Translations under genes and position numbers: made by a program
Notes under the pieces: model-generated
What the model was told of the DNA's origin: nothing
Seen by the model: only the letters and a program-made list of their open reading frames with translations
Database searches by the model: none
Shown here: piece after piece, positions 1 to 64,000 of the stretch
How positions within the stretch are numbered: position 1 is the stretch's first letter
Layout of the letters: every line of letters starts with the position of its first letter
Virus record (IMG/VR): IMGVR_UViG_3300030012_001430
Location: 6,156 to 70,155 of that record
DNA from: a virus
Length of the DNA stretch: 64,000 bases
Direction: 5' to 3' (one strand)

Positions 1-98
1 GCATTAAATACAGTTCTGATATCCTCCTGCCAATTCTCATCTTTTATTTCCAATCCTTCTATCGTTCCATTTTCATATTCTGTTTCATCTGTTTTCAT
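1..98 (-). CDS. 5' part of a gene running off the window (MKTDETEYENGTIEGLEIKDENWQEDIRTVFN...)
   Basis: ATG at 98 directly after the stop of 101..343; frame open to the window edge. Confidence 0.6.
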   Translation of the reverse strand, partial: MKTDETEYENGTIEGLEIKDENWQEDIRTVFN

Positions 99-100
99 TT

Positions 101-343
101 TTATATTCCTCCCATTTGTTCTACTCTCAGGTCTTGCTCGTTCTCAAACTCATGGTATGCTCTGTGTCCTGCTATGAACCCACCAGCATGTCTCTTTGTT
201 CCTAAGAACTCCTCACCACAAACAGGACAAACAACCTTCACAATCATTGCCTGTTTGTAGTATCCATCTGTTGATATTATTGTCAACATATGTCCTATGT
301 CGTCTTCGCTTATGTCGTCTATATTTGCATCTTCCTTTGTCAT
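101..343 (-). CDS. small zinc-finger protein
   Basis: CPVC...H-x3-H pattern; overlapping start/stop in the minus-strand operon. Confidence 0.7.
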   Translation of the reverse strand: MTKEDANIDDISEDDIGHMLTIISTDGYYKQAMIVKVVCPVCGEEFLGTKRHAGGFIAGHRAYHEFENEQDLRVEQMGGI

Positions 344-639
344 GCTTTCACCTTCATATAATGTCGAAGTGATTTGATTGGTCTCGGTGGAGACAATCGA
401 GGTTCTTCGACAACAACCTCTATTTTCTTCTTCAACTTCTCTGCTAGTTTGTCTTTCTCTTTTACACTAACACCATGCTTCTTGATGTAAGGTAGCAATG
501 TGTTTCTTCTGTACTCTTCCTTCCACATCACCTGTATGCAGTCATGGCACAATCTACCGTTCTTCGCCTGTTCCTCAGAAGGCTCTTGATACTCAGCACC
601 ACATAGGGTCTTGTCTAGGATTTGAAAATGTATAATCAC
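340..639 (-). CDS. hypothetical protein, possibly Zn-binding
   Basis: GTG at 639 overlaps the upstream stop; H...LCG...CHDC motif. Confidence 0.6.
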   Translation of the reverse strand: MIIHFQILDKTLCGAEYQEPSEEQAKNGRLCHDCIQVMWKEEYRRNTLLPYIKKHGVSVKEKDKLAEKLKKKIEVVVEEPRLSPPRPIKSLRHYMKVKA

Positions 640-815
640 TCTTCCTCCTCCTTTGGTGGTATCCAACTTTTATCAGTTAGAACTTTCAATCTTAGTTGGT
701 TTGTGGTAAGACCATACTTGAGTTGATTATGTATCCACTCACTTCTATTGGTTAGATTCTCCCACTTTTCCATGTCTTCTGCTCTTACATACACATTGAA
801 TCTCTTACCCCTCAT
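636..815 (-). CDS. small ribbon-helix-helix-like DNA-binding protein (59 aa, not in ORF track)
   Basis: MRGKRFNVYVRAEDMEKWENLTNRSEWIH...: beta strand then two helices; ATGA-type overlaps at both ends. Confidence 0.55.
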   Translation of the reverse strand: MRGKRFNVYVRAEDMEKWENLTNRSEWIHNQLKYGLTTNQLRLKVLTDKSWIPPKEEEE

Positions 816-1042
816 TCTTCCTTCTCCCTGTACGCTGGATGTGTCTTCGGCAACCTGTGCAGTCTTCTTACAATCATGTTGTTCACTAGATTGGATACTG
901 AGTCAGCACCATCTGCAAATCTCTTAGTTGCAACATCATCCCCTGAAGGACACATCCTCTCTTCTAATTCTGTTAAGTCTATTTTATCCATTATATATCT
1001 CAATACTTCATATTCAACGTGTATCTTTGAACTCGCTCTCAT
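812..1042 (-). CDS. hypothetical protein
   Basis: coupled start/stop with neighbours; upstream GGTGA. Confidence 0.65.
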   Translation of the reverse strand: MRASSKIHVEYEVLRYIMDKIDLTELEERMCPSGDDVATKRFADGADSVSNLVNNMIVRRLHRLPKTHPAYREKEE

Positions 1043-1206
1043 TTATCTTCACCTCTACATTTTTTACATGATAGATTCTGCATACATCTACCACAAATCA
1101 AAGTTGCTTCCTTAAGTGGAAGAGGTACTCCTGCACTACTCGCTTCACCTAGAAAGGTCTCAAGTGGATAGTGACAGGAACACTCTTCACAATCACATTC
1201 TTTCAT
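1039..1206 (-). CDS. Cys-rich zinc-binding microprotein (55 aa)
   Basis: MKECDCEECSCH...CGRC...CKKC; ATG at 1206 overlaps the ThiF stop. Confidence 0.6.
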   Translation of the reverse strand: MKECDCEECSCHYPLETFLGEASSAGVPLPLKEATLICGRCMQNLSCKKCRGEDK

Positions 1207-1805
1207 ATGTTCAACACCATCATGTCTTTGACATCGTTGTTGTCGTTGAACCACTTCTGTATCCATTGTGCTGCTGTTGCAGCAATTACAATATTCATGC
1301 AATCAATATCTCTAGCAGTGCCATCCCAAGATTGTGCCTGACATGAAAATGACCCTTCAGCACCTTCTCCAAGACTTTTCATCGAGGGGTCAGCGAGATA
1401 AGAAAGCAATAGGGCATTTCGACCCTGCGCCCGTAAATCTAGCCACTTCAACTTAGCATCTGCACCAAACCCCTGCTGATACAATAAACGCCTCACAGCA
1501 AGGTTATCTGCACAGCAAACCACCAAGTTGTAGCCCTGTAACTGCTTTGCTGTTAGAACCTTGAAAGGCTCATCGTTAACTGTGCCACGAAAGGATGTGT
1601 CCCATATCCTGTCTGCTAGAACACCTGCTTTGTTCTCTCCTATATCACTAACAGTGAAGTTCTGATATCCGATGTTCTTCCTCTCAACACCATCATCATC
1701 AAACACTGTTATTCTATATCCTAGTCTTTGGAGGAATTGTGTTAGGAAACTACCAATTCCACCTGCTCCAATTATCATTATTCTTCTATTCATCATTTTT
1801 ATCAC
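1203..1805 (-). CDS. ThiF/MoeB/E1-family adenylating enzyme
   Basis: IIGAGGIGS nucleotide-binding loop, DDDGVERKNIGYQ, GENKA and CADN motifs. Confidence 0.9.
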   Translation of the reverse strand: MIKMMNRRIMIIGAGGIGSFLTQFLQRLGYRITVFDDDGVERKNIGYQNFTVSDIGENKAGVLADRIWDTSFRGTVNDEPFKVLTAKQLQGYNLVVCCADNLAVRRLLYQQGFGADAKLKWLDLRAQGRNALLLSYLADPSMKSLGEGAEGSFSCQAQSWDGTARDIDCMNIVIAATAAQWIQKWFNDNNDVKDMMVLNI

Positions 1806-2028
1806 CTATATCTATTACATTGTTGTCTATCTGTTGTTGTTGATAGTGATGCCATGCATCTACTATCTCGTTTGTTATTCCATCCATTGTCGCACCGACA
1901 ACGCTGATTGCGTCTTCTAACACAGTTCTTCTGACAACGTTCTTCAACTGTGGTAGATTCTCATACTCTTCAATGAACTTACTGAAGTGGTATTGCATTC
2001 TCTTTAATGTCTCAATCAGTTCTTCCAT
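1786..2028 (-). CDS. hypothetical helical protein
   Basis: ATG at 2028 just after the TFIIB stop (MEELIETLK...). Confidence 0.6.
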   Translation of the reverse strand: MEELIETLKRMQYHFSKFIEEYENLPQLKNVVRRTVLEDAISVVGATMDGITNEIVDAWHHYQQQQIDNNVIDIGDKNDE

Positions 2029-2029
2029 C

Positions 2030-2932
2030 TTAATACGCTCCTGATGTGAAATCAGACACAGATAGGCTGTATAGGTCTTCTTTCGATAGACCAAACATAT
2101 TCTGCATCTCTCTCACCTGTTCTCTCAACCCCATTGCTGATGTTGTGTTACCCGAAGCCTTCACTAGACTTTCTTGAGTTACTCTGTATTTTCTCTGCAT
2201 TCTTCCTGCAACCCACAATCCAGCAACAACCTTGTTCGGTGAGAATCTCAAATGCTGCTCTTGATAGAAAGTCTCCAAGAACTGAATCATGCTCATCGCT
2301 TCCATTCGATATCCTGTGGGCATCTCATCCAACCTATCCAAGATGGATGATGCCATAGTCATCGCATTCTCCTGTGTGAAGACATACGACTTTCTGAAAT
2401 GCCTCGCTACTCTCTTACCCCAACGTGAGATATACTTCCTCTCAACCATCGAGTATCTACTATGCTCTCTTATGTTCATAGGCACTTTACTTTCCTTCAA
2501 TATGAAGAAGGTCAAGGCTGCTGCTCTATGTTCGACAGAAGCACCTCTGAACACATGCTCGTTATTGAGCGAACGAAGATACTCCTCTACCTTCTTCTTG
2601 ATAGAGGAACTAACTTGATAGTTAGATAGAATCATCTGAGACAAAACAATAGTTCTGTTATCTGCCTCAGATAATGCAGAGGCATACATGTTGTGCTTCT
2701 TCATCCTAACCATCTGATTGTGATTGTAGTTGGATTTGGTCTCCATGATTAGAGAACCCAACCTGTTTGTCGGTTCGTGTGTATGATTACCATCCTTTAG
2801 TATTGATGTGGTTTCCTCAAACGGTCTGATGACCTGAACCAAACCACAACTGTTGCATACGTTCTCACCCAATACATCATCGAAGAAACTATCATGTTCA
2901 CCACATTCGGGACAAGCCATGACTATCTCCAT
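2030..2932 (-). CDS. tfb: transcription initiation factor IIB (TFB) homolog
   Basis: N-terminal zinc ribbon CPEC...GENVCNSCGLV followed by two cyclin-like helical repeats; about 300 aa. Confidence 0.85.
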   Translation of the reverse strand: MEIVMACPECGEHDSFFDDVLGENVCNSCGLVQVIRPFEETTSILKDGNHTHEPTNRLGSLIMETKSNYNHNQMVRMKKHNMYASALSEADNRTIVLSQMILSNYQVSSSIKKKVEEYLRSLNNEHVFRGASVEHRAAALTFFILKESKVPMNIREHSRYSMVERKYISRWGKRVARHFRKSYVFTQENAMTMASSILDRLDEMPTGYRMEAMSMIQFLETFYQEQHLRFSPNKVVAGLWVAGRMQRKYRVTQESLVKASGNTTSAMGLREQVREMQNMFGLSKEDLYSLSVSDFTSGAY

Positions 2933-4161
2933 GTTATGTCCTCCGTAAACCTAGCAGCACTTAACTTTGCAACGGGTATTCTGAAGTTCGTTTTCTTAAC
3001 ATCAGATAGAGTCCTGACAGCCTTCACAGCCACAGTATCATTGAAGACAAGTGTTGCTCTCGTTGATATTTGGTCTCCAACCACATTCTTTCCATTGACA
3101 TCATCGACACAGAACGGTCCTTGAACATCAGTAAGAGAGTTGAAGAATACCAACTTACATCTCTGAGTTCCTGATTGGTTGTTATTAGGATAACACAACC
3201 AATCTCCTAACTGACCTTTGATATGCATAGCAAAATGGTACTTTTGTGATTTCCCTTCTAGTTTTAGATTGGAAAAAGGTGCTTTTCTCAAATCAACCAG
3301 TGTATATTGGGATTTCTTATCCATGTCTTGCAACAAGGTGAACGCTCTCTCTTCCACAATCCAATCAGTTCTGTTCTGCATCAACCATGCTTTCATCAAA
3401 CTCTCTTCAGATTCACTGGCATGAGTGCCAAACATATTGAACCACAGATTAGAAGGACTAATGTTAGCCCATTTCTTTGACCTGTTTGCCTTGTTCCTGT
3501 AACAATCAATGAATGTATTCGCTTCATCGATAGGTAGTGAACCCCAAATGTTCTTGGATATCTCAAATGCTACTTCATCCCTGCTGATTAGATTGGTGTT
3601 AATCTTAACATTGTATTGAGTGCCTTCAGAGAATAACCAATACGGCGACCTGTTCTGCAATGCATACAGTATGTTTGCTGAATAAGTAACGTTCCTATCG
3701 ATATATGCATCCATTGCCTCTGCACATCTAGTCATCGAACCATAGCCGATAATCTTAGCAAGAGCCATACAGACATCGACTTGATTCTTCTTTACACCAT
3801 TCATGAAGATGGTGCTACCAGTCTTTCTCAGTATGACTGAAGACTCACCATTTGGATATCGGAATGTTATCCATGTTCTCTCATCTGATTTGCTGTTAGG
3901 AGTAGTCCTAACGAATATATCATACATGTTCTTCGCAAATACATTCCAATAAGTGTTCTCATGGAACTTCTTCTTCGTTAAGTCTCTGCTAGTAAGTCTG
4001 ATGAATACTTCACCAAACCTGTTAGTTCCCCTGTTAGTGAGCAAGTGATGATACCTGTTCGTCTTACAAAGGAATGAACTGGTAGCGTTATCTCTTTCTC
4101 TATCGCTTCTTATTCTTGGTAGTTCCATTTTTATTTTCATTTTCATCACCATTTCTTTCAT
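2923..4161 (-). CDS. hypothetical 412 aa protein with a possible E2-like C-terminal domain
   Basis: long ORF in the operon; GPFCVDD resembles the UBC G-x-I-C-L-D motif (function speculative). Confidence 0.75.
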   Translation of the reverse strand: MKEMVMKMKIKMELPRIRSDRERDNATSSFLCKTNRYHHLLTNRGTNRFGEVFIRLTSRDLTKKKFHENTYWNVFAKNMYDIFVRTTPNSKSDERTWITFRYPNGESSVILRKTGSTIFMNGVKKNQVDVCMALAKIIGYGSMTRCAEAMDAYIDRNVTYSANILYALQNRSPYWLFSEGTQYNVKINTNLISRDEVAFEISKNIWGSLPIDEANTFIDCYRNKANRSKKWANISPSNLWFNMFGTHASESEESLMKAWLMQNRTDWIVEERAFTLLQDMDKKSQYTLVDLRKAPFSNLKLEGKSQKYHFAMHIKGQLGDWLCYPNNNQSGTQRCKLVFFNSLTDVQGPFCVDDVNGKNVVGDQISTRATLVFNDTVAVKAVRTLSDVKKTNFRIPVAKLSAARFTEDITWR

Positions 4162-4384
4162 AGTATAGTTTCTTATTATACAGGGTATCTAATTCTCCTG
4201 TCGATAAATCGGTGTAACCTAACCGAATGTAATATCTTATTCTGTTGAGAACTAGGGTTGATGGATATTTCCTTCCATCTTCCCTAGTCCTCTTGTATAG
4301 ATTAGATAGAGACTCCTTAGCACCAGCGTTTGTCATCCTATCGATGACCTCGCTTTCTATTGCTAGGACTTGTTCTCTATTCAT
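4100..4384 (-). CDS. hypothetical protein
   Basis: ATG overlaps the RNR stop. Confidence 0.55.
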   Translation of the reverse strand: MNREQVLAIESEVIDRMTNAGAKESLSNLYKRTREDGRKYPSTLVLNRIRYYIRLGYTDLSTGELDTLYNKKLYYERNGDENENKNGTTKNKKR

Positions 4385-6270
4385 ATCTCACAGACTCCAC
4401 CTGCACAAGCAAGTTCTCCTTGCAAGTCGGTGTTGTCCTCTAACTCAACAACTTCAGTCAAATCAATCTCAGTCAGAAGTTTGAGCATAGTTTCGTATTG
4501 CTTCTTGCTTATCGGTTCGTGTGGTGCTTGCTTGTAGACACCACCATCGAACGGTAGAACAGATAGACCATTGTAGAAGTCTCTGTTCTTCCACATCCAG
4601 TTTCTCACATCATCCCATTCATCCTCACGGATGTTGACAGTTGCAGAAACGTTGTGAGTGTTGACACCTCTGTTGTGTCCTGTTACAACCCAATCAACAG
4701 ATACTCTCTTCACTCTCTCCAACATCTCCAATGCTGATTCCTCTCTTGTTATTGAAGTTCCATCAGGAGTCTTCTGTGGTATTGAGATGATTGCCTGATT
4801 AGGATTGTGATAGTCATCCTCAACCAAGTCGGGGAACTTCGTTATCAGATAGTTGTAGATTGATTCCGTCTTCAACACTCTGATTCTCCTGATGTAGTAT
4901 TCAGACCACCAAGCGTGAATGCCTGATGATGTTCCCATAACTAGACTGGTTGTTCCAGCAGGTTTGACACAAGTGATTCTTGCTGCTGTGTTAATGCCCA
5001 ACGCATTAGCGAAGAACTCATTCGTGCTTCTTGCTTTGTTAGCAGCAGACTCCATATCTAAATCTAGAACTCTACCACTTGCTATTCCAGTCATTGATAC
5101 ACCGAGTAGTGCATCTTTCTCAGATGTCTTCTTCCATACTTCTCTGAGGTAATGGAAGTCAGTGTAGGATGCTTGCAGTGTTCCTAAGAACGTTGCATGT
5201 TCTACTCTCTTGTTAAGGTCAGACTGACTACTTACATCTGACACATTCACTTCTGTCAAGTTGCAGAACTGATATGGTCGAAGTGCTATCTCACAACAAG
5301 GGTTAGTTCCCCAATCCTTATCGTTGCTGAAATAGAATCCGGGTTCACCTGAACCTGAGTCTTGAACCCTCTTCCATAGATTGTTGAAGAAGTCCCTCTT
5401 GATTCTGTGTCGTAGTAGAACTACTGAGTTGTTTGCTCTTGCTCTCTGTGGGTTCTTCTCCCAAAAGTGTCCTGACTTCGATGTTATCATGTCATCGTCA
5501 TCAGCACTGAACAAACTGATTAGTGCTGCTCTGCGAATACCACCTGCTAACACTGCATCTGCGATGTAGCAAACGATATCGTGTGCTTCTAGTGTAGTTA
5601 GTTTGTCGCCGTTGTTCTTGTTAGCGAGAATACCCTCGACCTTCACTAGACATTCCTTCAGAGGTTGTGGGCCGGGTGCTTTTCCTCCACTGGTTTTCAG
5701 TGGGCTTCCCTTTGGCCTGACATCTGAATAGTCGAACCTGACTGTCGTTGCTCTCTTACCAATATAAGACTCAAACAGAACCTTGACTGCATCTGCCCAT
5801 CCTTCGATGGAATCAGCAACTAGATGTCTGTAAGTTCTCTTTGGATTAGGCAATCTAATCTCAGGCAACTGGTCTACATGATGTCTTTGCACCGAGTAGC
5901 CAACGCCTGTTCCTCCTAGTAATAGGAACATTGCCTCTGAAAACGACAGGTAATGGTCGATAGGCATGTATGCACAATTGTATACTCTGTTTGGTGAGAG
6001 TTCAATCGGCTTACCTGCAAACTGCATCGACCTCATCGAAGGTAGTATCTTCTTTGGGATAACATAGTTATCATAAGTGTCGTGAATCTTCTCGTAGATT
6101 GTTTGTTTTGTTTCTTCGGGTAGGTCTCTCTTTCTGATTGAGTCCAAATGCATCTGTCTGTTTCTCTGACAAATCTCTTCCCAAGTTTCCTTTCGCTGGT
6201 CTGCTTCTTTCCACTTTGCATACTTCATATGCACAGTGATATCTGATAGTATCTCTTGTTGTATTTCCAT
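4381..6270 (-). CDS. nrdJ: class II (adenosylcobalamin-dependent) ribonucleotide reductase
   Basis: YNCAY, GGIRRAALISL, TNPCCEI thiyl-radical motif, QFCNLTEVN, CVKPAGT, C-terminal CAGGVCEI. Confidence 0.95.
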   Translation of the reverse strand: MEIQQEILSDITVHMKYAKWKEADQRKETWEEICQRNRQMHLDSIRKRDLPEETKQTIYEKIHDTYDNYVIPKKILPSMRSMQFAGKPIELSPNRVYNCAYMPIDHYLSFSEAMFLLLGGTGVGYSVQRHHVDQLPEIRLPNPKRTYRHLVADSIEGWADAVKVLFESYIGKRATTVRFDYSDVRPKGSPLKTSGGKAPGPQPLKECLVKVEGILANKNNGDKLTTLEAHDIVCYIADAVLAGGIRRAALISLFSADDDDMITSKSGHFWEKNPQRARANNSVVLLRHRIKRDFFNNLWKRVQDSGSGEPGFYFSNDKDWGTNPCCEIALRPYQFCNLTEVNVSDVSSQSDLNKRVEHATFLGTLQASYTDFHYLREVWKKTSEKDALLGVSMTGIASGRVLDLDMESAANKARSTNEFFANALGINTAARITCVKPAGTTSLVMGTSSGIHAWWSEYYIRRIRVLKTESIYNYLITKFPDLVEDDYHNPNQAIISIPQKTPDGTSITREESALEMLERVKRVSVDWVVTGHNRGVNTHNVSATVNIREDEWDDVRNWMWKNRDFYNGLSVLPFDGGVYKQAPHEPISKKQYETMLKLLTEIDLTEVVELEDNTDLQGELACAGGVCEI

Positions 6271-6292
6271 AAATTCATCTCCTTATTGAGTT

Positions 6293-6318
6293 AAAAAAAG
6301 AAGGGCGTTGCACCCTTC
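6293..6318 (-). terminator. hairpin plus U-tract downstream of the Ubl gene
   Basis: minus strand GAAGGG-tgcaacg-CCCTTC-TTTTTTT. Confidence 0.65.
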
Positions 6319-6359
6319 CGGCAGTCAAACTACTACTGCTAAGACTATCTAAAACCGAT

Positions 6360-6566
6360 TTAACAGCCGCCTACGACTTGTTCCATCAGTTTAACTTCAT
6401 TGACTGAATCCCAGTCAACATCAGGTATTCTTTCCTCGCTGACCATTACATCGTCAACTACTACCCAATGTGTCGGATGGTCATTTATCTGCTCCATCAG
6501 ACCTGCTAGGTTCACTTCCATTTCCGTGTGTCCACTGTCATCTTGTATTATCAATTTCATTTTCAT
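6360..6566 (-). CDS. ubiquitin-like/ThiS-MoaD-SAMP beta-grasp protein ending VVGG-C
   Basis: 68 aa; N-terminal beta hairpin, helix, terminal strand EVKLMEQVVGG; upstream GGAGG. Confidence 0.7.
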   Translation of the reverse strand: MKMKLIIQDDSGHTEMEVNLAGLMEQINDHPTHWVVVDDVMVSEERIPDVDWDSVNEVKLMEQVVGGC

Positions 6567-6597
6567 TTTCCTCCATTTTGTTTTCTTTCGTTTTTAT

Positions 6598-6798
6598 TTA
6601 GTCGCCATTCAAAGCCCGGATTCTACCGGACAGAATAGCGATTGTCTTTTCATACTCCTTGGTGAGTGCAATGTGGTTGTTTGCCACCTGCATCACCTGT
6701 TGTAGTTGATTAGTGAGTTCTGCAATCCTTGCATCCTTCTCATCAACCACAGGCATTTCTTCTTCTTTCTTTTCTTTCTTTTCATTTTTCTTTGTCAT
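6598..6798 (-). CDS. small coiled-coil protein
   Basis: heptad-like IAELTNQLQQVMQVANNH; GGAGG upstream. Confidence 0.7.
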   Translation of the reverse strand: MTKKNEKKEKKEEEMPVVDEKDARIAELTNQLQQVMQVANNHIALTKEYEKTIAILSGRIRALNGD

Positions 6799-7955
6799 TT
6801 TATTACCTCCTTGTGTTCATCAATCAACTTAGAGACTTGCCCCTTTGTTAACTCCTCAGTATTACCTTCGTAGCCCAATGACCGCAGGTAATTCACCTGA
6901 CGTTCAGTTGGCTTATCATTGTAGCGACTGATTATGGTCTTCAACTTAGTAACTTGCCGTGGTGACAGGTCTCTTCGTCTGATTACTCGACTCTCCATGT
7001 CAGTCAAGAATCGCTTCTCCCACTGATTGATTCCCATTTCAGGATTAAACACTGGAATGTCAAAGTATTCACAGGCATCATGGAACTCATGCTCTTTCTT
7101 CTCACGAAGCACACTGTTCCTGATTGCTATCTGCTTTCGATATTCCTCGTTCTTCAACTGCTGAGTCTCGATAGCCTCATCCTCTGCTGCTACCGTAGCC
7201 CTGTGTCTATCAATCAACATGTGAAAGATGTCCATGTCAGTAATCAGTTTCTCATTGGGATAACCCCTAGTGTGAATCTGAGCCTTCGGATTATCAGGAT
7301 GATTCCATCGCCAAACGATAGAAGCCATCTCGTAGTCCATTGAACCCGGTCTTCCACTACCCTTCTTGCGTATCTTGGTCTCGTCTATCGTGACACCTAG
7401 AGATTGGTCATACACCTTCCTGCCTGACCTACGAACATTGACTCTCAAATCCAACTCCTTGATTTCGTTGAACGTTCTCTCAAAGTCCTCTCCATTGTGT
7501 CTCCACCAAGCATCCTTGATTAGTGCTGAGACTCTGACATCAATCCATTCCTGAATCATGTCTTCTGTAATTGCTTCAGGGTTGATACCTGTCTCTTCTA
7601 CGATTGCTCTCAGAATCATGTAGGAGTTAATGTGGTCTGAACCAACACACTCTCTAACATCAGTCTCAGTGTTGTGTATCTCGAAATGATATACGATGTG
7701 ATGCTCACACAGGCACTTGTTCGGGTGATTCTCTGCCCATGCAGGTCTTGGCGTTCCAATCCCTTGCCACCAAACTTCTCCTGTTGCAATCCACTCATGC
7801 TTCGCATCATCGTAGTTGTCAGCAACTGAAAGAGCAGTCATGTTCTCTCTCAGTTTCTTATCCCATCTACCATTTCCTAATTCTCTCTTTGCTGTAACGT
7901 AGTCTTGTTTTTCCATTGTTAATTCTATTGCTTCTCTTGGTATATCCATTTTCAT
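6795..7955 (-). CDS. hypothetical protein with Zn-binding motif and C-terminal helical modules
   Basis: CLCEHHI...CVGSDHI; C-terminal PTERQVNYLRSLG...LTKGQVSKLID. Confidence 0.8.
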   Translation of the reverse strand: MKMDIPREAIELTMEKQDYVTAKRELGNGRWDKKLRENMTALSVADNYDDAKHEWIATGEVWWQGIGTPRPAWAENHPNKCLCEHHIVYHFEIHNTETDVRECVGSDHINSYMILRAIVEETGINPEAITEDMIQEWIDVRVSALIKDAWWRHNGEDFERTFNEIKELDLRVNVRRSGRKVYDQSLGVTIDETKIRKKGSGRPGSMDYEMASIVWRWNHPDNPKAQIHTRGYPNEKLITDMDIFHMLIDRHRATVAAEDEAIETQQLKNEEYRKQIAIRNSVLREKKEHEFHDACEYFDIPVFNPEMGINQWEKRFLTDMESRVIRRRDLSPRQVTKLKTIISRYNDKPTERQVNYLRSLGYEGNTEELTKGQVSKLIDEHKEVIK

Positions 7956-8063
7956 TCACCTACATACTCTTTCATGGAACATGCTTTGCAGTAAACACCT
8001 CTTCCAGTGTAGGACTTCCATAATACTCCCATCCTCCTGCATTTTGCACATCTTCCAATCTCT

Positions 8064-8309
8064 TTACTCATGTTCATCAGTTCTATCCATTAATTCATAA
8101 CCTCTCTGTTCTACTAAGAAAGCAGAGAGTAGTTCGTTTATCTTGCCGAATAATGCTTCAGCACTTCCACCAATAGTCTTACGGTGTAGAGATAACCAAA
8201 TCCTATGTTCTGCATTCAGCACAACCTTCGGGAAATCATTCTCATCCATCGTTATGATTATCGGTGGCATTGTTGGGTCATTCACTAGTCTAAATTCTAC
8301 TATATCCAT
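8064..8309 (-). CDS. hypothetical protein
   Basis: upstream GGTGA; protein-like composition. Confidence 0.65.
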   Translation of the reverse strand: MDIVEFRLVNDPTMPPIIITMDENDFPKVVLNAEHRIWLSLHRKTIGGSAEALFGKINELLSAFLVEQRGYELMDRTDEHE

Positions 8310-8491
8310 CGTTCATCACCACTCATAGCCTTGTCTTTCAGTCTCTTCTAGCATTCGCAGAGACTTATCATGACCAGCCCTCAAATACACTCTTCGCCAG
8401 TGTGCGGGGTCTTTCATGATGTCCGGCTTCTTGCCGAACACTGCGTCTTTCACATCTTTCATTTTTATTTTTATTATTTCCATTACTTCTT

Positions 8492-8794
8492 TCATTTCTT
8501 ATACCTCCCATTGAATTCGTCTTTGGGAATCAACGCTTGAAACAAACCACCAATTGACTTGGCGATTGTCATCAAGATTCTTTCTACTTTCTTCTTCTTC
8601 AATATCTCTTCGTAGATACGTTCCTTTCTCAGAAGAAAGTTGATGCTTGGCGTTCCTGCCAAGTCTATGATACTCTCATATGTTTCACCATAATACATCC
8701 TAGTAACATCGAGAGTACAATTAGTCAAATCGTTATACTCATCTTCAAGGGCTTTCCGCCCCCATATTTTCATTATTATATTCATATTGTTCAC
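8492..8794 (-). CDS. hypothetical protein
   Basis: ORF in the minus-strand operon; start uncertain. Confidence 0.5.
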   Translation of the reverse strand: MNNMNIIMKIWGRKALEDEYNDLTNCTLDVTRMYYGETYESIIDLAGTPSINFLLRKERIYEEILKKKKVERILMTIAKSIGGLFQALIPKDEFNGRYKK

Positions 8795-9035
8795 CTTTGT
8801 TCTTATGCTTGAATCTCTTAATCATATCATTCAAGTTGTTCTTAGTTGTAGCAGTCATGAACTTCTGACCACCACGAAGGAATATCAGGATACTGAAGAA
8901 CTTCTCAATGTGTTCATGTTCTCTGTTCCTGAATCTGTCCATCAATGGGTCATCCTCATCCAACGGTCTCCAAGTGAATGCTTGCATCTCCTCGACAGAG
9001 ACAATACCATTGGTAAATCGGATATATCCTTTCAT
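8745..9035 (-). CDS. hypothetical protein
   Basis: ATG overlaps the upstream stop. Confidence 0.6.
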   Translation of the reverse strand: MKGYIRFTNGIVSVEEMQAFTWRPLDEDDPLMDRFRNREHEHIEKFFSILIFLRGGQKFMTATTKNNLNDMIKRFKHKNKGEQYEYNNENMGAESP

Positions 9036-9184
9036 TCTTCTTCAATTCCGTGTAATGCTAACCACTCACTGTAAGTCGGTTCGCACTGACACAGACAAGG
9101 GACAGGTTCTTTCTCCCCATCTGCGGTTTGTAAAACTGCCGTTCCAGTTCCATCACAAACACTGCAATCTTCCTTTCCTCTCAT
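9032..9184 (-). CDS. DnaJ-type zinc-finger microprotein (50 aa, not in ORF track)
   Basis: MRGKEDCSVCDGTG...VPCLCQC; GGTG immediately upstream of the start. Confidence 0.65.
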   Translation of the reverse strand: MRGKEDCSVCDGTGTAVLQTADGEKEPVPCLCQCEPTYSEWLALHGIEEE

Positions 9185-9198
9185 CACCTTAATTATTC

Positions 9199-9777
9199 TC
9201 ATATTAATCCCAACCTCGTTAGCAAGGCATTTGCCTCTTGTTCATGTTCAAAGGACTTGTTTAGGTAGTGGTCTCTCGGCCACCACTCCGGTTCTTCTCT
9301 CTTAGTCCAAGCAGCGAATCGCCACTTGTCATCGAGATAGTATTGACGATACTTCTCGATTGTCGTCATCTCATCAAATCCATCTGCTTTCCTACACTCC
9401 ATGTGAGGAGAGATAGCAATAGCGAATGGCGTAAGTCCAACATCAGGAAGAAGACTCTCTGCTTCATCCATCTGTTCTGAATACCTGTTCATCTGAACTT
9501 CGACTTGATGAATGCGACCATACCTGTGAGTATACTCCCTGCATAGTGCATAGGTATGCTCACGCAACCACTGGAAGTTCTGTCTTGTCTCTCTCGCCCA
9601 AATAGTAGATGGGTGATTCAACATCACAGGCTTCCAACCTGCTTCCAAACCAAGATGGTCTAGAATAGTAAACAGCATCTGCAAACTCTCAGTTGGCATC
9701 TTGACTACATGCTTGTCCAGCATCATCTTTGCACTCGTTGTTGGGCTTTCGTCTAAAGTAAATATATTCATTTTCAT
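9199..9777 (-). CDS. pyrimidine-dimer DNA glycosylase/T4 endonuclease V-like family protein
   Basis: MNIFTLD...DKHVVKMPTESLQML...NHPSTIW...NFQWL...EYTHRYGRIH signature. Confidence 0.8.
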   Translation of the reverse strand: MKMNIFTLDESPTTSAKMMLDKHVVKMPTESLQMLFTILDHLGLEAGWKPVMLNHPSTIWARETRQNFQWLREHTYALCREYTHRYGRIHQVEVQMNRYSEQMDEAESLLPDVGLTPFAIAISPHMECRKADGFDEMTTIEKYRQYYLDDKWRFAAWTKREEPEWWPRDHYLNKSFEHEQEANALLTRLGLI

Positions 9778-9790
9778 TTCCTCCTATTGT

Positions 9791-10209
9791 TAATCGAATG
9801 TGAAACAGAGAAAGACAGAGACCGCCACAGCCTCTACTACAATGCCAAGCACGTTTGTCTTTTTTATCTCGTAGTAAAACTCTGCTCACAGTTGCAGTAT
9901 ATCAGAAATACCAATTACGCACACGGCTGCAATGGAACGGGAAGATAAAGCCGATTTGCCGTGTTCTCCCGTCTGATATTGTGAGTGTGATATCGGATAA
10001 ATGCATGGAGGAGATGATTCCATCACTGCTTTAGATTTGCATTTTTTACCGCAGTAAACCGATGTTTGATTGTGAGAGGGGGGAAGAAGGTCTGTTCTGT
10101 GCCATTACCTACGGGTAGGGAACTGCATTGTGGTAGAACACATTGCCAATGTTGTTTATGTAACCGAATTAACCTGCTGTTATTTTTATACCGGACAGCC
10201 ATTCGATTG
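9791..10209 (-). ncRNA. candidate large structured RNA (about 420 nt)
   Basis: closing pair AATCGAATG 9792-9800 / CATTCGATT 10200-10208; many internal stems and crossing pairings; no credible ORF. Confidence 0.5.
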
Positions 10210-10377
10210 TTCCACGGTTTGGAATTTAACACACCGCTTCTCAATGAGTGCAGTGAACCAAACCTTATCGAACGAACTCGTTTTTCACGCCTACTAATAT
10301 TGTCGCTAGACTCCATGTTCGGTGCTTCTATTACAACCCTGTCATCTTTCCTTCTAATTATTTGGAAACCCCCAAGT

Positions 10378-10434
10378 CTCCACGTTCACCGAGCAACCGC
10401 TAAGATGCTCTTGGTTCTACGAACGTTTGTGGAG
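10378..10434 (-). other. long bulged hairpin just downstream of the 10440..10763 gene
   Basis: CTCCAC..GTTC..ACC GAGCA / TGCTC..GGT..GAAC..GTGGAG. Confidence 0.5.
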
Positions 10435-10439
10435 TGTGA

Positions 10440-10763
10440 TTACTCATCTCTTCTAGAGACAAGTAGTAGAGTCAGATATCCAATCAAGTCCTTGATGATA
10501 TCGTCATCTGATTCTAGTGAGTCATTACCGAGAACAAGCCTGTTCAACTTGTCATCGATTCTGACTTTGATTTGTTCTTCTTGGTCTGCATGAGAAAAGA
10601 ACCTAGTAGGATTCAACACTGAATCCCCATACTGCCTGTTCTTCTGAAGAAGCATAGTCTTCATCTCATCGCATAACTCAGCAATCCTTCGCTGAGAATC
10701 CGTCATCGCATCTTCTGTTTTGCTTGGTGTCTTCGCACCCCAATTGTTCTTTTCTTCTGTCAT
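10440..10763 (-). CDS. DUF1599/nucleotide-modification-associated domain 1-like protein
   Basis: LLQKNRQYGDS...RIDDKLNR...DLIGYLTLL signature. Confidence 0.75.
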   Translation of the reverse strand: MTEEKNNWGAKTPSKTEDAMTDSQRRIAELCDEMKTMLLQKNRQYGDSVLNPTRFFSHADQEEQIKVRIDDKLNRLVLGNDSLESDDDIIKDLIGYLTLLLVSRRDE

Positions 10764-10784
10764 GTTATTTCCAACCTGTTTGTC

Positions 10785-11160
10785 TTTTTATCATTTATTA
10801 TCATAAATTATCAGTAGATGATAAAATACAACTTTAGAGCAGTGTTGCACTTTTCGCCCATTTTATCATTTTATCAATTTTATCACGTTCTCCATAGGAG
10901 AGAGAGAGTAGTATATGTGACATATAGTAGTAGTATAGATGATGATAATAATGATAAAATGATAATATTCAATAAAATCAACTATTCTAGCAAGATTTCG
11001 CACATTTCTATTTTCTCACTTGATGATAAAATATGAGAATATATGAGAATATCAGAAATCCTGTAATTACACTACGATATGTGATATGAAAATATGTCAT
11101 TAGATATCCATATGATATATATGATATAATATACATATAGGGAATGTGATTTACATCCTT
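10785..11160. repeat. AT-rich iterated region at the strand switch; candidate replication origin
   Basis: many TTTTATCA/TGATAAAA copies in both orientations; tandem ATATGAGAAT; ATATG-rich run. Confidence 0.55.
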
Positions 11161-11280
11161 TCTCTGAACAGTAGTTTTTGGTAAGTATAAATAAAGACAA
11201 CTAGCGAATGTCTACTAAATGCGGTTATAGAAACTACTGCACAAATAAGAGTCAGCCAATGGAAACCCACAACTGAATCT

Positions 11281-11320
11281 GAGCAACCCTATTCCAATTC
11301 ATCGCCTTATAAAAGAAGTA
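11281..11320 (-). promoter_or_regulatory. leftward copy of the repeated promoter
   Basis: minus strand TTTTATAAGGCGATG-N8-TAGGGT. Confidence 0.65.
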
Positions 11321-11378
11321 CCACCCCACTAGCCTACCTAAATGCACTGCTGTTGTGCGTAAACTCAGAATATTATGC

Positions 11379-11444
11379 AACCATATGGTTAGACAACTTT
11401 GCTCGCTCTAACCTCATAAGGCGATGCAAATCCATAAGGTCATG
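11379..11444 (+). promoter_or_regulatory. repeated promoter cassette, copy 1
   Basis: AACCATATGGTT, stem GGTTAGA/TCTAACC, CTCATAAGGCGATG-N8-TAAGGT-CATG. Confidence 0.75.
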
Positions 11445-11567
11445 AAGATAGTAAGTTGGTCTATTGAAGCAATGTTAGAGAATGGTGAGACAATACAATT
11501 AGCAGACATGCCTGATGATGTCGCTAGTGTAGTTGATGAATGGTTATCAGAATTGGAGAGTGATTAA
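11442..11567 (+). CDS. acidic microprotein (41 aa, likely leaderless)
   Basis: MKIVSWSIEAMLENGETIQLADMPDDVASVVDEWLSELESD directly after promoter copy 1. Confidence 0.7.
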   Translation: MKIVSWSIEAMLENGETIQLADMPDDVASVVDEWLSELESD

Positions 11568-11690
11568 ATGTATTACGATATGGAATGTGAAGGATGTAAG
11601 AAAGAAGTGACAATCACAGGAGCATACTTGGGTCTGATTGAGGATGCATGGTGTGAAGACTGTGGATGGGAAGGTGAAAACCTTGGTTAA
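11568..11690 (+). CDS. zinc-finger microprotein (40 aa)
   Basis: MYYDMECEGC...WCEDCGW; abuts the previous stop. Confidence 0.65.
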   Translation: MYYDMECEGCKKEVTITGAYLGLIEDAWCEDCGWEGENLG

Positions 11691-11946
11691 GATAAAAGAC
11701 ATAGACGAGATAGAAGTATCATACAACTGTTGGATGACGTTCTCAATAGATGGGTTGGAGAATGCAGAGTTATTCAGGTCAGGACAGGTAGTAAGATTTT
11801 GGATTAAGTATTGCACACTACACATGGAGTTGAAGGACGGCACTATTGTAGAGGAACACTGCTATGATGAGATGCAGGAAGATACTAAGTGGCCTACGCA
11901 GACTATGGTTTGTGTAGATGGTGAATGGAGTGAATATAATGAGTGA
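11674..11946 (+). CDS. hypothetical acidic protein
   Basis: GTG/TTG start near 11674-11683 within ORF 11638..11946. Confidence 0.6.
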   Translation: MKTLVKIKDIDEIEVSYNCWMTFSIDGLENAELFRSGQVVRFWIKYCTLHMELKDGTIVEEHCYDEMQEDTKWPTQTMVCVDGEWSEYNE

Positions 11947-12241
11947 TGATTTTGACTACAAGGCAGAGAAAGACGCTGAGATGTTAGCAGACTACTATTC
12001 CGACTTAGCAACGGAACAGATTCAGGAGAACTGTCATCATGAAGACATTCACATTGATGATGTTAGAGTCAGAGTCAAACTACCAATAGGCGTGTTCACT
12101 TCAGGCCAAGTGGTTGAGGAGCATAATTTCGATGTCGAAGGATACTTCGTCTGCTACCAGTGCAATAAGTCAAGATGGGTATCCATTGATATTGACGAAT
12201 ACATCATGAACATAGATGACCCTCATGTTCTCGATGATTAA
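11939..12241 (+). CDS. acidic Zn-binding hypothetical protein
   Basis: MSDDFDY...; CHH and CYQC motifs. Confidence 0.65.
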   Translation: MSDDFDYKAEKDAEMLADYYSDLATEQIQENCHHEDIHIDDVRVRVKLPIGVFTSGQVVEEHNFDVEGYFVCYQCNKSRWVSIDIDEYIMNIDDPHVLDD

Positions 12242-12278
12242 ACTAACAGCCATCCTTCGGGGTGTGCCGTTTCACTTT

Positions 12279-12354
12279 ACAAAGTTCCCCACCATATGGT
12301 AGGCATACTTTCGTGAGCATACCTCATAAGGTGATGTGAAACCATAAGGTCATG
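12279..12354 (+). promoter_or_regulatory. repeated promoter cassette, copy 2
   Basis: ACAAAGT..ACCATATGGT..ACTTTCGT..ACCTCATAAGGTGATG-N8-TAAGGT-CATG. Confidence 0.75.
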
Positions 12355-12645
12355 AAGCAGAACGTAAGCGAATATGACTTTATTGATGGATTTATGAAAA
12401 TACGACCCGACAACTTCAGCAGGAACGGCCTACAATGCCTTTATGATTATCTTATTGAGTTAGAGGATGACATAGGCCAAGAACTAGAGTTTGACGTTAT
12501 CGCTATATGTTGCGACTTCTCAGAATACAAAGACCTTAAGGAGATAAACGAGGCATACGGGAGGGACTTTGAAGACATTGAAGAACTCAGAGACTACACC
12601 CAAGTTATTGAATGCAACAACTCGTTGATTATTCAAGACTATTAA
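12352..12645 (+). CDS. small acidic phage-type protein (likely leaderless)
   Basis: RPDNFS..GL..LYDYL..LE...ELEFDVIAICCDFSEY; starts at the cassette ATG. Confidence 0.75.
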   Translation: MKQNVSEYDFIDGFMKIRPDNFSRNGLQCLYDYLIELEDDIGQELEFDVIAICCDFSEYKDLKEINEAYGRDFEDIEELRDYTQVIECNNSLIIQDY

Positions 12646-12731
12646 ACTCAACAGGCTCAATTCTTGAGTATAATGGGCAGGTTAAGAACGGCAGATTTGA
12701 AAGAAGCCTCTCATTATTGAGTCATTTGAAT

Positions 12732-12761
12732 GAGGGGGCAGTCCTTCGGGGCTGTCCTCTC
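12732..12761 (+). terminator. stable cUUCGg hairpin between early transcription units
   Basis: GAGGGGGCAGTCC-TTCG-GGGCTGTCCTCTC, 13 bp stem including G-U pairs; a smaller CUUCGG hairpin at about 12251-12264. Confidence 0.55.
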
Positions 12762-12781
12762 TACCCCTTGAGGTGTCTTCG

Positions 12782-12856
12782 ACAAAGTTCACACCATATG
12801 GTAGTCAAACTTTCGTCAAAGACTACCTCATAAGGCGATGCACTAGTGTAGGGTTG
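12782..12856 (+). promoter_or_regulatory. repeated promoter cassette, copy 3
   Basis: ACAAAGT..ACCATATGGT, stem GGTAGTC/GACTACC, CTCATAAGGCGATG-N8-TAGGGT. Confidence 0.75.
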
Positions 12857-12898
12857 TAGTCGTAGAGGTGCGACACACTATAATGGAGATGAAAAAAT

Positions 12899-13372
12899 AT
12901 GGCAATGGAAAATTGGAATGAATTTAGCGAGAAAGTAATCAACTATGTTGATTCAGAGACTGCCCAATGCGACCCGTTCACTGCTGACATGGCAAGGAAC
13001 TTTATCGTAAAGGGAACTAACGACCCACGAAGTCAAGTTAGGTATTCAAAGACTATCAAGGATATCTTCTCTGATTTCGAGGACAGCCCACTAAGAGGAC
13101 GCTCAGGCGGAAGCAGAGCATCCGGCGTTCAGAGGCTATCCGCAGAACTGCAAGCAGTTTGGGCTGATTTAATATCAGTATCAACGGACGATGGCATCAC
13201 CACTATCACAATGGCGGAAGATGCTTATCAGTATCATACAACCTTCGCAGGAAGGAAAGACGAAGACGGCAACCCTATGACATCATGGGGAAGCAACGAA
13301 AACATGCTCAATGCAACACTATTGGGCAAACTTGAGAGCGGATTCGTATCCGCCCACAAGGAGGACAACTGA
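12899..13372 (+). CDS. hypothetical early protein
   Basis: 157 aa ORF with upstream GGAG. Confidence 0.75.
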   Translation: MAMENWNEFSEKVINYVDSETAQCDPFTADMARNFIVKGTNDPRSQVRYSKTIKDIFSDFEDSPLRGRSGGSRASGVQRLSAELQAVWADLISVSTDDGITTITMAEDAYQYHTTFAGRKDEDGNPMTSWGSNENMLNATLLGKLESGFVSAHKEDN

Positions 13373-13440
13373 TTAGGTAGTCCTTGCACCTCTACGCCTA
13401 CCCTTAGACCGATTCCATCGGTCTTTGAGGTAGTCCGAGG

Positions 13441-13530
13441 ACAAAGTATGACTACCATATGGTAAGGTAAACTTTCGTGAAGTCGCAGACGGCCTTACCT
13501 CATAAGGCGATGACGATTGGTAGGGTCATG
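13441..13530 (+). promoter_or_regulatory. repeated promoter cassette, copy 4
   Basis: ACAAAGT..TACCATATGGTA, stem GGTAAGG/CCTTACC, CTCATAAGGCGATG-N8-TAGGGT-CATG. Confidence 0.75.
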
Positions 13531-13704
13531 GAAGCACAACAACTGCCAATACTAACGCCAGCCTACGAAATAGAACTTGGTCATGCCAAATCAGGCTCTG
13601 ACCATGTTCTCATCATCAAGAGCATCAAAGTTCGTGGTGATGACCTATCTCTAGCGATAGCAGAACTCAAAGCAGGACTTGCTACTGTTCAGGAGTTGAT
13701 TTGA
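13528..13704 (+). CDS. small hypothetical protein (likely leaderless)
   Basis: MEAQQLP... begins at the cassette ATG. Confidence 0.65.
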   Translation: MEAQQLPILTPAYEIELGHAKSGSDHVLIIKSIKVRGDDLSLAIAELKAGLATVQELI

Positions 13705-14442
13705 ATGCAGTTGCACAAGAGAACAGTAGAGATATCATACCCGTTCGGGTTTGGTAGCATGGAGAAGGACTTGCTCAACCTTGAGTTATTCCGACACAAC
13801 ATAGTCAACGTGGATAAGTGGGATAGTGAATTACCATCCTTTGAGCCTCAGACTGTTGAAAGCACTGTTGATAAGTATACTGTCGTGATGTCTAACGCTG
13901 AGTTAGTATTCAACTATCGAAGCGATGCCCAATCAGTCATAAACCAACTAATAGCACAAGGGCTTGAAGTAAACGATGAGCCTACTCACACACAGGAGAC
14001 CACTTCTAAGGTTGTTAACCCACAGTGGCGTGGTGAGACAATCCTTTTCTTGGATGTCCCGCATCACTTTGGTTCTTACAGTGAGAAGTTTCACATCGTA
14101 TCAGAAAACGAAGTCGGTGAAGCAGTTGTCAAACTGTATGTGTCTTACAAGGCATACTCGTATACCAGCACATTGACATTCACTGCTGAATGGGCTACTG
14201 ACAGAGTTCAGAAGTCTGATGTCATCGAGAAACACTTGGTTGATTTACCTACACCGATGATGGGTAAGATACAGTCAATCTTTGAGAGCATCTTCTACTC
14301 AGAGTCATTTGATAAACCAACAGAAGAACCAATTATCTCTTGTAAGTTCGATGTAGTGTCAAAGCACTCATCTGAATGCAAGCCCTCAGTCATTGAGATG
14401 CTGAGAGAAGCAAGAGACAAAGCCTCTTCGGAAGAAGAGTGA
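13705..14442 (+). CDS. hypothetical early protein
   Basis: 245 aa ORF abutting the previous stop. Confidence 0.75.
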   Translation: MQLHKRTVEISYPFGFGSMEKDLLNLELFRHNIVNVDKWDSELPSFEPQTVESTVDKYTVVMSNAELVFNYRSDAQSVINQLIAQGLEVNDEPTHTQETTSKVVNPQWRGETILFLDVPHHFGSYSEKFHIVSENEVGEAVVKLYVSYKAYSYTSTLTFTAEWATDRVQKSDVIEKHLVDLPTPMMGKIQSIFESIFYSESFDKPTEEPIISCKFDVVSKHSSECKPSVIEMLREARDKASSEEE

Positions 14443-14444
14443 AC

Positions 14445-14780
14445 GTAAACTAGGCGAGGCTACACATGTGGGGTAGTCCAAACCATTATCCAAGCACCTG
14501 AAATATTGGAATGCGAGCCGTTGGAAAGCCTAGACCTACCACTCCACCCTTAAGGGGAAAGCAAGGTTTCACCAGCGAAGGTGATTCATGAGAATAGTTC
14601 GCAGTCTCAGCCTTGCTTGAACAATGGGGATGATGGACAAACAGTAAGTTCGACATGAGATTATGTGTAGCAGTGCAATTAGTCTTAGATGAAGCCGGAC
14701 TAGTCTAAGCAATGAGGCGGATATGAATCCTTAACCATGCAACTACTGTCCCTGTCCTGACTCCTCAGTTAATGAGGTAA
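14445..14780 (+). ncRNA. candidate multi-stem structured RNA
   Basis: ORF-free; stems CTAGGC/GCCTAG, AAGCAAGG/CCTTGCTT, CTTAGA/TCTAAG, CCTCA/TGAGG. Confidence 0.4.
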
Positions 14781-14794
14781 CAACGCTACGCTCT

Positions 14795-14890
14795 ACAAAG
14801 TCCGTGTTACCATATGGTAGCAGATTACAAGTATTCTGAAACTGAGGGTATTTAAAGTTCCGAATGTTTAACATTTCTACACCCTCAGTA
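14795..14890. promoter_or_regulatory. partial fifth cassette copy followed by a different inverted repeat
   Basis: ACAAAGT..TACCATATGGTA at 14808-14819; ACTGAGGGT 14841-14849 / ACCCTCAGT 14881-14889. Confidence 0.55.
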
Positions 14891-14983
14891 ATAATGTCCA
14901 ACCATATGCCAAAATTTTTTCCTGTTGTTTTTTAATCTCTAAAGTTAAGATTCATTTACTGAGGGGTTATCGGATTGTCTACT

Positions 14984-15205
14984 ATGGTCAATGATGAACA
15001 CCTAAAAGAAATGTTGGAAAAAGCGGGTAAGTTACAAAGAGAGATTGTAAAAGAGATAGATAACTTACAAAACTCAGGTACACTGCCAAAGGATTTACAC
15101 ATTAAAATGAACTCTATAAAATCGGGCGTTACAGAGTTAATCAAGGAGATTAACAAGAAGATATACAGACAAACAACGCTCTCTGACTATACAACTGATG
15201 AATGA
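14984..15205 (+). CDS. small coiled-coil protein with PIP-box-like tail
   Basis: helical body; C-terminal QTTLSDY. Confidence 0.6.
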   Translation: MVNDEHLKEMLEKAGKLQREIVKEIDNLQNSGTLPKDLHIKMNSIKSGVTELIKEINKKIYRQTTLSDYTTDE

Positions 15206-15306
15206 TAAAGTCTTATCTTGGGAATGGAAAGGAAAGGAGGAAAAAAGTTTTGCTAGTGCCAAAAAAATTCCAGCCCATTTTTTGAAAAAAGAAGGGGATA
15301 AACATA

Positions 15307-15780
15307 TTGCTACCTGTTAAAACCAACGATAAGGGTGAATGGTTCTCAGGTTTCATGAGGGAGAGTGAGATTCAGGCTCGTTGGGGAGATGGTTTCCTGA
15401 CTGCTTTGGAGAAGGGATATCCTGAGCATGTCTGTGAGCGATTGTTCGTTATTGGAAAGTTCGTGGAAGACGAAGTAGTGGCTCACACATCGTTTGCTGA
15501 TATGGGAACTTGGTATTTCATAGGCAACAACTACGTCAAACCGAAACACAGGAAGAGTGGGATTCTGAAGGAAATGGTTCAGCGTAGGAACAGCAGGTTG
15601 GCTCACTACCCTAAAATCGCAATACTAAGACCGATAGAAGAGACCAATTTGGTCCGGCTTACAGAGTTCATACAGACACTTGGTTATTCAGAAGTATTAT
15701 CGTATGCCGATGTGTCGGATGTCATGCTAGAGTCCGAGTATGAGTTAATCTCAGACGAGGAACTATGGAGATGCGACTGA
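15307..15780 (+). CDS. GNAT-like acetyltransferase
   Basis: NNYVKPKHRKSGIL resembles GNAT motif A. Confidence 0.6.
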   Translation: MLPVKTNDKGEWFSGFMRESEIQARWGDGFLTALEKGYPEHVCERLFVIGKFVEDEVVAHTSFADMGTWYFIGNNYVKPKHRKSGILKEMVQRRNSRLAHYPKIAILRPIEETNLVRLTEFIQTLGYSEVLSYADVSDVMLESEYELISDEELWRCD

Positions 15781-15841
15781 TGAACTACACTACTCGTATT
15801 GATTTCGAGTTGCTATACAATCAAGGAGAGGTGTATCGAAA

Positions 15842-16351
15842 ATGAGTTGGCAAGATATTCTGAAAGAGATGGATGCTGAAGAGGAACTTGAGAGAGATGC
15901 TCTAAGAAGAGATATTGAAGCGGAGCGATATTCAGAGTCTTATGAGAAACCTAGTTTCAAGAAGGTTGAAGAAAAGTTGAGGGAGTTAAGAGACATAACT
16001 ATTCCGCAGGATAGGCGAATGTTGGAATTTGTAACTCGTCAAGGATTCAAACATCCAACACTTACTATTGGAAAACTAAACTCTCTTCTAAGGAAGATTT
16101 ATCAGGCCGAGAGAGAACTTGAAAAGGTAAAGAAAGAGGCTAAGAAGTATGCTGATGAGAATCCAAACTACGGCCCTGATGACGTATTATTGAATGAGGT
16201 ATTTGAAGACTCAGATTCGGAATACGCTACTGATAGGGGCTTTCAGATGTTAATGAGCAATCAGATTGATGGTGAAAATCTTGGTTTTGGAATAAACATA
16301 GCAAGCAGTGTTAGAGAGTATCAACAGTTATTTTCGAGGCGCAAACTATGA
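15842..16351 (+). CDS. hypothetical protein with MSWQDILK N-terminus
   Basis: GAGGTG upstream; shared tag. Confidence 0.75.
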   Translation: MSWQDILKEMDAEEELERDALRRDIEAERYSESYEKPSFKKVEEKLRELRDITIPQDRRMLEFVTRQGFKHPTLTIGKLNSLLRKIYQAERELEKVKKEAKKYADENPNYGPDDVLLNEVFEDSDSEYATDRGFQMLMSNQIDGENLGFGINIASSVREYQQLFSRRKL

Positions 16352-16578
16352 GTTGGTTCGATGTTCTGAAACTCGACCCTTTGGAATACAACATGCGAAT
16401 GCGAGAGAGGATGGCAAGCAAAACTCCTGAAGTTCCTAAGACAGAGGCAGAAGCGGAGAAGGTGTGTGCCAAGTGTGGTTCTTCTAATTTCATGAGAGGG
16501 GATTCAGACCCTGAAGGAAGGGAGATTTGTGCTTTGTGCAAAAAGCGATTTTATTCTGATGCAGCAGCGACATCATAA
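16348..16578 (+). CDS. zinc-ribbon protein with MSWFDVLK N-terminus
   Basis: CAKC...CALC. Confidence 0.75.
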   Translation: MSWFDVLKLDPLEYNMRMRERMASKTPEVPKTEAEAEKVCAKCGSSNFMRGDSDPEGREICALCKKRFYSDAAATS

Positions 16579-16604
16579 TTAACTTGGGTGGTATGGGATT
16601 AACG

Positions 16605-17159
16605 ATGAGTGATTGGACAGAGGTTCTCAAGGTAGTGCCAACCTTTGGTGTAGAAGGGAATGAGGGAGCGATAAATGCTCAGATAGAGCAGTTCCAAGAG
16701 AAGCAGATAACTCCATTCGTTACGAACATAGTTGGCAATCTAAAAATGGGTCAACTTCCGGTGTTCAAGTTGAGGGTTGACAACAACGCTGCTAACAGTG
16801 GTGGTCAAGGAGACACGTTTGTTATTGGTCGAGACCAAATCAGAAGGTTAGGGGGAGACCCAAATAGAATCAAGGCAAAGTTGAAGCAGGTTTTCAACAA
16901 GGCAGGATATAAGGTAAAAGACGCTTTCTTGGGCAAGGACATGACTGTTCAGATTCCAAAAACTATGAAAAACAGGTTTAGCGGAAAAAGTATGACTGAC
17001 CCAAGACAGATGCAAGCCATGCAAGCCCAAAGAGGTTTCATGAACAGACTTAGGCGAACTAAAAGAGGTCTCAATCCAATGAACTTAGTTAGGGACAGAA
17101 GAGCAAGAAGATACATGGAAGATAACCCCAATGCTAGGTCATTACAGGGTTCATTCTAA
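16605..17159 (+). CDS. hypothetical protein (MSDWTEVLK...) with basic C-terminus
   Basis: internal ATG at 16605 gives the shared tag. Confidence 0.7.
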   Translation: MSDWTEVLKVVPTFGVEGNEGAINAQIEQFQEKQITPFVTNIVGNLKMGQLPVFKLRVDNNAANSGGQGDTFVIGRDQIRRLGGDPNRIKAKLKQVFNKAGYKVKDAFLGKDMTVQIPKTMKNRFSGKSMTDPRQMQAMQAQRGFMNRLRRTKRGLNPMNLVRDRRARRYMEDNPNARSLQGSF

Positions 17160-17224
17160 ACTCGTCAACAGAACGATTTTAGAACAATGTTTATTGTCCA
17201 CAGTATATTCAGGAGGTTCAGGTT

Positions 17225-17422
17225 GTGTCATCAGTATACGATTCATCTTGGTTTAATATTCTGCGAAGTGCTGGCGCAGTTACCACAACCTCCGGCGGTA
17301 CACAGGCACTATTCAATGTAAGATTCGGGGGAGGAAAGAAGCGTGGTAAAGGGAAAAAGAAACGTGAAAAAGAAACCCACGACAACCGAACTCGCACCCG
17401 GATTGGACGTAGAGTTTCTTGA
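17225..17422 (+). CDS. small basic protein (SWFNILRS tag)
   Basis: GGAGG upstream; Lys/Arg-rich tail; overlaps the next ORF. Confidence 0.55.
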   Translation: MSSVYDSSWFNILRSAGAVTTTSGGTQALFNVRFGGGKKRGKGKKKREKETHDNRTRTRIGRRVS

Positions 17423-18419
17423 AGAAGTTCCTAACTTTTCTGAGTTGTTAGCATCTTGGACTTCAGAGGCTGGCAAGAGCATTCCGAAAATGCCGCAGAC
17501 CATCTTGGAGTTCGTCAGGAACATGGGAGTCAAATCTAGGAAGAACTCGAAGGGTGAGACTCAAGATGTCAAAGCACCAGCACAGGAATACATCAATAGG
17601 GCAGCAAGTGCAGGTGCTGAAGAGTCCTATACTCCTGAACAAATCGCCGCAGTTAAGGCATTGCGTAATTATCTAGAAAGCAACAAGACTGATTCTTCAA
17701 AGTTAAACCCGCAGAATATCAAGTACAACAGCATTGCTGATTATGATAGGAGCGGTAAGGTTCTAGCACCATTGGATGTTTATGGTGATTACCGAACGAG
17801 GAAGTTCGTTAACTATCAGAAGAGATTCAAGGATAAAACATATGAGCAAGCACCTTCACATTGGATTGCAAAAGAACCCGGACAGGCGAAAGTTCCAGTT
17901 TGGCAAGCACTCTTCGGAGAAAGCCAAGATGATTTATTGGACTTCAAGCACCCTAGTCTCCTTATGATTTGCAATGATGTTCTAGAGGCATTTGAAAGTG
18001 GAAAGGCGAAGGCGAGGAACACTAGGCGAAACCCATTCAACTTGACTGTCAAGAATCCGAAGATGAGAGGAGAGGCAGCAAAGTGGGTCTATGAGAACAT
18101 TCCAACTTTCAAGACATGGTTTGACAGTAAAATCAACAACCCCTCCTACGTCTATCGCACAGGAAACATAAATGCTAAGAAATTGCAGAGGGAAATCCTG
18201 AACACTAAACTTCCATTGAACGATGATGAGTCTAAGAAAATACAGTCTTGGCTACAAACCGACCTCAAGGTGGACTTAGAGGAAGTTTACCTGAAGATTT
18301 CAGTAAGGCAACTTAACAACATGGCAGAAATCGCTGGTTTCAAGAATAAGAAAACAGAAGAGAAGGTAGAAAAGCAGGATTTTTCCGATTGGAGACAGAT
18401 AGTAAAGATGGTGCAGTAA
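17343..18419 (+). CDS. hypothetical protein with C-terminal DWRQIVK tag
   Basis: 358 aa ORF. Confidence 0.75.
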   Translation: MVKGKRNVKKKPTTTELAPGLDVEFLEEVPNFSELLASWTSEAGKSIPKMPQTILEFVRNMGVKSRKNSKGETQDVKAPAQEYINRAASAGAEESYTPEQIAAVKALRNYLESNKTDSSKLNPQNIKYNSIADYDRSGKVLAPLDVYGDYRTRKFVNYQKRFKDKTYEQAPSHWIAKEPGQAKVPVWQALFGESQDDLLDFKHPSLLMICNDVLEAFESGKAKARNTRRNPFNLTVKNPKMRGEAAKWVYENIPTFKTWFDSKINNPSYVYRTGNINAKKLQREILNTKLPLNDDESKKIQSWLQTDLKVDLEEVYLKISVRQLNNMAEIAGFKNKKTEEKVEKQDFSDWRQIVKMVQ

Positions 18420-18513
18420 ATGAGATGTAGAGGAATTGTAAAAGTTGGAGAAGATGATATGGCGATATCGAGTTGTTGCCCATATTGCTACACGAATTGT
18501 GAGAGATGAGTAA

Positions 18514-19170
18514 ATGATTACGAGAAAGCGTTGCCCTTTGTGTATGCATGAGGATAGACCCCAACTTGAGGCTGATTTGGAAGCCATGAGTTACTCGGCA
18601 GACGCTTTAGACCAGCAAATGAACTGGAAAAGTGGCACAACAGCAAAGCATCAGAGGAATCACATGGGCGGATATGTCGATTCTGCGAATCCAAGTTGCA
18701 ATATCTGCTCCAACCCGATGAGAGCAGAGATAGAAGCCCAACTTCATGCCGGGGAAATCACACCTTCTGCTGTTGGAGAGATGGTTGGATGCTCAGATGT
18801 CCAAGTTATGCGTCATATGGAGAAACATCTTCAGCCAATCGTCCAACAATCTGCTGCAAACATGATTGCGGCGAGAGAAGTTGATGAAATTGAGACTTTG
18901 AGCGTGAACGTTCAGAGATTGGAGCAAAAAATTGATACACTTTTTGCTGAAGACTCAACAGACCCGAAATATATCGACTCATTGACGAAATTAGCGAAGG
19001 AAGTTCGTGAGTCTCTGAAGTATTTGCTAGAATTCAAGGGCAAACTGGTGCATAAGAGGCAAGACACTATCATCGTTCATCAGATGCAGGTCATCAAGGA
19101 GGTTCTAGCACAGAACCATCCTGAAGTTTGGTTGGATGTGAGGGACAAGATGCAGGAGAGGATGCAATGA
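18514..19170 (+). CDS. putative terminase small subunit / DNA-binding protein with two Zn-HTH repeats
   Basis: CPLCMH...KHQRNH and CNICSN...RHMEKH repeats, then a coiled coil. Confidence 0.55.
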   Translation: MITRKRCPLCMHEDRPQLEADLEAMSYSADALDQQMNWKSGTTAKHQRNHMGGYVDSANPSCNICSNPMRAEIEAQLHAGEITPSAVGEMVGCSDVQVMRHMEKHLQPIVQQSAANMIAAREVDEIETLSVNVQRLEQKIDTLFAEDSTDPKYIDSLTKLAKEVRESLKYLLEFKGKLVHKRQDTIIVHQMQVIKEVLAQNHPEVWLDVRDKMQERMQ

Positions 19171-19607
19171 GTTGGAAGGACACACTAAACAAGTTCGATA
19201 TTAGGAAATCGAGCCAAATTAGATGGGAGATGAATCCAAGAGATGTTTCTGTATTTCTGAAGAATGCTCCTGATGGAAGAGATAGTGGTGAGACAGTAGG
19301 TAGATGTATCGTAGAAGGTGCGTTTCAGGCTGACGTTAGAACTTGGGGAGTAAAGGGCGTTGGCTCTTACGCTACTAGTGTTGAGTTAGACTTTGAATAC
19401 CTAGTCTATGAAAAGGACACTGGTGACGAACAGGAGATTGTTCCATACGAGATAGAGTTTGATGCCGAAAAGTTGAGCAATAATATGCCAACTTCTGAAT
19501 CAGCATTGAATCCCTCTGATGTCACAATCTACATCGACATGAAGAATCAGAGAGATAAAGAGCAGTTTGAGATTAGTGGAGACTTTGAGTGGCAGGGTTC
19601 GTATTAG
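19167..19607 (+). CDS. hypothetical protein (MSWKDTLNK...)
   Basis: ATG overlaps the previous stop; shared tag. Confidence 0.7.
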   Translation: MSWKDTLNKFDIRKSSQIRWEMNPRDVSVFLKNAPDGRDSGETVGRCIVEGAFQADVRTWGVKGVGSYATSVELDFEYLVYEKDTGDEQEIVPYEIEFDAEKLSNNMPTSESALNPSDVTIYIDMKNQRDKEQFEISGDFEWQGSY

Positions 19608-19616
19608 GTGATTAAA

Positions 19617-21482
19617 ATGAATTGGCAAGACGTTCTCAAGGAAAAGGAAACTGGCCCTAAACCAGTTGAGAAGCCAGTAATGGGAACGTGGGACAAGTCA
19701 GGCAAGAGAGCGAAGTTCCACAAAGACCGAAAGAGGAAGTTGGAGAGGCAGAGAGAATCTGCAAAGACGAAGGATGCAAACCTCTTCGATTTTGGGAAGC
19801 AGGAAGTCAAGGACTTTCCAGTGAAACCGAACACACCGACATTCAAGATTTGGCAAGCAGCCTCGAAAGAAGATAGTTGGGAAGAGTATACGAAAGATGG
19901 ATTGAGTTCCTCCCAAGTTCAAACCGCTCAGAAAGCAAGAAGACTCCTTCAAGGTGAAACTGTAAACATTAGAGGAACAGACTTCAAGTTGAGGGATACC
20001 GATATCTTTCCTAACATTGATGCTATCATCGAAAGACTGAGTAAAATAACACCGAAGAAAACCAGTGCAACTAACAAGAGAGGAAACTTAGACAGGGACA
20101 TCAAGAGTTTCATAGAGAACAAAAAATATGCAGAACTTCTAGAAGTCCTAGAAGGCAGAGGAAAAAATAAGTATGCTGGACAACTAGATGCTAGAAACAA
20201 AAGAGCGAGGAATTTCATACAGTCTAACAAGAGCCTTAGAAGAGCATTGTTATCTGACTCCGAGGATAAGTATCCTGAGATAGCGAAGATAAAGAAAATC
20301 CTGAAGATAGGTGGAGTTCCTCAAGTGGAGATTAGGACAAGCATAAGTGATAGCATAGTTATTGACTACATCAAGAAGATAATGAATGTCGCCAACGTAA
20401 ACAAGAAGTTGCCATTCATCTATGGAGACACTAACTCTAACCTCATTGGAACTGCAAAATACATATTTGCAACTAGGGCAATATCTCCTTCATTGGAGTT
20501 CATACTCAACAACGAAGCGATGAATCAGTCAGCAATACCAACGAGTTACAAGAAGCGTAATCTCGTAGAAGACAGAGGATTGAAGAAAATAATCAACGAA
20601 GTCGTCAGTGGTCCGAGCATCAGTGTAATCTATGACAAGTACAAAGAAGACATCGAGGCATTCTATGGTAGGAAGAACGAGACTCCTGAACAAAGGGAAG
20701 AGAGAATAAAAATCACATCTGACACATCCCCGAAGAAATGGCAGGACATCTCAAGGAAGGGGAACAGAGCAAAGCGGCAGATGTTTGCAGATATAAGAGC
20801 AGACGAAGATGCCAATGCGGAGTTCGAGGAAGCAATGTCCGATGACGAAGGAAACCCCATGACTGAAGAGATAAGGGATGAGTTAGTCGAAGCATTGGAT
20901 GATGAATCTGCAAGCAGGTTCATGAAGGCAATAAAGAAACTTGGAATAAACGATTCCTTCGAGTCGATAGATGATGTCGAGGAAGAGATAGGTGACATCG
21001 ATGATGTCATTGAGGCTCTTAACAATATGAGACTAAGGCGTTCAGACAATACAATGCAAGCACTATCAGCAGATAAGGCCAAACTCACATACTTTGAGAA
21101 TGAGAAGGTAGATGCTTGGTCTGTTCTTGAGGATGTCATTCGTGGAGATGTAGTAGACAACTCAATGACTCCTAACGAAAAGGATGGGACACTAACCCAC
21201 ATAGTAACCACATTGGATAAATTGGGTAAATTGTATGACGCAGGAGACATACAAGAAGACGAGTATGATTTAGCAGACGGAGAAATAACATCCGAGGAGT
21301 TCAAGGAAAGGGTGATTGAACAGTATCCCAAGATAAGGAAGGCTTTCCTCGATGGTGTGAAGGATAGAATGAAGGACATAAGTGCAGAGGGCAAGGCAAT
21401 GGGAATCAAGATACCTAGTCCTGAAGGCGGGTTTGTAGAACCTGCTATTTGGATTCAGATATCACAGGGGGTTAGAGAATGA
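19617..21482 (+). CDS. large charged protein (MNWQDVLK...), putative internal virion protein
   Basis: about 620 aa; basic N-half, acidic C-half; shared tag. Confidence 0.75.
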   Translation: MNWQDVLKEKETGPKPVEKPVMGTWDKSGKRAKFHKDRKRKLERQRESAKTKDANLFDFGKQEVKDFPVKPNTPTFKIWQAASKEDSWEEYTKDGLSSSQVQTAQKARRLLQGETVNIRGTDFKLRDTDIFPNIDAIIERLSKITPKKTSATNKRGNLDRDIKSFIENKKYAELLEVLEGRGKNKYAGQLDARNKRARNFIQSNKSLRRALLSDSEDKYPEIAKIKKILKIGGVPQVEIRTSISDSIVIDYIKKIMNVANVNKKLPFIYGDTNSNLIGTAKYIFATRAISPSLEFILNNEAMNQSAIPTSYKKRNLVEDRGLKKIINEVVSGPSISVIYDKYKEDIEAFYGRKNETPEQREERIKITSDTSPKKWQDISRKGNRAKRQMFADIRADEDANAEFEEAMSDDEGNPMTEEIRDELVEALDDESASRFMKAIKKLGINDSFESIDDVEEEIGDIDDVIEALNNMRLRRSDNTMQALSADKAKLTYFENEKVDAWSVLEDVIRGDVVDNSMTPNEKDGTLTHIVTTLDKLGKLYDAGDIQEDEYDLADGEITSEEFKERVIEQYPKIRKAFLDGVKDRMKDISAEGKAMGIKIPSPEGGFVEPAIWIQISQGVRE

Positions 21483-24439
21483 AACCACAAGTGGATTACA
21501 ATCGAGCCTTTGCCTCGCTGATGGAAGGAGGCGAAGAAGAACTCGATGCATACATGAATCGATTGAACGCTGAACACTTTTGGCCTAATGACAAACCAAA
21601 GGCATCGTTCAATGAAGATGGAACTCCAAAGAAGAAGGCAGGAATGACTAGGAAAGACCCTGAGCAAATGACAACTGAGCAACTGGTCAATGAGATGCAA
21701 GCAAGAGGGCTAGAAGAATACGAGGATAAGAAAGTCAAGGAGAAGAGACCTAAGAAGAATGCAGCAGGTTTCCCTGTTCCAGCACCAAAAGGCACACCTA
21801 AATCACAACAAACTGAGGATGGCTATCTAGCAGAAATAGTCGAAAGCACACAAAGAGTCCCGAAAAAATACTCAGACGAGGAAATGATAAGCCAAATCAA
21901 AGAGGACATGGATGCTGATGATGCTGCTAAACCTGCATCGAAGCAGAAGATTACCGAGAAACTAAAACTCAGGGACATGAAGAAGTTCCCCGATGATGCT
22001 CTCTATGTCTTCCTTCAGCAAAAATCAAACTCAAGAGAAGCAAGCGATATAGCCATCATGCGAGGAAAGTCCCTACAAGGAAGACTCTCTCTAAATGCAG
22101 ATGGAACAAGAAAGAAGACAGCAGCGATAGCAGCAGATGTTCAACAGGAGATACAGGATAAATTTGAGAACTTCAAGAATCTATTGAGAGCAAAGAAGAA
22201 GACTTCAATGCTTGAGGAGTTGATTGCAAGAAGCCTCGACATTGTAAGAGAGGGAACTGAAGCGGATAGAGTTAGGTTGAGTGGGTCTGAAATAGTGAAT
22301 GAGGTAAAGAAAGACCGACAACTATTGGACATACTAGGCATGTTCAAAATTAGAGGAGAGAATTTGGATGAGAGGATTGTCAAGTTCTACTTCGATAGAT
22401 ACCCACCAAAGAAGAAGGTCGGTAGAACAAATAGGGCGTGGAACAACTATGTTGAGAAGAACATATCATTAGGGTTCGATTCTGAGGTTAAGGCTGTTAC
22501 TGCGATACGAGTCCTAGATAATGAGATACCTGAATACCTGATTCCTGTCATGCTTCCATTCAAGAATATGTTGAAGCAGTTGGATGACAAGAAAGAGAGG
22601 GGAGAGGGTCAATATCGAATCTCTGAACTACGAGGCTCTCAGATAATAGGCAGGGTAGACACTAAGGATATCAAGAGGAGAAAGGAGATTTACGATTATT
22701 GGAGTGGTATCAATGACAAGTTCGATGAGTTCCAAAAATCACACGATGCGTTCAAGGATGCAATAGACAAATTGGATAGCAAAACAGAATATTCAAGCGA
22801 GTTGGAGAAACTCTTCGGAGAGTTGAAGGCTGTCAAAACTAATGACTTGAACTATATTAGCCTCTATGATAGAGTAGAGATTGAGGACATAGATAACATA
22901 GAAAGCAAATCAGTGATTCTATTCAAGAATTTCTTGAAGGACATCAATAGATACCCAAAGCAGAATTTCATTGTGCAAGAAGAAGAGTACAAGGATGATG
23001 TCAGTAGGTATGGCGAATTAGTTGAATCATTGGAGGCTCAAGACCAAGAAGAAGAGTTGAAGGATAAAATCAACAATCTCATGAATACCAAGGTAGACCC
23101 ACTTTACGCCTATGCGATAAAGACAGGAAAGGCAGATGAGTTACTCGCAGGAACGTTGGTGAAGAAGCAACTTAACGAAATAAAAAGAAGATTGAAAACT
23201 GGTTTCGTTCTAATAGAGCGAAGCGATTTGATACCTGCCCTAGATAGATACATGAAAGACCTTGAGAGGATGGAGGTCGGTTCTCTCGATAATTTGTATC
23301 TTCCATTGATGAAGGAGATAAAGGGTGGAGAAGAAGATGATAAAGTGCATGAGAGAATAGCCGAGTATCTGAAACTAGTTAACGAGTTCATTGAGTATGG
23401 GTCTGACTTTGAGAGGAGTTCCAAGGGCAGCAGTGTAGGTCTTGGTCAGAGGGAAAGAAAGGACGATGAGGGTAACACCATCAGAGAAGCACGTTCACCT
23501 AGAGTCACATTTGCTAGAGCAGGAGCAGGGAACACCCACCTTAGAGAATTGAAGACACTCGATATGAGTGATAAGTTTGAGAACCTAATAGACAGTATTG
23601 TTGACTTCTTCATTGACCCAAGCGGAAGCAAGTTCAAGCCTTCGGATGAGAAACTAGGTTATATCGTCAAAGTGGGAAGTCGGCCAATTGAAAACATAGC
23701 CCAAGAAACAACAAGGGAAGACAGTCCATTCATGCATGTTCTTAGAATGGAAAGCACAGACTTCAAACTGAGTCTATCACAAATCGAAGAGATACGAGAC
23801 TTCACAAGAGTATTGGTTGGATTGAATGTGGGGTCAAAGCAGAATGAGTTAATGAAGGTAACAAAAAACTTGGCTGACATGATAGATGACATATTTCAGG
23901 GTGAACTCACAGAGATGACAAACACTGAGTTTGGTAATTTCCTGCACAATATTTTCGATGATGCTAAATTAAAGCCGATGCAATTCGGCATTGGAGGCAC
24001 TAAGAAAATGACAAATGAGTGGTCTGAGGAATATGAATCACAGAAACTATACCCATTCGAGTCCATACTCAATCACCTAATAGTCAACAAACCCGAATAC
24101 AAAGACAAGGTGAAGGGGTCAGAAGCACTAATTGGAAACATACAACAGGCAGAGGTAGACCTGAAGATAACCAAGTCTGCTGAACAGTCACTTCTCCTGA
24201 AGGCACATGACGAAATTAGGAAGATGATGGGCAAGCCTGTCTATTACGGCATATCAAACATAGAAAACTACGATGCTGTGTCAGAGGCGATTGATGTTAT
24301 GAACGACAAGTACAAGGTGGATATGACTGCTATGGAAATAGAGAAAGTAGTGAAAGAGATTGACTCTATGCAAAGCATCGGCACGAAGTACGGTATTCCA
24401 CAAGAGGGGGTCTATTTCCTCAAAGCGAACTTTAGGTGA
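21479..24439 (+). CDS. 986 aa helical charged protein, putative internal virion protein
   Basis: long ORF; SAP/LEM-like QMTTEQLVNEMQARGL segment. Confidence 0.8.
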   Translation: MKPQVDYNRAFASLMEGGEEELDAYMNRLNAEHFWPNDKPKASFNEDGTPKKKAGMTRKDPEQMTTEQLVNEMQARGLEEYEDKKVKEKRPKKNAAGFPVPAPKGTPKSQQTEDGYLAEIVESTQRVPKKYSDEEMISQIKEDMDADDAAKPASKQKITEKLKLRDMKKFPDDALYVFLQQKSNSREASDIAIMRGKSLQGRLSLNADGTRKKTAAIAADVQQEIQDKFENFKNLLRAKKKTSMLEELIARSLDIVREGTEADRVRLSGSEIVNEVKKDRQLLDILGMFKIRGENLDERIVKFYFDRYPPKKKVGRTNRAWNNYVEKNISLGFDSEVKAVTAIRVLDNEIPEYLIPVMLPFKNMLKQLDDKKERGEGQYRISELRGSQIIGRVDTKDIKRRKEIYDYWSGINDKFDEFQKSHDAFKDAIDKLDSKTEYSSELEKLFGELKAVKTNDLNYISLYDRVEIEDIDNIESKSVILFKNFLKDINRYPKQNFIVQEEEYKDDVSRYGELVESLEAQDQEEELKDKINNLMNTKVDPLYAYAIKTGKADELLAGTLVKKQLNEIKRRLKTGFVLIERSDLIPALDRYMKDLERMEVGSLDNLYLPLMKEIKGGEEDDKVHERIAEYLKLVNEFIEYGSDFERSSKGSSVGLGQRERKDDEGNTIREARSPRVTFARAGAGNTHLRELKTLDMSDKFENLIDSIVDFFIDPSGSKFKPSDEKLGYIVKVGSRPIENIAQETTREDSPFMHVLRMESTDFKLSLSQIEEIRDFTRVLVGLNVGSKQNELMKVTKNLADMIDDIFQGELTEMTNTEFGNFLHNIFDDAKLKPMQFGIGGTKKMTNEWSEEYESQKLYPFESILNHLIVNKPEYKDKVKGSEALIGNIQQAEVDLKITKSAEQSLLLKAHDEIRKMMGKPVYYGISNIENYDAVSEAIDVMNDKYKVDMTAMEIEKVVKEIDSMQSIGTKYGIPQEGVYFLKANFR

Positions 24440-24443
24440 GGAA

Positions 24444-24929
24444 ATGGCAGATATACAAATCAAGGAAGTGTCGAAGGATGATGCCTTCTTCATGTGGAAC
24501 AGGGACAACCCTGATGACCCATTTGTGAGAAACGCTCCTTCTTGGTATGACTTGGATAATTGGGTTGTCAGAACAAACGATGGTGAGGTCGTTGGTGTTG
24601 CTGGTTATAGTGACAAAGGAGACTACGGAATCTTAGGTGGCCTGAAGGCGAGAGACAGAAATGCACCGAAAGGCGGTGGAAACTGGAAGGCACTCTTGCA
24701 ATATAGAATGGACAAGTTAGCAGGTAAGCCTAAGATTCTAGGGCTTCGGTCTACGAAGATACCACAGCAAACATGGGTTGGTTTGCATAGAAATCTAAAG
24801 TTTCAAACTGAGGACTTGATGGGAATACCCGAAGAGTTAGTCGATAAGTTTCGACAGAGATATGGAGATGATTGGGGAATCAAGAAGAACTTGGGTTGGA
24901 GATTCATTCTCGCTAGGGGGCTAATCTGA
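24444..24929 (+). CDS. GNAT-like protein
   Basis: MADIQIKEVS...GEVVGVAGY...ILGGLK...GNWKALL; AGGTGAGG upstream. Confidence 0.55.
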   Translation: MADIQIKEVSKDDAFFMWNRDNPDDPFVRNAPSWYDLDNWVVRTNDGEVVGVAGYSDKGDYGILGGLKARDRNAPKGGGNWKALLQYRMDKLAGKPKILGLRSTKIPQQTWVGLHRNLKFQTEDLMGIPEELVDKFRQRYGDDWGIKKNLGWRFILARGLI

Positions 24930-25685
24930 TTGAATTGGTTTCACATACTCAAACTAGGAGGAGAGGATTTAGGCGTACCTCCTGAGAAGGATGCGGAGTC
25001 CTATGACGATGCGATAAGAGAAAAGAAAGATTTCTTCCACAACTTGAGAAATGTCGCTACTACTAGACCACATTTTGAATACTCAGCAAAAAAGAAATTT
25101 CAAGGAAATAAAATAGAAGGAAACCTGAAAGGAATTGCACAGGCGATAGGAAATAAAGGGGCAGTTGGAAGATTACACATAGCATTCTCAGACCCATTCA
25201 ATTCAGATTATGTCGTATCGTTTAGAAGGCTTAAACCTGAAGACACCTATACTTCATCTATGCGTCCCTCAAAGTTCAATAGACCTGCAAAACCAAAAGA
25301 CTTGGGAAACACTGATTCAGTGATATTGTTTGATAGTGTTTATTCTACAAGCGATGTCGCTAGACTGAAGAGAGTATTCTCATCACCATTTCAAGCACTA
25401 CTGCCGATTTGGGGAGAGGATGACAAAAGGAGACTCCGTGAGGTCATGGCAGAAAAAAGCCAAACCAATGTAGCAGACGCACTCGAAGAGAGTAGAAAAC
25501 TAAACAGGGAACTAGAGAGTCTTTACAAGAAGAACAAGAACAGAAAAATTACCCCTCAACAAAAAGAGAAGAACTTTGACCGCATTGATGAGATAAAAAA
25601 TCGGTTGCAAAGGCTACGCAGACTTACACAGAGAGGTAAAGGCAGAAGAGACCGACCCACAAACATATTTGGAGGCTCGACATGA
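24930..25685 (+). CDS. hypothetical protein (MNWFHILK...)
   Basis: shared tag; basic coiled-coil tail. Confidence 0.7.
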   Translation: MNWFHILKLGGEDLGVPPEKDAESYDDAIREKKDFFHNLRNVATTRPHFEYSAKKKFQGNKIEGNLKGIAQAIGNKGAVGRLHIAFSDPFNSDYVVSFRRLKPEDTYTSSMRPSKFNRPAKPKDLGNTDSVILFDSVYSTSDVARLKRVFSSPFQALLPIWGEDDKRRLREVMAEKSQTNVADALEESRKLNRELESLYKKNKNRKITPQQKEKNFDRIDEIKNRLQRLRRLTQRGKGRRDRPTNIFGGST

Positions 25686-27118
25686 CTGACATGGAAAATC
25701 TAGATTTCATGTCTTCTATGGACATGGAGTTGTCTAAGACATCCTTTCCATATTTCTTCAAGAATGTACTAGGAATGATGTATCCCGAATACATGAAAGA
25801 GTGGCTAGAGTCTATGGAGAGGACAGACAGGACAGTTATTGTTTGTAGCAGAGACCACGGAAAGTCAGTCTTCATGCATTGTTGGGTTGTATGGAATCTA
25901 ATTTTCCAAGAGCCTCCCTTTCAGATGCTATACATATCATCGAACCAAAAGCAGACACTTGTTCACATGAGGGAAATTGATAGATACTTCAACCATCCAG
26001 CGTTGAAACAATTCAAGCCTAGTCGTGGATGGGCAATTGGGAATATTCAACTTACCAACGGCAATGCGATTCTAGAGCGTTCCGTTGGTTCTCAGATTCG
26101 TGGTCTTCACCCACAGGAGATTATCATTGACGACCCCTTGAAAGAGTTCAGTCTCGCTGGTATTCAGAGAGTAACAGATTGGTTCTTCGGTGACATGATT
26201 CCGACTCTGCATCATACTTCCAAACTCAGGATGATTGGAACGCCGTTTACCTACACTGATATCTTCGCACAATTGGAAGAGAATGAAGCATACACTGTGA
26301 CAAAGTATCCATGTCTCGATGCATTGAACGAACCTCTTTGGCCTGAGCGTTGGGACTATGACGCACTAATGCAAAGAAAGGCTGAGATAGGTTCTCTGAA
26401 GTTTACAAGAGAGTATCTGTGTGTTCCTATCTCCACAGGAACTGCTCTATTCAATCCTGAGTTCATAGAGAAGTGCAAGAACAAGGAGTATGTTCTGAAA
26501 CTTGGAAATAGAAAGGATAAGGGATACAAATACTATGTTGGTGTTGACCCTGCTATCTCGACTGATGGAGACTACAATGTTATCACAGTCCTAGAGGTAG
26601 ATGAGAATAAGAACAAGGCAATCGTCCATGTTGATAGAGCGAAGAACATAGAGTTCAGGGAGAACATCGAGAAGATACGATTGATTGGCAAGGTGTTTGA
26701 GCCGGAGGAGATTCTGTTTGAGACCAACACATTTGCAAAGGCATTTACACAGGAACTGAAGAACATGACAGATTTGAATGTCAGAGACTTCAACACAACG
26801 AGAAAGAAGAAACAGGAGATAATTCTAAATCTTCAAATGAATATTGAGAATCAGAAGATAATCATGCCCTATGGTGACAATGCAAGTAGGAGACTCACTG
26901 GTGCATTAATTGAGGAGTTATCCATGTTCTCGATAACAGCATCAGGGAAGTTTGAGGGAGTTGGCGCACATGACGATTTGGTTATGAGTTTGGCACTTGC
27001 CAATGCTGCTTCACAAGGAACGGGAGGACAGTTTGTTTTACTTGATGACTTGGACATCTTTGATGAACCTACTACTACTCGGCGTAGTGTATCCGGTGTC
27101 ATGGGTATCAACTTTTGA
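25682..27118 (+). CDS. terL: terminase large subunit
   Basis: SRDHGKS Walker A, IIIDD Walker B, IGTP motif III, VGVDPA nuclease motif, HDDLVMSLALA. Confidence 0.95.
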   Translation: MTDMENLDFMSSMDMELSKTSFPYFFKNVLGMMYPEYMKEWLESMERTDRTVIVCSRDHGKSVFMHCWVVWNLIFQEPPFQMLYISSNQKQTLVHMREIDRYFNHPALKQFKPSRGWAIGNIQLTNGNAILERSVGSQIRGLHPQEIIIDDPLKEFSLAGIQRVTDWFFGDMIPTLHHTSKLRMIGTPFTYTDIFAQLEENEAYTVTKYPCLDALNEPLWPERWDYDALMQRKAEIGSLKFTREYLCVPISTGTALFNPEFIEKCKNKEYVLKLGNRKDKGYKYYVGVDPAISTDGDYNVITVLEVDENKNKAIVHVDRAKNIEFRENIEKIRLIGKVFEPEEILFETNTFAKAFTQELKNMTDLNVRDFNTTRKKKQEIILNLQMNIENQKIIMPYGDNASRRLTGALIEELSMFSITASGKFEGVGAHDDLVMSLALANAASQGTGGQFVLLDDLDIFDEPTTTRRSVSGVMGINF

Positions 27119-27127
27119 GGTGAAAGA

Positions 27128-28465
27128 ATGGGAGAAAAAGGAGACAAACTCAGGGAAGCAGCAGAACTCGCTGACCAAGAAGAGGAACTCCAAGAGAGAC
27201 AGAAGGAACTCACAGAATCTCTCAAAAGCCAATGGTTGGACGAGCAGCCACTGACTAGTCACTTTGAAGTTATCAAGAGGTTTTCAGAAGAATACAACGT
27301 TGGTCTCTCAAAGGCAAGGAAGGAAATGAGAACCCATCTGAAAAAGTATGAGATAGAAGGTAAGGACATCCCTGATATGATAAAGGAACTCAGAACTTAT
27401 CGAAGAACGCTAAAGGGAGAACCGAAGATAGCCGTGACAAAATCAATAGACAATCTAATCAATGCATATTCATCACATCTAGATGAGAATGTCAACAAGA
27501 TATATTGGATTAAGAAATACAAACCTGCATTGAAGGACTTGACTCTTTCAGAAGAGAACATAATCAAACTGTCTCTCATTCACGATGAAGATACTCGTAG
27601 AGAGATAGTAGATACCCTATGCAAATATTGGGAGGCAAGACTAGACAGGGATGGTATGGCATATGGTGAAGAGTATGCTAGGTTGACTAAAGAAATGGCA
27701 AGCACCAAGAGAGAAGTCAACAGTAAAATCAAGAAGTATGTAATTAACATCGGGCCAAAGGAACTAATCAAGAGACACATAGTAAGACTGGTGAGCGAGG
27801 AACAAGGAATCTCAGCAAGACAAGTTCACGAAAGACTACCAACCAACTTGTTCAAGAAAACATCTCCTGCTATGATATCCAAGATGGCACGTTCTGCTAA
27901 TGTGACAGTCGTAGATGGTGCATTATACAAGATGAGTGATGAGATAAAGAAGGACATATATGCCTACACTGCTGCATTCATCGACTCGGATGGATACATA
28001 ACAATGGATAAGAATCACAATCCAAGAATAGGTTTGGTAGCAACCGGAGACAGAGGTAAGGCGTTCATGTTGGAGATGCATAAATCACTAGGTTGTGGTA
28101 GACTACACTTAGACCAAAAATCTCCACAAGACACAAAGCCAATCAATCGACTAAACTTCTATTCTAGAAAAGACGTAGGAGAGATACTGAGCAAGTGTAT
28201 GCCTTTCTTCAGGTTGAAGAAGAAGAATGCGGAGATACTGGTTGAACTACTGCGTATGAAAAAGAGCCATAAGAAGGCTACTTGGTATAACGCTCGTAAG
28301 GAAGAACTATTCAAATTAATGAAGTATGAGAACCACAAAGATGACAAGAACTACGATTTCGCAAAATATAACATAGACATCGATACTGTTGCTAAGTATT
28401 ATGAGAATGATAAGACAAGAGAGATGGATAAGTTAGAATCAGTGATAAAAAACGAGGTAGAATAA
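27128..28465 (+). CDS. free-standing LAGLIDADG endonuclease-domain protein with long helical N-terminus
   Basis: AYTAAFIDSDGYI motif followed by typical LAGLIDADG strands and FFRLKKKNAEIL. Confidence 0.85.
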   Translation: MGEKGDKLREAAELADQEEELQERQKELTESLKSQWLDEQPLTSHFEVIKRFSEEYNVGLSKARKEMRTHLKKYEIEGKDIPDMIKELRTYRRTLKGEPKIAVTKSIDNLINAYSSHLDENVNKIYWIKKYKPALKDLTLSEENIIKLSLIHDEDTRREIVDTLCKYWEARLDRDGMAYGEEYARLTKEMASTKREVNSKIKKYVINIGPKELIKRHIVRLVSEEQGISARQVHERLPTNLFKKTSPAMISKMARSANVTVVDGALYKMSDEIKKDIYAYTAAFIDSDGYITMDKNHNPRIGLVATGDRGKAFMLEMHKSLGCGRLHLDQKSPQDTKPINRLNFYSRKDVGEILSKCMPFFRLKKKNAEILVELLRMKKSHKKATWYNARKEELFKLMKYENHKDDKNYDFAKYNIDIDTVAKYYENDKTREMDKLESVIKNEVE

Positions 28466-28466
28466 A

Positions 28467-30098
28467 ATGGTAGAAGAAAAAAGACCCTCCTTGTTTCAGC
28501 GTTTAACACGCAGGACAACACCGAAGCCACAAGACAGAACGATATACAATCCGGGTATTCAGGAGAAAGACACATCCTATCTCATTACAGCCCCAATAAT
28601 CTATCATGTCACATACCAATCTGTGATTGCTAGAACTTGTATCACTCAACTAAAGAATGAGATATTCAGAAGAGGATACACTTGGGAAGAGAAGTTTACT
28701 GCTAGATGTGGTGACTGTGGAAGAGAACACAAGCAAGCCGTGACAGAGTGTGTAGATTGTAGTAGTCAGAATCTAATAAAGCCTGATAGAGACCAATTGA
28801 AATACATCAAGAAACTACTAGATGGCTATGTAAACAAAGGCGAGCAGATGTTCGTTGATGTTCTGAAGGAGATGGAAGACGACTTGAACATCATGGATGA
28901 TGCATACATGGTCATGGTCAAGGAATATTTCGTAGATGGAAACGGCGATATTCGTATGCATCGAATAAAGGAAGTCTATCGTGGCGACCCTGTTAGTATG
29001 CATATATATGCAGATGAGAACGGTACGAGAGGGAATGAAGGATTCACTTGTTTGAATCATCGTAACTTCGTCAGCAAGTCTATGACAGACTCCTGTGAGA
29101 TGTGCGGCTCTGAATTGCATCCAGTGCATTATGTCAATAGAGCAAACGGAAAAGAGCAGTATTTCATCGAGGGTGAGGTTCTACACTTCAGTAAGTATGC
29201 CCCTTCAAGATTGTATGGGCAATCACCAATCATGACTCTTTGGAATCACATCACTACCTTGATTGCTATGGAGAACTATGTGAACTCTTCATACACGAAG
29301 GCTAGGATGCCAAGAGGAATACTTGCAGTTCAAACTAGAAACATGGAATCAATGAAGTCCTTTTGGCGTGGTGTCAAGGAGAAGATGGAGCAAGACCCTC
29401 ACTTCATTCCAGTTATGGGAATAGAAGGCGAAGGGAAAACAGGTGCAGTTGAATGGGTCAAGTTCATGGACAGCCTCAAGGAAATGGACTACATACAAGT
29501 CAAGGAAGACTTGAGAGATAGAATCGCTGCCTTCTATGGAGTAAGTAAAATATTCATGGCAGACAACTCTGCCAGTGGTGGTCTCAACAACGAGGGTATG
29601 CAGATACTCGTAACCAACAGAGCAGTCGAGATGGCACAGACGATTTGGAATGAGTATGTGTTCCCATTCATGACAAAGGAGTTTGGAATCACAGATTGGC
29701 AGTTGAAACTACCGCCTTCTGAAGAAGAAGATGAGATTGCCAAACTACGAAAGAGGGAGATTGAAGTTAACGTAGCAGCGTCAATCAAGAACCTCGGCTT
29801 TGAGGTTGACATGGATGACGAAGGCAGATTCACTTTCAAGAAGCCTGACCCTAAACCCGAAGCACCACCGGAAGAAGCAGCAGAGGGGGAAGTAGAGACT
29901 GACCCATACGCAGGAACTGATATCGATGCAAGTCAATTAGGACAATTACAAGAACAGGCTTTGATGGGTGGTCAAGGCGGTGGAGAGACTAGAAACAAAC
30001 CATCTATGGAAACTGGCCCTGATAAGAGATTCACAGGATTACCTAGAGAAGCAGGTAATGAGAATGTTGATTCACGAACGGAGAGGAGAGTAGGTTGA
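28467..30098 (+). CDS. portal protein with Zn-ribbon insertions
   Basis: downstream of terL; LYGQSPI, PRGIL, IAAFYGVS portal-like motifs. Confidence 0.85.
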   Translation: MVEEKRPSLFQRLTRRTTPKPQDRTIYNPGIQEKDTSYLITAPIIYHVTYQSVIARTCITQLKNEIFRRGYTWEEKFTARCGDCGREHKQAVTECVDCSSQNLIKPDRDQLKYIKKLLDGYVNKGEQMFVDVLKEMEDDLNIMDDAYMVMVKEYFVDGNGDIRMHRIKEVYRGDPVSMHIYADENGTRGNEGFTCLNHRNFVSKSMTDSCEMCGSELHPVHYVNRANGKEQYFIEGEVLHFSKYAPSRLYGQSPIMTLWNHITTLIAMENYVNSSYTKARMPRGILAVQTRNMESMKSFWRGVKEKMEQDPHFIPVMGIEGEGKTGAVEWVKFMDSLKEMDYIQVKEDLRDRIAAFYGVSKIFMADNSASGGLNNEGMQILVTNRAVEMAQTIWNEYVFPFMTKEFGITDWQLKLPPSEEEDEIAKLRKREIEVNVAASIKNLGFEVDMDDEGRFTFKKPDPKPEAPPEEAAEGEVETDPYAGTDIDASQLGQLQEQALMGGQGGGETRNKPSMETGPDKRFTGLPREAGNENVDSRTERRVG

Positions 30099-30199
30099 GC
30101 GAACTCCTTGACATTGTTAAGAAGTGGAAAGAAGAAACAGAAAAGCGTAATGCAGAGACAGATGAAAGAATTAGGAAGTATTTGGAGGGCAAGAAATGA
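30095..30199 (+). CDS. 34 aa microprotein
   Basis: TTG overlaps the portal stop and its TGA overlaps the next ATG. Confidence 0.45.
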   Translation: MSELLDIVKKWKEETEKRNAETDERIRKYLEGKK

Positions 30200-31164
30200 C
30201 TCTTTGGTTTGAGGAATTGAAGAAAGAGAAAGACGCTTGCTACCGCAAGGTCAGAAGCAGATACAAGAAGTGGCCTTCTGCCTATGCTTCAGGTGCATTA
30301 GTACAATGCAGAAAAGTAGGTGCTGCTAATTGGGGTAACTCAGTTAAGAAAGCAGAATCGAAATACACACCTGAGAACCTATCAGATGAAAAGAGAAGAC
30401 TGTTCGAGTCAGAACCCTCTTTCGATGTAGATTTTCCTGACTATGAGCATCCTGAGAATGAGAAAGAACTTCCAAAGGTTCTAGCCATAATGAAGAAAAA
30501 AGAAATTGACGAGGATGAGATAGAAGACCTAGACCAAAACAACAACGAGATGATGTTGAAGATTGTTGGTGAGAGTAAAGAGGATAGAGAAGATTTGATT
30601 GAGGATATTGATATTCACACAATCAAACTCAAGGTGAAATATGGAAGACCAAGACCTTACGAGATATCCGATAAGATAGAATCTACAACAGATACGGATG
30701 ATAGTCCATCTTTTCCAAGTGGTCATGCGATAGAAGCATACGCCTTAGCCAAGATTCTAGGTAAGGAGTATCCCGACAAGCAAGAGGAGTTGGATAAGAT
30801 GGCTGCTAAGATATCATTGTCTAGAGTTCAGATGGGCAACCATTACCCAAGTGACATCGAAGTAGGAAAGAAGGCTGGCACACTAATTGGTGAGACATAT
30901 CTAGATGGTGACATGAAGAAATCATGGGAAGAGATGCTAGTCAAGGATTGGGTTAGTTGTGCATCATGTGAAGATGACAAACCCGGAACAGAGCCTTGTG
31001 GAAGAAAGGATGCATCCAAGGGAACAAAGAGAAGATGCAGACCAACCTGCTCTGCTTGTGAAGATTACAAGAGAAGAGGCGGGAAACCGAAGAAAAGAAA
31101 GGCAGGTACGTTTAGCAGAGAAGAAGACAAGGGACTTCGTGGTTGGTTTGAAAGGAGGGGTTAG
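30196..31164 (+). CDS. PAP2/vanadium-haloperoxidase-family phosphatase domain flanked by basic Cys-rich modules
   Basis: K-x6-RP (KVKYGRPRP), PSGH and SR-x5-H-x3-D (SRVQMGNHYPSD) all present. Confidence 0.85.
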   Translation: MTLWFEELKKEKDACYRKVRSRYKKWPSAYASGALVQCRKVGAANWGNSVKKAESKYTPENLSDEKRRLFESEPSFDVDFPDYEHPENEKELPKVLAIMKKKEIDEDEIEDLDQNNNEMMLKIVGESKEDREDLIEDIDIHTIKLKVKYGRPRPYEISDKIESTTDTDDSPSFPSGHAIEAYALAKILGKEYPDKQEELDKMAAKISLSRVQMGNHYPSDIEVGKKAGTLIGETYLDGDMKKSWEEMLVKDWVSCASCEDDKPGTEPCGRKDASKGTKRRCRPTCSACEDYKRRGGKPKKRKAGTFSREEDKGLRGWFERRG

Positions 31165-31452
31165 ATGAGTTGGTTTAGTATTGTCAAGAAGGACAAGAAA
31201 GATATGCGAGTTGGAACTGTATATCCTTCAGATAGAGAAGGAAAGAAAATCATGATGCTGACTCATGAAGGAAAGAAGATTCATGCTGGTGCTAAAGGCT
31301 ACGGTAACTACAAGAGAAAGGGTAAGAACCGTGGTGGAGGTACACATAGAAACCCCGCTAGGAGAAAGAATTTCAGAGCGAGGCATAACTGTGACCAATG
31401 TAAAGGTAGAATTACTACCCCCAAGTGCCTTGCATGTAAAAAATTGTGGTGA
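31165..31452 (+). CDS. small basic viral protein (MSWFSIVKK...)
   Basis: KKIHAGAKGY...RRKNFRARHNC pattern seen in small basic viral proteins. Confidence 0.7.
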   Translation: MSWFSIVKKDKKDMRVGTVYPSDREGKKIMMLTHEGKKIHAGAKGYGNYKRKGKNRGGGTHRNPARRKNFRARHNCDQCKGRITTPKCLACKKLW

Positions 31453-31457
31453 GAGAG

Positions 31458-31706
31458 ATGAATTGGTGGAATGTGATTAAACAAACTGACATGCCGATGC
31501 CTGATGCTGGTATGGAAATGGATGCAGAAGAAGGTGGAATAAAACCTGCTAAAGACATGCATGAGGCAAGGGAACATCCTGTTGACCCTGCTATTGCAGA
31601 AGAAATGGAAAAGACACTTTATGGTGGACAGAAGAAACTTGACAAAGACGGAGATGGAGACATCGATGGTAAGGATTTCAAACAACTAAGGGAGGAAAAG
31701 AAATGA
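31458..31706 (+). CDS. small EF-hand protein (MNWWNVIK...)
   Basis: LDKDGDGDIDGKDF canonical EF-hand loop. Confidence 0.75.
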   Translation: MNWWNVIKQTDMPMPDAGMEMDAEEGGIKPAKDMHEAREHPVDPAIAEEMEKTLYGGQKKLDKDGDGDIDGKDFKQLREEKK

Positions 31707-31933
31707 CAGAAGAAAAGAAAGGTGTAAGAGAATTAGAAAAAGAACTAGCGAACGCAAGGGCAGAGCAATATGCTCACCACAGTAGGAATGCCACCAAGAA
31801 CAGGGACTTCTCTGTGGGTGGTATCGACCCTAATGCCGTGAAGAAGGAGAGACCTGATACAGCAGATGTTCCTGATGCAATTCTACTACCTAAGAGAAAG
31901 AGAGCGAAAACACCAAACAATCCGTGGGGATGA
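31703..31933 (+). CDS. hypothetical protein
   Basis: coupled to neighbours; GGAGG upstream. Confidence 0.65.
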   Translation: MTEEKKGVRELEKELANARAEQYAHHSRNATKNRDFSVGGIDPNAVKKERPDTADVPDAILLPKRKRAKTPNNPWG

Positions 31934-33504
31934 TTATCTTGACGCAGGATTTCATGGATGTCTTGCGTATTAAGAAGGAAGATGATGATGATGAGGGTGC
32001 TGTTACAGAAGCACCTGAGTTTGTTGGCCCTGCTGGAAATGAAAGAAGAATAGACCCTTCGGAAAAAGAAGGCAAGACCGGAACAGAACTGATTGATGAA
32101 GAGAGAAGGAAGAAAGAACGTGAGGCCAAAGAAGGAGAGGAACTGGCAGAAGCAGACAAGAAACGCAAATTAGAATCTGCAACAACAATCTCAATGTGGA
32201 AAGAGATTCTAGAGAGATACAGCAAAACGAATGATGTGTCAGACCCCTCTATGAGAGGAACTATCAGAGAGTTCAGTAAGTCATATCTAATTCCTAGAAG
32301 TACAAGTAAGAATAAGATAGACAACTTCTATCAGAGTATAATCACCCAAGAAGCAGACCCTGAGTTGCTCAAGTTATTCTTTGATGATGCAAAAGACTTG
32401 GGGATAGAAATATCGGGCGATACAAGTGGGATATCACTAGACCTCTCGAAAGTAGAGAGAGAATACAACGGCAGACAATCTCTTGAGGTTCTAAGGTCAT
32501 TCTTTGAAGATGCTGCTGGTATCAAGAGAAGTGTGTTGACTGGACAGAAAATGTCAGACAGTGCATTTAGAAAAATAAAAGAGATGCTAAGGGATACTCA
32601 AAGCATAGATGTAGATGAACTAGGAGAAAACCCTAGCACACTATTATCTCAGTTCAGACAACTCGTTCTAACTCTAGATAGGCTCAAGGAAGAGCAGGAA
32701 AAGACACTCTCTAAATCAGCAGACCCTAGCCAACAACCTATCCCTGATTTCATACAAAGAAAAATCGAAGAAGAAGTAGATAAACAAACTAAGGATATCA
32801 AAGACAAAGAGGAAAGGGAAAAGGAAGAAGTAAAGGTTCGTCAGAAACTAAGCAGAGACTATCGTGATGGCAAGTTCCCCGAAGACACCCCTGAACGCAG
32901 AGAAGCAACAAGAAGAATATTTGAGAATGTAAGTAGTGCTGCTCAAAGAACAACTCAGAAGGTTAGAGAAGGTACACAGAAAAAAATACAGGAGTTGGAG
33001 GATAAAATCAATTCAGGTGAGTCATCACTTGAAGAACTAAAACAAAAGTTAAGCCAAACACCTATTAGTGAGCAAACTAAGATAAAGAGTAAGATACGAG
33101 AAACTGAAAAACAGATAAGAGATGCACAGATAACCTTAGAGCAGAAGTATAAAATTAAGAAACCCAAATCAGAAGATGAGACTACAATCGACACTAAAGA
33201 TACTACTTGGGAATACAAACCCCAAGACGATGAAGAAGATATTACGACAGGGTTCTCATATCTAGGAGAAAGTAGCGTGTTTGATAACTTTCAAAGTGTG
33301 GCAAAGACTGTCTCTCAGATAATCGATAAGATTGAGGAGATACTTCAACATGTTTTGGATTTGAGAAACATGGAAGAAGACTCAGACAAAGCAAATGTGT
33401 TTGACAACACTAGAAAGAAGATGATACAACTTGTTAAAGTAACAGTTGGAAACTTTGAATTTATTGTTGGAAAGGACAAATTAAGGGCAATTAAAATTAA
33501 CTGA
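31924..33504 (+). CDS. coiled-coil charged protein
   Basis: 526 aa, K/E-rich. Confidence 0.75.
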   Translation: MGMIILTQDFMDVLRIKKEDDDDEGAVTEAPEFVGPAGNERRIDPSEKEGKTGTELIDEERRKKEREAKEGEELAEADKKRKLESATTISMWKEILERYSKTNDVSDPSMRGTIREFSKSYLIPRSTSKNKIDNFYQSIITQEADPELLKLFFDDAKDLGIEISGDTSGISLDLSKVEREYNGRQSLEVLRSFFEDAAGIKRSVLTGQKMSDSAFRKIKEMLRDTQSIDVDELGENPSTLLSQFRQLVLTLDRLKEEQEKTLSKSADPSQQPIPDFIQRKIEEEVDKQTKDIKDKEEREKEEVKVRQKLSRDYRDGKFPEDTPERREATRRIFENVSSAAQRTTQKVREGTQKKIQELEDKINSGESSLEELKQKLSQTPISEQTKIKSKIRETEKQIRDAQITLEQKYKIKKPKSEDETTIDTKDTTWEYKPQDDEEDITTGFSYLGESSVFDNFQSVAKTVSQIIDKIEEILQHVLDLRNMEEDSDKANVFDNTRKKMIQLVKVTVGNFEFIVGKDKLRAIKIN

Positions 33505-33525
33505 GCATACACAGGAGGCAACCAC

Positions 33526-33855
33526 ATGACATGGCAGGAGATACTGAAAGCCTCCGAGTTTCTAGAGAAACTAGAGCCTAAGCAGAAGAAGAAGATAAAG
33601 AAACTTCTTCAGTCAACTCAGCCAACTGAGTACATGGGACAGGAGATGACGAAGTTAGAAGATGTCATCAAAGAGATGGAAGACCTCGACTTAGTGAAGA
33701 ACGACAAACTGCTTGCCAAGAAGATGAAGTCGTTCCGTGAGAAGAACCTAGACATACTTGCAAGTGCTGCCGAACTTCGCAAAGACTATCAAACGCTGTA
33801 TGACCAAATCAGAAGTGTAGCGTACCCAAAGGGAGAGAAGGAGGAGAAGAAATGA
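33526..33855 (+). CDS. helical protein (MTWQEILKAS...)
   Basis: AGGAGG upstream; shared tag. Confidence 0.75.
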   Translation: MTWQEILKASEFLEKLEPKQKKKIKKLLQSTQPTEYMGQEMTKLEDVIKEMEDLDLVKNDKLLAKKMKSFREKNLDILASAAELRKDYQTLYDQIRSVAYPKGEKEEKK

Positions 33856-33922
33856 AACTCAGAATCGTTGAGGATATAGAGTGGCATAAGGGTATGAGCC
33901 TTCCAATGTTAGGTGATTTAGA

Positions 33923-34105
33923 ATGAGTTGGTTTGAAACACTGAAGGGAGTTTGTGGCACAGAGAAGTCAGATGAGATGGCAAGAGTTACAACAACGGCC
34001 TCCACCGGACAAGATGAAGAAGCGGCCAAGAGGACTGAGGATAAAGAAGCAGAACTACTGGCTATGATACGAGAGAGAAACAGAAAAGCGAGGGAAAGTA
34101 GATGA
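33923..34105 (+). CDS. small protein (MSWFETLKG...)
   Basis: AGGTGA upstream; shared tag. Confidence 0.7.
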   Translation: MSWFETLKGVCGTEKSDEMARVTTTASTGQDEEAAKRTEDKEAELLAMIRERNRKARESR

Positions 34106-34326
34106 GTAAGAAAGAAGAAAAAAATGAAATGTTACTATTAATGAAAGAACTTGTAAACAAGGTTAACGCCTTGGAGCAAGCCGTATACAACAAGGACAAC
34201 ATACTGATGAAGTCAGGATTGGTTGTTCGTGAAACTCCAACACCAGTAATTGCGAATACGCAAGTACCTGATGGTGGTCAAATGTCTTGGGATGAGATTC
34301 GCAAGATGACGGAGAAAATGGGGTGA
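34102..34326 (+). CDS. small coiled-coil protein with C-terminal MSWDEIRKM
   Basis: tail resembles the scaffold C-terminus. Confidence 0.7.
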   Translation: MSKKEEKNEMLLLMKELVNKVNALEQAVYNKDNILMKSGLVVRETPTPVIANTQVPDGGQMSWDEIRKMTEKMG

Positions 34327-34331
34327 AACAA

Positions 34332-34817
34332 ATGCCTGAGAGAGTTACGAAAGAAGAGAAAATAGTTGAACTAGCAATACTAAAAGCAAAAGAGATTCTA
34401 CAAGAAGCAGAGCATCTTGGCACATTAGAACTTGATGAGGATGTCATGGGAGAGGAGATGAAAGTCAAGAAACCCAAGAAGAATCCTTCTGAGGAGAAGA
34501 TGCCTCAGTTAAGCAATATAGAAGGCAAGGAGGATAAAGTCAATGATGGAACTATGAAGAAATCCATCTTGGCTGCTGTTGATGACTTGCTGAAAGTCAT
34601 GGCGGAGCAACAAACAAGAGATGTAACAAGTGGTGCGATGAACGTATCAATGAACAGAATAACCGAACTTGCAGCCCAATTAAGAGAGGCTAGTGGAGAC
34701 AAGGCAACTAGAATTGGTAACGATTTGAAAAGAGAAGTCGATAAACTCAGTATGTTAACAACAAGTGGTCTTCCTTCTAAAGACATTGAGAGAAGCCCTG
34801 AATCACGAAGGTTTTGA
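34332..34817 (+). CDS. hypothetical head-associated protein
   Basis: MPERVTKEEKIVELAILKA...; GGTGA upstream. Confidence 0.7.
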   Translation: MPERVTKEEKIVELAILKAKEILQEAEHLGTLELDEDVMGEEMKVKKPKKNPSEEKMPQLSNIEGKEDKVNDGTMKKSILAAVDDLLKVMAEQQTRDVTSGAMNVSMNRITELAAQLREASGDKATRIGNDLKREVDKLSMLTTSGLPSKDIERSPESRRF

Positions 34818-34823
34818 TGGTGG

Positions 34824-37388
34824 ATGACAACATCAGGCGTATCCTTTGAGAAGGAAACTAAGGCTCTATCAAAAAGAGTTCTAGATTTCTTTGAGAGGGT
34901 GCGTTATGCATATCTATCTGCAAAGGAGAATCCGAAGGAATACGGTAAGAAGTGGAAGTCAACTGTGAAGTCTATTCGTGAGGAATATGATGGCTTAGGA
35001 GAGTTCGCCTCAGAACTGAAAGACAGTATCACAGAGAAGGAACTCTTCGATGACAAGATATTCGATGCTGAGAGCCTTCTTGCTAGAAGAGTCTATGAAG
35101 ATGTAAAGAGAATGAGATTCGAGTCGAAGGGAGCATCCGACCCATTCTCTGAGCAACTAGGAGACAAGGTTCTAGAGGTTCTTCTAGAAGACAAGGCAAC
35201 ATTTGCAGCATTCATCCATTATGCATTGCGAAGCCATTCAAACCCAATACCAAAGAAGGCATGGCAAGAGAATGGCCTAAAGCCCGATGAGATAACTCAA
35301 GGATACATGGGTCTAGACTTAGAAGACAAAGACATCCCCCTATACATAATAGAGCATTATGGTGACGACAAGGACTCTAGAAGAGTAAAGGGTAAGTTCA
35401 AGGAAGCAAGAGAGTTACTAGAGAAGGTATATGATGAGAGTTACTCAGAGGAAAAGTGGGACTCTCTAGTAGAGGTTGACATCGCAAAGTCAGAAGAGGA
35501 GAAAGAAGACATTGATTTCATAATACCGAACAAACCAATGTATCGAATATTTGAACTCGATGATATGAAGGACATCAAGGGATTGAGCGGTGAGTATGTT
35601 GTTCAAGAGAAGTATGACGGAATGAGAATACAGATTCACAAGATGGGAGATAACATCAAGATATACTCATACAACGAGAAGGATATCACTGATAAGTGTC
35701 CTGAAGTAGTCGAGAAGATGGGTAAGAAAGGGATAGGAGATTGCATACTGGATGGAGAACTACTTCTCTTTCAAGGAGATGAGGCATTACATAGAGCAAG
35801 TGTGATTACTCATGTGTTCAAGAAGAAGATACCCGATACTAAACTAAGGGCGCATGTGTTTGATGTGATGAAACACGAAGGAAAGGACTTGATGGATGAG
35901 CCTCTAAGAGAGAGAATCAACATAATGTTCTATCAATACTCACAGCATTCTTCTGAAGAACTTGCTTTCCCCTCAAAGAAAGATACTAGAATCGCTGACT
36001 CCATGAAGGAAGTCGGGGAGTATGCAGAGAAGATAATGGAGATGCCAACCTCAGAAGGAGTTGTAATCAAGGACATAGAATCAACTTACTACATGGGTAG
36101 GAAGAAGAACCCGAAGTGGATTAAGTGGAAGAAGTTCGTTGACCTAGATGTGATAGTTCTAGAAGACAAGAAAACGAAGAGTGGCCTACATTCCTATACA
36201 ATGGGTATTGGTCCTCTCACTGCTGAACAGACTAGGGAAATGAAAACAATGGAACTTGATGACAAGAACTACCTTCCTGTTGGTAAGGCATTGAATACCA
36301 AAGTCGAGGTTGATGTTGGAAGCATCATTCGTGTAAAGGTGGATGAAGTCACCAAGAAAGGAAAGGGATTCAGTCTCTATTCTGCTAAAGTGATAGAGTT
36401 ACCTGAAGTGGATGAGTCTGACAAACTAGAGACTTTAGAACAACTAGCGACTAAGACCAAGAAAGCATTAGTCCCTAAGCATCCTTTCGTAAAGCCATCT
36501 GATTTGGCTAATCCATTGACTGTGATAGCAGAGTTGCAGCAAGAGAAGAGAGACAAAAAGAGAATCAAGAAGTATATTGTGACTGATTATGTTCATGGAG
36601 AAGCAGAGATAATCTGCAAGCATGAGTTAGATGGTTTCACTGTTTATGGTTTCGATGGAGACCAATTGATGCAGAAGAATGCATTGCATAACATGGATGT
36701 ATGGAAGGAACAACTAGAGAAACTAATGAAGTCTAGGAAATCGAAACTAAGAGTAGCAATTAGGAAGATAATAGAGGACAATCAGAAAGCAATGGAGTTT
36801 GATGAACTAGAGGAGAAACTCAGAGTAACAGAAGAGGATGCCTATGATGAAATCTTTGAGGGCAAGCCAAAGAATCTACTATCTTGGATGAAGAATCAAG
36901 ATGCATTCGTGTTCCTTTCACCTAACAGGTTTGATGTATCTCCTGAGAATATAGAGAAGGACGAAGATGATGAACTAGCAGGAGAGTTTGAAGTTCGCCA
37001 ACGTGAAGACGGTAACTTGGATTTTGTCATCCAAACAGACAAAGACAGAATGGCTTGGTTGATAGACTTAGAAAAGCCTGAAGACATCTTTGACTTATTC
37101 GGTAAGTCCGGCAAGTATCCAGCGAAGGTATCTGAGAAGATAGACAGCACGAAGATAATAGACAGTGGAGAACTTATCTTCGGCGTTCAACGAGATGGGT
37201 ATCATGAATATAGAATGGAAGGAGACAAGTTCCAAACTAGAATACACTTCAGGGTTGTTCCTCTAGATGAGAAAAAGTCTTGGATTGTATTCACAGGCAA
37301 GAAACAAGACATGTTGGACGATAAATCTGATGAGGGAATCATCGATATCACAAAGGACAAGTATAGCAATTTAGAACTACCTGAATAA
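34824..37388 (+). CDS. lig: ATP-dependent DNA ligase, multidomain
   Basis: motif I QEKYDGMR, III ILDGEL, IIIa FDVM, IV EGVVIK, V WIKWKK, then an OB fold; extra N- and C-terminal domains. Confidence 0.9.
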   Translation: MTTSGVSFEKETKALSKRVLDFFERVRYAYLSAKENPKEYGKKWKSTVKSIREEYDGLGEFASELKDSITEKELFDDKIFDAESLLARRVYEDVKRMRFESKGASDPFSEQLGDKVLEVLLEDKATFAAFIHYALRSHSNPIPKKAWQENGLKPDEITQGYMGLDLEDKDIPLYIIEHYGDDKDSRRVKGKFKEARELLEKVYDESYSEEKWDSLVEVDIAKSEEEKEDIDFIIPNKPMYRIFELDDMKDIKGLSGEYVVQEKYDGMRIQIHKMGDNIKIYSYNEKDITDKCPEVVEKMGKKGIGDCILDGELLLFQGDEALHRASVITHVFKKKIPDTKLRAHVFDVMKHEGKDLMDEPLRERINIMFYQYSQHSSEELAFPSKKDTRIADSMKEVGEYAEKIMEMPTSEGVVIKDIESTYYMGRKKNPKWIKWKKFVDLDVIVLEDKKTKSGLHSYTMGIGPLTAEQTREMKTMELDDKNYLPVGKALNTKVEVDVGSIIRVKVDEVTKKGKGFSLYSAKVIELPEVDESDKLETLEQLATKTKKALVPKHPFVKPSDLANPLTVIAELQQEKRDKKRIKKYIVTDYVHGEAEIICKHELDGFTVYGFDGDQLMQKNALHNMDVWKEQLEKLMKSRKSKLRVAIRKIIEDNQKAMEFDELEEKLRVTEEDAYDEIFEGKPKNLLSWMKNQDAFVFLSPNRFDVSPENIEKDEDDELAGEFEVRQREDGNLDFVIQTDKDRMAWLIDLEKPEDIFDLFGKSGKYPAKVSEKIDSTKIIDSGELIFGVQRDGYHEYRMEGDKFQTRIHFRVVPLDEKKSWIVFTGKKQDMLDDKSDEGIIDITKDKYSNLELPE

Positions 37389-37426
37389 CCACCTACTTCA
37401 TATAGTAAGAAGTTTAGGTGCAGTGA

Positions 37427-38659
37427 GTGTTTGTTGAACAGGAGGTATTGATTAGACAGGAGAGTGCTAGTGATTTCACTATTCTCAAGTCAGATAATCT
37501 AGTAATCGGAGGATATGCATCCATCGAAATAGTAGATAAGCAAAATGACTTGATAACACTAGAAGCACTTGAAAAAGCCGTTAAAGATTTCATGAGTGAG
37601 AAGTCTTACAGAAACGTCATGTCAAATCATTCCAATGTTCAAGTAGGAGAGGTGATAGAGCAATACCGTGATTCCAATGGTACATTACACAAGACAGGTG
37701 TAGATGGTGTCGGATTCTATGTAGTTATCAAAATGAGAGATGACATAGAGAAGGCAAAGGAAATTAACAGAGGAATCAGAAAAGGCACACTACGTTCCTT
37801 CAGTATCGGTGGACAAGCGATATCAAAGAGAGAAAGGAAATCGGAGGAATACGGGGAATACAACGAGATTGACAACTTGGAGTTGCATGAAGTTACTATA
37901 TGTGAAAAAGGAATAAACCCTGAAGCGAAATTCGACATTTTAAAAGCGAAAGGAGGTAAAGAAATGACGGAAAAATTGACGAAAGCACTGGAAGAACTCA
38001 ATGGTCTGCTAACGCAGGTTCGTGAGGTCACTGGTGACTCAGTTACAAAAGAAGATGAATTGGAGACAATGGAAATGAAAGAAGAAGAAACGATGAAAGA
38101 AGAAGAAGTTGAGAGCATGGACATGGCAGATAAAATGTCGATGAAGGAAGACGAAGTTGAGAGCATGGACGATATGGACAAGGCTCTTGATGAGGACTCG
38201 ACAAGAGATTACGAGGCCGGAGAAGAAGTAGTAAGTGGCGGAAAGCCAAAGGCTGCTCCTGCTGCCCTCTCAGTCTCTAAGGGTCTAGAAGGGTCTGACT
38301 TTACTACTCTCGACTTGAGTGCCGAGAATGTGGAGAAGGCTTACGAGGCTTACAAAGCAGAGCAACTAGAGGCAATGGCTTACGATAACCTATCGAAGCA
38401 ATTCGCTGACAGATTCGCTGCTGAACTCGAAGTTAAGAAATCAGCCGCAGAGCGAGCAGAGTACGATGCTTCGTCAGAAGTAGCGGCTCTCAAAGAGGAG
38501 TTTGCAGAACTACGCAAGTCCCTTACCGCAAAAGACGATGAGATTAGGAAAGCAACAGAAGTCGCTTTCTCTCTACCTGAAGGATTCCCAACAACTGCTG
38601 ATGCGGTTGCTGAGATGTCATGGGGAGACATACACAACCTCGCAAGGAAGGTGAACTAA
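37427..38659 (+). CDS. prohead protease fused to scaffolding domain
   Basis: IGGYAS..VDKQND, NHSN, SFSIGG, EVTICEKGINPEA; acidic coiled-coil C-terminal half; immediately precedes the capsid gene. Confidence 0.9.
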   Translation: MFVEQEVLIRQESASDFTILKSDNLVIGGYASIEIVDKQNDLITLEALEKAVKDFMSEKSYRNVMSNHSNVQVGEVIEQYRDSNGTLHKTGVDGVGFYVVIKMRDDIEKAKEINRGIRKGTLRSFSIGGQAISKRERKSEEYGEYNEIDNLELHEVTICEKGINPEAKFDILKAKGGKEMTEKLTKALEELNGLLTQVREVTGDSVTKEDELETMEMKEEETMKEEEVESMDMADKMSMKEDEVESMDDMDKALDEDSTRDYEAGEEVVSGGKPKAAPAALSVSKGLEGSDFTTLDLSAENVEKAYEAYKAEQLEAMAYDNLSKQFADRFAAELEVKKSAAERAEYDASSEVAALKEEFAELRKSLTAKDDEIRKATEVAFSLPEGFPTTADAVAEMSWGDIHNLARKVN

Positions 38660-38660
38660 A

Positions 38661-40022
38661 ATGAGTGGATATATTAACACAGTAAAAGACCTAGAAGCAG
38701 CCACCTATGGCTACGCTGGCGCACAGGGCAATGCTCTGCTAAAGGCTGCTGGTGTTGTTGGTGGTTTCGGAACGCCCCACGATGCAGCAAGCAACCCGTT
38801 TTCGGCTGCTGCTGGATTGGGAGACCTATACAACGTTCTTTACGGACAGAAAGTATGGTCAATGCTAAACCAAGAGGTTAACCCTCTTGCTATGCTCGCA
38901 AAGAGGCCATACACATCTAGTGGATGGAGAGTTCTAAAGAGCAGAGCAATGGGTGGCTCAGGTTCTGCATTCGGAATCGGAAGCGGTGCTGAAGGTTCAG
39001 ACACACCAAGACCCGACAAAATCGGTGGTGTTGGTGAGAACGCAACTCTAGGAAGTGGAAATGATATCCCACCAATTGCACCTCAGTATGAGAAACTATA
39101 CGTCAGTCCAAAGACTGTGGCTCATCTATTCGAGTTCTCTGAACTTGGTATGGAACTTGCTGCAATCGATGACGGTGTTGGTGACATTCGTGCAATCGTT
39201 CGTGAGGACATGGGTAAACTACACGCAGAGACTCAGAGCAAGATGCTAGTCATGCCTCTTGAGAGATATGATGACGGTACTGCAACTCTCATTGAGAGAA
39301 ACTACACATCTCTCATGAAGATTGTTTCGTCTGCTGCTGAGATTGCTGCTATGTATAACGCAAACCTAGTGGATGCTAGTGCTAACAACAACAACAACAG
39401 TGCAGCCGCAGCAGACCTAGTACGCCTATTCGGAACTTCCCGAACTGTCAACGTATCAAACAACGCTGCAACTGGCGATGCTTCCTTCTTGGATGCAGAG
39501 GTTGACTTCGGTGCAGGATATGGTAGTGGCGATGCTAGAGTTCTAACACTAACCATGCTTAATGACATGATTAGGAGAATCAGGCAGAACGGCGGAAACC
39601 CGAAAGTTATCTTGACTGGCTATGACACTGTTCAGCACCTTGCTGACTTGCTACAAAGCCAAGAGAGATTCATGGACAGAAAGGAAATCGTACCTACCCA
39701 CAATGGAGTTCGTGGTGTTAAGGGTGCAGAGGTTGGATTCAGAGTTGCAACATACTACGACATCCCAATCATCCCAACCAAGGACATGCCATCTACTGGC
39801 GGTAACTCAACCAACGAACTGAGTGACATACTCATCCTAGACACAGACCATCTGTGGCTATCGGTGATGAAGCCTACTCAGTATTTCGAGGATGGTATCA
39901 CTAGTGGAAACCCATTCGGTGTTGGCAAACTTGGAAACCAAGGAATGTATCGAACTATGGGAGAGACCGGATGTTCGTTCTTCAAGGGACAAGGTAAGAT
40001 AACCAACATTAAGAGTGCTTGA
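38661..40022 (+). CDS. major capsid protein (HK97 fold)
   Basis: position after protease/scaffold; 453 aa; YYDIPII and TMGET C-terminal features. Confidence 0.85.
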   Translation: MSGYINTVKDLEAATYGYAGAQGNALLKAAGVVGGFGTPHDAASNPFSAAAGLGDLYNVLYGQKVWSMLNQEVNPLAMLAKRPYTSSGWRVLKSRAMGGSGSAFGIGSGAEGSDTPRPDKIGGVGENATLGSGNDIPPIAPQYEKLYVSPKTVAHLFEFSELGMELAAIDDGVGDIRAIVREDMGKLHAETQSKMLVMPLERYDDGTATLIERNYTSLMKIVSSAAEIAAMYNANLVDASANNNNNSAAAADLVRLFGTSRTVNVSNNAATGDASFLDAEVDFGAGYGSGDARVLTLTMLNDMIRRIRQNGGNPKVILTGYDTVQHLADLLQSQERFMDRKEIVPTHNGVRGVKGAEVGFRVATYYDIPIIPTKDMPSTGGNSTNELSDILILDTDHLWLSVMKPTQYFEDGITSGNPFGVGKLGNQGMYRTMGETGCSFFKGQGKITNIKSA

Positions 40023-40033
40023 GGTGATTAGAG

Positions 40034-40369
40034 TTGACACACGCTGTTACTCTAGTTGCTGACCATAAGGGCGTAACTGCCCCAAAGGTCGCAGGTGACG
40101 AGTATGTGGTTGATGCAATAGTCAACATAACTGCATACGTTCAGGGTGGAATAACCCTGACTGCTGCTGAGTTGGGTCTGTCTTCCCTACACTGCGTTCT
40201 AGTAACAGGTGTAGAGGAGATTGGACACAGTGCAAGAGCCGTCATCAGTGCCGCAGGAGCATACGAGTCAGGAACAAGTGCCAAACTTATCCTGTCTACT
40301 GGCTCTGCACAACAATCAGGTACAGGAGATGAAGGCATGGTAAGAGTCCGTGTCTATGGTAATCTCTGA
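40034..40369 (+). CDS. capsid decoration/minor head protein
   Basis: small beta-rich protein right after the capsid gene. Confidence 0.65.
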   Translation: MTHAVTLVADHKGVTAPKVAGDEYVVDAIVNITAYVQGGITLTAAELGLSSLHCVLVTGVEEIGHSARAVISAAGAYESGTSAKLILSTGSAQQSGTGDEGMVRVRVYGNL

Positions 40370-40397
40370 AATGACAATGATTAAGTGATAACGTAAA

Positions 40398-40437
40398 GTA
40401 GTGGCCTCTGCCCCTAATACGGGGCAGGGGTTACTAC
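40398..40437 (+). terminator. strong hairpin after the capsid genes
   Basis: GTAGTGGCCTCTGCCCC-taatac-GGGGCAGGGGTTACTAC. Confidence 0.65.
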
Positions 40438-40458
40438 CACAATAAAAAGGTGAATAAA

Positions 40459-40962
40459 ATGGCAAAAGTAAAGTTAGTAAGACACAGACCAAGTGGACCT
40501 CTTCTACTACGAAGAGGCGGTCAAACATATGCATTAACAGCACAAGAGGAAACTGTTGTTCCACTAGGAATTGCAGTTGGAATGCTAGGAGATTCAGGAC
40601 TCCTAGTAGAATTAGATGCTTCTGATTCCTCAGACATCCTGACATTGAATGAATACTTACTCAATCTACTCAAGAGAGAGTTTGGCTTAGAGGGAGATGC
40701 AAAGGCAGTTAGGGCTGCTTTGTTCCCTTCAAAAAAGAAGTCATTCATTCCTAACATAATCAAAGAGACTCCCGTAGAGGAGACTCCCGTAGAAGAACCA
40801 GCAGTAGAGGAAGAACCTGAAGAACCTGAAGAGGTTGTAGAGGAAACTGTTGACTATTCACAATACACAGTGAAACAACTCAAGGGGATGCTTGAGGAGA
40901 AGGGACTATCAACTGATGGAAAGAAAGCAGACTTGGTAGAGAGGATGTCGGGGGCTGAATAA
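40459..40962 (+). CDS. protein with C-terminal SAP domain
   Basis: YTVKQLKGMLEEKGLSTDGKKADLVERM after an acidic E/P linker. Confidence 0.8.
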   Translation: MAKVKLVRHRPSGPLLLRRGGQTYALTAQEETVVPLGIAVGMLGDSGLLVELDASDSSDILTLNEYLLNLLKREFGLEGDAKAVRAALFPSKKKSFIPNIIKETPVEETPVEEPAVEEEPEEPEEVVEETVDYSQYTVKQLKGMLEEKGLSTDGKKADLVERMSGAE

Positions 40963-41258
40963 TGGCATCCCCAACATGCAATTCCACAGGCGTACTTTCT
41001 ACTAGCACAGTAGCAGTAAAGCATCATGCTAAGATAATGAGCGTTCATGCCACATCAACGGCAAACGCTGTAATGACTGTCAAGATTTGGGACAGTGACA
41101 ATTCAACCACAACAGGCAAGAAGGAGGTTGCCCGATTAGTTCTACATGCAGGAGGAACTGCTCAAACCATCGAGCAAGACCTACATGGAGTTCTTGTAGC
41201 CAATGGAATCTTCGTTCAGATTACTGGCACAGGAACTGTTTCTGTAAACTTTGCTTGA
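40962..41258 (+). CDS. small beta-rich virion protein
   Basis: T/S/V-rich; coupled start. Confidence 0.65.
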   Translation: MASPTCNSTGVLSTSTVAVKHHAKIMSVHATSTANAVMTVKIWDSDNSTTTGKKEVARLVLHAGGTAQTIEQDLHGVLVANGIFVQITGTGTVSVNFA

Positions 41259-41268
41259 GGTGATTATC

Positions 41269-41694
41269 ATGCCAAGTATAGATACAGATACTAGACTAAT
41301 AATGACTGTTCTATTCGTTGGAGCAGTTAGCGGTGTCAATGTTTACTTCTTCTCGCAATACGGTTCTACCTTTGTGAGTGCCTATGGTCCTTATCCAGTG
41401 GCTATGATATTCGGGGTTCTAACCGTAGGAGGGATAGTGATACTGAAAGCACTATTCGATTTGATGATTAACGATTACATAGAGGACTTCTTACTTCAGC
41501 GACAAATCAATGCTTATTGGAACAGAAAGGCAAGAGATGAGGAAAACCGAAAGAGGGTAAGAGAATCCTTCAGAGGCTTCCAGCAGCAGTTTGGCACGAC
41601 AGCATACGGAGACCCAAATCTACCAGTGATGCAACCAACCGCTCAAGAAGTGCAAACGGTCAGTCCAACTTTCCTAACAGGTTTCAATGAGTGA
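41269..41694 (+). CDS. membrane protein (2 predicted TM segments plus charged helix)
   Basis: LIMTVLFVGAVSGVNVYFF and VAMIFGVLTVGGIVIL. Confidence 0.75.
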   Translation: MPSIDTDTRLIMTVLFVGAVSGVNVYFFSQYGSTFVSAYGPYPVAMIFGVLTVGGIVILKALFDLMINDYIEDFLLQRQINAYWNRKARDEENRKRVRESFRGFQQQFGTTAYGDPNLPVMQPTAQEVQTVSPTFLTGFNE

Positions 41695-41699
41695 TTTAG

Positions 41700-41921
41700 A
41701 TGGTAAGTGAAATCCTATTTGGGATGGATGAATCTACTCTAGCCTATGACCTTCAAAGGGCGCATTCTGCTGATGTATGGTTTCTTAGGGCTAGATTCTA
41801 CTTGTGGGGAGGAATCGCCTCAGTAACTAGTTTCTTTGTAGGACATGCTATTTCTCTTTGGGGAATCAACCTTTACGAAGTTGGTTGGCACATACTAAGT
41901 TCCCTTTGGGGCGGTCATTGA
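41700..41921 (+). CDS. small membrane protein
   Basis: hydrophobic FYLWGGIASVTSFFVGHAISLWGI. Confidence 0.7.
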   Translation: MVSEILFGMDESTLAYDLQRAHSADVWFLRARFYLWGGIASVTSFFVGHAISLWGINLYEVGWHILSSLWGGH

Positions 41922-41975
41922 CTTCTCAACCATTTTAATGCTCTCCGACATCCGACTCACTGAAGAGGTGATAGC

Positions 41976-42647
41976 GTGTCGGTGATGGCAGGTTTTGCAA
42001 TACTAATTGTAGAGGCTATGAATAAGTTGTATAACAGACTACATGCTATCAATTTCGGCATATATGGAGCAAGCAAGGCAGGAAAGACAACTCTACATCG
42101 ACAATTAATGACTAGAGGGGAAGTCCCTGATATACAGAAAAGAACTGTTGGCAGACATAGGGCTACTCGTAAATTCGTGAAACTAGACGGTGATGCACAT
42201 ACTGTAAAGACTGCCGATATTGGTGGTCAAACTGTATATTGGGAAGAATGGGTTAGAGACATGAGAGGAAGACATGTGAAGTATGTCATATTCCTGTTTG
42301 ATGATAGACATCTAGACAAGCACTATGATATAGAGCAACAACTGTCTTGGACATTTCTAGTTGATACTATATGCAATTCATATTGGACTATTGGAGGTCG
42401 AAAGAAGAAAAAGCAAGACCATGACTACCCTCTAGCAGTCGGTCTTTGGGCGAACAAGTATGACCTATGGAAAGACAAGTATCCACATAATGGAAAAATC
42501 GAAGACCATCCTATATTCGCTTCATTCAAACCCGGACTTCAGAAGTTAAACGAGACAGGCATACCATGTCACAAATACATAGTTAGTGCTAAATCTGATT
42601 CTGAAATGGTATATCGTGGAGTATTAACAATGATAAAAGACTACTGA
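41976..42647 (+). CDS. Ras-superfamily small GTPase, Arf/Sar-like
   Basis: G1 GASKAGKT, G2 RTVG, G3 DIGGQ, G4 ANKYD, G5 SAK; hydrophobic N-terminal helix. Confidence 0.9.
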   Translation: MSVMAGFAILIVEAMNKLYNRLHAINFGIYGASKAGKTTLHRQLMTRGEVPDIQKRTVGRHRATRKFVKLDGDAHTVKTADIGGQTVYWEEWVRDMRGRHVKYVIFLFDDRHLDKHYDIEQQLSWTFLVDTICNSYWTIGGRKKKKQDHDYPLAVGLWANKYDLWKDKYPHNGKIEDHPIFASFKPGLQKLNETGIPCHKYIVSAKSDSEMVYRGVLTMIKDY

Positions 42648-42706
42648 TACGTCAGACTACTCAGGTCTGACCGCAAGGAAGACCTAGATAGGTAGGAGAA
42701 AATAAA

Positions 42707-43387
42707 ATGTCAATGCAATTTAACCCCCCTAGTTTGATAGGAGCAACGAATGCAACAGTGAACGCTGGCCCTAATCCATTCATGGATAGATTGACTGCCG
42801 CAAGAGCAGCAGGGCCAATAATGCCTTATGAGTATAAGGCACTAAAACCAAAGAAACAGTTGAAAGAAATAGTAAAGGTATTGAAACCGGAAAAGAAAAC
42901 TTTTCTCAAGATACCTTACTCCTTCAAGTACAACTACAAAGATAGATGTGTCATATGTGGAACACAGAAATTTTGGACGGCAGACGATACTAGAAGACCT
43001 CCACTTCCACTGCACAAGGTTCGCAAGGGATATCCAATGAGAGGAACATACTGCGAGAAACATGCAGCAATACACATGCAGTATGAAATGCTAGAGCAAC
43101 AGATACTAGCCGAGGAACATGGTCTTTCCTTCAGTGCATACATCCCTTCTGCTAAGAGTTTGAATCCAGTTAACCTAGTAAAATCAGGACCAATAACTCA
43201 ATTAAAACAAGAGGACATAAACTCTCTAACATCTCTAGGATGGTCAATACAACCTCCTGTCACAGAGAACTCATCTAAGGAAGAACAACTCTATGCCTTG
43301 ATGATAGAGAACACGGCCATGTCTGCTAAGATTAAATCTTTATTGACCGAAGGCGTTAAGATTACCACACAGGAGGAGAGTAACTGA
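42707..43387 (+). CDS. Zn-binding hypothetical protein
   Basis: CVIC...YCEKH. Confidence 0.75.
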   Translation: MSMQFNPPSLIGATNATVNAGPNPFMDRLTAARAAGPIMPYEYKALKPKKQLKEIVKVLKPEKKTFLKIPYSFKYNYKDRCVICGTQKFWTADDTRRPPLPLHKVRKGYPMRGTYCEKHAAIHMQYEMLEQQILAEEHGLSFSAYIPSAKSLNPVNLVKSGPITQLKQEDINSLTSLGWSIQPPVTENSSKEEQLYALMIENTAMSAKIKSLLTEGVKITTQEESN

Positions 43388-44094
43388 TGGGTGTCTTCGG
43401 AACAAGCAACTCTGCCCTATCTTCACAGATAAACACAATGGGCCAAGCCAATTTTAAAATGACTAACAACCTCTTGACTTTGCAAGAGAATCATGTGGAA
43501 GAGTTCTTCCAATACCACGGAGAACAATTCCTAAGTGCATTTGAAAAGATGATGGAAGATGTGATGGCTAGAGTTGTCAGTCAGATGCTAGTCAAAATGA
43601 AATTCGTATCTAACACCAATGGAGATTTGGAGATACATCCTGACTCTCTAAGTGAGTTCACAAGTATCACACAAGAAAATATTGATTTGGATATTGTCAA
43701 CCTTCTTGCTAGTGCTGTTAACTCAGAAGTTATCATGCAGAGAAGAATGGCAAAGCAGCAGTATCTAGAATCACAGGGCTTTGCTTCTCCTGCACAAGAT
43801 ATGCCGCAACAAATGGGCGGTATGCCTCAAGGTGGAAACCCTCAAGGCATGAATCCTACAAACATACAAGGCGCACCTGCTATGGGTGGGATGAATCAGC
43901 AAATGATGCAACAGCAAATGGCTATGAACAATGGAAGTGGATATCCAATACCTCCGAGTGGGTATGACCAATTCAATAATCCATATTGGATTGACCCTGC
44001 TACTGGTCAACCATCATACACACCGCCTCAAAGCGGTCTTGGTCTAGCCTCTGCTCTAAGCAAAGGTGTTGCATGGGCAAAGTGGTTGGCATAG
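43387..44094 (+). CDS. protein with Q/M/G/P low-complexity region and amphipathic C-terminus
   Basis: MPQQMGGMPQGG...; ends GLGLASALSKGVAWAKWLA. Confidence 0.75.
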   Translation: MGVFGTSNSALSSQINTMGQANFKMTNNLLTLQENHVEEFFQYHGEQFLSAFEKMMEDVMARVVSQMLVKMKFVSNTNGDLEIHPDSLSEFTSITQENIDLDIVNLLASAVNSEVIMQRRMAKQQYLESQGFASPAQDMPQQMGGMPQGGNPQGMNPTNIQGAPAMGGMNQQMMQQQMAMNNGSGYPIPPSGYDQFNNPYWIDPATGQPSYTPPQSGLGLASALSKGVAWAKWLA

Positions 44095-44108
44095 GTGGAA
44101 TTTAATGT

Positions 44109-45482
44109 ATGAGTTTGACTATCGACAGCAGTAATGATAGCGACCTAGAAGATACATTTACTCTAACCGAAGCAGATGTCAAGGCTGCTACTGTTACCCC
44201 CACTACTGATGCTTCTGTTATTCTAAGGACATTAGTTCTAAAGATGCTTCAGAGTCAAATGAAAGACAGTAGGAGATTCACACAGCAAACAGTCAGGAGA
44301 GACTTTAGAATATTGATGTCTCTTACAAAAGAGGATTTCAAAACAGAGGAAGAGTTTGCACAGTATAAAAAATACATGGGGGAACTTGTGGAGAAAGCAC
44401 TATCCCTTCCTGTGGCTAAAACTGTTGATGAATTAGAGGATAACCTACCCGGAAAGAAAGGCTCTGCAATGTTTGAGTTGTTTGGTGGAGGTTCAATGAC
44501 TAGAGATGATTTCAAATCGGATGAGGCATATGAGGACTACAAGCAAAGCATAGAGAACAAACCTTCTCCTGTTGCTACTAATATAAGAGAGAAGGACGTT
44601 ACATTTCAGCAATTACTACTCCCTGCTTACTTGGGTCAGACATACGAAGGTAGTTCTAAAACAGGCAAACCATCTAAGGTAATGGAGACTGTTGATAAAG
44701 ATAAGAGTCTCTTCGATGAAAGTAAGATTGGGCAATACCTAGATAAAAACGATAGTGATTCATCAACGAAAGGCAAGATATTCTACACATGGGATTTGGA
44801 GGCATATCTGAAAGCACTATTGAAGGATGATGGGTTTGATGATTTCGACAGTGACCATTTGAGGTTAGTTCCTAACAAAGAGAAAGAAACCGCTACGCTA
44901 AATTCCACTAGAATGAATACCCTATTAGGCATAAACCCCCCTAAGATGGATATTACTATGAAATTCGATGGGGAAAGAAACAAAGTCATACCTTCTAAAT
45001 ACACACTTGGCGATAGAGAGTACGATGCCAAGGTAAAGACTGAAAGAGAGAAAGCCGCAAAGTATCTGCTTTCCTTCATAAAACTCACCAAAGAACAAGA
45101 AGATAAAATCGCTAAGGAAATCTTAGAGAGGTCAAACTTCATGAAAGCAAGAAGAACTAGAGACAGGGATAAGAAGATGAGAGGTGCAGGGCGTGAGCCA
45201 ACTGTTTCCGAACTCACTAGAAACTATCTAGACTTAGATGTGGGAAAGATGACCTTTGTTATATCTGTGAGTGGATATCAATCCATTCTAAAGGGAACTA
45301 TATCCGCAGAGGAGAAACAAGATGTTCTTGACTATGGTTTGATACTAGACAAGACAGGGGAATTAAGATTAGCAGAAGAAGGTGCTTTCGCTATCACTGA
45401 AAGAGATAAGGTGGAGGGCATATCTGATATAGTCAGGGGGGTTAAGACCTTCATGGCTAAGACCCGGAAATTCAGGAGTTGA
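44109..45482 (+). CDS. hypothetical protein
   Basis: 457 aa ORF. Confidence 0.75.
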   Translation: MSLTIDSSNDSDLEDTFTLTEADVKAATVTPTTDASVILRTLVLKMLQSQMKDSRRFTQQTVRRDFRILMSLTKEDFKTEEEFAQYKKYMGELVEKALSLPVAKTVDELEDNLPGKKGSAMFELFGGGSMTRDDFKSDEAYEDYKQSIENKPSPVATNIREKDVTFQQLLLPAYLGQTYEGSSKTGKPSKVMETVDKDKSLFDESKIGQYLDKNDSDSSTKGKIFYTWDLEAYLKALLKDDGFDDFDSDHLRLVPNKEKETATLNSTRMNTLLGINPPKMDITMKFDGERNKVIPSKYTLGDREYDAKVKTEREKAAKYLLSFIKLTKEQEDKIAKEILERSNFMKARRTRDRDKKMRGAGREPTVSELTRNYLDLDVGKMTFVISVSGYQSILKGTISAEEKQDVLDYGLILDKTGELRLAEEGAFAITERDKVEGISDIVRGVKTFMAKTRKFRS

Positions 45483-45486
45483 ATAA

Positions 45487-46563
45487 ATGTCAAAACTATC
45501 ATCCCCAAGTGACTTTACTAACATTAACCCAAACTACACATTAGGTAGAGGATTCTATACAACGCATTCTGATGTATCTCAACTATTGCAGATAAATGCC
45601 TTTACCTCATCCACTACACCTACTATTGCTGAAGTTGGTAATCTAATCAAGAGAGCAGAGGAGAGGGTTGATGATGTGGTTGGGCATTCTTATCGACCTG
45701 TTATTTATCACCATGAGTTTCATGGATTCGAGGCTTTCAGGATGGGTGCTTATCCAGTAAACAGATTCAAAGATTACATTGGCTTTGTTCAATTAGAGAG
45801 ACCTGATGTTCAGAAGATTGTAAGACTAGAGGTTTGGCAAGGAACTGAATATGTAGACTTGGCTTCTGCAACTGCGAAGATAAAAGTACCAAGTGGCCCT
45901 GAGAGTGGCTCTTGGAGAATTGTGTTGGGAGTTGGAGCATATACATTCCATCTAGATAAAGGAACAGAGTTCTTCGATAACTATGGACCTAAGACAACTG
46001 CTAGTCAGATAGCCGATGCAATCAACGAGGTCTTCCCACATAAGACTGCGAAGTTCACTGGTGAAACTACTGCTAAGACTGTGACCGCTCAAGGAGCAAC
46101 TACTGTCAATATCTCTGATTTCTTCTATGCTACAACAGACAGTGAAGCAGGGGATACTGTTGTAATCTCCTCTCTTCTGATGGGGGATGATGGCTCTGCT
46201 TGCACTATATCATCAACGGCTGGAACAGTAACTCAGTTCACAGACAACCAAGACCAAAGAAGACTAGGAGATTATTGGGTGATAGGAAAAGACGGTAAGA
46301 TTTTCTTCTTGAAGAATTATCCATTCCTTCATTCACACTCTGTTCGTGTAACATATGTCAGTGGGGAGAAGAGAGTTCCTGCTACCATACACGATGCTAC
46401 TACTAAACTAGTAGCGGCAGAGGTCATACGTCATGATGACAACTCAATACTCATTGCTGAAACAGGCTCTAACATAGACCTGAAAACTAAGCACGATATA
46501 CTTCTTGAGGAAGCCAATAAGATACTAAACGGCAAGAAAGATATCATACATTTTATTGATTAG
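45487..46563 (+). CDS. head-tail adaptor with inserted beta domain
   Basis: YTTHSDVSQLL...LIKRAEERVD and VRVTYVSG...VPATIHDATTKLVA adaptor-like ends. Confidence 0.7.
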   Translation: MSKLSSPSDFTNINPNYTLGRGFYTTHSDVSQLLQINAFTSSTTPTIAEVGNLIKRAEERVDDVVGHSYRPVIYHHEFHGFEAFRMGAYPVNRFKDYIGFVQLERPDVQKIVRLEVWQGTEYVDLASATAKIKVPSGPESGSWRIVLGVGAYTFHLDKGTEFFDNYGPKTTASQIADAINEVFPHKTAKFTGETTAKTVTAQGATTVNISDFFYATTDSEAGDTVVISSLLMGDDGSACTISSTAGTVTQFTDNQDQRRLGDYWVIGKDGKIFFLKNYPFLHSHSVRVTYVSGEKRVPATIHDATTKLVAAEVIRHDDNSILIAETGSNIDLKTKHDILLEEANKILNGKKDIIHFID

Positions 46564-46570
46564 TGATATT

Positions 46571-46765
46571 ATGAGTGCAGAGAAGAAGTATCTTGAGATT
46601 CTAAAAAAGGAACAAGAAAGAAATGAACTCTTGAAAGAACTAGAAGACATAATTGGATTTGATGTTAGTTTCTCCGATGAGATGGTTATGAGGAATGCTA
46701 GAGATGCGTTTGCTAAGGCGTATGACAAGGAACTTAAGGAGAAGTTGAAGATATGGATGAAGTGA
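46571..46765 (+). CDS. small helical protein
   Basis: MSAEKKYLE... Confidence 0.55.
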   Translation: MSAEKKYLEILKKEQERNELLKELEDIIGFDVSFSDEMVMRNARDAFAKAYDKELKEKLKIWMK

Positions 46766-47286
46766 CTCTAATCATCAGGCTTCTGCAAGATAACTGGTCT
46801 GCATCGGCGGCTGCTTTAGTTAGTGCAGGTGAAATAACGGCTAACCATAATGCCACACCTAAGTTTATCGACATACGTTCGATAGAACCGAAAGAAGGTA
46901 GAAGAGTAGACATAGATTCTGAATCTGTGATAATTGTCTTTGAAGATAGTTCCGCTACTTCCTATCCTACTATCGATTATGCTGCTAGAAGTGAGGACTT
47001 CTCTTTCACTCTTCATTTGAGGGTTTTACATAGAAGAGATATGACTAGTAACACGTTTTCTAGGGATAGGTTAGAGGCATTATACAAGATAGTCAGATAC
47101 ATCTTTGAAAACAATGCTTTTAGGCCAACTGTCTATGCAACACCCGCCGATAACACTTCGGCGGCTTTGGGAGATGCAGATTTAATACGATTAACGTCTA
47201 GAAATGAAGCCAATGATAGAGGGAAAAGACTATTGGGATACAAGATTGGAGTAGAGTTAAAGCGGTTTGCAAGAGCGACATTGTGA
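46753..47286 (+). CDS. tail terminator/neck protein
   Basis: size, position before the tail tube gene, alpha/beta pattern. Confidence 0.6.
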   Translation: MDEVTLIIRLLQDNWSASAAALVSAGEITANHNATPKFIDIRSIEPKEGRRVDIDSESVIIVFEDSSATSYPTIDYAARSEDFSFTLHLRVLHRRDMTSNTFSRDRLEALYKIVRYIFENNAFRPTVYATPADNTSAALGDADLIRLTSRNEANDRGKRLLGYKIGVELKRFARATL

Positions 47287-47295
47287 GGAAGAAAA

Positions 47296-48837
47296 ATGGT
47301 AAGTAATGAAGTATTTGTAGGAGCAAACGCACAAGTTGGATTATGCCCGGAATTAGACCTTTTCTTTGACCAAGCAGTATTGGGTGGTAGTGGTCTCACT
47401 GTGACACTAAGCAGTGGACAGCAATCAGTGACTAAACTCATTCCCAATCTCTATGTCGGTTGCACTGCTAAGATTACAACTCAATCAAATGTAGCGACAA
47501 CATACAGAACAGTCGTTTCCAATACTGCAACTGCTCTTACTCTAGATTCCGCACCAACTGACAGCAACGGTGCTGATGTTAGTTCAGGAACAATAGAGTG
47601 TTCAATCCTCTCATTTGGCGCACCTGCTTATGGCCCAATCAAGTCATCCACAGGAACTATACTCTCCGATAGTTGGGTCGGGCTAGTTAACACATTTACT
47701 CCTCCTAATGTAGAAGTTGAGATGAAACAGTTGAATCTCGCTGCTGCTGGTGGTAGGAACTTCGACTACCAATACAAAGGAGCAGAAACAGTATCGGGTG
47801 GTTCTCTAGACATCTCTCTGAACAACGGCTCTTGGCTATACTACGCATTGGGTAAGGTTGCTCTAGGCACAATGACTGGAAGCAGTTCTTCTACTGTTGA
47901 CAGTAACTCTCACAATGGGGTGGGCTTCAATGTTGGAACTGAGAGAATTGTGAGGATAGTAGATGCGAATAACTTCCCTGAAGTAGACAATAGTGGTTCA
48001 GACCTAGCAGCAACTCAGTTCAATCTGCTTGAAGGTAATGACATGTTCAACTATACTTTCTCTGAGGCCAACGATGATGTTCTACCATCATTCGCTCTTG
48101 ATGTAGTCTACCGCAAGGCAGGGCATTCCAACACTACTGCATTAGATGCATTGTCACCAAACGAGAACATGTATTCTCGAATCTTCACAGGATGCCAAGT
48201 GAATACCATGACTCTCAACTTTGAGGAGGGTCAAGAATTGAAGTGTTCCTTGGACTTAGTTACTAGAAGAGCCTTTGATGCTCCTAATGGATACTTACCT
48301 CTAGGTGGTAACTCATCTCTAACGGCTCTAAGCAACACAAGCGGTGGAAGAGGAATGGTGAATTACAGTTCCACACTAACAGACAACTATCCATTCCTAT
48401 TCTCTGATGGCACAATCACACTCTTTGGTCAGACACTGGCTAGAGTGAAAGGTGGCTCTCTAGTCATCAGCAACAACCTACTGCCACAGAGATACATTGG
48501 AAACTACAACAGGCAGATTACATCGGCACATCTACCCGGACAGAGGACATACGAACTAACCTTGACTATGCTCATAACAGATACGACACTATGGGATGAG
48601 TTGAGAAACGATAACGAATCAACTGGTGCTTTGAGATTGAAGTTCACCAAAGACTCAGGTGAGGAAATAGACATTCAACTTGCTGATTACCTAATCAACT
48701 CAGTGAACGTCCCGTTCCCTGAAGACAAAGGGCCAGTAGAGGTTGAGGCTTCAATAACAGCAAGGACTCTAACGACTGCCACCTACAAGGGTAAGTGGGC
48801 AATCATGACTCTTGGCGGTAGTGCAACAGGTAATTAG
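47296..48837 (+). CDS. major tail tube protein
   Basis: position before chaperone and tape measure; RIFTGCQVNTMTLNF-type strands. Confidence 0.75.
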   Translation: MVSNEVFVGANAQVGLCPELDLFFDQAVLGGSGLTVTLSSGQQSVTKLIPNLYVGCTAKITTQSNVATTYRTVVSNTATALTLDSAPTDSNGADVSSGTIECSILSFGAPAYGPIKSSTGTILSDSWVGLVNTFTPPNVEVEMKQLNLAAAGGRNFDYQYKGAETVSGGSLDISLNNGSWLYYALGKVALGTMTGSSSSTVDSNSHNGVGFNVGTERIVRIVDANNFPEVDNSGSDLAATQFNLLEGNDMFNYTFSEANDDVLPSFALDVVYRKAGHSNTTALDALSPNENMYSRIFTGCQVNTMTLNFEEGQELKCSLDLVTRRAFDAPNGYLPLGGNSSLTALSNTSGGRGMVNYSSTLTDNYPFLFSDGTITLFGQTLARVKGGSLVISNNLLPQRYIGNYNRQITSAHLPGQRTYELTLTMLITDTTLWDELRNDNESTGALRLKFTKDSGEEIDIQLADYLINSVNVPFPEDKGPVEVEASITARTLTTATYKGKWAIMTLGGSATGN

Positions 48838-48926
48838 GAGGCGTGACCAAGTTAGGGAACGCTATCCGATTTTTGATTCCACCAACACGTTTGTTTGTTG
48901 GTATGTATTGTAGGTGGAAAGAAAAA

Positions 48927-49294
48927 TGACAGAAAGAAAAATTGTAAGTGATAAGACTAGGCTGTTCGCAAGAGCAGCAACCGAATGCCATCAGGTTAGG
49001 GTAGCCCCTGACTCTGATGAATACCTCCAAGTTTGGATTAAAGAACCAACTTGGTTACAGGTAGAACAGGCGTTATCGTCTGTTATGGACATGGATGCTC
49101 AGGGTCAAACTATGGGCATCAATCTAAACAAGATGTATAGATACATGGTTGAGAACTTCGTAGAGAAGACCGAGCCTCAACTGTCTGCTACTGACTTAAT
49201 TAGACTCAATCCCTATATTGGTTCACAACTAAAAGAAATACTCCCCAATCCCTTCATGGATGTCATGGGGGATGATACGGGAAACGAAAACTAA
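48927..49294 (+). CDS. tail assembly chaperone (gpG-like)
   Basis: between tube and tape measure genes; slippery site at its 3' end. Confidence 0.75.
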
Positions 49295-49494
49295 TCCGAA
49301 GAGGTCTGAAAGGTGGAAGTGTAAGCAGTGAGGTGGCAATGAAGATTATGCTATACACTTACTGCACTACTTTCTCCATCAACCCTTTGGAGGCTTATGA
49401 TACACCAGTATCGGTAGTAAAGGAAATGTTAGAAATACATGGCGAAGTGAAGAGACTGGAATCGGAGGCGTTGAAAGAAGGAACAAAGAAGTGA
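49279..49494 (+). other. -1 programmed frameshift site and gpGT-like extension
   Basis: G GGA AAC at 49279-49285; -1 frame open to TGA at 49492-49494. Confidence 0.75.
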
Positions 49495-49500
49495 TTGGTA

Positions 49501-51483
49501 ATGGCAGTTGAGGATGATATCAAGGAACTCAGGTCAGAGTTTGAGGGTATTGACCGAGCCATTATCGATGGCGCAAAAAACATGAGAAACCTACAATCAA
49601 CGCTCAGTAAGACAAATGCAGTTTTAGGTTCAAAGAATTGGGAGATATTCTCTCGATTCATATCGGGAACAGGACTTTGGAGAGTTCAGAATCGAGTCAA
49701 GGCTACTGTTCAACTTCTCAATGAGATGGCTAGTTCCACAGAGAGAAGAAGACTAGAGGAAGTAAAACAACTCAAGGTGTATGCGGAAATTGCAAACCAA
49801 TCCAAAGAAATACAAGAAATACAGGCTAACATAGAAGCGGCTGAGAGTAGCACTGGAAAGGCTAGAGAAGCCGCAATAGAGAAATTGAAAGGACAATCAG
49901 TGATATTCAGTGGGCTTCTCTTTCAGTATCAAGACTCAAACAAGGCTCTCAAGGAAATGTCCCATCTGATGAGCAGACAGACTAAGGACATGGAGAAGTT
50001 AGAGAAGATTGCAACGAAAACAGCAAGAAGAAGAAAAGAAGGATTGATTGCCAATTCATTGACATTCAAGATGGTTAGTGGGTTAGAGCAGAAGATGAAG
50101 AGTGTCTTTGGTAGCACAAAGGGAATCGCCAATACTAAACTAAGCAATATCGCAGAGGCTGCTACGGATGCCAAGGAGGGTTTCTTTGGACTCAGCGAAG
50201 AGGAGATTGCTAAGAGATTCGAGGCAATAGGTCGCAGTGAGGATGACAAAGATAACGTGAGACACAAAGAAGGGAAGACAACCGGAAAGATAGGAAACAA
50301 GTTTGCTAGTGAAGAGCAGATAGAGGAGTTCAACGAACTAGTTAAGTTGGCAGAGGACAGCAGAAAGATGAGAAAGAAAGCCATGCGAAAGACTGCTGGT
50401 TTCTTCAAGTTCGCTGCTACACCAATCACAAACATAGCAAAACAAATGGTGAGACTATCAAAGGGAATACTCTCCATTGTCAGATACATGGCAATGGCAG
50501 CAGGGTATCTCCTAATCCTAATGTTAGGTCTCACTCTATTGAAGAGCGTATTTGATGAGACAAAGGACGAACTAGCAACAGGGTTTGCTGCAATGAAGGA
50601 AGTCTTTGCAATAGGTATGGCGATTGTATCACAAGGACTAGGTGATGCAAAGTCTGCGATACAAAATATAATGAAAGCGTTTAACGAAGGTGATATAATG
50701 GGTATCGTTGAAGGTGTAGGGCAGTTACTATTAGCAGGAATTACAATACTAGGTGGGTTGCTGGTTGCTACATTAGGAGCAGTTCTTGTTGGCATTGGGA
50801 CATACATCTCAGAACTTTACAAGCGATTTTACGATGTTGCCATTGAGAGATTCGGTAGTGTCAGAGCAGCAATAGTAGGAGCGTCATTGAAAGTAATAGG
50901 CATCATTGCAAAGATAGTGGCAGCAGTGGCTTTCCTCGCTGTGTTCTTTGGTGGTGGCTGGATTGCTCTATTAGTTGCTGGAATCGCTCTAGTAATAATG
51001 AAAGCAGCAGACATACTGTATGAATACTCTGACCAAATAGCAAATGTCCTGTTTGGAATAAAGGACTTCATCGTGGGTATTCCTGCTTTCATTATGGGAT
51101 TACCAGCAAAGATTGCTGAGTATATCGGTGATAAGTTCAAGGAAGCGTTGGATGTCAAAGGCAAGGTCAAAGATAAAGTCAAGGGTGCATTCAAGAGTGC
51201 TGGAAACCTTCTTGGTTTAGCAGAGGGCGGAAGGATAAGTCAAGGTGGTCTTGCTGTTGTTGGTGAACGTGGACCTGAACTAGTGCAACTACCAAGAGGG
51301 GCGCAAGTACATTCTAACAGTGCCTCCAAAGCAATTGCCTCTTCAGTTACTAACCACATAACAGTGCAAGTCACAGGAAGAGTCGGTGCTTCTGATGCCG
51401 AGATACGAGACATAGCAAACAAGGTAGCAAGGGAAATCAATACTAGAATGAATAGGACTTCGACATCGGTGGTGAAATTCTAA
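49501..51483 (+). CDS. tape measure protein
   Basis: helical with hydrophobic segments; LAEGG...VVGERGPELV motif. Confidence 0.85.
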   Translation: MAVEDDIKELRSEFEGIDRAIIDGAKNMRNLQSTLSKTNAVLGSKNWEIFSRFISGTGLWRVQNRVKATVQLLNEMASSTERRRLEEVKQLKVYAEIANQSKEIQEIQANIEAAESSTGKAREAAIEKLKGQSVIFSGLLFQYQDSNKALKEMSHLMSRQTKDMEKLEKIATKTARRRKEGLIANSLTFKMVSGLEQKMKSVFGSTKGIANTKLSNIAEAATDAKEGFFGLSEEEIAKRFEAIGRSEDDKDNVRHKEGKTTGKIGNKFASEEQIEEFNELVKLAEDSRKMRKKAMRKTAGFFKFAATPITNIAKQMVRLSKGILSIVRYMAMAAGYLLILMLGLTLLKSVFDETKDELATGFAAMKEVFAIGMAIVSQGLGDAKSAIQNIMKAFNEGDIMGIVEGVGQLLLAGITILGGLLVATLGAVLVGIGTYISELYKRFYDVAIERFGSVRAAIVGASLKVIGIIAKIVAAVAFLAVFFGGGWIALLVAGIALVIMKAADILYEYSDQIANVLFGIKDFIVGIPAFIMGLPAKIAEYIGDKFKEALDVKGKVKDKVKGAFKSAGNLLGLAEGGRISQGGLAVVGERGPELVQLPRGAQVHSNSASKAIASSVTNHITVQVTGRVGASDAEIRDIANKVAREINTRMNRTSTSVVKF

Positions 51484-52268
51484 TGACAACAAGCGAGGGA
51501 TATGCAGGAACAAACTTTCGAGTTTGGTTAGAACTACAAAGAAGGAACGAGATAGGTGGAGATAGGGCAGTCAATAGAATACCTCTCTTCGTGAACGAGA
51601 TTAGCATTGGAACACAGAAGACCGTTCCCACGATTCCAATTCCGTTCGGTTCGTTGGCAACGGGAAAATCTGAGACACTGGCTTTCGATATGGGTATAGC
51701 GAACAAGAACGTATCACTCAATGGCATACTATTGAATCAACGAATATCAAAGGATACGGGAGAGAACGCTGCCTCTGCAAAGGAGAAGATACTCACTCCA
51801 TTTGAGTTGGCTCAATTGATACACTCCTATGTAGATAGCAGTGCAGCACAAGATGACCAGTCAATAAACAAGATAATCATACTCATACCTAGCAGGATAG
51901 ATACTAACTTTAACTATCATAGTAGTCACAATCCTGCTAATCCAAACGCACCTGAAGGCTCTGAAACACTGGACATGGCTGAACTACCATTGATACCATT
52001 CACCTTCGATAATAGGAGATACGATGAGAGATTCAAGAGAGCCGCTAACGATTTCATCGAGAGTAATGTCGGTGTCGAAGGATTGTTAGATTCAACCCCA
52101 ACAAGTTCCTTTACTGATATTTCTGAGATGGATGAATTACCCGGAATGATGGGTTTTATTCGTTCCTTCAACACTACGTTTTCAGGGGAGCAACCCAATA
52201 GCGTCCAATTCACCTTAGAGTTTGAAGTTGCTAAGGTTCTCTCTGAGAACCCAATCAATAACATGTAG
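51483..52268 (+). CDS. distal tail protein-like
   Basis: directly after tape measure; beta-rich. Confidence 0.55.
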   Translation: MTTSEGYAGTNFRVWLELQRRNEIGGDRAVNRIPLFVNEISIGTQKTVPTIPIPFGSLATGKSETLAFDMGIANKNVSLNGILLNQRISKDTGENAASAKEKILTPFELAQLIHSYVDSSAAQDDQSINKIIILIPSRIDTNFNYHSSHNPANPNAPEGSETLDMAELPLIPFTFDNRRYDERFKRAANDFIESNVGVEGLLDSTPTSSFTDISEMDELPGMMGFIRSFNTTFSGEQPNSVQFTLEFEVAKVLSENPINNM

Positions 52269-52276
52269 GTGAAGAT

Positions 52277-54844
52277 ATGGCAACAACAGCACATGTAGGA
52301 GATACAAGAGCGTTGATATTTCCTGTTATGTGTGATGGACATCTGAAGATAGAGTATGATGACTACAACACTAACAACTCCAAAGATGAGTTGTGGGACT
52401 ATGGTGGGCCGTTCTCAATAGAAGCGATAGTAACCCCTTACGATGTGAATGGAGTGGGACACAGGATATCAGGAAAAGGAAGACTCGATAGTACCAAGAC
52501 CCCTCCTAGTCCAAACCTATCACTAGACGACCAAGCAGATGCTACATCCAACTATGAGAGTGTCAGTTACTTCGGAGCAGGTAGAGATACTCATAAGATG
52601 ATGATATTCTGCAATGACTATTTGAAATTCTATCTACAAAACACAACCTCATCCAATTTCAATCAACCAGCAGAATACAAGATAGTTGTCGAACTCACAG
52701 ATTCTATCGGCACTCCGATAAGCCACACAGTTAGTAGTGAACCAGTATTCGTATCTAAGAAATCATTGACTGGATACTATGACCCTGATGGTTTTTACAG
52801 TGGCATAACAACAGACAAGACGAAAATAACCAGTAGTGCGACTGGCTCTCTTCCCACTGCGACAACTTCGATAACAGGAAACTTGGCTAGTTTCACAAAC
52901 ACTGCTGAAGTACAGGGTACAGCCACATTCACTGTGAATGCTGTTCCGAGTTCTTCCCATCTAGACGTTGCTGCTTCGAGTGGTACTAATGCAACAGCGA
53001 AGATAACATTCTCAACAGGATGGAGTGCTACTCCAATAACACCGGGTACGACTGCTAGTACCAACAATGCCATCATTCTCAGAAACAGACAAACAGGTTC
53101 AGGTGCTAGTTCCAATAAAACATACAGATTCTTTATGACAGATGCTTCTTCTTCAAGTGCTTGGCCCAGTGAAATGCAGGGAAGTGGTGCTAGAATACAC
53201 ACATTTACTGATTTAGGGAGCAGTACAGGTGGGCCAATGTTGCAAGCACAATTGAATGACCTTGGCTATGGTTCAACTAATACTCAAGAGGATGTCTTCG
53301 TTCCTGAGACTGGTAGGGTTGTGATTGGTAGTAGCACCGTCATGGGTGCGAATTTTAGATTGATGTTATTCAAGGCTATCAATGACGTAAATGGTAGTGG
53401 GAGCAATCCAAGTTCGGGGTTGGATATAACGGCAATAACATCAAACACATCAGGAGTAGCAGGAGTGATTACCTTAACACAGGATGCCGTTGGAACAGCA
53501 GGAAACCACAGCACGACTCCTAATACTGGTCCTGTTATTGGCTCTAGCATTGCAAACAGTGGGAAACTAACTGCCACTGTCTTCGGGGATAACTCCTCTG
53601 ACTCAACCATTGTTGTCGGTACGAACGCTACGAGTGCTAGTAATGTGAACTACTACATGACAGTCAGATTGCGAAACTCAAATGGTGGTTTAACGGCTGC
53701 TAAATACTTCAAGTTCTTTAGTGGTACTTTCGCACATGGAGCATTGGATAATAACAGCACTACAAGCGTTAGTCCTGTTCATAAGGTTCGGATAGGAGGC
53801 AGTACGGGTGTCACTGCTACTTATTTAGCAGCAGCAATCAACAATGCATTCACAGGAACTGGCTTTGCGGGAAGTCAGGCAGAAGCCGTTGGAAGCGTAG
53901 TCACAGTAACTTCTCCAAGCGGAACAGTCCAATCAAATCAAACGTTAGCAAGAGTAAGTGGTTATTCTAGTATTATCACAGTAAGTAGCAGTCAGTTTTC
54001 CAACTACTCTGCTGCAATTACACCAACCGCATTCATCACTCTAGAGGATAGTGCTGGTCTAGTCAAGAAGTACAAACCAACTAAGGGAGAGAACAATGAG
54101 ACTAATGGTTCTACTGCAACAGAAGGAAGCAATGATGTTGTCTTCTTTACAAATGTAACTGGTACTAACAACAACCTGCAAACGACTGCTCAGAATCTAC
54201 GAGAAGCAATAAATGGAACTACGGGACACAATGGCTCTCTCACAGTGACTAGAAATGGTGCTGTGCTAACAATAGTAGCCGCATCAGCAGGAGACCAAGC
54301 AATTAGCAATACAGGAATAACTTCGGGATTGTCAATAGGAGCATTCACCACCAATGTCAATGACATCAATGTAGGGTCAGGTGAAGCAGATGAAATAGGT
54401 GCTGGTAATGATATATACAACAATGTCGGGACACTCATAGGAACTGTTTCTTCAGTAAACGGAAACACGATTACACTCGCATCTGCTCCTGCTACACCAG
54501 TCACAGGAACGATATACAGAGACCAACAGAAGGAGGCTTTGTATCTAGAGCAAGTAAGTAAAGTAGGAATGTCTTTTGACAGAAATACAATCACCTTGTA
54601 TCTAAATAATCGACCAGTGAAGAGAGCGAAGGTAAACATTGGTAAGTTCAGATTAGATACCAGTCCGGGTGATTGTTTCATTGGGCAGGATGCAAGTCTT
54701 TCTGCTACTGCGAGAAAGGCAACACAATTCATGGGTGAACTCTATGAGATTGCATTTCACAAGTCTGCTACTCCTTGCCCTACCATTACAACTCTAACTC
54801 CTAATTACAGTGATACTCTGTTCTACTACTCCTTTGGTGATTGA
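52277..54844 (+). CDS. tail protein with split LamG-like domain and T/S/G-rich insert
   Basis: FSIEAIVTP near the N-terminus; LYLNN...FIGQ...FMGELYEIAF at the C-terminus. Confidence 0.7.
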   Translation: MATTAHVGDTRALIFPVMCDGHLKIEYDDYNTNNSKDELWDYGGPFSIEAIVTPYDVNGVGHRISGKGRLDSTKTPPSPNLSLDDQADATSNYESVSYFGAGRDTHKMMIFCNDYLKFYLQNTTSSNFNQPAEYKIVVELTDSIGTPISHTVSSEPVFVSKKSLTGYYDPDGFYSGITTDKTKITSSATGSLPTATTSITGNLASFTNTAEVQGTATFTVNAVPSSSHLDVAASSGTNATAKITFSTGWSATPITPGTTASTNNAIILRNRQTGSGASSNKTYRFFMTDASSSSAWPSEMQGSGARIHTFTDLGSSTGGPMLQAQLNDLGYGSTNTQEDVFVPETGRVVIGSSTVMGANFRLMLFKAINDVNGSGSNPSSGLDITAITSNTSGVAGVITLTQDAVGTAGNHSTTPNTGPVIGSSIANSGKLTATVFGDNSSDSTIVVGTNATSASNVNYYMTVRLRNSNGGLTAAKYFKFFSGTFAHGALDNNSTTSVSPVHKVRIGGSTGVTATYLAAAINNAFTGTGFAGSQAEAVGSVVTVTSPSGTVQSNQTLARVSGYSSIITVSSSQFSNYSAAITPTAFITLEDSAGLVKKYKPTKGENNETNGSTATEGSNDVVFFTNVTGTNNNLQTTAQNLREAINGTTGHNGSLTVTRNGAVLTIVAASAGDQAISNTGITSGLSIGAFTTNVNDINVGSGEADEIGAGNDIYNNVGTLIGTVSSVNGNTITLASAPATPVTGTIYRDQQKEALYLEQVSKVGMSFDRNTITLYLNNRPVKRAKVNIGKFRLDTSPGDCFIGQDASLSATARKATQFMGELYEIAFHKSATPCPTITTLTPNYSDTLFYYSFGD

Positions 54845-54845
54845 G

Positions 54846-57800
54846 ATGGCAAAGACAAATGGAACTATTCTCTATCCCCTGAAATCAGGAGTCAATGAGT
54901 CTAATGCCACTGAAGCCTATGCTAGTATGACTACGGAGTTTTCTGATGGTTTTGCATTCAAGGATGTATCAGTCAATCCCGTATTGAAAGCGACATATGT
55001 GGAGTCTGAGACTACTGGAACTGGAACTGCCACATCCGATGTAGTTCCATCTGTGATATTCACTGAGATTAGAAAGGGGTCTCATGGTGGCTCTATATCA
55101 AATGACAAGCCTGACCAAATAGGAAACAGGCTTCTTCCTAGCAATAAGACCATCGCCAACTATGCTATAACCAAGGAAACAACACCTCCTTTCAAAGTAA
55201 AGGCATATGATACTAGTATCAGTACGGGTGAGACAAATAGAAAGTTCGTATATGCAGATACCTCATTGGGTGATTCTGTTATTGACCATCCTGCTACTGA
55301 TGTTGTGGCATTAGACATAGAGAGATATGATTATTTCATCATGTTGAATCCTGAGATATATGATTCATCAACACAGACGGATACCGCAAGACCGCATTTT
55401 GCTAAGATAACTAGAATATCTACATTCGATGAGTTTGGAGATGGCTTGGAGTTCAGCCCTAAGTATCCTACTTCTATACCAAAGGGAACTAACTTTGAGA
55501 TATTCAAAGGACCAGCAAAGACAGATACCGATGTCATGGCTGTGAGTTATGGGCTTCGTGGGGATAATCAGGCTTCGACAGACAACTATGATGTGCTAAA
55601 CAGAGTCGATAGACCAACTTTCTACTTCTACAATGACAGGTTGGAGCAGGATGACCAGTTGGACTACATGGAGAAATACACCGTCACTAGATTGAGATGG
55701 TATGACTATAATATTGCATTAGGTACAGGTGACAGTGGGAACGCTGTTGCTTTCACAAGCAGCAGTGCTGCTTATTCAGCGTTTGAGGAGGGCAGTTCAT
55801 CGAAGAAACTGTTTGTGAACACAGGCAGTTACCCACAATTTATGAATAGAGTATTCCAAGGTATGTCGCTGTTCAATGACTCGGATGATAGTTTTGTTGG
55901 TAACGTGAAAACAATCAACACCAGTGATAATTCTATTGAGTTGGATTTCGCTAGACAAGCATCAACTGCATGGAGAAGTCAGTCATCTTCTTTTGTTTTA
56001 ACCTACGGAAAGGGAATACAGAATATAGTATTCAGAACGGAATCAAAGTTGAAAGGAACAATAACCAATATTGGAAGGAGAAAACTAGATGCAACTCTTG
56101 TCGATAATCTAAGGACAACTGATGACGGTGATAGTAATTTCAATCCTATTCTATGGCATAAAGCGTTTCCAAACATGAAGAGACATACGGGGGATAGCAC
56201 ATCAACAACATCAGCGACTCTTGATGGTAATCGAACTGGTCCTTCAAGATACATAACATCCGACCCAAGACCTCGTAGGAATGACATCATTCCATTCACT
56301 ACGGATATAATTGTCAATAACCCTCAGAATAAAATGAGTAAGATATTCAAGACTAAATTACTAAACAACTCAGGAATGATGTCAGAAAAAATACGAGAGG
56401 GTCAGAAACTCAAGGCTATGAAAACAACATTCAGCGACAAGATGACTTTCAAGAAACTGCCATTCAAAGCGTCTAAGGTAGATGGTGCAAATGAGATTCG
56501 ATTTACAGAAATGTTAGATACACATGACTATGCATTATCCACTAAACTCGCTGCTAATTCTATAATCAAGGTAGATGGCTACTACTATGCGATAGATGCA
56601 GTGCAGAGTAAATCTTCAGGTACGCAAGATGTCACAGTGAAAGCGAATAAGACTCTCAAGGCAACAACATTCACTGTGACTCCAACTGTGCATGATTTTG
56701 ATAATGAGGATGTTGAGATTGCTGCTTGGACAGGAGTTCTAAACACAGAGGACTTTGATTCCGATACTCAAGTAGTCTATGCAGATGGAAACAGACTAAC
56801 TGTATCAGGAACAACCATTCCTAAAGAAGACTCCAAGTTCTATGATACTAAGGTGGTATTCTCTAATCTCAGCACTCATCAGAACCATGTGGATTACATA
56901 GACAAGGACATGGAGTATGTGAAGTTCCAAGATGCTAGTAGGAAGTTCTATCAGAATACAAACATACAGAGATTCTACTATTACACAGACACATACAGTT
57001 TGCAGGAAGAGGTCTTTGACGGCACAGTTGAATTGAGTGAGACCTCTGCTGAGAATGGCTTGTCAACATTGGTGATTGAAGGAAGAGATACCAACGCTGC
57101 TTTGCTTAACACTCTGATAGACAAGAACCTGTCTTTCTCTGAGGACATGGTGTATAGCACACTGAATCCGATTATACCAGCATTGAATGAGGCAACAATG
57201 GATGTAAGCAATGTTAGTGGTAAAGTAATTACTCATGCTGCAATAAGCAACTGGAATACCACCGCTTTAGCAAGAACCCTGTTGTTTACTAGAAGCACCA
57301 CTGAAGCAGACAACATGATTTTCATTGGAGAGGTAGCATCAGTAACAGGAAACAACCAATCTACAACTCTCACACATGAGCCGTTAGTCACACTATCCAC
57401 TACTGCGAATACTGATATCTACTATTATGACCCTCACTCTGAAGCAACATACCTCTCAGGCAAGAAAGCAATTGGCAGTAATCCATTGTTAACTAACTCT
57501 GCTGCTGACTTCTCAAGAGTCAGCGACAAGGGTTTGGTCTTCTCTGACTCGTTCTCATTCGATAGAACAGGCACTAGAACCAAATTGGAATCAACATCCA
57601 ACACTGCTTCATTTGACAATGACAGAACACTAGGATATGATATCGCTAGTCCAATCAGCATTAATTCATTGAACACTAGCACGTTGAATGCAGACTCGGC
57701 TTTTGCAATACAGTTATCAAAAGAAACGGGAGTATCAACAACCAAGATTAACAAGATGACATATGCTTCTGAGATGTTTGATATTGTAGAGACTATCTCA

Positions 57801-60800
57801 AAGGATGATGGTGGATTCAAGATGTCAATCGCACCGATTTGTCCTTTGGTTATGGCTAGACTAGAGAACAACACCAGTGACAACAGAAGCGGATATTCAT
57901 TCTACATGGTGAACAACAATGTAAACACTGGTGGTTTCATACATAGAATAGACCCACAAATAGGGGGAAAGGGAAACCAACAAAACACCTTCTATACACC
58001 CAAGGAAACATACAGATATTGGGATACGCAAATATTGCAAGCAGGAACGATTACTAAGTCTGATGCTGGAATATACGAGAGTCCGACTCAACCACAAGCA
58101 ATATCTGCATACTCAATCGCTTATCCGATAAAGGCAGACGGTATAGCACCTTCTTCACCTACTCTATCTGTCTCTTCTGCTCCTCTGTTGGGAAGTAATA
58201 TGAATGATTCTAACTACACATTAAGAAATGCATTAGGTAGTGCATTCGTGGATACTGGTGGTGTGACTAATGTAGTGCCACCAAATCATGTGATTAGTTC
58301 AACTGGGGCAATTAACACAAGAATATCTGACATAAACAATTTGCTACACCACGCACCTAAAGCACAGAACTATGAGATATTTGCCACAGGAGATTTATTC
58401 CCGTATTCAAACTTAAGATACAATAACATTGGAAGTCAGACACTTAACTTTGAAGACTTATCATGTCTGCTAGAAAGCACTGGAAAGAATTCTGTGACAT
58501 CAGTTTCCCATTCGTCTTACAGTGGAACAACAAAAATGATTGAGAAGACAGACACAAACTATGAGAGAGTATCAATAAAATCTGCTAGTACGACCACTAA
58601 CAACATCAAGAGATTTGGTATTGCTAGATTAGTAGAAGCAACCTTTGATTGGCATTTCAATCCTGTTGACCCTGATTCACTACCCGCTCCTGATGACGCA
58701 TTACTAGACATCGAGAGATATCAGATGTATGCATCAAGAGAAGGCATTGCTACATTAGCAGCCGTGAAAGATGGTAGTGGCAATAATACATTGACTTTCA
58801 CAGGTGGCGGTACTATATCACTGGCAGAGGGAGATGCTGTCTTCAGAGCAGATACAGGAGAGTTGGTATTCATTGTCAAGGGAACTATCACTAATATGAG
58901 CAGTGGTGCAAATCAAACTAACTTAGAAAATGTAACAGGAGATAACACTGCTCTAAACACTCCCGCATACCTAATCAAACAATACTCAAAGTTGTCCTTT
59001 GAGATATTCAAGTTTGAAGATGAAGGACTACAAACCCCGATAAGTAATGATGAAATCGGTGCATCGCAGACAAAGGTAGACTTCACAAGCGTATACTTAG
59101 CAAGACCTAACTACCATTCTGAAAATGGTGTATTCAAGTATGCTAAACTCCTTAACAATGGTGATAGTTTTTCACCACCTAGTATATTCCTCCCCTTCGT
59201 ATTCAAATCATCAACATCAGTTACAAATCGAAATGTCTCAGATTTAAGCCCCTACCATCCTGAGTACACATGGCATACTAACACAGGATTGAATAGCGGA
59301 ACTGACGTTTTCACAAATAGTTCAAGGGTTATTGCAGGTCTAGTACACAGAAGCAGTGGGACTGATGTAACTAGAAGTGAAAAGTATGGACTACATACTG
59401 ATGCTCATCCATATGAGAATTGTATTGCGGTGTTTAGGCATATTAGAAAAGTTAGCAGCGATGGACCGTCTGTACCATCTGACATGTTCCAAACAAGTGC
59501 TATACTAGGAAGCAGACAAGAAATAGCCAACCATACTGCATACATAACTGCCTTTAATGGAGGTACTGGTCATACTGTGAACGACCTCGACCAGCATACT
59601 GTAAATACGATGGTATTCCGAAACAGCCCAAACACATACTCAATATCAGGAACTCATACTAGGTCAGGTCGGGCTAACAATACAATCTCATCTCCTAGCA
59701 ATAAGCCTAGTTTTAGTGATTTAGGAGAGACATACTTCTTACAGTCTAGTGAAGGAGACCCCTTGACAACCACAACCCATGACCTGCATGATGACGTTGA
59801 CTTCGCCTCTAGTGATAATGGTGGACTATACAGAGCGCAGATGATGATAAAACCAGTATTAGACATAACTGATGATAACATAACTATTAGCCAAACTAAT
59901 ATTGCGAGAGACACAATTACCATCGATATTAGTAATGCTGATTCACAACACACTTGGCTTTCATTTGTGCCAAATCTAACAGGATATTATCTCCTTGCTG
60001 AGAAGGGGTTAGAAATAAACAATGACTTGTCTCTCGGCCTTGCTGCTAAAGGAACTATTGCGAATGCATTGCAAAAGGGAGAGTTATTCAAGTCAGGTCG
60101 AGGAGGAAACATTGGTTTCATGGCTAAGATTCTCAGCCATACACAAACACAAACAACTAACACTGCTACTTCATTCACCCATGTGATAAAATTAGATAGA
60201 AGCATAGAAGCCACAGCCAACACTTTTGGGCAAGAAGTAGCAAGAAGACTAAGATTCAGATTAATGCGATTGGCAGAGACAACATTTAGAGATACACCGA
60301 AAGAGATAATTTTGAACAGATTACATTCGACTGGTTTGGATTACAGTGAGACAACCTCTAGATACGACACAGGCGACAGGTCAGGAAACTCAAATCGACA
60401 TCTAGACGAAGGGGTATTCAGTGCCTATGTTTTGATGAATTTGGATAAAGCACCTGCAACAAGCAGTATTGAGTCGATAGTTCCTGAAGTGGCTAGTGAT
60501 TCTGTGTATAACATACCATTCTCAAATGGCGATGTTTTTGATTGTTTTATCACAGATGGTACAAATAGACAAAGAAAACTAATTACTTTTACTGATATAT
60601 CACCGTCACTAGTGACTGGTACTAGACAACGAGAGGCTAAATTAACCTTTGAGGGAACATTGACTGGAAATGGAGTAGTGTCATTTGGTGAGATAATAGA
60701 CTTAGAGTTAGATAGAAAGCCAAACCTGAATAACATATCAAAATGTCATATCGGAACTAGCATGATTATTGGTGAAGAGGTAGAGACAGAGATTGAGCGT

Positions 60801-61886
60801 ATAGCCAAGGAAGCAGGTCTAGATATTGATATGGTGCAGTCTCAAGCAGAGTTCACTGGAAACATAGTGAGTTCTGTCTCCAATAATGTCATCACTTGCA
60901 AAGCCACAGTAGAGAATATTGTAGCAGGAGATGTCATATTCACACATGAAGGATATCCAATAGGCTCTGTTTCCTCTATTAGTGGCACTACAATCACTGT
61001 TAACGATGTAGATGATGATGATGCAGATGTGGATTTGTGGTTTGTTCCTCTTCTAAATGATGAGATAATCAAGTTCAACAAGAAAACATTCGTTACTACC
61101 GATAATTTCATTCAAACATCTGCTTTCCAAGTATTGAACAAATTAGCAGGAAAGAAGAACTTGGATTTTAAAATCAATAAGAAAAAAGTGGTATTTCGTG
61201 ATTTAAATTCTGCTGCCTTATTGAGAAAACAGGCAATTTCTTATCGAAGCCATAGAATCTTCTCAGTAAAGAAAAATAGTTCGTTGTTTGCTAAGGCTAA
61301 CAAAGTGACTGTGATTGGTGATAGAATAAGAACAAGTGTGGCGAATGACGAGAGCGGTACACACATCAACTTCGTAGATGCGAATATCAGAACCATTACG
61401 GATGCGAAGGTAAAGGCAAATGAGTTGTTGGAACTACATTCATCAGATGCTAGGAAGATAACCTTGAATGTTGAGAAGAAAGGTCTTGAGACTCTTGAAG
61501 CGGGTGATATCATTTACTTGGACTTCCCTCAATATGATATTCCACCGAATGATTATGTCATCTTCGAGATAGAGAATGTACTAACACCAACTCTTACTAT
61601 GACAGTAGGCACGTTTGACAAGACGATAGCAGAGAGATTGTCAGAGATAGGAAGTAAACAAGATTCTAGCAGTTCTACATTGTTCAGCAGAAATTCACAA
61701 CAGATTTCAGTTGGTAAAGTCTTTAAGGATTCTATACCGTTAAAGACTACATTGGTTCAGTATACAATCACAGGAACGGGTGAGACAGCCAATATGGGCT
61801 TCGATGACCTGTTTGGATTTGGTGAGACATTAGGATTCGAGACAACAGCAGGACAGGTTATAGGATATTACACAAGTGAGGATTGA
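54846..61886 (+). CDS. very large tail tip/hub protein (about 2350 aa)
   Basis: C-terminal NKVTVIG...LEAGDIIYLD hub-like segment; position. Confidence 0.75.
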   Translation: MAKTNGTILYPLKSGVNESNATEAYASMTTEFSDGFAFKDVSVNPVLKATYVESETTGTGTATSDVVPSVIFTEIRKGSHGGSISNDKPDQIGNRLLPSNKTIANYAITKETTPPFKVKAYDTSISTGETNRKFVYADTSLGDSVIDHPATDVVALDIERYDYFIMLNPEIYDSSTQTDTARPHFAKITRISTFDEFGDGLEFSPKYPTSIPKGTNFEIFKGPAKTDTDVMAVSYGLRGDNQASTDNYDVLNRVDRPTFYFYNDRLEQDDQLDYMEKYTVTRLRWYDYNIALGTGDSGNAVAFTSSSAAYSAFEEGSSSKKLFVNTGSYPQFMNRVFQGMSLFNDSDDSFVGNVKTINTSDNSIELDFARQASTAWRSQSSSFVLTYGKGIQNIVFRTESKLKGTITNIGRRKLDATLVDNLRTTDDGDSNFNPILWHKAFPNMKRHTGDSTSTTSATLDGNRTGPSRYITSDPRPRRNDIIPFTTDIIVNNPQNKMSKIFKTKLLNNSGMMSEKIREGQKLKAMKTTFSDKMTFKKLPFKASKVDGANEIRFTEMLDTHDYALSTKLAANSIIKVDGYYYAIDAVQSKSSGTQDVTVKANKTLKATTFTVTPTVHDFDNEDVEIAAWTGVLNTEDFDSDTQVVYADGNRLTVSGTTIPKEDSKFYDTKVVFSNLSTHQNHVDYIDKDMEYVKFQDASRKFYQNTNIQRFYYYTDTYSLQEEVFDGTVELSETSAENGLSTLVIEGRDTNAALLNTLIDKNLSFSEDMVYSTLNPIIPALNEATMDVSNVSGKVITHAAISNWNTTALARTLLFTRSTTEADNMIFIGEVASVTGNNQSTTLTHEPLVTLSTTANTDIYYYDPHSEATYLSGKKAIGSNPLLTNSAADFSRVSDKGLVFSDSFSFDRTGTRTKLESTSNTASFDNDRTLGYDIASPISINSLNTSTLNADSAFAIQLSKETGVSTTKINKMTYASEMFDIVETISKDDGGFKMSIAPICPLVMARLENNTSDNRSGYSFYMVNNNVNTGGFIHRIDPQIGGKGNQQNTFYTPKETYRYWDTQILQAGTITKSDAGIYESPTQPQAISAYSIAYPIKADGIAPSSPTLSVSSAPLLGSNMNDSNYTLRNALGSAFVDTGGVTNVVPPNHVISSTGAINTRISDINNLLHHAPKAQNYEIFATGDLFPYSNLRYNNIGSQTLNFEDLSCLLESTGKNSVTSVSHSSYSGTTKMIEKTDTNYERVSIKSASTTTNNIKRFGIARLVEATFDWHFNPVDPDSLPAPDDALLDIERYQMYASREGIATLAAVKDGSGNNTLTFTGGGTISLAEGDAVFRADTGELVFIVKGTITNMSSGANQTNLENVTGDNTALNTPAYLIKQYSKLSFEIFKFEDEGLQTPISNDEIGASQTKVDFTSVYLARPNYHSENGVFKYAKLLNNGDSFSPPSIFLPFVFKSSTSVTNRNVSDLSPYHPEYTWHTNTGLNSGTDVFTNSSRVIAGLVHRSSGTDVTRSEKYGLHTDAHPYENCIAVFRHIRKVSSDGPSVPSDMFQTSAILGSRQEIANHTAYITAFNGGTGHTVNDLDQHTVNTMVFRNSPNTYSISGTHTRSGRANNTISSPSNKPSFSDLGETYFLQSSEGDPLTTTTHDLHDDVDFASSDNGGLYRAQMMIKPVLDITDDNITISQTNIARDTITIDISNADSQHTWLSFVPNLTGYYLLAEKGLEINNDLSLGLAAKGTIANALQKGELFKSGRGGNIGFMAKILSHTQTQTTNTATSFTHVIKLDRSIEATANTFGQEVARRLRFRLMRLAETTFRDTPKEIILNRLHSTGLDYSETTSRYDTGDRSGNSNRHLDEGVFSAYVLMNLDKAPATSSIESIVPEVASDSVYNIPFSNGDVFDCFITDGTNRQRKLITFTDISPSLVTGTRQREAKLTFEGTLTGNGVVSFGEIIDLELDRKPNLNNISKCHIGTSMIIGEEVETEIERIAKEAGLDIDMVQSQAEFTGNIVSSVSNNVITCKATVENIVAGDVIFTHEGYPIGSVSSISGTTITVNDVDDDDADVDLWFVPLLNDEIIKFNKKTFVTTDNFIQTSAFQVLNKLAGKKNLDFKINKKKVVFRDLNSAALLRKQAISYRSHRIFSVKKNSSLFAKANKVTVIGDRIRTSVANDESGTHINFVDANIRTITDAKVKANELLELHSSDARKITLNVEKKGLETLEAGDIIYLDFPQYDIPPNDYVIFEIENVLTPTLTMTVGTFDKTIAERLSEIGSKQDSSSSTLFSRNSQQISVGKVFKDSIPLKTTLVQYTITGTGETANMGFDDLFGFGETLGFETTAGQVIGYYTSED

Positions 61887-61888
61887 AG

Positions 61889-62248
61889 ATGACAGTAGTA
61901 AACGAAGGGGCAAGCAGAATAGCGACATTGATAGCAACAGATTTCAATATCATTGCGATAGGCGATGGCGGAGACAGCACATCAGCAAGCCAAACAGGGT
62001 TGAATAACTTCGTCTTTCAACATCCTTCAACTCAAACACCAACAGTGGTGGGTTCTACATTGATTTACAATGTTAGTTTCACAGGGTCACAGATACCCCC
62101 TTCAGGAGTTTCGGAATTAGGCATTTTCAAATCGGGTACTACAAACGGAAACGGCACGTTATTGAGCCGAGTCACCTTCACGAATACTGGTGTTGTAGCA
62201 AGTGGAGACACAGTTTCGTTTACAGTTAGAGTAGAGGTGGGTAATTAA
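61889..62248 (+). CDS. small baseplate/tail-fibre attachment protein
   Basis: IAIGDG...SELGIF...LLSRVTF pattern. Confidence 0.65.
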   Translation: MTVVNEGASRIATLIATDFNIIAIGDGGDSTSASQTGLNNFVFQHPSTQTPTVVGSTLIYNVSFTGSQIPPSGVSELGIFKSGTTNGNGTLLSRVTFTNTGVVASGDTVSFTVRVEVGN

Positions 62249-64000
62249 TGACGACAAATCCGGGTATTATTTCGACACTAGCAACCAATCCATCTAGTAC
62301 GCAACTCAAGGATGGAACAGACAATATACACTCAGGAATCATCAAGGCACTACACGCTGCCACTGGTGAGAACAGAGGGATAGATGGGTTCGCATTAACA
62401 CAGGTTGATGGTGGAACAACTACTTCGTTTCAAGTCGCAGCAGGTAAGGTTCTGAGAGATGGTAAGTTAGTAAGCGTATCAGGTGATACATTAACAACCA
62501 CTGCCGCTACTATTGCTCCTAACTCTAATGATTGGTATGGTGTGATTGTAGTAACCTCGTCTAATGCCTTGGCATGGAGGCATGGTGCTGTCACTGGAAA
62601 GGCGACCACTAGTGCAGCCACAGTTGCAGAACTGGCAACAGGAGACATACCATTGATTGTCATAAAGGTAGATACAGGAGATGCAAACGATGCTACGGAT
62701 AGACTACATCAGTTCCTATTCTACCCACAAGCGGTTCGACAGTTCTCTGCAATCAACAGTGGTTCTGAGACAATGCGAATCAACAATGATGGAACACTAA
62801 CCAAGGGTTCTGCTACTATTACACTTCCATCTAGTACAGGAACATTAGTCGTAGACAGTGAGATATCTAACTTAGGAGCAAGCAATTTAGCAGCCAATGC
62901 AGTAACTAATGCGAAGATAAACAACGGAGCAGTAACAGAAACGAAGTTAGGAACTGCTGCTGTTACAACTACTAAGATTGCAGATGGAAATGTTACGACT
63001 GCTAAGATTGCAAGTGATTCAGTGACCTACGATAAGATACAAGACATTAGCACAGCAAATCGAGTCTTAGGAAAGGCTTCCACTGGAACAGTCGAAGAGG
63101 TACAAGTCACATCAGCCATGATAGCAGATGGAACAATCGCAACAGCAGATGTGGCTAATGATGCAATCACATACGCCAAGATGCAGAACGTGTCTGCTAC
63201 GAATCGAATACTAGGAAGAGATTCTTCAGGTGCAGGAAACGTAGAGGAGATAACTCCTGCTAATCTAGTGACCATGCTTGGTATTGAAGCGGGTGCAGAT
63301 GTCACAGATACAGACAATGTAACGAATGCTTTGGACGGTGTAAGTCTAGGGGATTTCAGCCTTGGTGATACGAATGACAATATTAGTGTGGGTAATCTGA
63401 CTGTTGATGGTAATCTAACCATTTCAGGAAGCACAACAACAGTCAACTCAAACACTGTCAACATAGGAGATAGCATAATCACTCTAAACTCAGATGAGAC
63501 AGGCACACCATCACAAGACGCTGGTATAGAAGTAGAGAGAGGAAACCAAACCAACAAGACACTATTTTGGGATGAGAGTGCAGGAAGATGGACAGTTGGC
63601 TCTGAGACATTCGTTGCAGGTACGTTCATTGGAAATGTGACAGGAACTGTATCCTCTGCTACTGCTCTAGCAAACGCTAGGAACTTTGCACTATCAGGCG
63701 ATGTAACTGCTAGTGCGGTATCCTTCGATGGTACAGGAAATGTAACACTGTCAACTGCGATAGGAGGAAACACAATCAATACTGCCGAGTTAGTCAACTT
63801 GGGTGTCACAACAGCAAAGATAGCAAACGGTGCAATAACTGATACTAAATTAGCAACTGATTCTGTCACAACAGTCAAGATACTAGATAATGCTGTGGAC
63901 AGTGACAAGATAGCAGATGATGCTGTTAGAACTGCTCATATCGCAGATGACCAAATAACTGCTGCTCTATTAGATGACAATGCAGTAGGAACTGCTGCAA
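62248..64000 (+). CDS. tail fibre protein, truncated by the window end (not in ORF track)
   Basis: ATG overlaps the previous TAA; MTTNPGIISTL...; repeated (A/S)VTxxKIAD units. Confidence 0.8.
   Translation, partial: MTTNPGIISTLATNPSSTQLKDGTDNIHSGIIKALHAATGENRGIDGFALTQVDGGTTTSFQVAAGKVLRDGKLVSVSGDTLTTTAATIAPNSNDWYGVIVVTSSNALAWRHGAVTGKATTSAATVAELATGDIPLIVIKVDTGDANDATDRLHQFLFYPQAVRQFSAINSGSETMRINNDGTLTKGSATITLPSSTGTLVVDSEISNLGASNLAANAVTNAKINNGAVTETKLGTAAVTTTKIADGNVTTAKIASDSVTYDKIQDISTANRVLGKASTGTVEEVQVTSAMIADGTIATADVANDAITYAKMQNVSATNRILGRDSSGAGNVEEITPANLVTMLGIEAGADVTDTDNVTNALDGVSLGDFSLGDTNDNISVGNLTVDGNLTISGSTTTVNSNTVNIGDSIITLNSDETGTPSQDAGIEVERGNQTNKTLFWDESAGRWTVGSETFVAGTFIGNVTGTVSSATALANARNFALSGDVTASAVSFDGTGNVTLSTAIGGNTINTAELVNLGVTTAKIANGAITDTKLATDSVTTVKILDNAVDSDKIADDAVRTAHIADDQITAALLDDNAVGTAA

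What the first reader, a model, noticed from the sequence alone, without database searches (positions are those of the whole stretch)
1039..6566. Putative virus-encoded ubiquitin-like conjugation system interleaved with RNR and TFB
Seen: one minus-strand gene run contains a 68 aa beta-grasp-sized protein ending VVGG-C (6360-6566), a stand-alone ThiF/E1 enzyme (1203-1805), a 412 aa protein with an E2-like Cys motif, and a Cys-rich microprotein translationally coupled to the E1. No thiamine, molybdopterin or tRNA-thiolation genes are visible in the window. Known: E1/ThiF enzymes adenylate the C-terminal GG of Ubls, as in archaeal SAMP/UbaA and bacterial E1-E2-Ubl-JAB systems. Inference: the virus carries its own protein-tagging cascade, possibly to modify host or viral proteins or to counter host defence.
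Basis: partly seen in the sequence, partly recalled or inferred. Interest (0 to 1): 0.88.

Follow-up and report, generated by a model that had tools for sequence, protein, structure and literature searches.

The report
Viral ubiquitin-like tagging gene set
This ocean virus of archaea, like its many relatives, carries a small ubiquitin-shaped protein, the enzyme that would activate it, a protease that would trim or remove it and a probable carrier enzyme, so it probably tags proteins on its own, which nobody has tested.

Summary
The 68 aa ORF (6360-6566) folds as a beta-grasp. Its Gly-Gly is kept in all 51 viral homologues found, followed by 0-3 variable residues. The 200 aa ORF is a compact ThiF/E1 with one invariant cysteine (SCQ). 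The C-terminal domain of the 412 aa protein matches the E2/UEV/RWD fold at low Z and has a cysteine invariant in 65 of 65 sequences.

The same gene set sits together in three unrelated contexts (a Bacteroidales contig, a TFIIB-bearing contig, Methanoperedens). Natural fusions exist: poly-Ubl, Ubl-E1, and Ubl joined to the Cys domain.

The Cys-rich microprotein is coupled to the E1 (ATGA) but occurs only in close relatives. Conjugation itself is inferred, not shown; a sulfur-carrier role is the main rival.

Papers I could search note only a "MoeB/ThiF" auxiliary gene in such viruses. This scan had already flagged the same module on other viral genomes.

The parts
6360..6566 (-). Ubl: 68 aa beta-grasp protein ending Gly-Gly-Cys. 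It would be the modifier precursor.
1203..1805 (-). Compact ThiF/E1-like adenylating enzyme. It is 200 aa from the GTG; the likelier start is the ATG near 1796.
   Evidence: Pfam ThiF E 1.3e-17, above the cut-off. Invariant across distant relatives: GAGGIGS, D36, D38, K59, D100, R125 and S154-C155-Q156. Nearest solved relatives are the Cap2 E1 domain, MoeB, MccB and Uba1.
2923..4161 (-). 412 aa protein. The N-terminal ~260 aa have no recognised fold. The C-terminal domain (aa 265-396, window 2974-3369) is UBC/UEV/RWD-like, with invariant Cys351 (codon 3109-3111). It is the candidate E2.
1..98 (-). First 32 codons of a 189 aa JAB/MPN+ (JAMM) metalloprotease. The gene runs off the window's left edge (own record G000:C1:5684-6253).
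   Evidence: locate it. E65, H107-x-H109, S117 and D120 are invariant in 15 sequences. A profile search of the PDB finds only JAMM deubiquitinases down to E 0.98 (AMSH-LP 9e-5, STAMBP, Sst2, archaeal Rpn11-like 6fjv 1.6e-3). Pfam Prok-JAB scores only 16.9 bits against a cut-off of 25. Present in 72 of 72 viral loci with at least 2.3 kb downstream of the E1.
101..343 (-). 80 aa zinc-finger-like protein (CPxC...H...H), always encoded between the E1 and the JAB. Possible accessory part; role unknown.
   Evidence: Found in 27 of 29 loci. It ends in an invariant GG plus one residue. The GG codons are nearly always GGA GGA, lying 5-10 nt before the next gene's start, so this GG is probably a ribosome-binding site and not a modifier end. 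Its relatives are viral hypothetical proteins only.
1039..1206 (-). 55 aa Cys-rich microprotein, translationally coupled to the E1 through an ATGA overlap. It is an accessory and not a core part.
   Evidence: ATGA overlap read directly. Homologues only in L001-L009, the closest relatives, 9 of 29 loci. No family match in Pfam or NCBIfam.
4381..6270 (-). Class II (B12-type) ribonucleotide reductase, lying between the Ubl and the E2-like gene. Neighbour; not shown to belong to the system.
   Evidence: phrog_367 E 1.6e-131. Pfam RNR barrel and RNR-II insertion domain. An RNR also lies upstream of the cassette in L034.
2030..2932 (-). TFB/TFIIB homologue between the E2-like gene and the E1. Neighbour; it marks an archaeal-type host.
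   Evidence: Profile A7 against the PDB: TFIIB E 5.3e-18, Pyrococcus TFB core E 1.1e-13. Present in 59 of 61 loci.

Best explanation
The virus encodes a self-contained ubiquitin-like system of four parts. Steps 1-4 are inferred; what is shown is the presence, conservation and linkage of the parts.

1. The 68 aa beta-grasp protein is made as a precursor with 0-3 residues after Gly-Gly (here one Cys). The JAMM protease removes that tail.
2. The compact ThiF-type E1 adenylates the exposed C-terminal glycine with ATP.
3. The acyl group is passed as a thioester, possibly through the E1's invariant Cys155, to the invariant Cys351 of the UBC-like C-terminal domain of the 412 aa protein. The large, unrecognised N-terminal part of that protein would choose targets, since no E3 is seen.
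4. The Ubl ends on lysines of host or viral proteins during infection. The JAMM protease can also take it off again.
For: Fold and conserved end of the Ubl
- Beta-grasp model.
- GG plus 0-3 variable residues in 51 of 51 viral homologues, with synonymous GG codons.
- Among 134 library representatives, 121 Ubl domains reach the profile's end: 112 end in GG, 7 in AG, 1 in FG and 1 in neither.
- Eleven representatives are head-to-tail poly-Ubls in which each repeat ends in GG followed by a short linker. That form requires cleavage after GG.

E1
- Pfam ThiF above the cut-off. ATP-loop, Asp and Lys positions and one Cys (SCQ) are invariant even in relatives of 28-34% identity.

JAMM protease
- All four motif elements are invariant, and only JAMM deubiquitinases are hit in the PDB.

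E2-like protein

Linkage beyond synteny
- L034 (Bacteroidales contig) has, in order, Cys-domain protein, Ubl75 ending GGN, Prok-JAB (30.2 bits, above the cut-off) and E1.
- L036 has, in order, Cys-motif protein, Ubl71 ending GG, E1 and a JAB homologue.
- The Methanoperedens loci have a Cys-domain protein and an E1.
- Fusions: Ubl-E1 (P0087, E 3.3e-27) and Ubl-Ubl-E1 (P0066, E 5.9e-24; hhalign 99.3%). Ubl fused to a domain with the Cys motif: P0083 and P0095, A6-profile E 4.5e-5 and 2.2e-4 in a search of 134 sequences.

Counts within the virus family
- JAB 72 of 72; E2-like 61 of 61.
- Ubl 44 of 50 within 6 kb. Of the 6 misses, 5 of 5 testable have it just outside the flank and one could not be tested.

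E1-Ubl complex prediction
- Weak support: ipSAE 0.32 (runs 0.47, 0.30, 0.32), best control 0.00.
- That mark was reached by 58 of 80 solved complexes and 2 of 110 mismatched pairs. At 0.60 or under it was reached by only 7 of the 80, and by both mismatches that passed.
- The runs agree in at least 87% of contacts and the partner's pLDDT is at least 80.
- E1-Ubl complexes are solved, so the pass may reflect likeness alone.

Other
- No sulfur-acceptor enzyme among the 90 ORF products scanned.
Against: - No biochemical step is shown.
- hhalign of the viral-only profile to the Ubl-fused Cys domains is weak (E 0.027 and 0.28). To P0064 it gives E 0.0042 at 8% probability.
- The E1 is a single ~200 aa domain. 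It has no separate Cys domain or UFD, and the Arg of the usual N-x-x-R-Q stretch is Tyr, Phe or His.
- The Ubl's best structural matches by Z are the sulfur carriers MoaD and ThiS.
- The window's JAB is below Pfam's cut-off.
- Inside the virus family the whole module is syntenic, so co-occurrence there is weak evidence taken alone.
- Targets and purpose are unknown.
Confidence: 0.6

Rival explanations
1. Sulfur-carrier system. The E1 adenylates the Ubl, which is then converted to a thiocarboxylate, as with ThiS, MoaD, TtuB, CysO or the dual-use archaeal SAMPs. It would donate sulfur to a cofactor, a thionucleoside or a metabolite that the virus needs. The JAB only matures the carrier, as in the QbsD/QbsE or Mec/CysO pairs (those examples are recalled, not from a call).
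For: The top VIA rows for the Ubl are MoaD, MOCS2A and ThiS. The E1 is a single ThiF-like domain without a Cys domain. Published annotation calls it moeB (passage in PMC8276007; supplement file 3 of PMC10160649). Iyer et al. 2006 describe ThiS/MoaD-JAB-E1 clusters tied to sulfur assimilation (passages of PMC1779556).
Against: No rhodanese, cysteine desulfurase, PP-loop thiolase, ThiG, MoaE or CysM-like hit among the 90 ORF products or beside the cassette in L033-L036. A conserved UBC-like Cys domain travels with the set and is even fused to the Ubl. Poly-Ubl precursors are typical of modifiers. Many ORFs have no family at all, so an unrecognised acceptor enzyme is not excluded.
Confidence: 0.15
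2. Tagging machinery used as counter-defence. The chemistry is the same as in the best explanation, but the purpose is to neutralise a host Ubl-based or other immune system. The virus would modify a host defence protein or flood the host's conjugation or deconjugation enzymes with a decoy Ubl and a viral deubiquitinase.
For: Bacterial BilABCD and CBASS Cap2/Cap3 show that Ubl-type conjugation is used in virus-host conflict (passages of 10.1101/2023.09.26.559546). The cassette is confined to viruses and other mobile elements in what I saw. It lies in the early/replication module and not among the virion genes.
Against: No host system was examined here. No PADLOC model other than the E1 domain matches. 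Nothing points to a particular target.
Confidence: 0.12
3. Ubl plus JAB as a morphogenesis aid, like lambda tail-assembly proteins I and K. The Ubl domain would be a cleavable chaperone and the E1 would be unrelated.
For: Phage TAPI (Ubl with a C-terminal Gly) and TAPK (JAB) form such a pair (passages of PMC1779556).
Against: The genes lie on the opposite strand from the structural module, among RNR, TFB and ligase genes. The E1 is fused to the Ubl in P0066 and P0087. The Ubl is free-standing and is not fused to a tail protein.
Confidence: 0.04
4. The E1 performs another C-terminal adenylation chemistry on the small protein, with no transfer to proteins. Examples would be MccB-like or PaaA-like peptide modification, or cyclisation.
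For: MccB is among the solved relatives (E 1.5e-8 with the profile). A Cys-rich peptide gene is coupled to the E1 in this window.
Against: The Cys-rich peptide is absent from most relatives. The substrate candidate is a folded beta-grasp with GG and not a short peptide ending in Asn. The JAB and the UBC-like domain have no role in such pathways.
Confidence: 0.05

Closest known systems
Bacterial BilABCD systems, Types I and II (Ubl BilA, E2 BilB/CEHH, JAB deubiquitinase BilC, E1 BilD). Passages of bioRxiv 10.1101/2023.09.26.559546 read.
   Same: The same four kinds of protein. The Ubl has a conserved C-terminal Gly followed by extra residues that the JAB enzyme removes. There is no E3. The E2 is divergent, with a catalytic Cys after strand b4. 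The L034 gene order (E2-like, Ubl, JAB, E1) is close to Bil's Ubl-E2-DUB-E1.
   Different: BilD is a multidomain E1 (inactive and active adenylation domains plus a mobile Cys domain; catalytic C417). The viral E1 is one ~200 aa domain. PADLOC gives only a weak BilD hit (E 8.9e-5) and nothing for BilA, BilB or BilC. The viral E2-like domain sits at the end of a 412-720 aa protein and has no CEHH motif. Bil is a cellular defence system, whereas this set is carried by viruses. In the window the genes are spread over about 6.5 kb among RNR and TFB genes and do not form a tight operon.
PRTRC cassette (ParB-related, ThiF-related; NCBIfam TIGR03736 'PRTRC system ThiF family protein'). What the cassette contains is recalled or taken from earlier scan notes, not from a call.
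   Same: TIGR03736 is the best NCBIfam match of the E1 in all four contexts: 59.0, 39.7, 56.1 and 45.5 bits.
   Different: All scores are far below the model's cut-off of 144.75 bits. No NCBIfam model matched the Ubl, the JAB or the 412 aa protein. This is a cousin lineage and not a member.
Archaeal sampylation (SAMP1-3, E1 UbaA, desampylase HvJAMM1)
   Same: A beta-grasp protein with C-terminal GG, a single-domain ThiF-type E1 and a JAMM protease. An archaeal setting. The JAB of L034 gives its only NCBIfam hit to the haloarchaeal desampylase model (E 3.7e-7, 30.1 bits).
   Different: Sampylation has no E2, while this set carries a UBC-like Cys domain. The UbaA model scores only 38.1 bits against a cut-off of 450. 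SAMPs end at GG without a tail (recalled).
Caldiarchaeum subterraneum Ub/E1/E2/small RING/Rpn11 operon (PMC3082918 and PMC5654768; seen in search listings and abstracts only)
   Same: An archaeal-lineage cascade with a Ubl, E1, E2 and JAMM enzyme. The archaeal Rpn11-like chain 6fjv is among the few PDB hits of the viral JAB profile (E 1.6e-3).
   Different: That system is closely eukaryote-like in sequence and has a RING E3. Here the Ubl, E1 and E2-like parts are too divergent for any curated model, and no RING was recognised.
ThiF/MoeB 'auxiliary metabolic gene' of archaeal viruses, and E1-like genes of Asgard and Methanoperedens elements (PMC8276007 passage; 10.1101/2021.07.29.454249 passages; PMC13444090 passages; PMC10160649 supplement file 3)
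   Same: These papers record ThiF-family genes in archaeal viruses or extrachromosomal elements and speculate on a link to ubiquitin-like modification.
   Different: In the passages I read, the E1 is treated alone and assumed to use host Ubls or ThiS proteins. No virus-encoded Ubl, JAB or E2-like partner is described.

Membership tests
ThiF/E1 adenylating enzymes (Pfam PF00899) | Score above Pfam's gathering cut-off | tested here: met
   64.2 bits against 28.1, E 1.3e-17. The own-record search gave 63.3 bits.
ThiF/E1 adenylating enzymes (Pfam PF00899) | Gly-rich nucleotide loop, ribose-binding Asp, conserved Lys, and the Asp of the D-N stretch that holds Mg | tested here: met
   G13-A-G-G-I-G-S19, D36, K59 and D100 are invariant in A5 and A8. 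Their equivalence to MoeB residues is read from the HMMER alignments and from recall.
ThiF/E1 adenylating enzymes (Pfam PF00899) | Arg in the N-x-x-R-Q stretch after the ribose-binding Asp | tested here: not met
   Position 47 is Tyr, Phe or His in all 8 sequences of A8 and Tyr in all 15 of A5. Gln48 is kept. The effect on catalysis is unknown.
PRTRC-system ThiF (NCBIfam TIGR03736) | Score above the model's curated cut-off | tested here: not met
   Best NCBIfam hit, but 59.0 bits against 144.75.
SAMP-activating E1 UbaA (NCBIfam NF047750) | Score above the curated cut-off | tested here: not met
   38.1 bits against 450.
Ubiquitin-like beta-grasp modifiers and carriers | Beta-grasp fold | tested here: met
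   Model pLDDT 84.9 with strands and helices in the order b-b-a-b-b-a-b. The structural neighbours are ubiquitin, SUMO, ISG15, MoaD and ThiS, all at modest scores: Foldseek E at or above 0.012, VIA Z at or below 5.6. No sequence model matches.
Ubiquitin-like beta-grasp modifiers and carriers | Conserved C-terminal Gly-Gly at the end of the fold | tested here: met
   51 of 51 viral homologues. 112 of the 121 complete domains among 134 representatives end in GG, and 8 more keep the last Gly. The GG codons vary synonymously.
Ubiquitin-like beta-grasp modifiers and carriers | Activated by a cognate E1 (physical pairing) | tested here: inconclusive
   The complex prediction gave weak support only: 0.32 against a best control of 0.00. 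Natural Ubl-E1 fusions P0066 and P0087 argue for pairing.
JAB/MPN+ (JAMM) metalloproteases | E ... H-x-H-x7-S-x2-D metal and catalytic motif | tested here: met
   E65, H107, H109, S117 and D120 are invariant in 15 sequences. The motif spelling is recalled. The alignment to AMSH-LP (WIHTHP...AF.S..D) is.
JAB/MPN+ (JAMM) metalloproteases | Score above the cut-off of Pfam Prok-JAB (PF14464) | tested here: not met
   16.9 bits against 25 for the window's protein. The JAB of the L034 cassette scores 30.2 bits. The family profile hits only JAMM enzymes in the PDB down to E 0.98.
E2 / UBC-fold conjugating enzymes | UBC fold (helix, four-stranded sheet, then helices) | tested here: inconclusive
E2 / UBC-fold conjugating enzymes | Invariant Cys in the loop after the last sheet strand | tested here: met
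   Cys351 directly follows strand 346-350 and precedes helix 361-373. It is invariant in 65 of 65 and in the distant homologues of A6. Superposition on a catalytic Cys was not checked.
E2 / UBC-fold conjugating enzymes | H-P-N motif upstream of the Cys; match to the UQ_con or Prok-E2 models | tested here: not met
   No invariant His, Pro or Asn lies between G316 and C351. No Pfam, NCBIfam or PADLOC E2 model matched.
BilABCD | Multidomain E1 (BilD) with a mobile Cys domain; BilA, BilB and BilC models | tested here: not met
   The E1 is a single 200 aa domain. The PADLOC BilD hit is E 8.9e-5 over 107 residues, and there are no hits for the other three parts.

The most novel reading that the evidence does not exclude
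A large, abundant family of marine archaeal tailed viruses runs its own complete ubiquitin-like conjugation cycle. At least 193 IMG/VR contigs encode this E1. Related cassettes sit in bacteriophage-like contigs and in Methanoperedens elements. Viruses would then be a major reservoir and vehicle of Ubl-conjugation machinery, using it to rewire host or viral proteins during infection.
Probability: 0.5. Interest if true: 0.88.

Novelty: new variant of a known kind. Interest (0 to 1): 0.8.

Why it matters
Ubiquitin-type tagging by prokaryotic viruses is essentially unexplored. Known bacterial Ubl cascades (Bil, CBASS Cap2/Cap3) are host weapons against phages, and papers on archaeal viruses list only a lone "MoeB/ThiF" metabolic gene.

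If these abundant ocean viruses tag proteins themselves, three things follow:
- A widely reported "auxiliary metabolic gene" is mis-read.
- A new E2-like family and the smallest E1 of a conjugation system become available for biochemistry.
- The history of ubiquitin-like signalling gains a viral branch, one that spans archaeal viruses, bacteriophage-like contigs and archaeal extrachromosomal elements.

The four small genes can be expressed in E. coli, so the idea can be tested directly.

Tried and rejected
- tblastn of the E1 and of the 412 aa protein against 50,697 GenBank phage records found nothing. The E1 of L034 gave only a weak partial hit in crAss-like phage cr106_1. No cultured phage with this cassette was found.
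- Foldseek of the 412 aa model against the PDB gave no match. BFVD gave three unnamed viral proteins only.
- hhalign of the viral-only p412 profile to L033's 718 aa protein (E 0.0056, 6.5% probability), to L036's 654 aa protein (E 0.043) and to P0064, P0083 and P0095 was weak. The link to these rests on the shared motif in A6 and on the A6-profile scores.
- I first read p80's C-terminal GG as a possible second modifier. I set that reading aside because the GG is nearly always GGAGGA just before the next start codon, and most genes of this module end in purine-rich, ATGA-coupled tails.
- The Atlas look-up of p80 returned only viral hypothetical clusters.
- The host was not established. The one genome-contig scan returned no Poseidoniales or other marine archaeal chromosome. 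The terminase's nearest GenBank relatives are Bacteroides phages at 28% identity. I take the TFB as the indication of an archaeal host. Whether this record is a magrovirus was not tested.
- RNA: contigs of two runs of one marine metatranscriptome sample lie on parts of the stretch. They include 6366-6542 (Ubl, no differences), 1312-1548 (E1), 3504-3861 (412 aa gene) and 4732-4992 (RNR). These are contigs of one sample and DNA carry-over is possible, so I do not count this as proof of transcription.
- L114's record is not held, so its Ubl could not be looked for.
They may list a ThiF or JAB annotation for magroviruses.
- Literature searches that found no description of a virus-encoded Ubl/E1/JAB/E2 set in these viruses. 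The main texts of PMC5434244, PMC10160649 and PMC11706807 hold none of ThiF, ubiquitin, MoeB or JAB.

Full report
**What the window is.** It is part of a 70,155-base viral record, estimated 72% complete; the window covers record bases 6156-70155. The plus strand from about 10 kb onward carries terminase, portal, prohead protease, major capsid and tail tube genes. The first 10 kb are transcribed the other way and hold a tight run of genes, most joined by ATGA overlaps. The 300 aa "TFB" is real. Pfam sees only a sub-threshold zinc ribbon, but a profile of 13 homologues matches human TFIIB over its whole length (E 5.3e-18) and the Pyrococcus TFB core (E 1.1e-13). A tailed virus with its own TFB points to an archaeal host. 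I did not establish the host further.

**The observation.** The 200 aa protein is a ThiF-family enzyme above Pfam's cut-off. The Cys-rich ORF most likely starts at the ATG at 1206, which overlaps the E1 stop codon as ATGA. It has homologues only in the nine closest of 29 related loci, so it is an accessory and not a core part.

**The small protein is a Ubl with a functional Gly-Gly.**
- With an alignment of 21 homologues, AlphaFold2 gives a confident model (pLDDT 84.9) with the beta-grasp order of strands and helices.
- Foldseek finds no match at E<=0.001. Its best rows are almost all SUMO, ubiquitin and ISG15 (E 0.012-0.044).
- In 51 of 51 viral homologues the protein ends in GG followed by 0-3 residues of no fixed identity: none, C, Y, F, V, L, NQ, RF, IR, SL, AY, GNQ and others.
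- The two Gly codons vary synonymously and no gene starts nearby, so selection acts on the protein.
- A profile search of 1.84 billion representatives found 134 relatives. Of 121 domains that reach the profile's end, 112 end in GG, seven in AG, one in FG and one in neither.
- Eleven relatives are head-to-tail repeats of two or three Ubls, each ending in GG followed by a short linker. This is the polyubiquitin arrangement, and it needs a protease that cuts after GG.

**The protease exists.** A search of the window's own record with Prok-JAB pointed to a 189 aa ORF. Its first 32 codons are window bases 98-3 and the rest lies beyond the left edge. Pfam's score is below threshold (16.9 against 25 bits). 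Even so, the upstream Glu, H-x-H, Ser and Asp of the JAMM motif are invariant in 15 diverse homologues. The family profile hits nothing in the PDB except JAMM deubiquitinases down to E 0.98: AMSH-LP 9e-5, STAMBP, Sst2 and an archaeal Rpn11-like protein at 1.6e-3. Four of the 51 viral Ubls already end at GG. L029, whose Ubl ends at GG, still has the JAB, so the JAB may also remove the Ubl from targets; that is inference.

**The E1.** It is compact (191-205 aa in relatives). It keeps the nucleotide loop, the ribose-binding Asp, the Lys and the Asp of the D-N stretch. It also keeps one cysteine in an S-C-Q triplet that stays invariant down to 28% identity. The Arg usual in the N-x-x-R-Q stretch is Tyr, Phe or His. 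Its nearest curated family is the PRTRC-system ThiF, far below cut-off (59 against 144.75 bits). Its nearest solved relatives are the Cap2 E1 domain, MoeB, MccB and Uba1.

**Linkage beyond synteny.** Within the virus family (193 IMG/VR contigs encode the E1; the best 80 were examined) the parts always travel together:
- JAB in 72 of 72 loci that reach far enough.
- The E2-like protein in 61 of 61.
- The Ubl in 44 of 50 within 6 kb. Five of the six misses have it just outside the flank and one was untestable.

Because the whole module is syntenic, that alone proves little. Two further lines are stronger.

The first is a scan of one genome per prokaryotic species, which found the E1 family in unrelated settings:
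- A Bacteroidales contig has, in a row, a 723 aa protein, a 75 aa Ubl ending GGN, a Prok-JAB above Pfam's cut-off and the E1. The C-terminus of the 723 aa protein aligns with the Cys domain (hhalign E 7e-5).
- A contig with a TFIIB-like gene has a 654 aa protein with the same motif, a 71 aa Ubl ending GG, the E1 and a JAB homologue.
- Two Methanoperedens loci have a 712-718 aa Cys-domain protein and the E1.

The motif C-I-x-D...D...D...T-L is shared by all eight sequences aligned. Forty-three long homologues in the protein database are all unnamed and have no Pfam domain.

The second line is natural fusions. P0087 is Ubl-E1 and P0066 is Ubl-Ubl-E1 (E 3.3e-27 and 5.9e-24; hhalign 99.3%). P0083 and P0095 are Ubls fused to a domain with the Cys motif (A6-profile E 4.5e-5 and 2.2e-4 among 134 sequences). 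For the last two, hhalign with the viral-only profile is weak.

**Mechanism.** What is shown: the parts exist, are conserved at the residues that matter, and are linked by neighbourhood and by fusion. What is inferred: trimming after GG by the JAMM enzyme, adenylation by the E1, thioester transfer to Cys351, and attachment to lysines of unknown targets. The E1-Ubl complex prediction gave weak support only: ipSAE 0.32 against 0.00 for the best control. At scores this low the tool's calibration warns that passes are more often wrong than right unless the pairing was likely beforehand. Solved E1-Ubl complexes may also explain the pass.

The main rival is a sulfur-carrier role. The Ubl's nearest folds include MoaD and ThiS, and the E1 is ThiF-sized. 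Against that rival stand the UBC-like Cys domain, the poly-Ubl forms, and the absence of any recognisable sulfur-transfer or acceptor enzyme among 90 ORF products.

**Comparison with what is known.**
- The make-up matches the Ubl/E2/JAB/E1 operons of bacteria first listed by Iyer, Burroughs and Aravind (passages of PMC1779556). It also matches BilABCD, where the JAB enzyme pre-processes a Ubl that carries extra residues after its Gly (passages of 10.1101/2023.09.26.559546).
- It fails the membership tests for Bil, PRTRC and UbaA.
- Papers on archaeal viruses that I could search mention only the E1: as a prevalent "MoeB (ThiF family)" auxiliary gene (passage of PMC8276007), as a moeB column in a magrovirus table (supplement file 3 of PMC10160649), and as E1-like genes thought to use host Ubls in Asgard viruses and Methanoperedens elements (passages).
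- Three magrovirus/Poseidoniales-virus papers do not contain ThiF, ubiquitin, MoeB or JAB in their main texts.

**Earlier notes of this scan.** The same module has been described before on other viral genomes: e1-6048462, e1-6100715, e1-5985187 and e1-6073254. My conclusions rest on my own calls, and they agree with those notes. The PRTRC lead from e1-3811588 and e1-5787455 was tested and gives a best but sub-threshold hit.

**Verdict.** The finding is real. It is a new variant of a known kind of system, carried by an abundant group of ocean viruses, and it is readily testable at the bench.

Noticed in passing
window 101-343 (-): An 80 aa CPxC...H...H protein always lies between the E1 and the JAB, and in some relatives is directly coupled to the E1 stop. 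It ends in an invariant GG plus one residue. The GG is nearly always GGAGGA just ahead of the next start codon, so it is probably a ribosome-binding site. A role as a small zinc-binding adaptor of the Ubl system is open.
   Followed up: partly
window 1-10000 (-) and own record 640-6253 (-): Most genes of this module end in purine-rich codons plus GAATGA or a similar sequence, which gives acidic C-termini (GEEE, KEEEE, GEDE). Each overlaps the next start as ATGA. This is a long chain of translationally coupled genes with Shine-Dalgarno-like GGAG/GAGG stretches inside the coding ends.
   Followed up: partly
window 34824-37388 (+) and L032:1368-2915 (-): There are two ATP-dependent DNA ligase genes in one viral genome: an 854 aa form inside the structural block and a 515 aa three-domain form in the early module.
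   Followed up: no
L032:2869-3114 (-); window 40450-40962 (+); window 31165-31452 (+): Small proteins with eukaryote- or archaea-flavoured domains: a PC4-like hit (E 3.9e-4, below cut-off), a SAP domain (E 2.3e-9) and DUF5754 (E 4.2e-7).
   Followed up: no
window 25682-27118 (+): The large terminase's nearest GenBank phage relatives are ~178 kb Bacteroides phages (DAC16 and kin; 28% identity, E 7e-38). One of the distant Ubl cassettes also sits on a Bacteroidales contig. This may be a link between these archaeal viruses and a group of large bacteriophages.
   Followed up: no
L033:4994-9174 and L035:5767-9077: In Methanoperedens the E1 is followed by a 166 aa Lys/Pro-rich protein ending KGKGG. 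A LAGLIDADG homing endonuclease gene sits between the Cys-domain protein and the E1 in L033. One database homologue is labelled as plasmid-borne.
   Followed up: partly
L034:440-4699: Just upstream of the Bacteroidales Ubl cassette lies a 1419 aa ribonucleotide reductase with two intein/LAGLIDADG insertions. This echoes the RNR that lies inside the viral module.
   Followed up: no
L126 (MT774378.1 47136-48347): crAss-like phage cr106_1 has a 403 aa hypothetical protein with a weak ThiF-like stretch (35% over 82 residues, E 1e-4). It lies directly after a protein annotated as containing a metalloprotease domain.
   Followed up: no
window 9199-9777 (-) and 30196-31164 (+): A pyrimidine-dimer DNA glycosylase (E 3.4e-8) lies at the end of the early module. 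A PAP2-family phosphatase (E 1.5e-12) lies between the portal and the capsid genes.
   Followed up: no

Follow-up and report, generated by a model that had tools for sequence, protein, structure and literature searches.

Large RNAs with a high degree of structure and no known function are rare. Time and again, such RNAs have been the source of new biochemistry. Several described classes resemble the RNA considered here. The manA RNA (RF01745) is a pseudoknotted RNA of marine viruses and is found beside nucleotide-metabolism genes. The OLE RNA of Bacillota (~600 nt) is presented in the sources consulted as similar in size, intricately folded and endowed with invariant unpaired blocks; it is a cellular RNA that cooperates with the Oap proteins at the membrane. 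The nearest analogues are ROOL (RF03087) and GOLLD (RF01998), gene-free, ornate RNAs of 0.5-0.8 kb that occur in tailed phages, in prophages and in bacteria, comprise many helices and pseudoknots and carry variable peripheral elements on a conserved core. Both are described, in the sections consulted, as forming homo-oligomeric complexes made of RNA only (PMC12286853). The RT motifs are, according to the part of the survey consulted, defined by their location beside reverse transcriptase genes (Weinberg et al. 2017, PMC5737381). For a further set of candidate RNAs, the intergenic regions of viruses in IMG/VR, the source of the present sequence, were mined for covariation (Fremin et al. 2023, PMC10690425). 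The candidates given in the part of that work consulted span 29-151 nt, so that the present RNA as a whole would not be described there; single hairpins of it could be listed.

The RNA reported here lies in a window of 64,000 nt, the whole stretch of viral DNA that was analysed (positions 6,156 to 70,155 of IMG/VR record IMGVR_UViG_3300030012_001430). No Rfam 15 family matched anywhere in the window at gathering score. No fitting family was found at E <= 10 for the locus in the window and in the relatives L010 and L006, nor at E <= 0.1 in eight diverged loci. ROOL, GOLLD, OLE, HEARO and raiA appeared in none of the Rfam scans of the window or its relatives, and manA was absent at E <= 10 from the whole record as well as from the locus scans, which removed it as a candidate identity. 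The initial annotation had recognised no tRNA, RNase P or intron consensus, in agreement with ARAGORN (no tRNA or tmRNA in the window) and with the intron, RNase P, ribozyme and riboswitch models, none of which matched at E <= 10. Unlike ROOL and GOLLD, which are found in Bacteria, this RNA apparently belongs to an archaeal host domain, its window has no tRNA gene, and neither sequence nor structure matches theirs at E <= 10. Unlike OLE, it is viral, has no Rfam match and has no Oap-type genes in sight nearby. Literature searches retrieved no description of a comparable RNA from archaeal viruses. Judged by these comparisons, the RNA is a member of an uncatalogued family without a match in Rfam 15.

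Extent and distribution of the RNA

The locus had attracted attention as a gap in an otherwise tightly packed operon, which was borne out. On the minus strand, 662 nt (9778-10439) separate the end of a 107-aa gene (10440) from the start of a 192-aa gene (9777), and a consistent ORF in this gap is absent from all six genomes compared.

10440..10763, minus strand: upstream gene, 107 aa, phrog_1485 (PHROGs E = 1.3e-17), first gene of the leftward unit
9806..10439, minus strand: whole ncRNA, ~634 nt, both ends approximate
9199..9777, minus strand: downstream gene, 192 aa, Pyr_excise-like (PF03013 E = 3.4e-8; phrog_624 E = 8.7e-51)

The size and bounds first proposed, about 420 nt at 9791-10209, have to be revised. 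The conserved RNA measures ~630 nt, from ~10439 to ~9806, and begins 230 nt past the end given to it. At its 5' edge stands the conserved motif UCACACUC, and in subgroups A-D the upstream gene's stop codon comes immediately before this motif; its 3' edge falls after a hairpin and a pyrimidine/U tract. The 9-bp pair thought to close the structure (9791-9799 with 10200-10208) is not conserved among relatives. The upstream arm belongs to helix H11, as that helix's 3' strand, and covaries with another partner; the downstream arm reads CATTCAATT in all nine readable relatives while the other arm varies. By an arithmetic estimate, a stretch of 662 nt would contain ~0.8 perfect 9-bp inverted pairs by chance alone.

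The minus strand from 10439 to 9806 reads as non-coding RNA, since substitutions lack 3-periodicity, gaps are mostly short and no ORF is shared. Variable sites are spread over the three codon phases as 54/50/58 (p = 0.74), as against 46/34/105 in the neighbouring gene (p = 7e-11), and internal gaps in the RNA alignment are mostly of 1-2 nt.

The family comprises ~30 distinct sequences in six subgroups (A-F), all on magrovirus-like marine viral or metagenome contigs, which we take to be tailed viruses of marine archaea. Marine group II archaea, which are abundant and uncultured, are the likely hosts. The family is defined by an order of core motifs: the UCACACUC start, a UUAGCG loop, the 5' strand of H5 with an AAGAU junction, the CGNUAUAAAA loop, the GCAYAGNA hairpin, the 3' strand of H5 with CCC, the cap helix and the AGAGUUU tail. 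All of them are found in order in the window, where the family profile gave a single nhmmer match (E = 2e-161). Among viral and metagenome contigs, 30 of 45 pattern matches are family members. From one pattern scan of 25 stretches, seven were dropped as coding, with third-position variation, and seven more as devoid of every other motif; L049, from the metagenome scan, was doubtful and dropped too. The sole match among 185,579 prokaryote species (one genome each), Gemmobacter L057, also lacks every other motif and was rejected. A blastn search of 9000-11000 against 50,697 phage records gave no match. BLAST with the core found no copy in the records of five relatives (L007, L065, L069, L099, L105), four of which are only 28-43% complete; the record holding L069 is 96% complete and has no BLAST-detectable copy, which means that not all of these viruses carry the RNA. 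As to the virus itself, tblastn with the terminase reached 28% identity at most, and the TFB-like protein matched none of the PDB sequences by phmmer.

Covariation and architecture

The main alignment, A7, contains 12 of the 13 distinct group-A sequences, one partial sequence being omitted. Its model has 123 pairs in 20 helices. Of its cells, 97.7% are paired, compared with 38.6-45.5% once the partners are slid, and 33 pairs are changed on both sides, compared with 0-6 in the slid controls. For four of five covariation measures, the observed value was reached by none of 500 shuffles, which ignore phylogeny and were applied to related sequences; the fifth, further pair types (65 observed, mean 65.9), was reached by 364 of 500. 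Two H-type pseudoknots are backed by covariation. Invariant G-U pairs (e.g. A7 columns 194/304, 198/271 and 418/450) would be A-C mismatches on the plus strand, and the structure signal is thus specific to the minus strand. The homologues whose collection had been proposed at the outset therefore show strong covariation. Folding energy, also proposed as a test, was no better than in shuffles (MFE z = +0.31 for 9778-10439 and +0.16 for the initially noted span, both on the minus strand, and -1.10 on the plus strand). The energy test is weak for a long, AU-rich and pseudoknotted RNA, and this null result is outweighed by the covariation; the evidence for structure is covariation, not fold energy.

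Beyond group A, sequences diverge further. MAFFT did not align group B to group A, and helices were then parsed with anchored regular expressions; H20 of the 3' domain, H5 of L073, L078 and L079, H14 of subgroup D and some cases of H15 were read by eye. RNAalifold recovered only two pairs from 16 diverged core sequences, a result attributed to the alignment of these cores. The group-A and group-B models disagree on the pairing around H6, H7 and H16, the details of which are uncertain. The family is rich in indels.

10378..10434, minus strand: 5' hairpin H1-H3, conserved loop UCUUAGCGG at 10397-10405
10080..10373, minus strand: long-range frame H4/H5, enclosing the central domain
10099..10341, minus strand: central multibranch domain H6-H16, ~250 nt, covarying pairs in H7-H15
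10093..10104, minus strand: GCAYAGNA hairpin, conserved 8-nt loop, here GCACAGAA
9992..10063, minus strand: 3' H-type pseudoknot domain H17-H20, covariation over 15 sequences of subgroups A, C and D
9885..9985, minus strand: terminal cap helix, CUCAC 9985-9981 with GUGAG 9889-9885, its tip a plug-in site
9899..9979, minus strand: optional pseudoknot module 1, the central stems of the initial annotation
9806..9884, minus strand: 3' tail, conserved CAGAGUUUUAC...AUAAAAAAGAC (9884-9852), then a variable spacer

The conserved core is made of the 5' hairpin, the H4/H5 frame with the multibranch domain, the GCAYAGNA hairpin, the terminal helix, the A-rich tail and the terminator-like hairpin. In the 5' hairpin, seven pairs of A7 are changed on both sides (e.g. 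ACGUUC/GAACGU to AUGCUC/GAGCAU), and the loop motif is common to subgroups A, B, D, E and F. The frame is formed by H4 (GGGG 10373-10370 with CCCC 10083-10080) and H5 (AGAAGG 10355-10350 with CCUUCU 10090-10085), followed by the junction AAAGAU at 10349-10344. Within group A, four of the six H5 pairs are changed on both sides. Across subgroups, H5 takes at least six sequence versions, all complementary in a best-of search; this search retains the longest complementary run in 10 x 16 nt, where runs of 6 bp are not uncommon by chance, and it carries weight solely through the constant placement next to the AAGAU junction and the CCC run. In the central domain, the loop of H14 carries the conserved CGNUAUAAAA and that of H15 reads UUCUAC; across subgroups, both loops are kept while their stems change. 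H13 (10232-10255) is an optional branch, cleanly deleted in L003 and L004. In 16 of 16 sequences, two Watson-Crick pairs close the GCAYAGNA loop; of these, the outer is UA in five, AU in five, GC in four and CG in two.

The 3' pseudoknot domain comprises H17 (10063-10059 with 9996-9992), H18 (10056-10051 with 10029-10024) and H20 (10023-10019 with 10009-10005), all three covarying, and the crossing helix H19 (AAAUGC 10044-10039 with GCAUUU 10004-9999), whose middle pair is UA in ten and AU in five of 15 sequences. The domain is absent from the minimal relative L079 and can thus be regarded as a module itself. A promoter inside the RNA ahead of module 1 was considered and rejected, its TATA-like letters being the covarying arm of H19. 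The H20 loop was likewise considered as an anti-Shine-Dalgarno mimic; subgroup D has no CCUCC and the idea was dropped.

At the tip of the cap helix, L004 carries a GCAA tetraloop, L003 and L020 have a plain hairpin and L079 shows a CUUU loop; the window bears module 1 there, and L006, L073 and L076 bear module 2. In module 1, Pb pairs AUAUCAGA 9979-9972 with UCUGAUAU 9906-9899, Pc pairs CGGGAG 9971-9966 with UUCCCG 9943-9938, and the crossing helix Pd pairs ACACGGC 9964-9958 with GCCGUGU 9927-9921. Its alignment A6, of six distinct copies taken from groups A and B, has 96.8% of its cells paired, where the slid controls reach 26-51%. Five pairs are changed on both sides, three of them in Pd, compared with 0-1 in controls. 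Searches with nhmmer found module 1 at the cap site only. Self-contained pseudoknot domains, located between core and terminal helix and on the helix tip, number from zero to three per virus: none in L079, two in the window and three in L045 and L050. Modules 1 and 2 have no model match to the self-cleaving ribozymes (hammerhead, twister, pistol, hatchet, HDV-like) or pseudoknot aptamers considered. Module 1 alone produced only a 7-bit lncRNA match in Rfam at E <= 10, and module 2 of L006, which holds CUGACGAG...GAAAAC, no ribozyme match.

Four of the five stems listed by the initial annotation thus stand. CTCACA/TGTGAG is conserved as the terminal cap helix, ATATCAGA/TCTGATAT is invariant in six of six module copies, ACGGGAG/TTCCCGT is conserved with one covarying pair, and AAATGCA/TGCATTT, itself a pseudoknot arm (H19), also has one (AU in 6/12, UA in 6/12). 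The fifth, TGTTCT/AGAACA, links a hairpin loop to the GCAYAGNA loop; it is not conserved and shows no covariation. As for the two crossing pairs, ACACGGC/GCCGTGT was confirmed by its three covarying pairs, and TTGCAG/CTGCAA, absent from relatives and present in the window only, was not.

In the 3' tail, the conserved motif is kept in subgroups A-E. A terminator-like hairpin (9837-9815), found by a terminator scan and kept with changed arms in relatives, is followed by the tract CUUUCUCUG (9814-9806). Subgroups B, E and F have a palindromic loop centred on CUAG, and its group-A equivalent is a 4-nt tetraloop. Kissing dimers through this palindrome were considered and set aside as not consistent across subgroups.

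Transcripts and neighbouring genes

Part of the stretch is present in 12 metatranscriptome runs from five studies. Contigs lie on 9776-10418 in four runs from four studies; such contigs give neither strand, ends nor abundance, and RNA libraries can contain DNA. One contig of 195 nt, identical to the window and of word depth 112 (run X1), covers the last module and the tail. Another ends at 9806 and continues with eight non-templated A on the RNA strand, a weak hint that this position marks the RNA 3' end. Contig ends at 9960-9967 were rejected as RNA ends, since the module 1 positions at which they lie vary between strains. In the four RNA runs, the flanking genes and 10700-11499 have little or no contig cover while the RNA is covered, missing cover being no evidence in itself.

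Of 22 A/B loci, 19 have a phrog_1485 homologue upstream of the RNA; the other three begin inside the RNA. The stop codon of the phrog_1485 gene directly abuts the RNA, or lies within a few bases of it, in subgroups C and D and in the few A/B loci that were read directly. In subgroups E and F, no phrog_1485 was found beside the RNA in the DNA examined (noise matches only, E >= 0.29), and the RNA is preceded by the palindrome TTTATCA..TGATAAA; no promoter of its own is visible in subgroups A-D. Distant phrog_1485 homologues are followed by a gap of only 2-221 nt in L069, L099, L100, L105 and L112. On the other side, the gene after the RNA is Pyr_excise-like, of 142-152 aa, of 95 aa or helicase-like. 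The Pyr_excise-like gene has its own AGGAGG site at 9785-9780 in the window, and other genes stand between it and the RNA in L006, L063, L070, L073, L076 and L077. A low-GC stretch (26-34%) at 10700-11199, ~400 nt from the RNA region, has a divergent gene layout that suggests a control region.

Competing explanations and possible function

The initial proposal, an uncharacterised large viral ncRNA with pseudoknots, is supported by the covariation, the strand bias of G-U pairs, the non-periodic substitutions, the lack of an Rfam family and the RNA-library contigs. The reading preferred here, with a probability of roughly 60%, is that of a ~630-nt RNA of a modular, multi-pseudoknotted, magrovirus-like family: stable, early, trans-acting and ornate, an analogue of ROOL and GOLLD and not a homologue. 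That it is trans-acting and stable is what we infer for this viral RNA. The RNA would be made early, either downstream of the leftward unit's first gene or, in other subgroups, from an apparent promoter cassette of its own. It would then accumulate in a stable and compactly folded form and may act in trans: it could serve as scaffold or decoy to a factor of the host or of the virus, or it could be catalytic or self-assembling. Cis regulation of a neighbouring gene is not apparent. The RNA does not appear tied to one gene, given that the downstream gene differs and that subgroups E and F have no phrog_1485 beside it.

An unlikely explanation is that the RNA is a cis-acting part of the operon transcript: a long structured 3' UTR by which the phrog_1485 mRNA is stabilised or terminated, a leader controlling expression of the gene that follows, or an RNA that assembles with the phrog_1485 protein. 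The proximity to the phrog_1485 stop, the homologue upstream in 19 of 22 A/B loci, the lack of a visible promoter in subgroups A-D and the final hairpin with its pyrimidine tract, 30-60 nt ahead of the following ribosome-binding site, all fit it, as does one RNA-library contig (run X1) that joins the end of the phrog_1485 gene to the 5' end of a variant RNA. The wider family speaks against it: subgroups E and F carry the RNA without a phrog_1485 homologue in the DNA examined, distant homologues have only a short gap behind them, the downstream gene differs among subgroups, and more than 20 helices with plug-in pseudoknots far exceed the needs of known terminators or leaders. It is a good deal less probable that the transcript is a precursor array, cut at the repeated boundary motif AUCACACUC into small independent pseudoknotted RNAs. 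This motif does occur at the 5' start and ahead of each module boundary, the modules are self-contained and occur or are missing independently of each other, and the deep contig of run X1 comprises the last module and the tail. However, wherever it was read, AUCACACUC forms the 5' side of a helix (the H1 base or the cap) and is not a free linker, H4/H5 and the cap helix bind distant parts into one fold, and the contig ends at 9960-9967 give no sign of cutting.

There is very little likelihood that a diverged known class (group I/II intron, RNase P-like, RT-14 or retron-type, manA-type or, for module 1, a riboswitch) was missed by Rfam. Its best argument is RT-14 (RF02921), which aligns end to end with the 5' 148 nt of group-B L010 at 25.2 bits (E = 0.1-0.44); both have a UAAG-type-loop hairpin followed by a similar unpaired run, UAU.AAAGG.UUUA.UCC. 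The conserved unpaired nucleotides of module 1 are also aptamer-like in style. Yet this score lies far under the gathering score of 48.1, is confined to L010 with no match at E <= 10 in the window or its whole record, and comes from a model that gives sub-threshold matches in 6 of 14 unrelated control genomes; the 70-kb record (estimated 72% complete) holds no reverse transcriptase PF00078, for which control genomes were positive, and RT-14 was rejected as an identity. A group I/II intron would have no exons to join: both flanking ORFs are complete, the upstream one ends in its own stop codon in all subgroups, and the downstream gene possesses a ribosome-binding site and a start of its own. 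No intron model matched at E <= 10. Hardly any credence can be given to the view that no functional RNA exists and that a decayed gene or a DNA element (origin, packaging site, protein-binding repeats) pairs by chance. It would account for the MFE values and suits the nearby low-GC stretch, a likely-looking control region. It is opposed by the doubly changed pairs, by the strand-specific signal of the invariant G-U pairs, by helices that stay paired through wholly different sequences in six subgroups, by the absence of codon periodicity and of any ORF remnant, and by the RNA-library contigs.

Within the preferred reading of a trans-acting viral RNA, a conserved and putatively early-expressed RNA of 0.45-0.85 kb is one of few handles on how these viruses work. 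A bolder and rather doubtful extension is that marine archaeal viruses own a class of large RNA machines, in which a core that folds without protein carries swappable pseudoknot cartridges and serves the early takeover or blinding of the host; the core could perhaps self-assemble or catalyse a reaction without protein. If true, this would be the first ornate RNA class of ROOL/GOLLD scale in the archaeal virosphere. Homo-oligomerisation, as in ROOL and GOLLD, is a testable idea for the magrovirus-like RNA. The family suits structural study through its natural minimal (L079 and the GCAA-capped L004) and expanded versions, its clear module boundaries and a diversity sufficient for covariation-guided modelling.

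The gene-free gap and its virus

Minus-strand genes of the window are densely packed except at 9778-10439, a gap in an otherwise tight operon that the initial annotation had already recognised. This gap holds a large non-coding RNA carried by marine archaeal viruses, built of modules and folded with several pseudoknots. The uncharacterised large viral ncRNA proposed there is a real RNA, belonging to a family absent from Rfam; that it is structured, conserved, non-coding and present in RNA libraries is established. The genes on either side of it, and two genes that bear on the identity of the virus, are as follows.

Genes flanking the RNA or informative on the host
2030-2932, minus strand: divergent TFIIB/TFB-like protein, 300 aa
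9199-9777, minus strand: gene downstream of the RNA, 192 aa, Pyr_excise-like
10440-10763, minus strand: gene upstream of the RNA, 107 aa, phrog_1485, of unknown function
34824-37388, plus strand: ATP-dependent DNA ligase domain protein, 854 aa, between the portal gene and the protease/capsid genes

The sole notable ORF of the gap (10023-10316, 97 aa) lacks conservation, and in five related contigs the matching stretch splits into differing short frames. Variable sites are spread evenly over the three phases in the RNA stretch (54/50/58, p = 0.74) as opposed to 46/34/105 (p = 7e-11) in the neighbouring gene, and the internal gaps of the RNA alignment are mostly of 1-2 nt. The RNA stretch is not protein-coding.

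The window, part of a 70-kb IMG/VR virus record, encodes terminase, portal, prohead protease, major capsid protein and tail tube, as well as a class II-type ribonucleotide reductase. The TFB-like protein scores 27.2 bits with the Pfam zinc ribbon (cut-off 29) and matches the NCBIfam model 'transcription initiation factor IIB' over residues 68-278 with E = 3.6e-9, both below the curated cut-offs; a phmmer search of PDB sequences returned nothing for it. Such a virus-encoded TFB-like factor argues for an archaeal host. The ATP-dependent DNA ligase lies within the structural module, an arrangement that Philosof et al. 2017 (PMC5434244) describe as a magrovirus trait. With moderate confidence, the host is a marine group II archaeon.

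In the first leftward unit the RNA comes second. Between this unit (107-aa gene and RNA) and the rightward genes starting near 11424, the stretch 10700-11199 has 26-34% GC and resembles a control or origin region between divergent units.

Covariation and anatomy of the RNA

A search with the 192-aa protein identified ten viral contigs, five of which contain window positions 9972-11200 with 83-90% conservation, on par with the flanking genes, while the block at ~9888-9972 is present or absent among the five. Compensatory changes are visible in the alignment (e.g. ACGUUC/GAACGU to AUGCUC/GAGCAU) and RNAalifold on six sequences gave 113 pairs, of which 28 had changed on both sides. A degenerate pattern built on the most conserved motif was used to find further members, and uncovered, among viral contigs, a group B that has diverged from the first, plus 19 additional loci on metagenome contigs; among 32.2 million contigs of prokaryote genomes it gave a single match, in Gemmobacter, devoid of every other motif. 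After clustering at 99%, group A counts 13 distinct sequences and group B nine.

The formal counts cover 12 of the group-A sequences; the thirteenth, a partial one, was excluded. The group-A model comprises 123 pairs in 20 helices (H1-H20) with one pseudoknot and is 97.7% paired, compared to 38.6-45.5% when partners are slid by 1-3 columns. The covariation among homologues that the initial annotation had called for was found, with 33 doubly changed pairs (slid controls, 0-6). In 500 column shuffles, the values observed for percentage of pairing, doubly changed pairs, doubly changed cells and covariation score were never attained; a fifth measure, further pair types, showed no excess (65 vs 65.9 in shuffles). 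Since several pairs are invariant G-U, the RNA is assigned to the minus strand of the window. Its main elements are listed below in window positions, the ends of the RNA being approximate.

Elements of the RNA, all on the minus strand
~10439: RNA start, conserved UCACACUC directly after the upstream stop codon
10405-10397: 5' hairpin loop, conserved UCUUAGCGG
10373-10370 with 10083-10080: helix H4, closing a domain
10355-10350 with 10090-10085: helix H5, adjoining an AAAGAU junction
after the cap helix: conserved tail, CAGAGUUUUAC...AUAAAAAAGAC
9837-9815: terminator-like hairpin, followed by CUUUCUCUG; RNA end near 9806

H4 and H5 enclose a multibranch domain of ~250 nt. A short hairpin immediately precedes the 3' strand of H5; the closure of its 8-nt loop, GCAYAGNA, is Watson-Crick in 16/16 sequences and occurs in four versions. 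On the 3' side of this frame follow, in order, the 3' pseudoknot domain, the cap helix with its module, the conserved tail and the terminator-like hairpin. The group-A and group-B models disagree on the pairing around H6, H7 and H16.

Several stems read from the sequence alone found their place in this model. ATATCAGA/TCTGATAT, ACGGGAG/TTCCCGT and the crossing ACACGGC/GCCGTGT form one self-contained H-type pseudoknot of ~80 nt (module 1, 9979-9899), and AAATGCA/TGCATTT is the crossing helix (H19) of a second pseudoknot domain at 10063-9992. The four helices of this second domain are all retained in subgroups A, C and D, three of them with covariation; H19 changes within group A only, no cross-subgroup change bearing on it. 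Other pairings were abandoned: TTGCAG/CTGCAA is found in the window only and TGTTCT/AGAACA is unsupported. The 9-bp pair thought to close the gap is not supported: one arm serves as the 3' strand of H11 and covaries there with another partner, and the other arm is CATTCAATT in 9/9 readable relatives while the first varies.

The Pyr_excise-like gene has an AGGAGG site, and the motif directly before this site, ACAUUCAAUUAAC, is the same in nine relatives, the window having ACAUUCGAUUAAC (9786-9800). From its resemblance to the H11 5' strand, ACAUUCAAUUAAC might in theory be a competing partner of the H11 3' strand; no covariation supporting this competition was found.

Optional modules and gene neighbourhood

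Module 1 is optional and tops a conserved terminal helix (the cap helix), which is the CTCACA/TGTGAG stem of the initial annotation. The six distinct copies of module 1, across groups A and B, are 96.8% paired and have five pairs changed on both sides, three in the crossing helix (controls 0-1). Elsewhere the terminal helix ends in a GCAA tetraloop (L004), a plain hairpin (L003, L020) or a CUUU loop (L079), and in three loci (L006, L073, L076) in a different pseudoknot module of 100 nt. This second cap module (L006:3469-3700; L073:1772-1900; L076) contains CUGACGAG...GAAAC-like letters and, read by eye, a pseudoknot of CAAUUG/CAGUUG crossing GAAGAC/GUCUUC; in L006, no hammerhead or other ribozyme model matched it at E <= 10.

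A profile of the downstream protein yielded 80 more loci, and further subgroups were recognised by nhmmer and motif order: C (L063/L064), D (L070, L073, L076, L077), E (L079, L082, and L078, which is the same contig as L008) and F (L088, L090). The RNA measures ~420-850 nt in these subgroups. H5 occurs in at least six complementary versions, always beside an AAGAU junction and a CCC run (the script taking the best run), and H14, H15, H17, H18 and H20 keep their loops with changed stems. The whole 3' pseudoknot domain is missing from L079, and L045 and L050 each carry three consecutive modules; the family therefore consists of a core plus cartridges.

The phrog_1485 gene immediately precedes the RNA in subgroups C and D, as it does in those A/B loci for which ORFs were read; a homologue of this gene stands upstream in 19 of the 22 A/B loci, the remaining three starting inside the RNA. 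The gene that comes next downstream is not constant: it may be Pyr_excise-like, a 95-aa gene or an additional one of 142-152 aa. Subgroups E and F have no phrog_1485 homologue in the available DNA, and the RNA, with no gene before it there, is preceded 20-45 nt upstream by the inverted repeat TTTATCA(N)TGATAAA(C) (L088:1510-1535; L090; L079:240-262); a helicase-like gene lies downstream in subgroup E. More distant phrog_1485 homologues are followed by short gaps only. The RNA therefore behaves as a unit of its own and not as the appendage of one gene. It may be expressed early, be stable and act in trans. The palindrome may be a promoter cassette, an operator or the terminator of the preceding unit. 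In one distant relative (L093:1126-1209), a tRNA gene (Rfam 52.4 bits) replaces the large RNA behind the phrog_1485 homologue.

Known RNA families and RNA libraries

The initial annotation recognised no tRNA, RNase P, SRP or intron consensus. Rfam 15 gave no match at gathering score in the whole window and only noise at E <= 10 in 9500-10600, ARAGORN found nothing, and in 42 kb of diverged members the sole match was the tRNA of L093. The group-B 5' part aligns weakly, end to end, with the RT-14 model (25.2 vs 48.1 bits; L010:3165-3312, E = 0.1-0.44; common run UAU.AAAGG.UUUA.UCC), a likeness most likely due to chance because the window has no match, no RT gene is present and the model has sub-threshold matches in 6/14 control genomes; manA is absent. 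Closest in kind are ROOL, GOLLD and OLE, large ornate RNAs of unknown function; none of them matches. ROOL and GOLLD are described in PMC12286853 as phage-borne and multimeric. The motifs in an IMG/VR survey of candidate structured RNAs (PMC10690425) span 29-151 nt only. Literature searches on magrovirus RNA and on ornate or large ncRNAs of archaeal viruses yielded no description of this RNA, and the two papers other than Philosof et al. that focus on magroviruses mention RNA once or twice.

Folding no better than dinucleotide shuffles had been named as grounds for dismissing the RNA. The minimum free energy is indeed no better on either strand (z-scores +0.31, +0.16 and -1.10), which taken alone could have closed the case against it, but the covariation of the relatives then supported the structure.

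The sequence of the RNA is present in RNA libraries, through contigs that are blind to strand, level and true ends and may include DNA contamination. Of the words sampled from a 2.2-kb stretch, 5-17% are found in twelve metatranscriptome runs from five studies. Contigs from four runs of four studies cover 9776-9967, 9806-9960, 9820-9961 and 9979-10054, and further contigs of these runs 10078-10418, 10080-10381 and 10099-10329; one metatranscriptome contig is identical to the window, with a word depth of 112. Another stops at 9806, just after the hairpin and pyrimidine tract, and continues with eight T on the plus strand, i.e. an A-tail on the RNA strand, a weak hint that the 3' end of the RNA lies there.

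Follow-up and report, generated by a model that had tools for sequence, protein, structure and literature searches.

Terminal peptides and head assembly in known systems

Scaffolding proteins with C-terminal ends that bind coat protein are found in P22 (the helix-turn-helix of gp8), 80alpha and T7. To our knowledge, the scaffold-tail motif has not been copied onto other proteins in P22 or 80alpha. In HK97, the gp4 prohead protease is described as cutting gp5 at K103/S104 (PMC10275583). Scaffold density beneath the capsomer, close to the N-arm and the spine helix, is also described (PMC10275583). The internal proteins of T4 are described as having in common only an N-terminal targeting propeptide of 10-19 residues, which is removed by the head protease (PMC9026906, section 2.6; PMC3012670). 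Sites that resemble these cleavage sites are reported near both ends of the T4 head protease itself (PMC9026906, PMC3012670). For SPN3US, one of the giant phages with head propeptides, some 50 head proteins are reported, along with ejection proteins that total more than 40 MDa (PMC7411985).

The virus and its relatives

The DNA analysed here, termed the window, is a stretch of 64,000 nucleotides from the virus record IMGVR_UViG_3300030012_001430, and all positions are given within it. By its genes, the window is assigned to a magrovirus (order Magrovirales), one of the tailed viruses that infect marine archaea of the Poseidoniales. Magroviruses rank among the most abundant surface-ocean viruses; both the viruses and their hosts are uncultured. 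Reported hallmarks are an ATP-dependent ligase and a LAGLIDADG-type endonuclease inserted within the structural module, a linear genome about 100 kb in size and a capsid protein whose nearest relatives are those of haloviruses (PMC5434244). In the window, an ATP-dependent ligase lies between portal and protease (34824-37388), and an endonuclease-like gene between terminase and portal (27128-28465) has a match (E 1e-6) to a PHROG whose annotation is HNH endonuclease. Between the capsid protein and that of HVTV-1/HCTV-5, identity is 25%; complete relatives are 95-103 kb in size, one of them with terminal repeats. A class II ribonucleotide reductase, reported for magrovirus group B (PMC5434244), is also encoded. 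A scan of a genome collection detected one related contig, inside a MAG labelled Maricaulis and probably mis-binned. Metatranscriptome contigs (four runs from two studies) derive chiefly from the capsid gene and from the 3' half of the scaffold gene, and they allow neither gene ranking nor timing.

Tag copies in the window

A short peptide with the consensus M-S-W-[FEKQ]-[DENS]-[IV]-[LIV]-K, whose conservation ends at the Lys, is found at the termini of many proteins encoded upstream of the capsid gene. The strict form of the motif is defined as W-x-x-[ILV]-[ILV]-[KR]. The preliminary description listed 12 copies at N-termini and four at C-termini (the open reading frames at 17343, 24444 and 34102 and the end of the scaffold), and all of them are present where they were described. 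The copies are on the + strand.

Among the N-terminal copies, MSWQDILK (15842-15865), the best match to the position matrix, at residue 2, begins a 169-amino-acid protein (15842-16351), and MSWFDVLK (16348-16371) begins a 76-amino-acid protein with two CxxC motifs (16348-16578). MSDWTEVLK (16605-16631), which has one extra residue ahead of the W, opens a protein of 184 amino acids (16605-17159). MNWQDVLK (19617-19640) is found on a 621-amino-acid protein (19617-21482) whose cluster displays the strict motif in 33 of 53 members. NWFHILK follows a TTG start (24930-24953) in a 251-amino-acid protein (24930-25685). The 95-amino-acid DUF5754 protein (31165-31452) begins with MSWFSIVK (31165-31188), its Pfam domain being matched from residue 18 (profile position 2). 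The adjacent 82-amino-acid protein (31458-31706), which has a weak EF-hand match, begins with MNWWNVIK (31458-31481), and all 14 members of its cluster are tagged. MTWQEILK (33526-33549) begins a 109-amino-acid protein (33526-33855) with the strict motif in 44 of 79 cluster members and variants in most others, and MSWFETLK (33923-33946) a 60-amino-acid protein (33923-34105) with the tag in 36 of 37.

MSWKDTLNK (19167-19193), on a 146-amino-acid protein (19167-19607), is degenerate at T-L-N-K, as is MTLWFEELKK (30196-30225) at E-L-K, on a 322-amino-acid PAP2-family protein (30196-31164). The PAP2 protein of relative L001 carries the canonical tag MSWFDTIK, which is closer to the PAP2 domain than in the window (Pfam match from residue 100 in L001 versus 144 in the window). 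SSWFNILR (17243-17266) is in an open reading frame with a GTG start (17225-17422); the motif W is residue 9, so that the motif is near the N-terminus and not at it. This frame overlaps the next one in a different frame, and the same string is present in relative L004.

At C-termini, DWRQIVK (18387-18407) is part of a 358-amino-acid protein (17343-18419) that ends in SDWRQIVKMVQ, the stop being three residues after the motif; the C-end motif is present in 16 of 19 cluster members. GWRFILAR (24894-24917) is found in a 161-amino-acid protein (24444-24929) that ends in GWRFILARGLI; of its 44 cluster members, 13 have a strict C-end match and others have looser variants. A scaffold-type motif, WLDVRDKM (19129-19152), is near the end of a 218-amino-acid protein (18514-19170) whose homologue in the complete relative G004 ends in EVWTEIRDSVAERLQ. 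C-terminal use comprises two families and the scaffold-type variant. It is rare overall: the 66 well-populated families yield one match, roughly double the rate in protein interiors. A terminal peptide on unrelated proteins, at the N- or the C-terminus, is also the arrangement of encapsulin cargo loading.

A chance origin of the tag is excluded. The strict motif has 11 matches in the three + frames of the window. Ten of these fall within 15.8-33.6 kb; one is C-terminal, and the other nine are N-terminal or close to an N-terminus. The DNA pattern ATGNNNTGGNNNNNNRTNNTNAAR has six matches in the window versus a mean of 0.05 in shuffled sequences, and none of 100 shuffles reached six. When a position matrix built from related loci was scanned over 68 hand-picked open reading frames of the window (19,682 residues), the top seven matches were all at residue 2, and 10 of the top 11 were at residues 2-3.

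Families that carry the tag

Eighty related contigs and the window (81 sources) contain 117 BLAST-cluster families with at least one tagged member, and 111 families carry the canonical M-x-W form. When 70 tagged N-termini that represent different clusters are aligned, only M1 and W3 are invariant, and K8 is conserved in at least 90%. The proteins had been described as unrelated apart from the tag, and this is borne out: the eight canonical proteins of the window belong to eight different BLAST clusters. As with the capsid-targeting sequence (CTS) of T4, a short N-terminal peptide is common to otherwise unrelated proteins.

In none of the 111 tagged representatives does any 19-residue window reach a mean hydropathy of 1.6, the threshold for a membrane-like segment. 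A signal peptide or membrane anchor was considered and rejected, as no representative has a hydrophobic stretch after the motif. Most magrovirus genes are of unknown function, and only five of 110 tagged families have a Pfam match at E 0.001 or better. The tagged families turn over faster than their untagged neighbours. For 45 close pairs of relatives, the Jaccard index of family content is 0.58 for tagged families versus 0.93 for untagged neighbours, and for 2775 pairs it is 0.31 versus 0.61. A variable cargo set beside head core genes that are conserved between close relatives is likewise found with the T4-type CTS.

No mention of the motif was found by term searches in the main text of three magrovirus papers (PMC5434244, PMC11706807, PMC10160649), nor in searches of the literature on archaeal-virus capsid-targeting sequences or on conserved N-termini of virion and ejection proteins. 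The head module of HVTV-1, a halovirus and the nearest cultured relative, displays no such tag; its virion data are therefore not transferable to the magrovirus tag.

Genomic location

The tagged genes are on the strand of the capsid gene and within about 40 kb upstream of it, with one exception in the relative G001. The large terminase subunit (25682-27118; phrog_38, E 3e-55), which anchors the head module, and the portal protein (28467-30098; phrog_18178, E 1.5e-66) are both untagged. Relative to these genes, 158 tagged open reading frames lie before the terminase, 18 between terminase and portal and 211 between portal and capsid gene; none lies after the capsid gene. In the window, nine of 24 genes on the capsid arm are tagged versus none of 44 elsewhere. 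The earlier observation that tail genes lack the tag therefore holds, these 44 genes being those outside 15.8-38.7 kb. The corresponding numbers in G004 are 24 of 50 versus none of 71 (p 9e-12), and in G001 nine of 43 versus one of 80, the single case being outside the arm and on the other strand.

Ten related contigs, six of which are rated 100% complete, have 116 matches to the DNA pattern versus one for a reversed-pattern control; where the strand is known, 114 of the 116 are on that of the capsid gene. The strict motif is present in 24 of the 121 genes of G004, a 95-kb genome, and 23 of 25 consecutive genes are flagged at 82.7-95.5 kb. In relatives, the tag is carried as well by small genes in long arrays that precede the terminase, and up to nine small tagged genes occur in 4 kb. 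These arrays are at the start of a rightward gene block and adjoin a divergent region.

Scaffold tails, protease and capsid protein

The string MSW occurs seven times in the window proteome. Five occurrences are N-termini, and the only two internal ones lie some 13 residues before the ends of the protease-scaffold fusion and of a mini-scaffold-like protein. The latter, a coiled-coil protein of 74 amino acids (34102-34326), contains the scaffold-type motif MSWDEIRK (34282-34305) and ends in MSWDEIRKMTEKMG; Met at position -2 is present in all 77 orthologues. The protease-scaffold fusion (37427-38659) has the tail motif MSWGDIHNL (38615-38641) and ends in MSWGDIHNLARKVN. Here Met is present in 59 of 65 orthologues, and the Ser codons are mixed (TCT 21, TCA 21, AGT 16, TCG 6). 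The distant relative G004 has the same scaffold tails. The tag thus shares M-S-W-x-[DE]-I with two conserved C-terminal tails. The likeness is partial, as H, N or R replace the L-K of the tag, and because of this replacement the tails score low on the tag matrix.

The Pfam matches of the protease-scaffold are to Peptidase_S78 and S78_2 only, with the S78 match at residues 26-173. As the protease is not of the T4 gp21 type, the system is an analogue of the T4-type CTS and does not belong to it. Two putative autocleavage sites flank the protease domain. F-T-I-L-K (residues 17-21; 37475-37489) is just ahead of the domain and is conserved. F-D-I-L-K (residues 169-173; 37931-37945) is at its end, within KGINPEAKFDILK; it is invariant in 60 of 60 orthologues, is followed by a variable linker and is identical to the commonest tag residues. 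Both sites would presumably be cut.

The major capsid protein (38661-40022), which has the HK97 fold, is the candidate receptor. A monomer model from a deep alignment (A3) has a pLDDT of 83, with residues 1-65 of the N-arm at low confidence; it replaced a poor model from a shallow alignment (A2; pLDDT 47). A pattern search detected the tag-like Y-I-N-T-V-K at residues 4-9 (38670-38687), a pattern present in 23 of 24 capsid proteins of the lineage versus one of 94 distant representatives. The N-arm also has a conserved N-A-L-L-K at residues 24-28 (38730-38744), a putative maturation cut site, and cleavage there is predicted as well. Its Lys column is basic in 85 of the 94 distant representatives (K 78, R 7). 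The end of the tag equals the two sites that flank the protease domain and resembles the one in the capsid N-arm.

Possible roles of the tag

The preferred reading, rated somewhat better than even, is that the tag is a terminal docking peptide that addresses cargo to the procapsid and is then clipped, the cargo being delivered with the DNA. The proteins that the octapeptide M-S-W-x-[DE]-[IV]-[LIV]-K would address to the procapsid during assembly form a large set, small, soluble and fast-changing. The first half of the octapeptide, M-S-W-x-D/E-I, copies the conserved C-terminal tail of the protease-scaffold fusion and the mini-scaffold, and because of this copy the tagged proteins would dock at the scaffold's own site. 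This site may be in the scaffold core or on the HK97-fold capsid protein, at its inner face or its N-arm. The second half, [IV]-L-K, matches the site at which the HK97-type (S78) head protease probably cuts. Once assembly is complete, the tag would probably be clipped and the cargo freed inside the head for delivery with the DNA. From the sequence, we infer binding, packaging, cleavage and injection of the tagged proteins.

The preliminary description had already proposed a capsid-loading label, and this proposal is partly supported. Confinement to the capsid arm, likeness to the scaffold tails, the hydrophobic-hydrophobic-Lys sites and soluble, fast-changing cargo all fit this proposal. In two details it is amended here: the tag is not restricted to recognisable head genes, and C-terminal use is rare. 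Several points count against head loading. Early host-takeover genes would also be expected where the tagged arrays sit, and tagged genes are very numerous for a genome of 95 kb. The rarity of C-terminal tags, the only partial likeness of the scaffold tails, the tagged gene of G001 outside the arm and the Ser-codon bias at tag position 2 also weigh against it. A bolder version is tentative and falls short of an even chance. It states that a two-part code, a scaffold-tail mimic plus a protease site at either terminus, pre-loads a hypervariable set of 10-25 effectors per genome for co-injection, so that the packaged proteome could be read from sequence.

The tag could instead serve for docking on some other conserved hub of the virus or the host, with no capsid loading; this is considered unlikely. 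The hub might be a chaperonin, a compartment for replication or assembly, or a binding partner of ubiquitin-like or AIM type. The tag would then concentrate or regulate accessory proteins in the infected cell, and the scaffold tail would use the hub independently. A specific protein partner is suggested by the strictly terminal placement of the tag and by its invariant W and K, but these features do not indicate which protein it is. The density of tagged genes, nine in 4 kb and 23 of 25 in the run of G004, resembles that of typical early or accessory arrays, a ThiF/E1-like gene is present in the window, and the core W-x-x-[IV] presumably resembles Atg8-interaction motifs. However, M-S-W-x-[DE]-I is otherwise found on only two head-assembly proteins, at the coat-binding scaffold tail. 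The replication and tail modules have no tags, and the tag end matches the sites that flank the head protease domain. These same sites, F-D-I-L-K and F-T-I-L-K, together with N-A-L-L-K in the capsid N-arm and its Lys conserved across distant capsid proteins, are consistent with a different role, in which the tag is mainly a recognition or cleavage site of the S78 protease (for trimming, activation or destruction) without any part in head entry. The HK97 protease is described as cutting after Lys (PMC10275583). This role is nonetheless given a small probability. The loss of eight residues at the start or three to five at the end of more than 100 unrelated proteins would have no evident purpose without a prior role of the peptide. 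The invariant W and the M-S prefix are outside the protease-site core and are common to scaffold tails that lack L-K. Moreover, head proteases of the S78 family work inside the procapsid, so that their substrates must enter it first.

A signal at the RNA or DNA level (translation initiation or regulation), of which the peptide is a by-product, has features in its favour. In 79 of 80 families, Ser at position 2 of the tag is encoded by AGT, compared with 22% AGT among the Ser codons of long genes, and Shine-Dalgarno-like GGAGG/GGTGA is found upstream of most tags. Some nucleotide-level constraint is thus also present at the start of the tag. Against this, there is free synonymous variation at I, V, L and K (Leu is encoded by six different codons, and AAA occurs 206 times versus AAG 141), which places selection at the level of the peptide. 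The same peptide is found at C-termini and in scaffold tails, away from start codons and with mixed Ser codons. As the main explanation, a nucleotide signal was rejected on the codon variation and the scaffold-tail Ser codons, and it is regarded as very improbable.

If head loading is correct, a location and a likely role, that of injected, first-acting proteins, would be provided for up to a fifth of the genes. The tagged set would also mark a site of the virus-host arms race, and the tag would be a very short, portable means of loading proteins into HK97-type shells. Were it a docking motif for another hub, it would still be among the most widely reused short linear motifs in a virus genome.

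Comparison with known systems

Encapsulins resemble the magrovirus system in that a short N- or C-terminal peptide is carried by unrelated cargo, and docking at the inner face of an HK97-fold shell is proposed. The sequence of the encapsulin cargo-loading peptide differs from that of the tag. In contrast to encapsulins, which are shells without packaging machinery, magroviruses package a genome, and terminase and portal are present. If the two-part code is correct, magroviruses would in addition provide a living link that connects the scaffolds of viruses with the cargo-loading peptides of encapsulins.

With the scaffolds of P22, 80alpha and T7, the magrovirus protease-scaffold and mini-scaffold share a conserved element at the extreme C-terminus, here M-S-W-x-[DE]-I-H-x-L. 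They differ in that the magrovirus motif is copied onto the termini of many non-scaffold proteins. The protease is of the same S78 Pfam family as HK97 gp4, and a conserved Lys is present in an unstructured capsid N-arm. Unlike the HK97 enzyme, however, it is fused to a scaffold domain, and the putative capsid propeptide is about 28 residues in length versus 103 for the HK97 delta domain. The account of SPN3US indicates that one head can take up dozens of different proteins, with processing by the head protease. Phages of that type are described with 240-kb genomes, T=27 heads and a T4-type protease, whereas the magrovirus genome is about 95 kb.

The closest likeness is to the T4 CTS of IPI-IPIII and Alt, as described in the T4 literature. 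A short N-terminal peptide is the sole shared part of diverse, fast-evolving proteins. In T4 its front is for targeting and its end is the cut motif of the head protease, roles that are putative for the magrovirus tag. The protease has matching sites near both of its own ends, and injected counter-defence proteins are the presumed cargo. The magrovirus protease, however, is of HK97 type (Pfam S78) and fused to the scaffold, in place of gp21, and the putative cut is after Lys rather than after Glu as in T4. The magrovirus tag also shares its first half with the C-terminal tail of the scaffold itself, and use at C-termini is possible. The magrovirus host is an archaeon. With 10-25 tagged genes per genome and more than 100 families, compared with a handful in T4, the tag may best be read as a removable capsid-targeting peptide like that of T4, on a much larger scale.

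Virus identity and gene map

The window is from a tailed virus of archaea, and the parent record is a single contig of 70,155 bases. A minus-strand block at 0.1-10.8 kb holds a ThiF-like gene, a class II ribonucleotide reductase, a pyrimidine-dimer glycosylase and a TFIIB-type zinc-ribbon protein (27.2 bits, slightly below the Pfam cut-off of 29). The plus-strand block encodes, in this order, a large terminase (25682-27118), an endonuclease-like protein (27128-28465), the portal (28467-30098), a DNA ligase of the ATP-dependent type (34824-37388), a fusion of an S78 prohead protease with an acidic scaffold domain (37427-38659) and the major capsid protein (38661-40022); the genes for tail tube, tape measure and fibres come after these. 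The capsid protein shares ∼25% identity with its counterparts in haloviruses HVTV-1 and HCTV-5. Its model, built from a deep alignment, displays an HK97-type fold (pLDDT 83), with cyanophage Mic1 as the best match among solved structures (6j3q, E 6e-13). A ligase and a homing-type endonuclease within the structural module, together with halovirus-like head genes, are reported as magrovirus hallmarks; magrovirus genomes are described as terminally redundant and ∼100 kb, and group B is reported to have a ribonucleotide reductase (PMC5434244). Of the related contigs, six are rated 100% complete; these measure 95-103 kb, except for one of 184.7 kb (G006), and terminal repeats are present in one.

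Three other regions were observed. The segment at 10.8-11.6 kb, a candidate origin or divergent promoter region, separates the minus-strand replication genes from the plus-strand block, and the GC skew flips sign there. Shortly 3′ of the capsid gene, a 170-amino-acid protein (40450-40962) ends in a SAP (DNA-binding) domain (Pfam E 2.3e-9). Between the head and tail genes, 41976-42647 encodes a small GTPase-like protein with weak matches to Roc, MMR_HSR1 and Arf, all below cut-offs.

The terminal tag in the window

The preliminary description proposed a shared W-x-x-(I/V/L)-(L/V/I)-K label that loads diverse cargo into the prohead and is possibly clipped after the Lys. All of its 12 N-terminal and four C-terminal strings are found in the window. 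The consensus of this terminal octapeptide, or tag, is M-S-W-[FEKQ]-[DENS]-[IV]-[LIV]-K. A strict motif, W-x-x-[ILV]-[ILV]-[KR], has 11 matches in the plus frames, ten of them within 15.8-33.6 kb. The tag DNA pattern is matched six times against 0.05 expected, a number reached by none of 100 shuffles, and a position matrix built from relatives places residue 2 of seven window proteins on top among 19,682 residues. Two tags are degenerate copies. The protein at 24930 has a TTG start codon, and in the 17225 open reading frame the W is residue 9 after a GTG start.

The latter, a 65-amino-acid frame (17225-17422) that has the motif close to its N-terminus and is rich in Lys at its end, overlaps the start of a 358-amino-acid C-terminally tagged frame (17343-18419). 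The two are in different reading frames across an A-rich stretch (GGGAAAAAG), as are the equivalent motifs in a relative, locus L004. Two overlapping genes could account for this arrangement, as could a programmed frameshift that puts a tag on either end of a single protein, or a homopolymer error common to both sequences.

Spread and genome location

Relatives were chosen by their portal: of 211 matches in IMG/VR, the best 80 loci, at 68-98% portal identity, were used. In these 80 loci, ATG-proximal motif matches number 349 on the gene strand vs three on the opposite strand. Clustering of 2,367 plus-strand open reading frames gave 582 clusters, of which 117 have at least one tagged member, 111 in the canonical M-x-W form. 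With one representative per family, the residues at positions 1-4 are M109; S74, N13, T9; W117; and F33, E28, K24, Q12. Those at positions 5-8 are D50, E14, N14, S13; I75, V22, T12; L64, I28, V22; and K112, R5, with noise past the Lys. Up to nine consecutive frames are tagged in some 4-kb loci, and a collection-wide scan with one codon version of the tag matched at least 132 stretches. Among five tag-bearing contigs without nucleotide similarity to the first 80 loci, four have a capsid gene of the same family (E at most 1e-205), and the fifth is an 18%-complete fragment. The tag is a property of the whole lineage. It was not found in the head module of halovirus HVTV-1, and no published description of the motif was found in the literature searched. 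One 29-kb contig (L082, NZMJ01000101.1), with a portal 74% identical to that of the window, has been placed in a MAG that bears the bacterial label Maricaulis sp., probably through a binning error.

Across 81 sources (the 80 loci and the window), 158 tagged frames lie before the terminase, 18 between terminase and portal and 211 between portal and capsid gene. None follows the capsid gene in the 71 kb covered in the loci and 24 kb in the window, in agreement with the earlier remark that the tag was not seen in tail genes. In ten related contigs the DNA pattern gave 55 and 61 matches, vs 0 and 1 for reversed-pattern controls; one of the 61 is spurious, as it holds a stop codon. Where the strand of the capsid gene is known, all but two matches are on that strand, within ∼30-40 kb upstream, wrapping across contig ends. 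By simple custom gene calls, with the arm defined as the plus-strand genes in the 40 kb that precede the capsid gene, tagged genes make up 24/50 of the arm vs 0/71 of other genes in contig G004 (p 9e-12) and 9/43 vs 1/80 in contig G001 (p 3e-4). In the window the figures are 9/24 for genes starting at 15.8-38.66 kb and 0/44 for other genes (p 3e-5). At 82.7-95.5 kb of G004, 23 of 25 consecutive genes match the strict motif, with near-variants in the remaining two.

The sole tagged frame outside the arm in G001 (contig 3003-3740, minus strand; ..MSWFSILK..) is on the strand opposite to the capsid gene. G004 has seven tandem paralogues of 167-806 amino acids (L219:3817-9600), in which the tag precedes a second conserved stretch (..LKNIQISSQRTSSKDY..), and an eighth copy at the opposite end of the contig (L215:5-679); all of them are without Pfam matches. 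The 184,733-base G006 has two capsid genes ∼91.5 kb apart, each with its own tag set; it resembles a head-to-tail assembly of two genome lengths or a join between two relatives.

Cargo proteins

The tag is modular. Tagged representatives have a median length of 104 residues (n = 111), and a membrane-like segment was found in none of the 111. At a Pfam threshold of E 0.001, only 5 of 110 have a match (DUF5754, PAP2 and DUF1540 above cut-offs, and two weak), and none of 28 tagged G004 proteins has one. DUF5754 starts at residue 18 of its protein. In the window PAP2 protein (30196-31164) the match runs from residue 144 and is preceded by a domain that is internal in other phage proteins; a relative with a 97%-identical portal has a canonical tag on its PAP2 protein, with the match from residue 100. 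In the portal-to-scaffold interval, turnover is faster among tagged families than among the untagged ones beside them. The window PAP2-family phosphatase displays no membrane segment, and the module between its tag and catalytic domain, ∼50 residues, is internal in three PHROG families of unknown function.

Links to scaffold and protease

'MSW' occurs seven times in the window proteome, at five N-termini and twice near C-termini (∼13 residues from the end). The internal sites are in the tails of the protease-scaffold fusion (..EMSWGDIHNLARKVN) and of a 74-residue mini-scaffold-like protein (34102-34326; ..QMSWDEIRKMTEKMG). Met stands two residues before W in 59 of 65 protease-scaffold and 77 of 77 mini-scaffold orthologues, and the same tails are present in the distant genome G004. 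Scaffold-tail Ser codons are TCT (21), TCA (21), AGT (16) and TCG (6). The Met that initiates a tag thus also serves as the Met of a motif found independently at the scaffold tail. In P22 and related systems, the C-terminus of the scaffold is the coat-binding end. Scaffold density is reported near the capsid N-arm and spine helix (PMC10275583).

F-D-I-L-K, the commonest form of the last five residues of the tag, is invariant (60/60) in the fusion at residues 169-173, precisely the point at which the Pfam S78 match stops and gives way to a variable linker. F-T-I-L-K is at residues 17-21, immediately ahead of the protease domain. In the capsid protein, a conserved N-A-L-L-K occupies residues 24-28 of the flexible, low-confidence N-arm. 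Among 94 distant representatives this Lys column has K in 78 and R in 7, and a hydrophobic residue is found two positions ahead of it in 77. The HK97 protease, of the same family, is reported to cleave its capsid protein at K103/S104, where the chain is unstructured (PMC10275583). We infer cleavage at the Lys sites of tag, fusion and capsid N-arm. The capsid N-terminus, Y-I-N-T-V-K (residues 4-9), fits an aromatic-x-x-[TS..]-hydrophobic-[KR] pattern seen in 23 of 24 lineage sequences vs 1 of 94 distant ones.

Interpretation and comparison with phage T4

The I, V, L and K codons of the tag vary freely, and the motif recurs at C-termini and within scaffold tails with mixed Ser codons; selection therefore acts on the peptide. 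These same features speak against a nucleic-acid signal, which is very improbable even with AGT as the position 2 Ser codon in 79 of 80 families (e.g., 15845-15847, 16351-16353 and 31168-31170 in the window) vs 112 of 515 Ser codons (22%) in eight long genes. AGC is absent at this position. A start-context constraint at the nucleotide level acts too.

On balance, comparison of sequences favours the tag as a capsid-loading label. The main weaknesses of a capsid-loading role are that tagged genes are so numerous, that the upstream arrays look like early genes, that C-terminal tags are rare and that the scaffold tail is matched only in part. The tag might instead dock on some other hub, which is rather unlikely. 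A protease signal and nothing more, as the F-D-I-L-K and F-T-I-L-K sites might suggest, is distinctly unlikely; the tag also has its counterpart in the scaffold tails.

In T4, propeptides of 10-19 residues are reported to direct the internal proteins to the scaffolding core and to be removed by the head protease, with targeting determinants at the front and processing determinants at the back; cleavage-like sites are described near both ends of the protease itself (PMC9026906). The internal proteins are described as a diverse counter-defence set with only the targeting sequence in common (PMC3012670). The magrovirus tag is likewise a terminal peptide and the sole common element of a hypervariable protein set, and a parallel can be drawn in which the front of the tag corresponds to the scaffold tail and its end to protease-type sites. 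The systems differ in protease family, putative cut residue and the scaffold-tail identity of the tag, as well as in the occasional C-terminal placement, scale and host domain. By this comparison, the magrovirus tag system would be an analogue of the T4 system and not a member of it.
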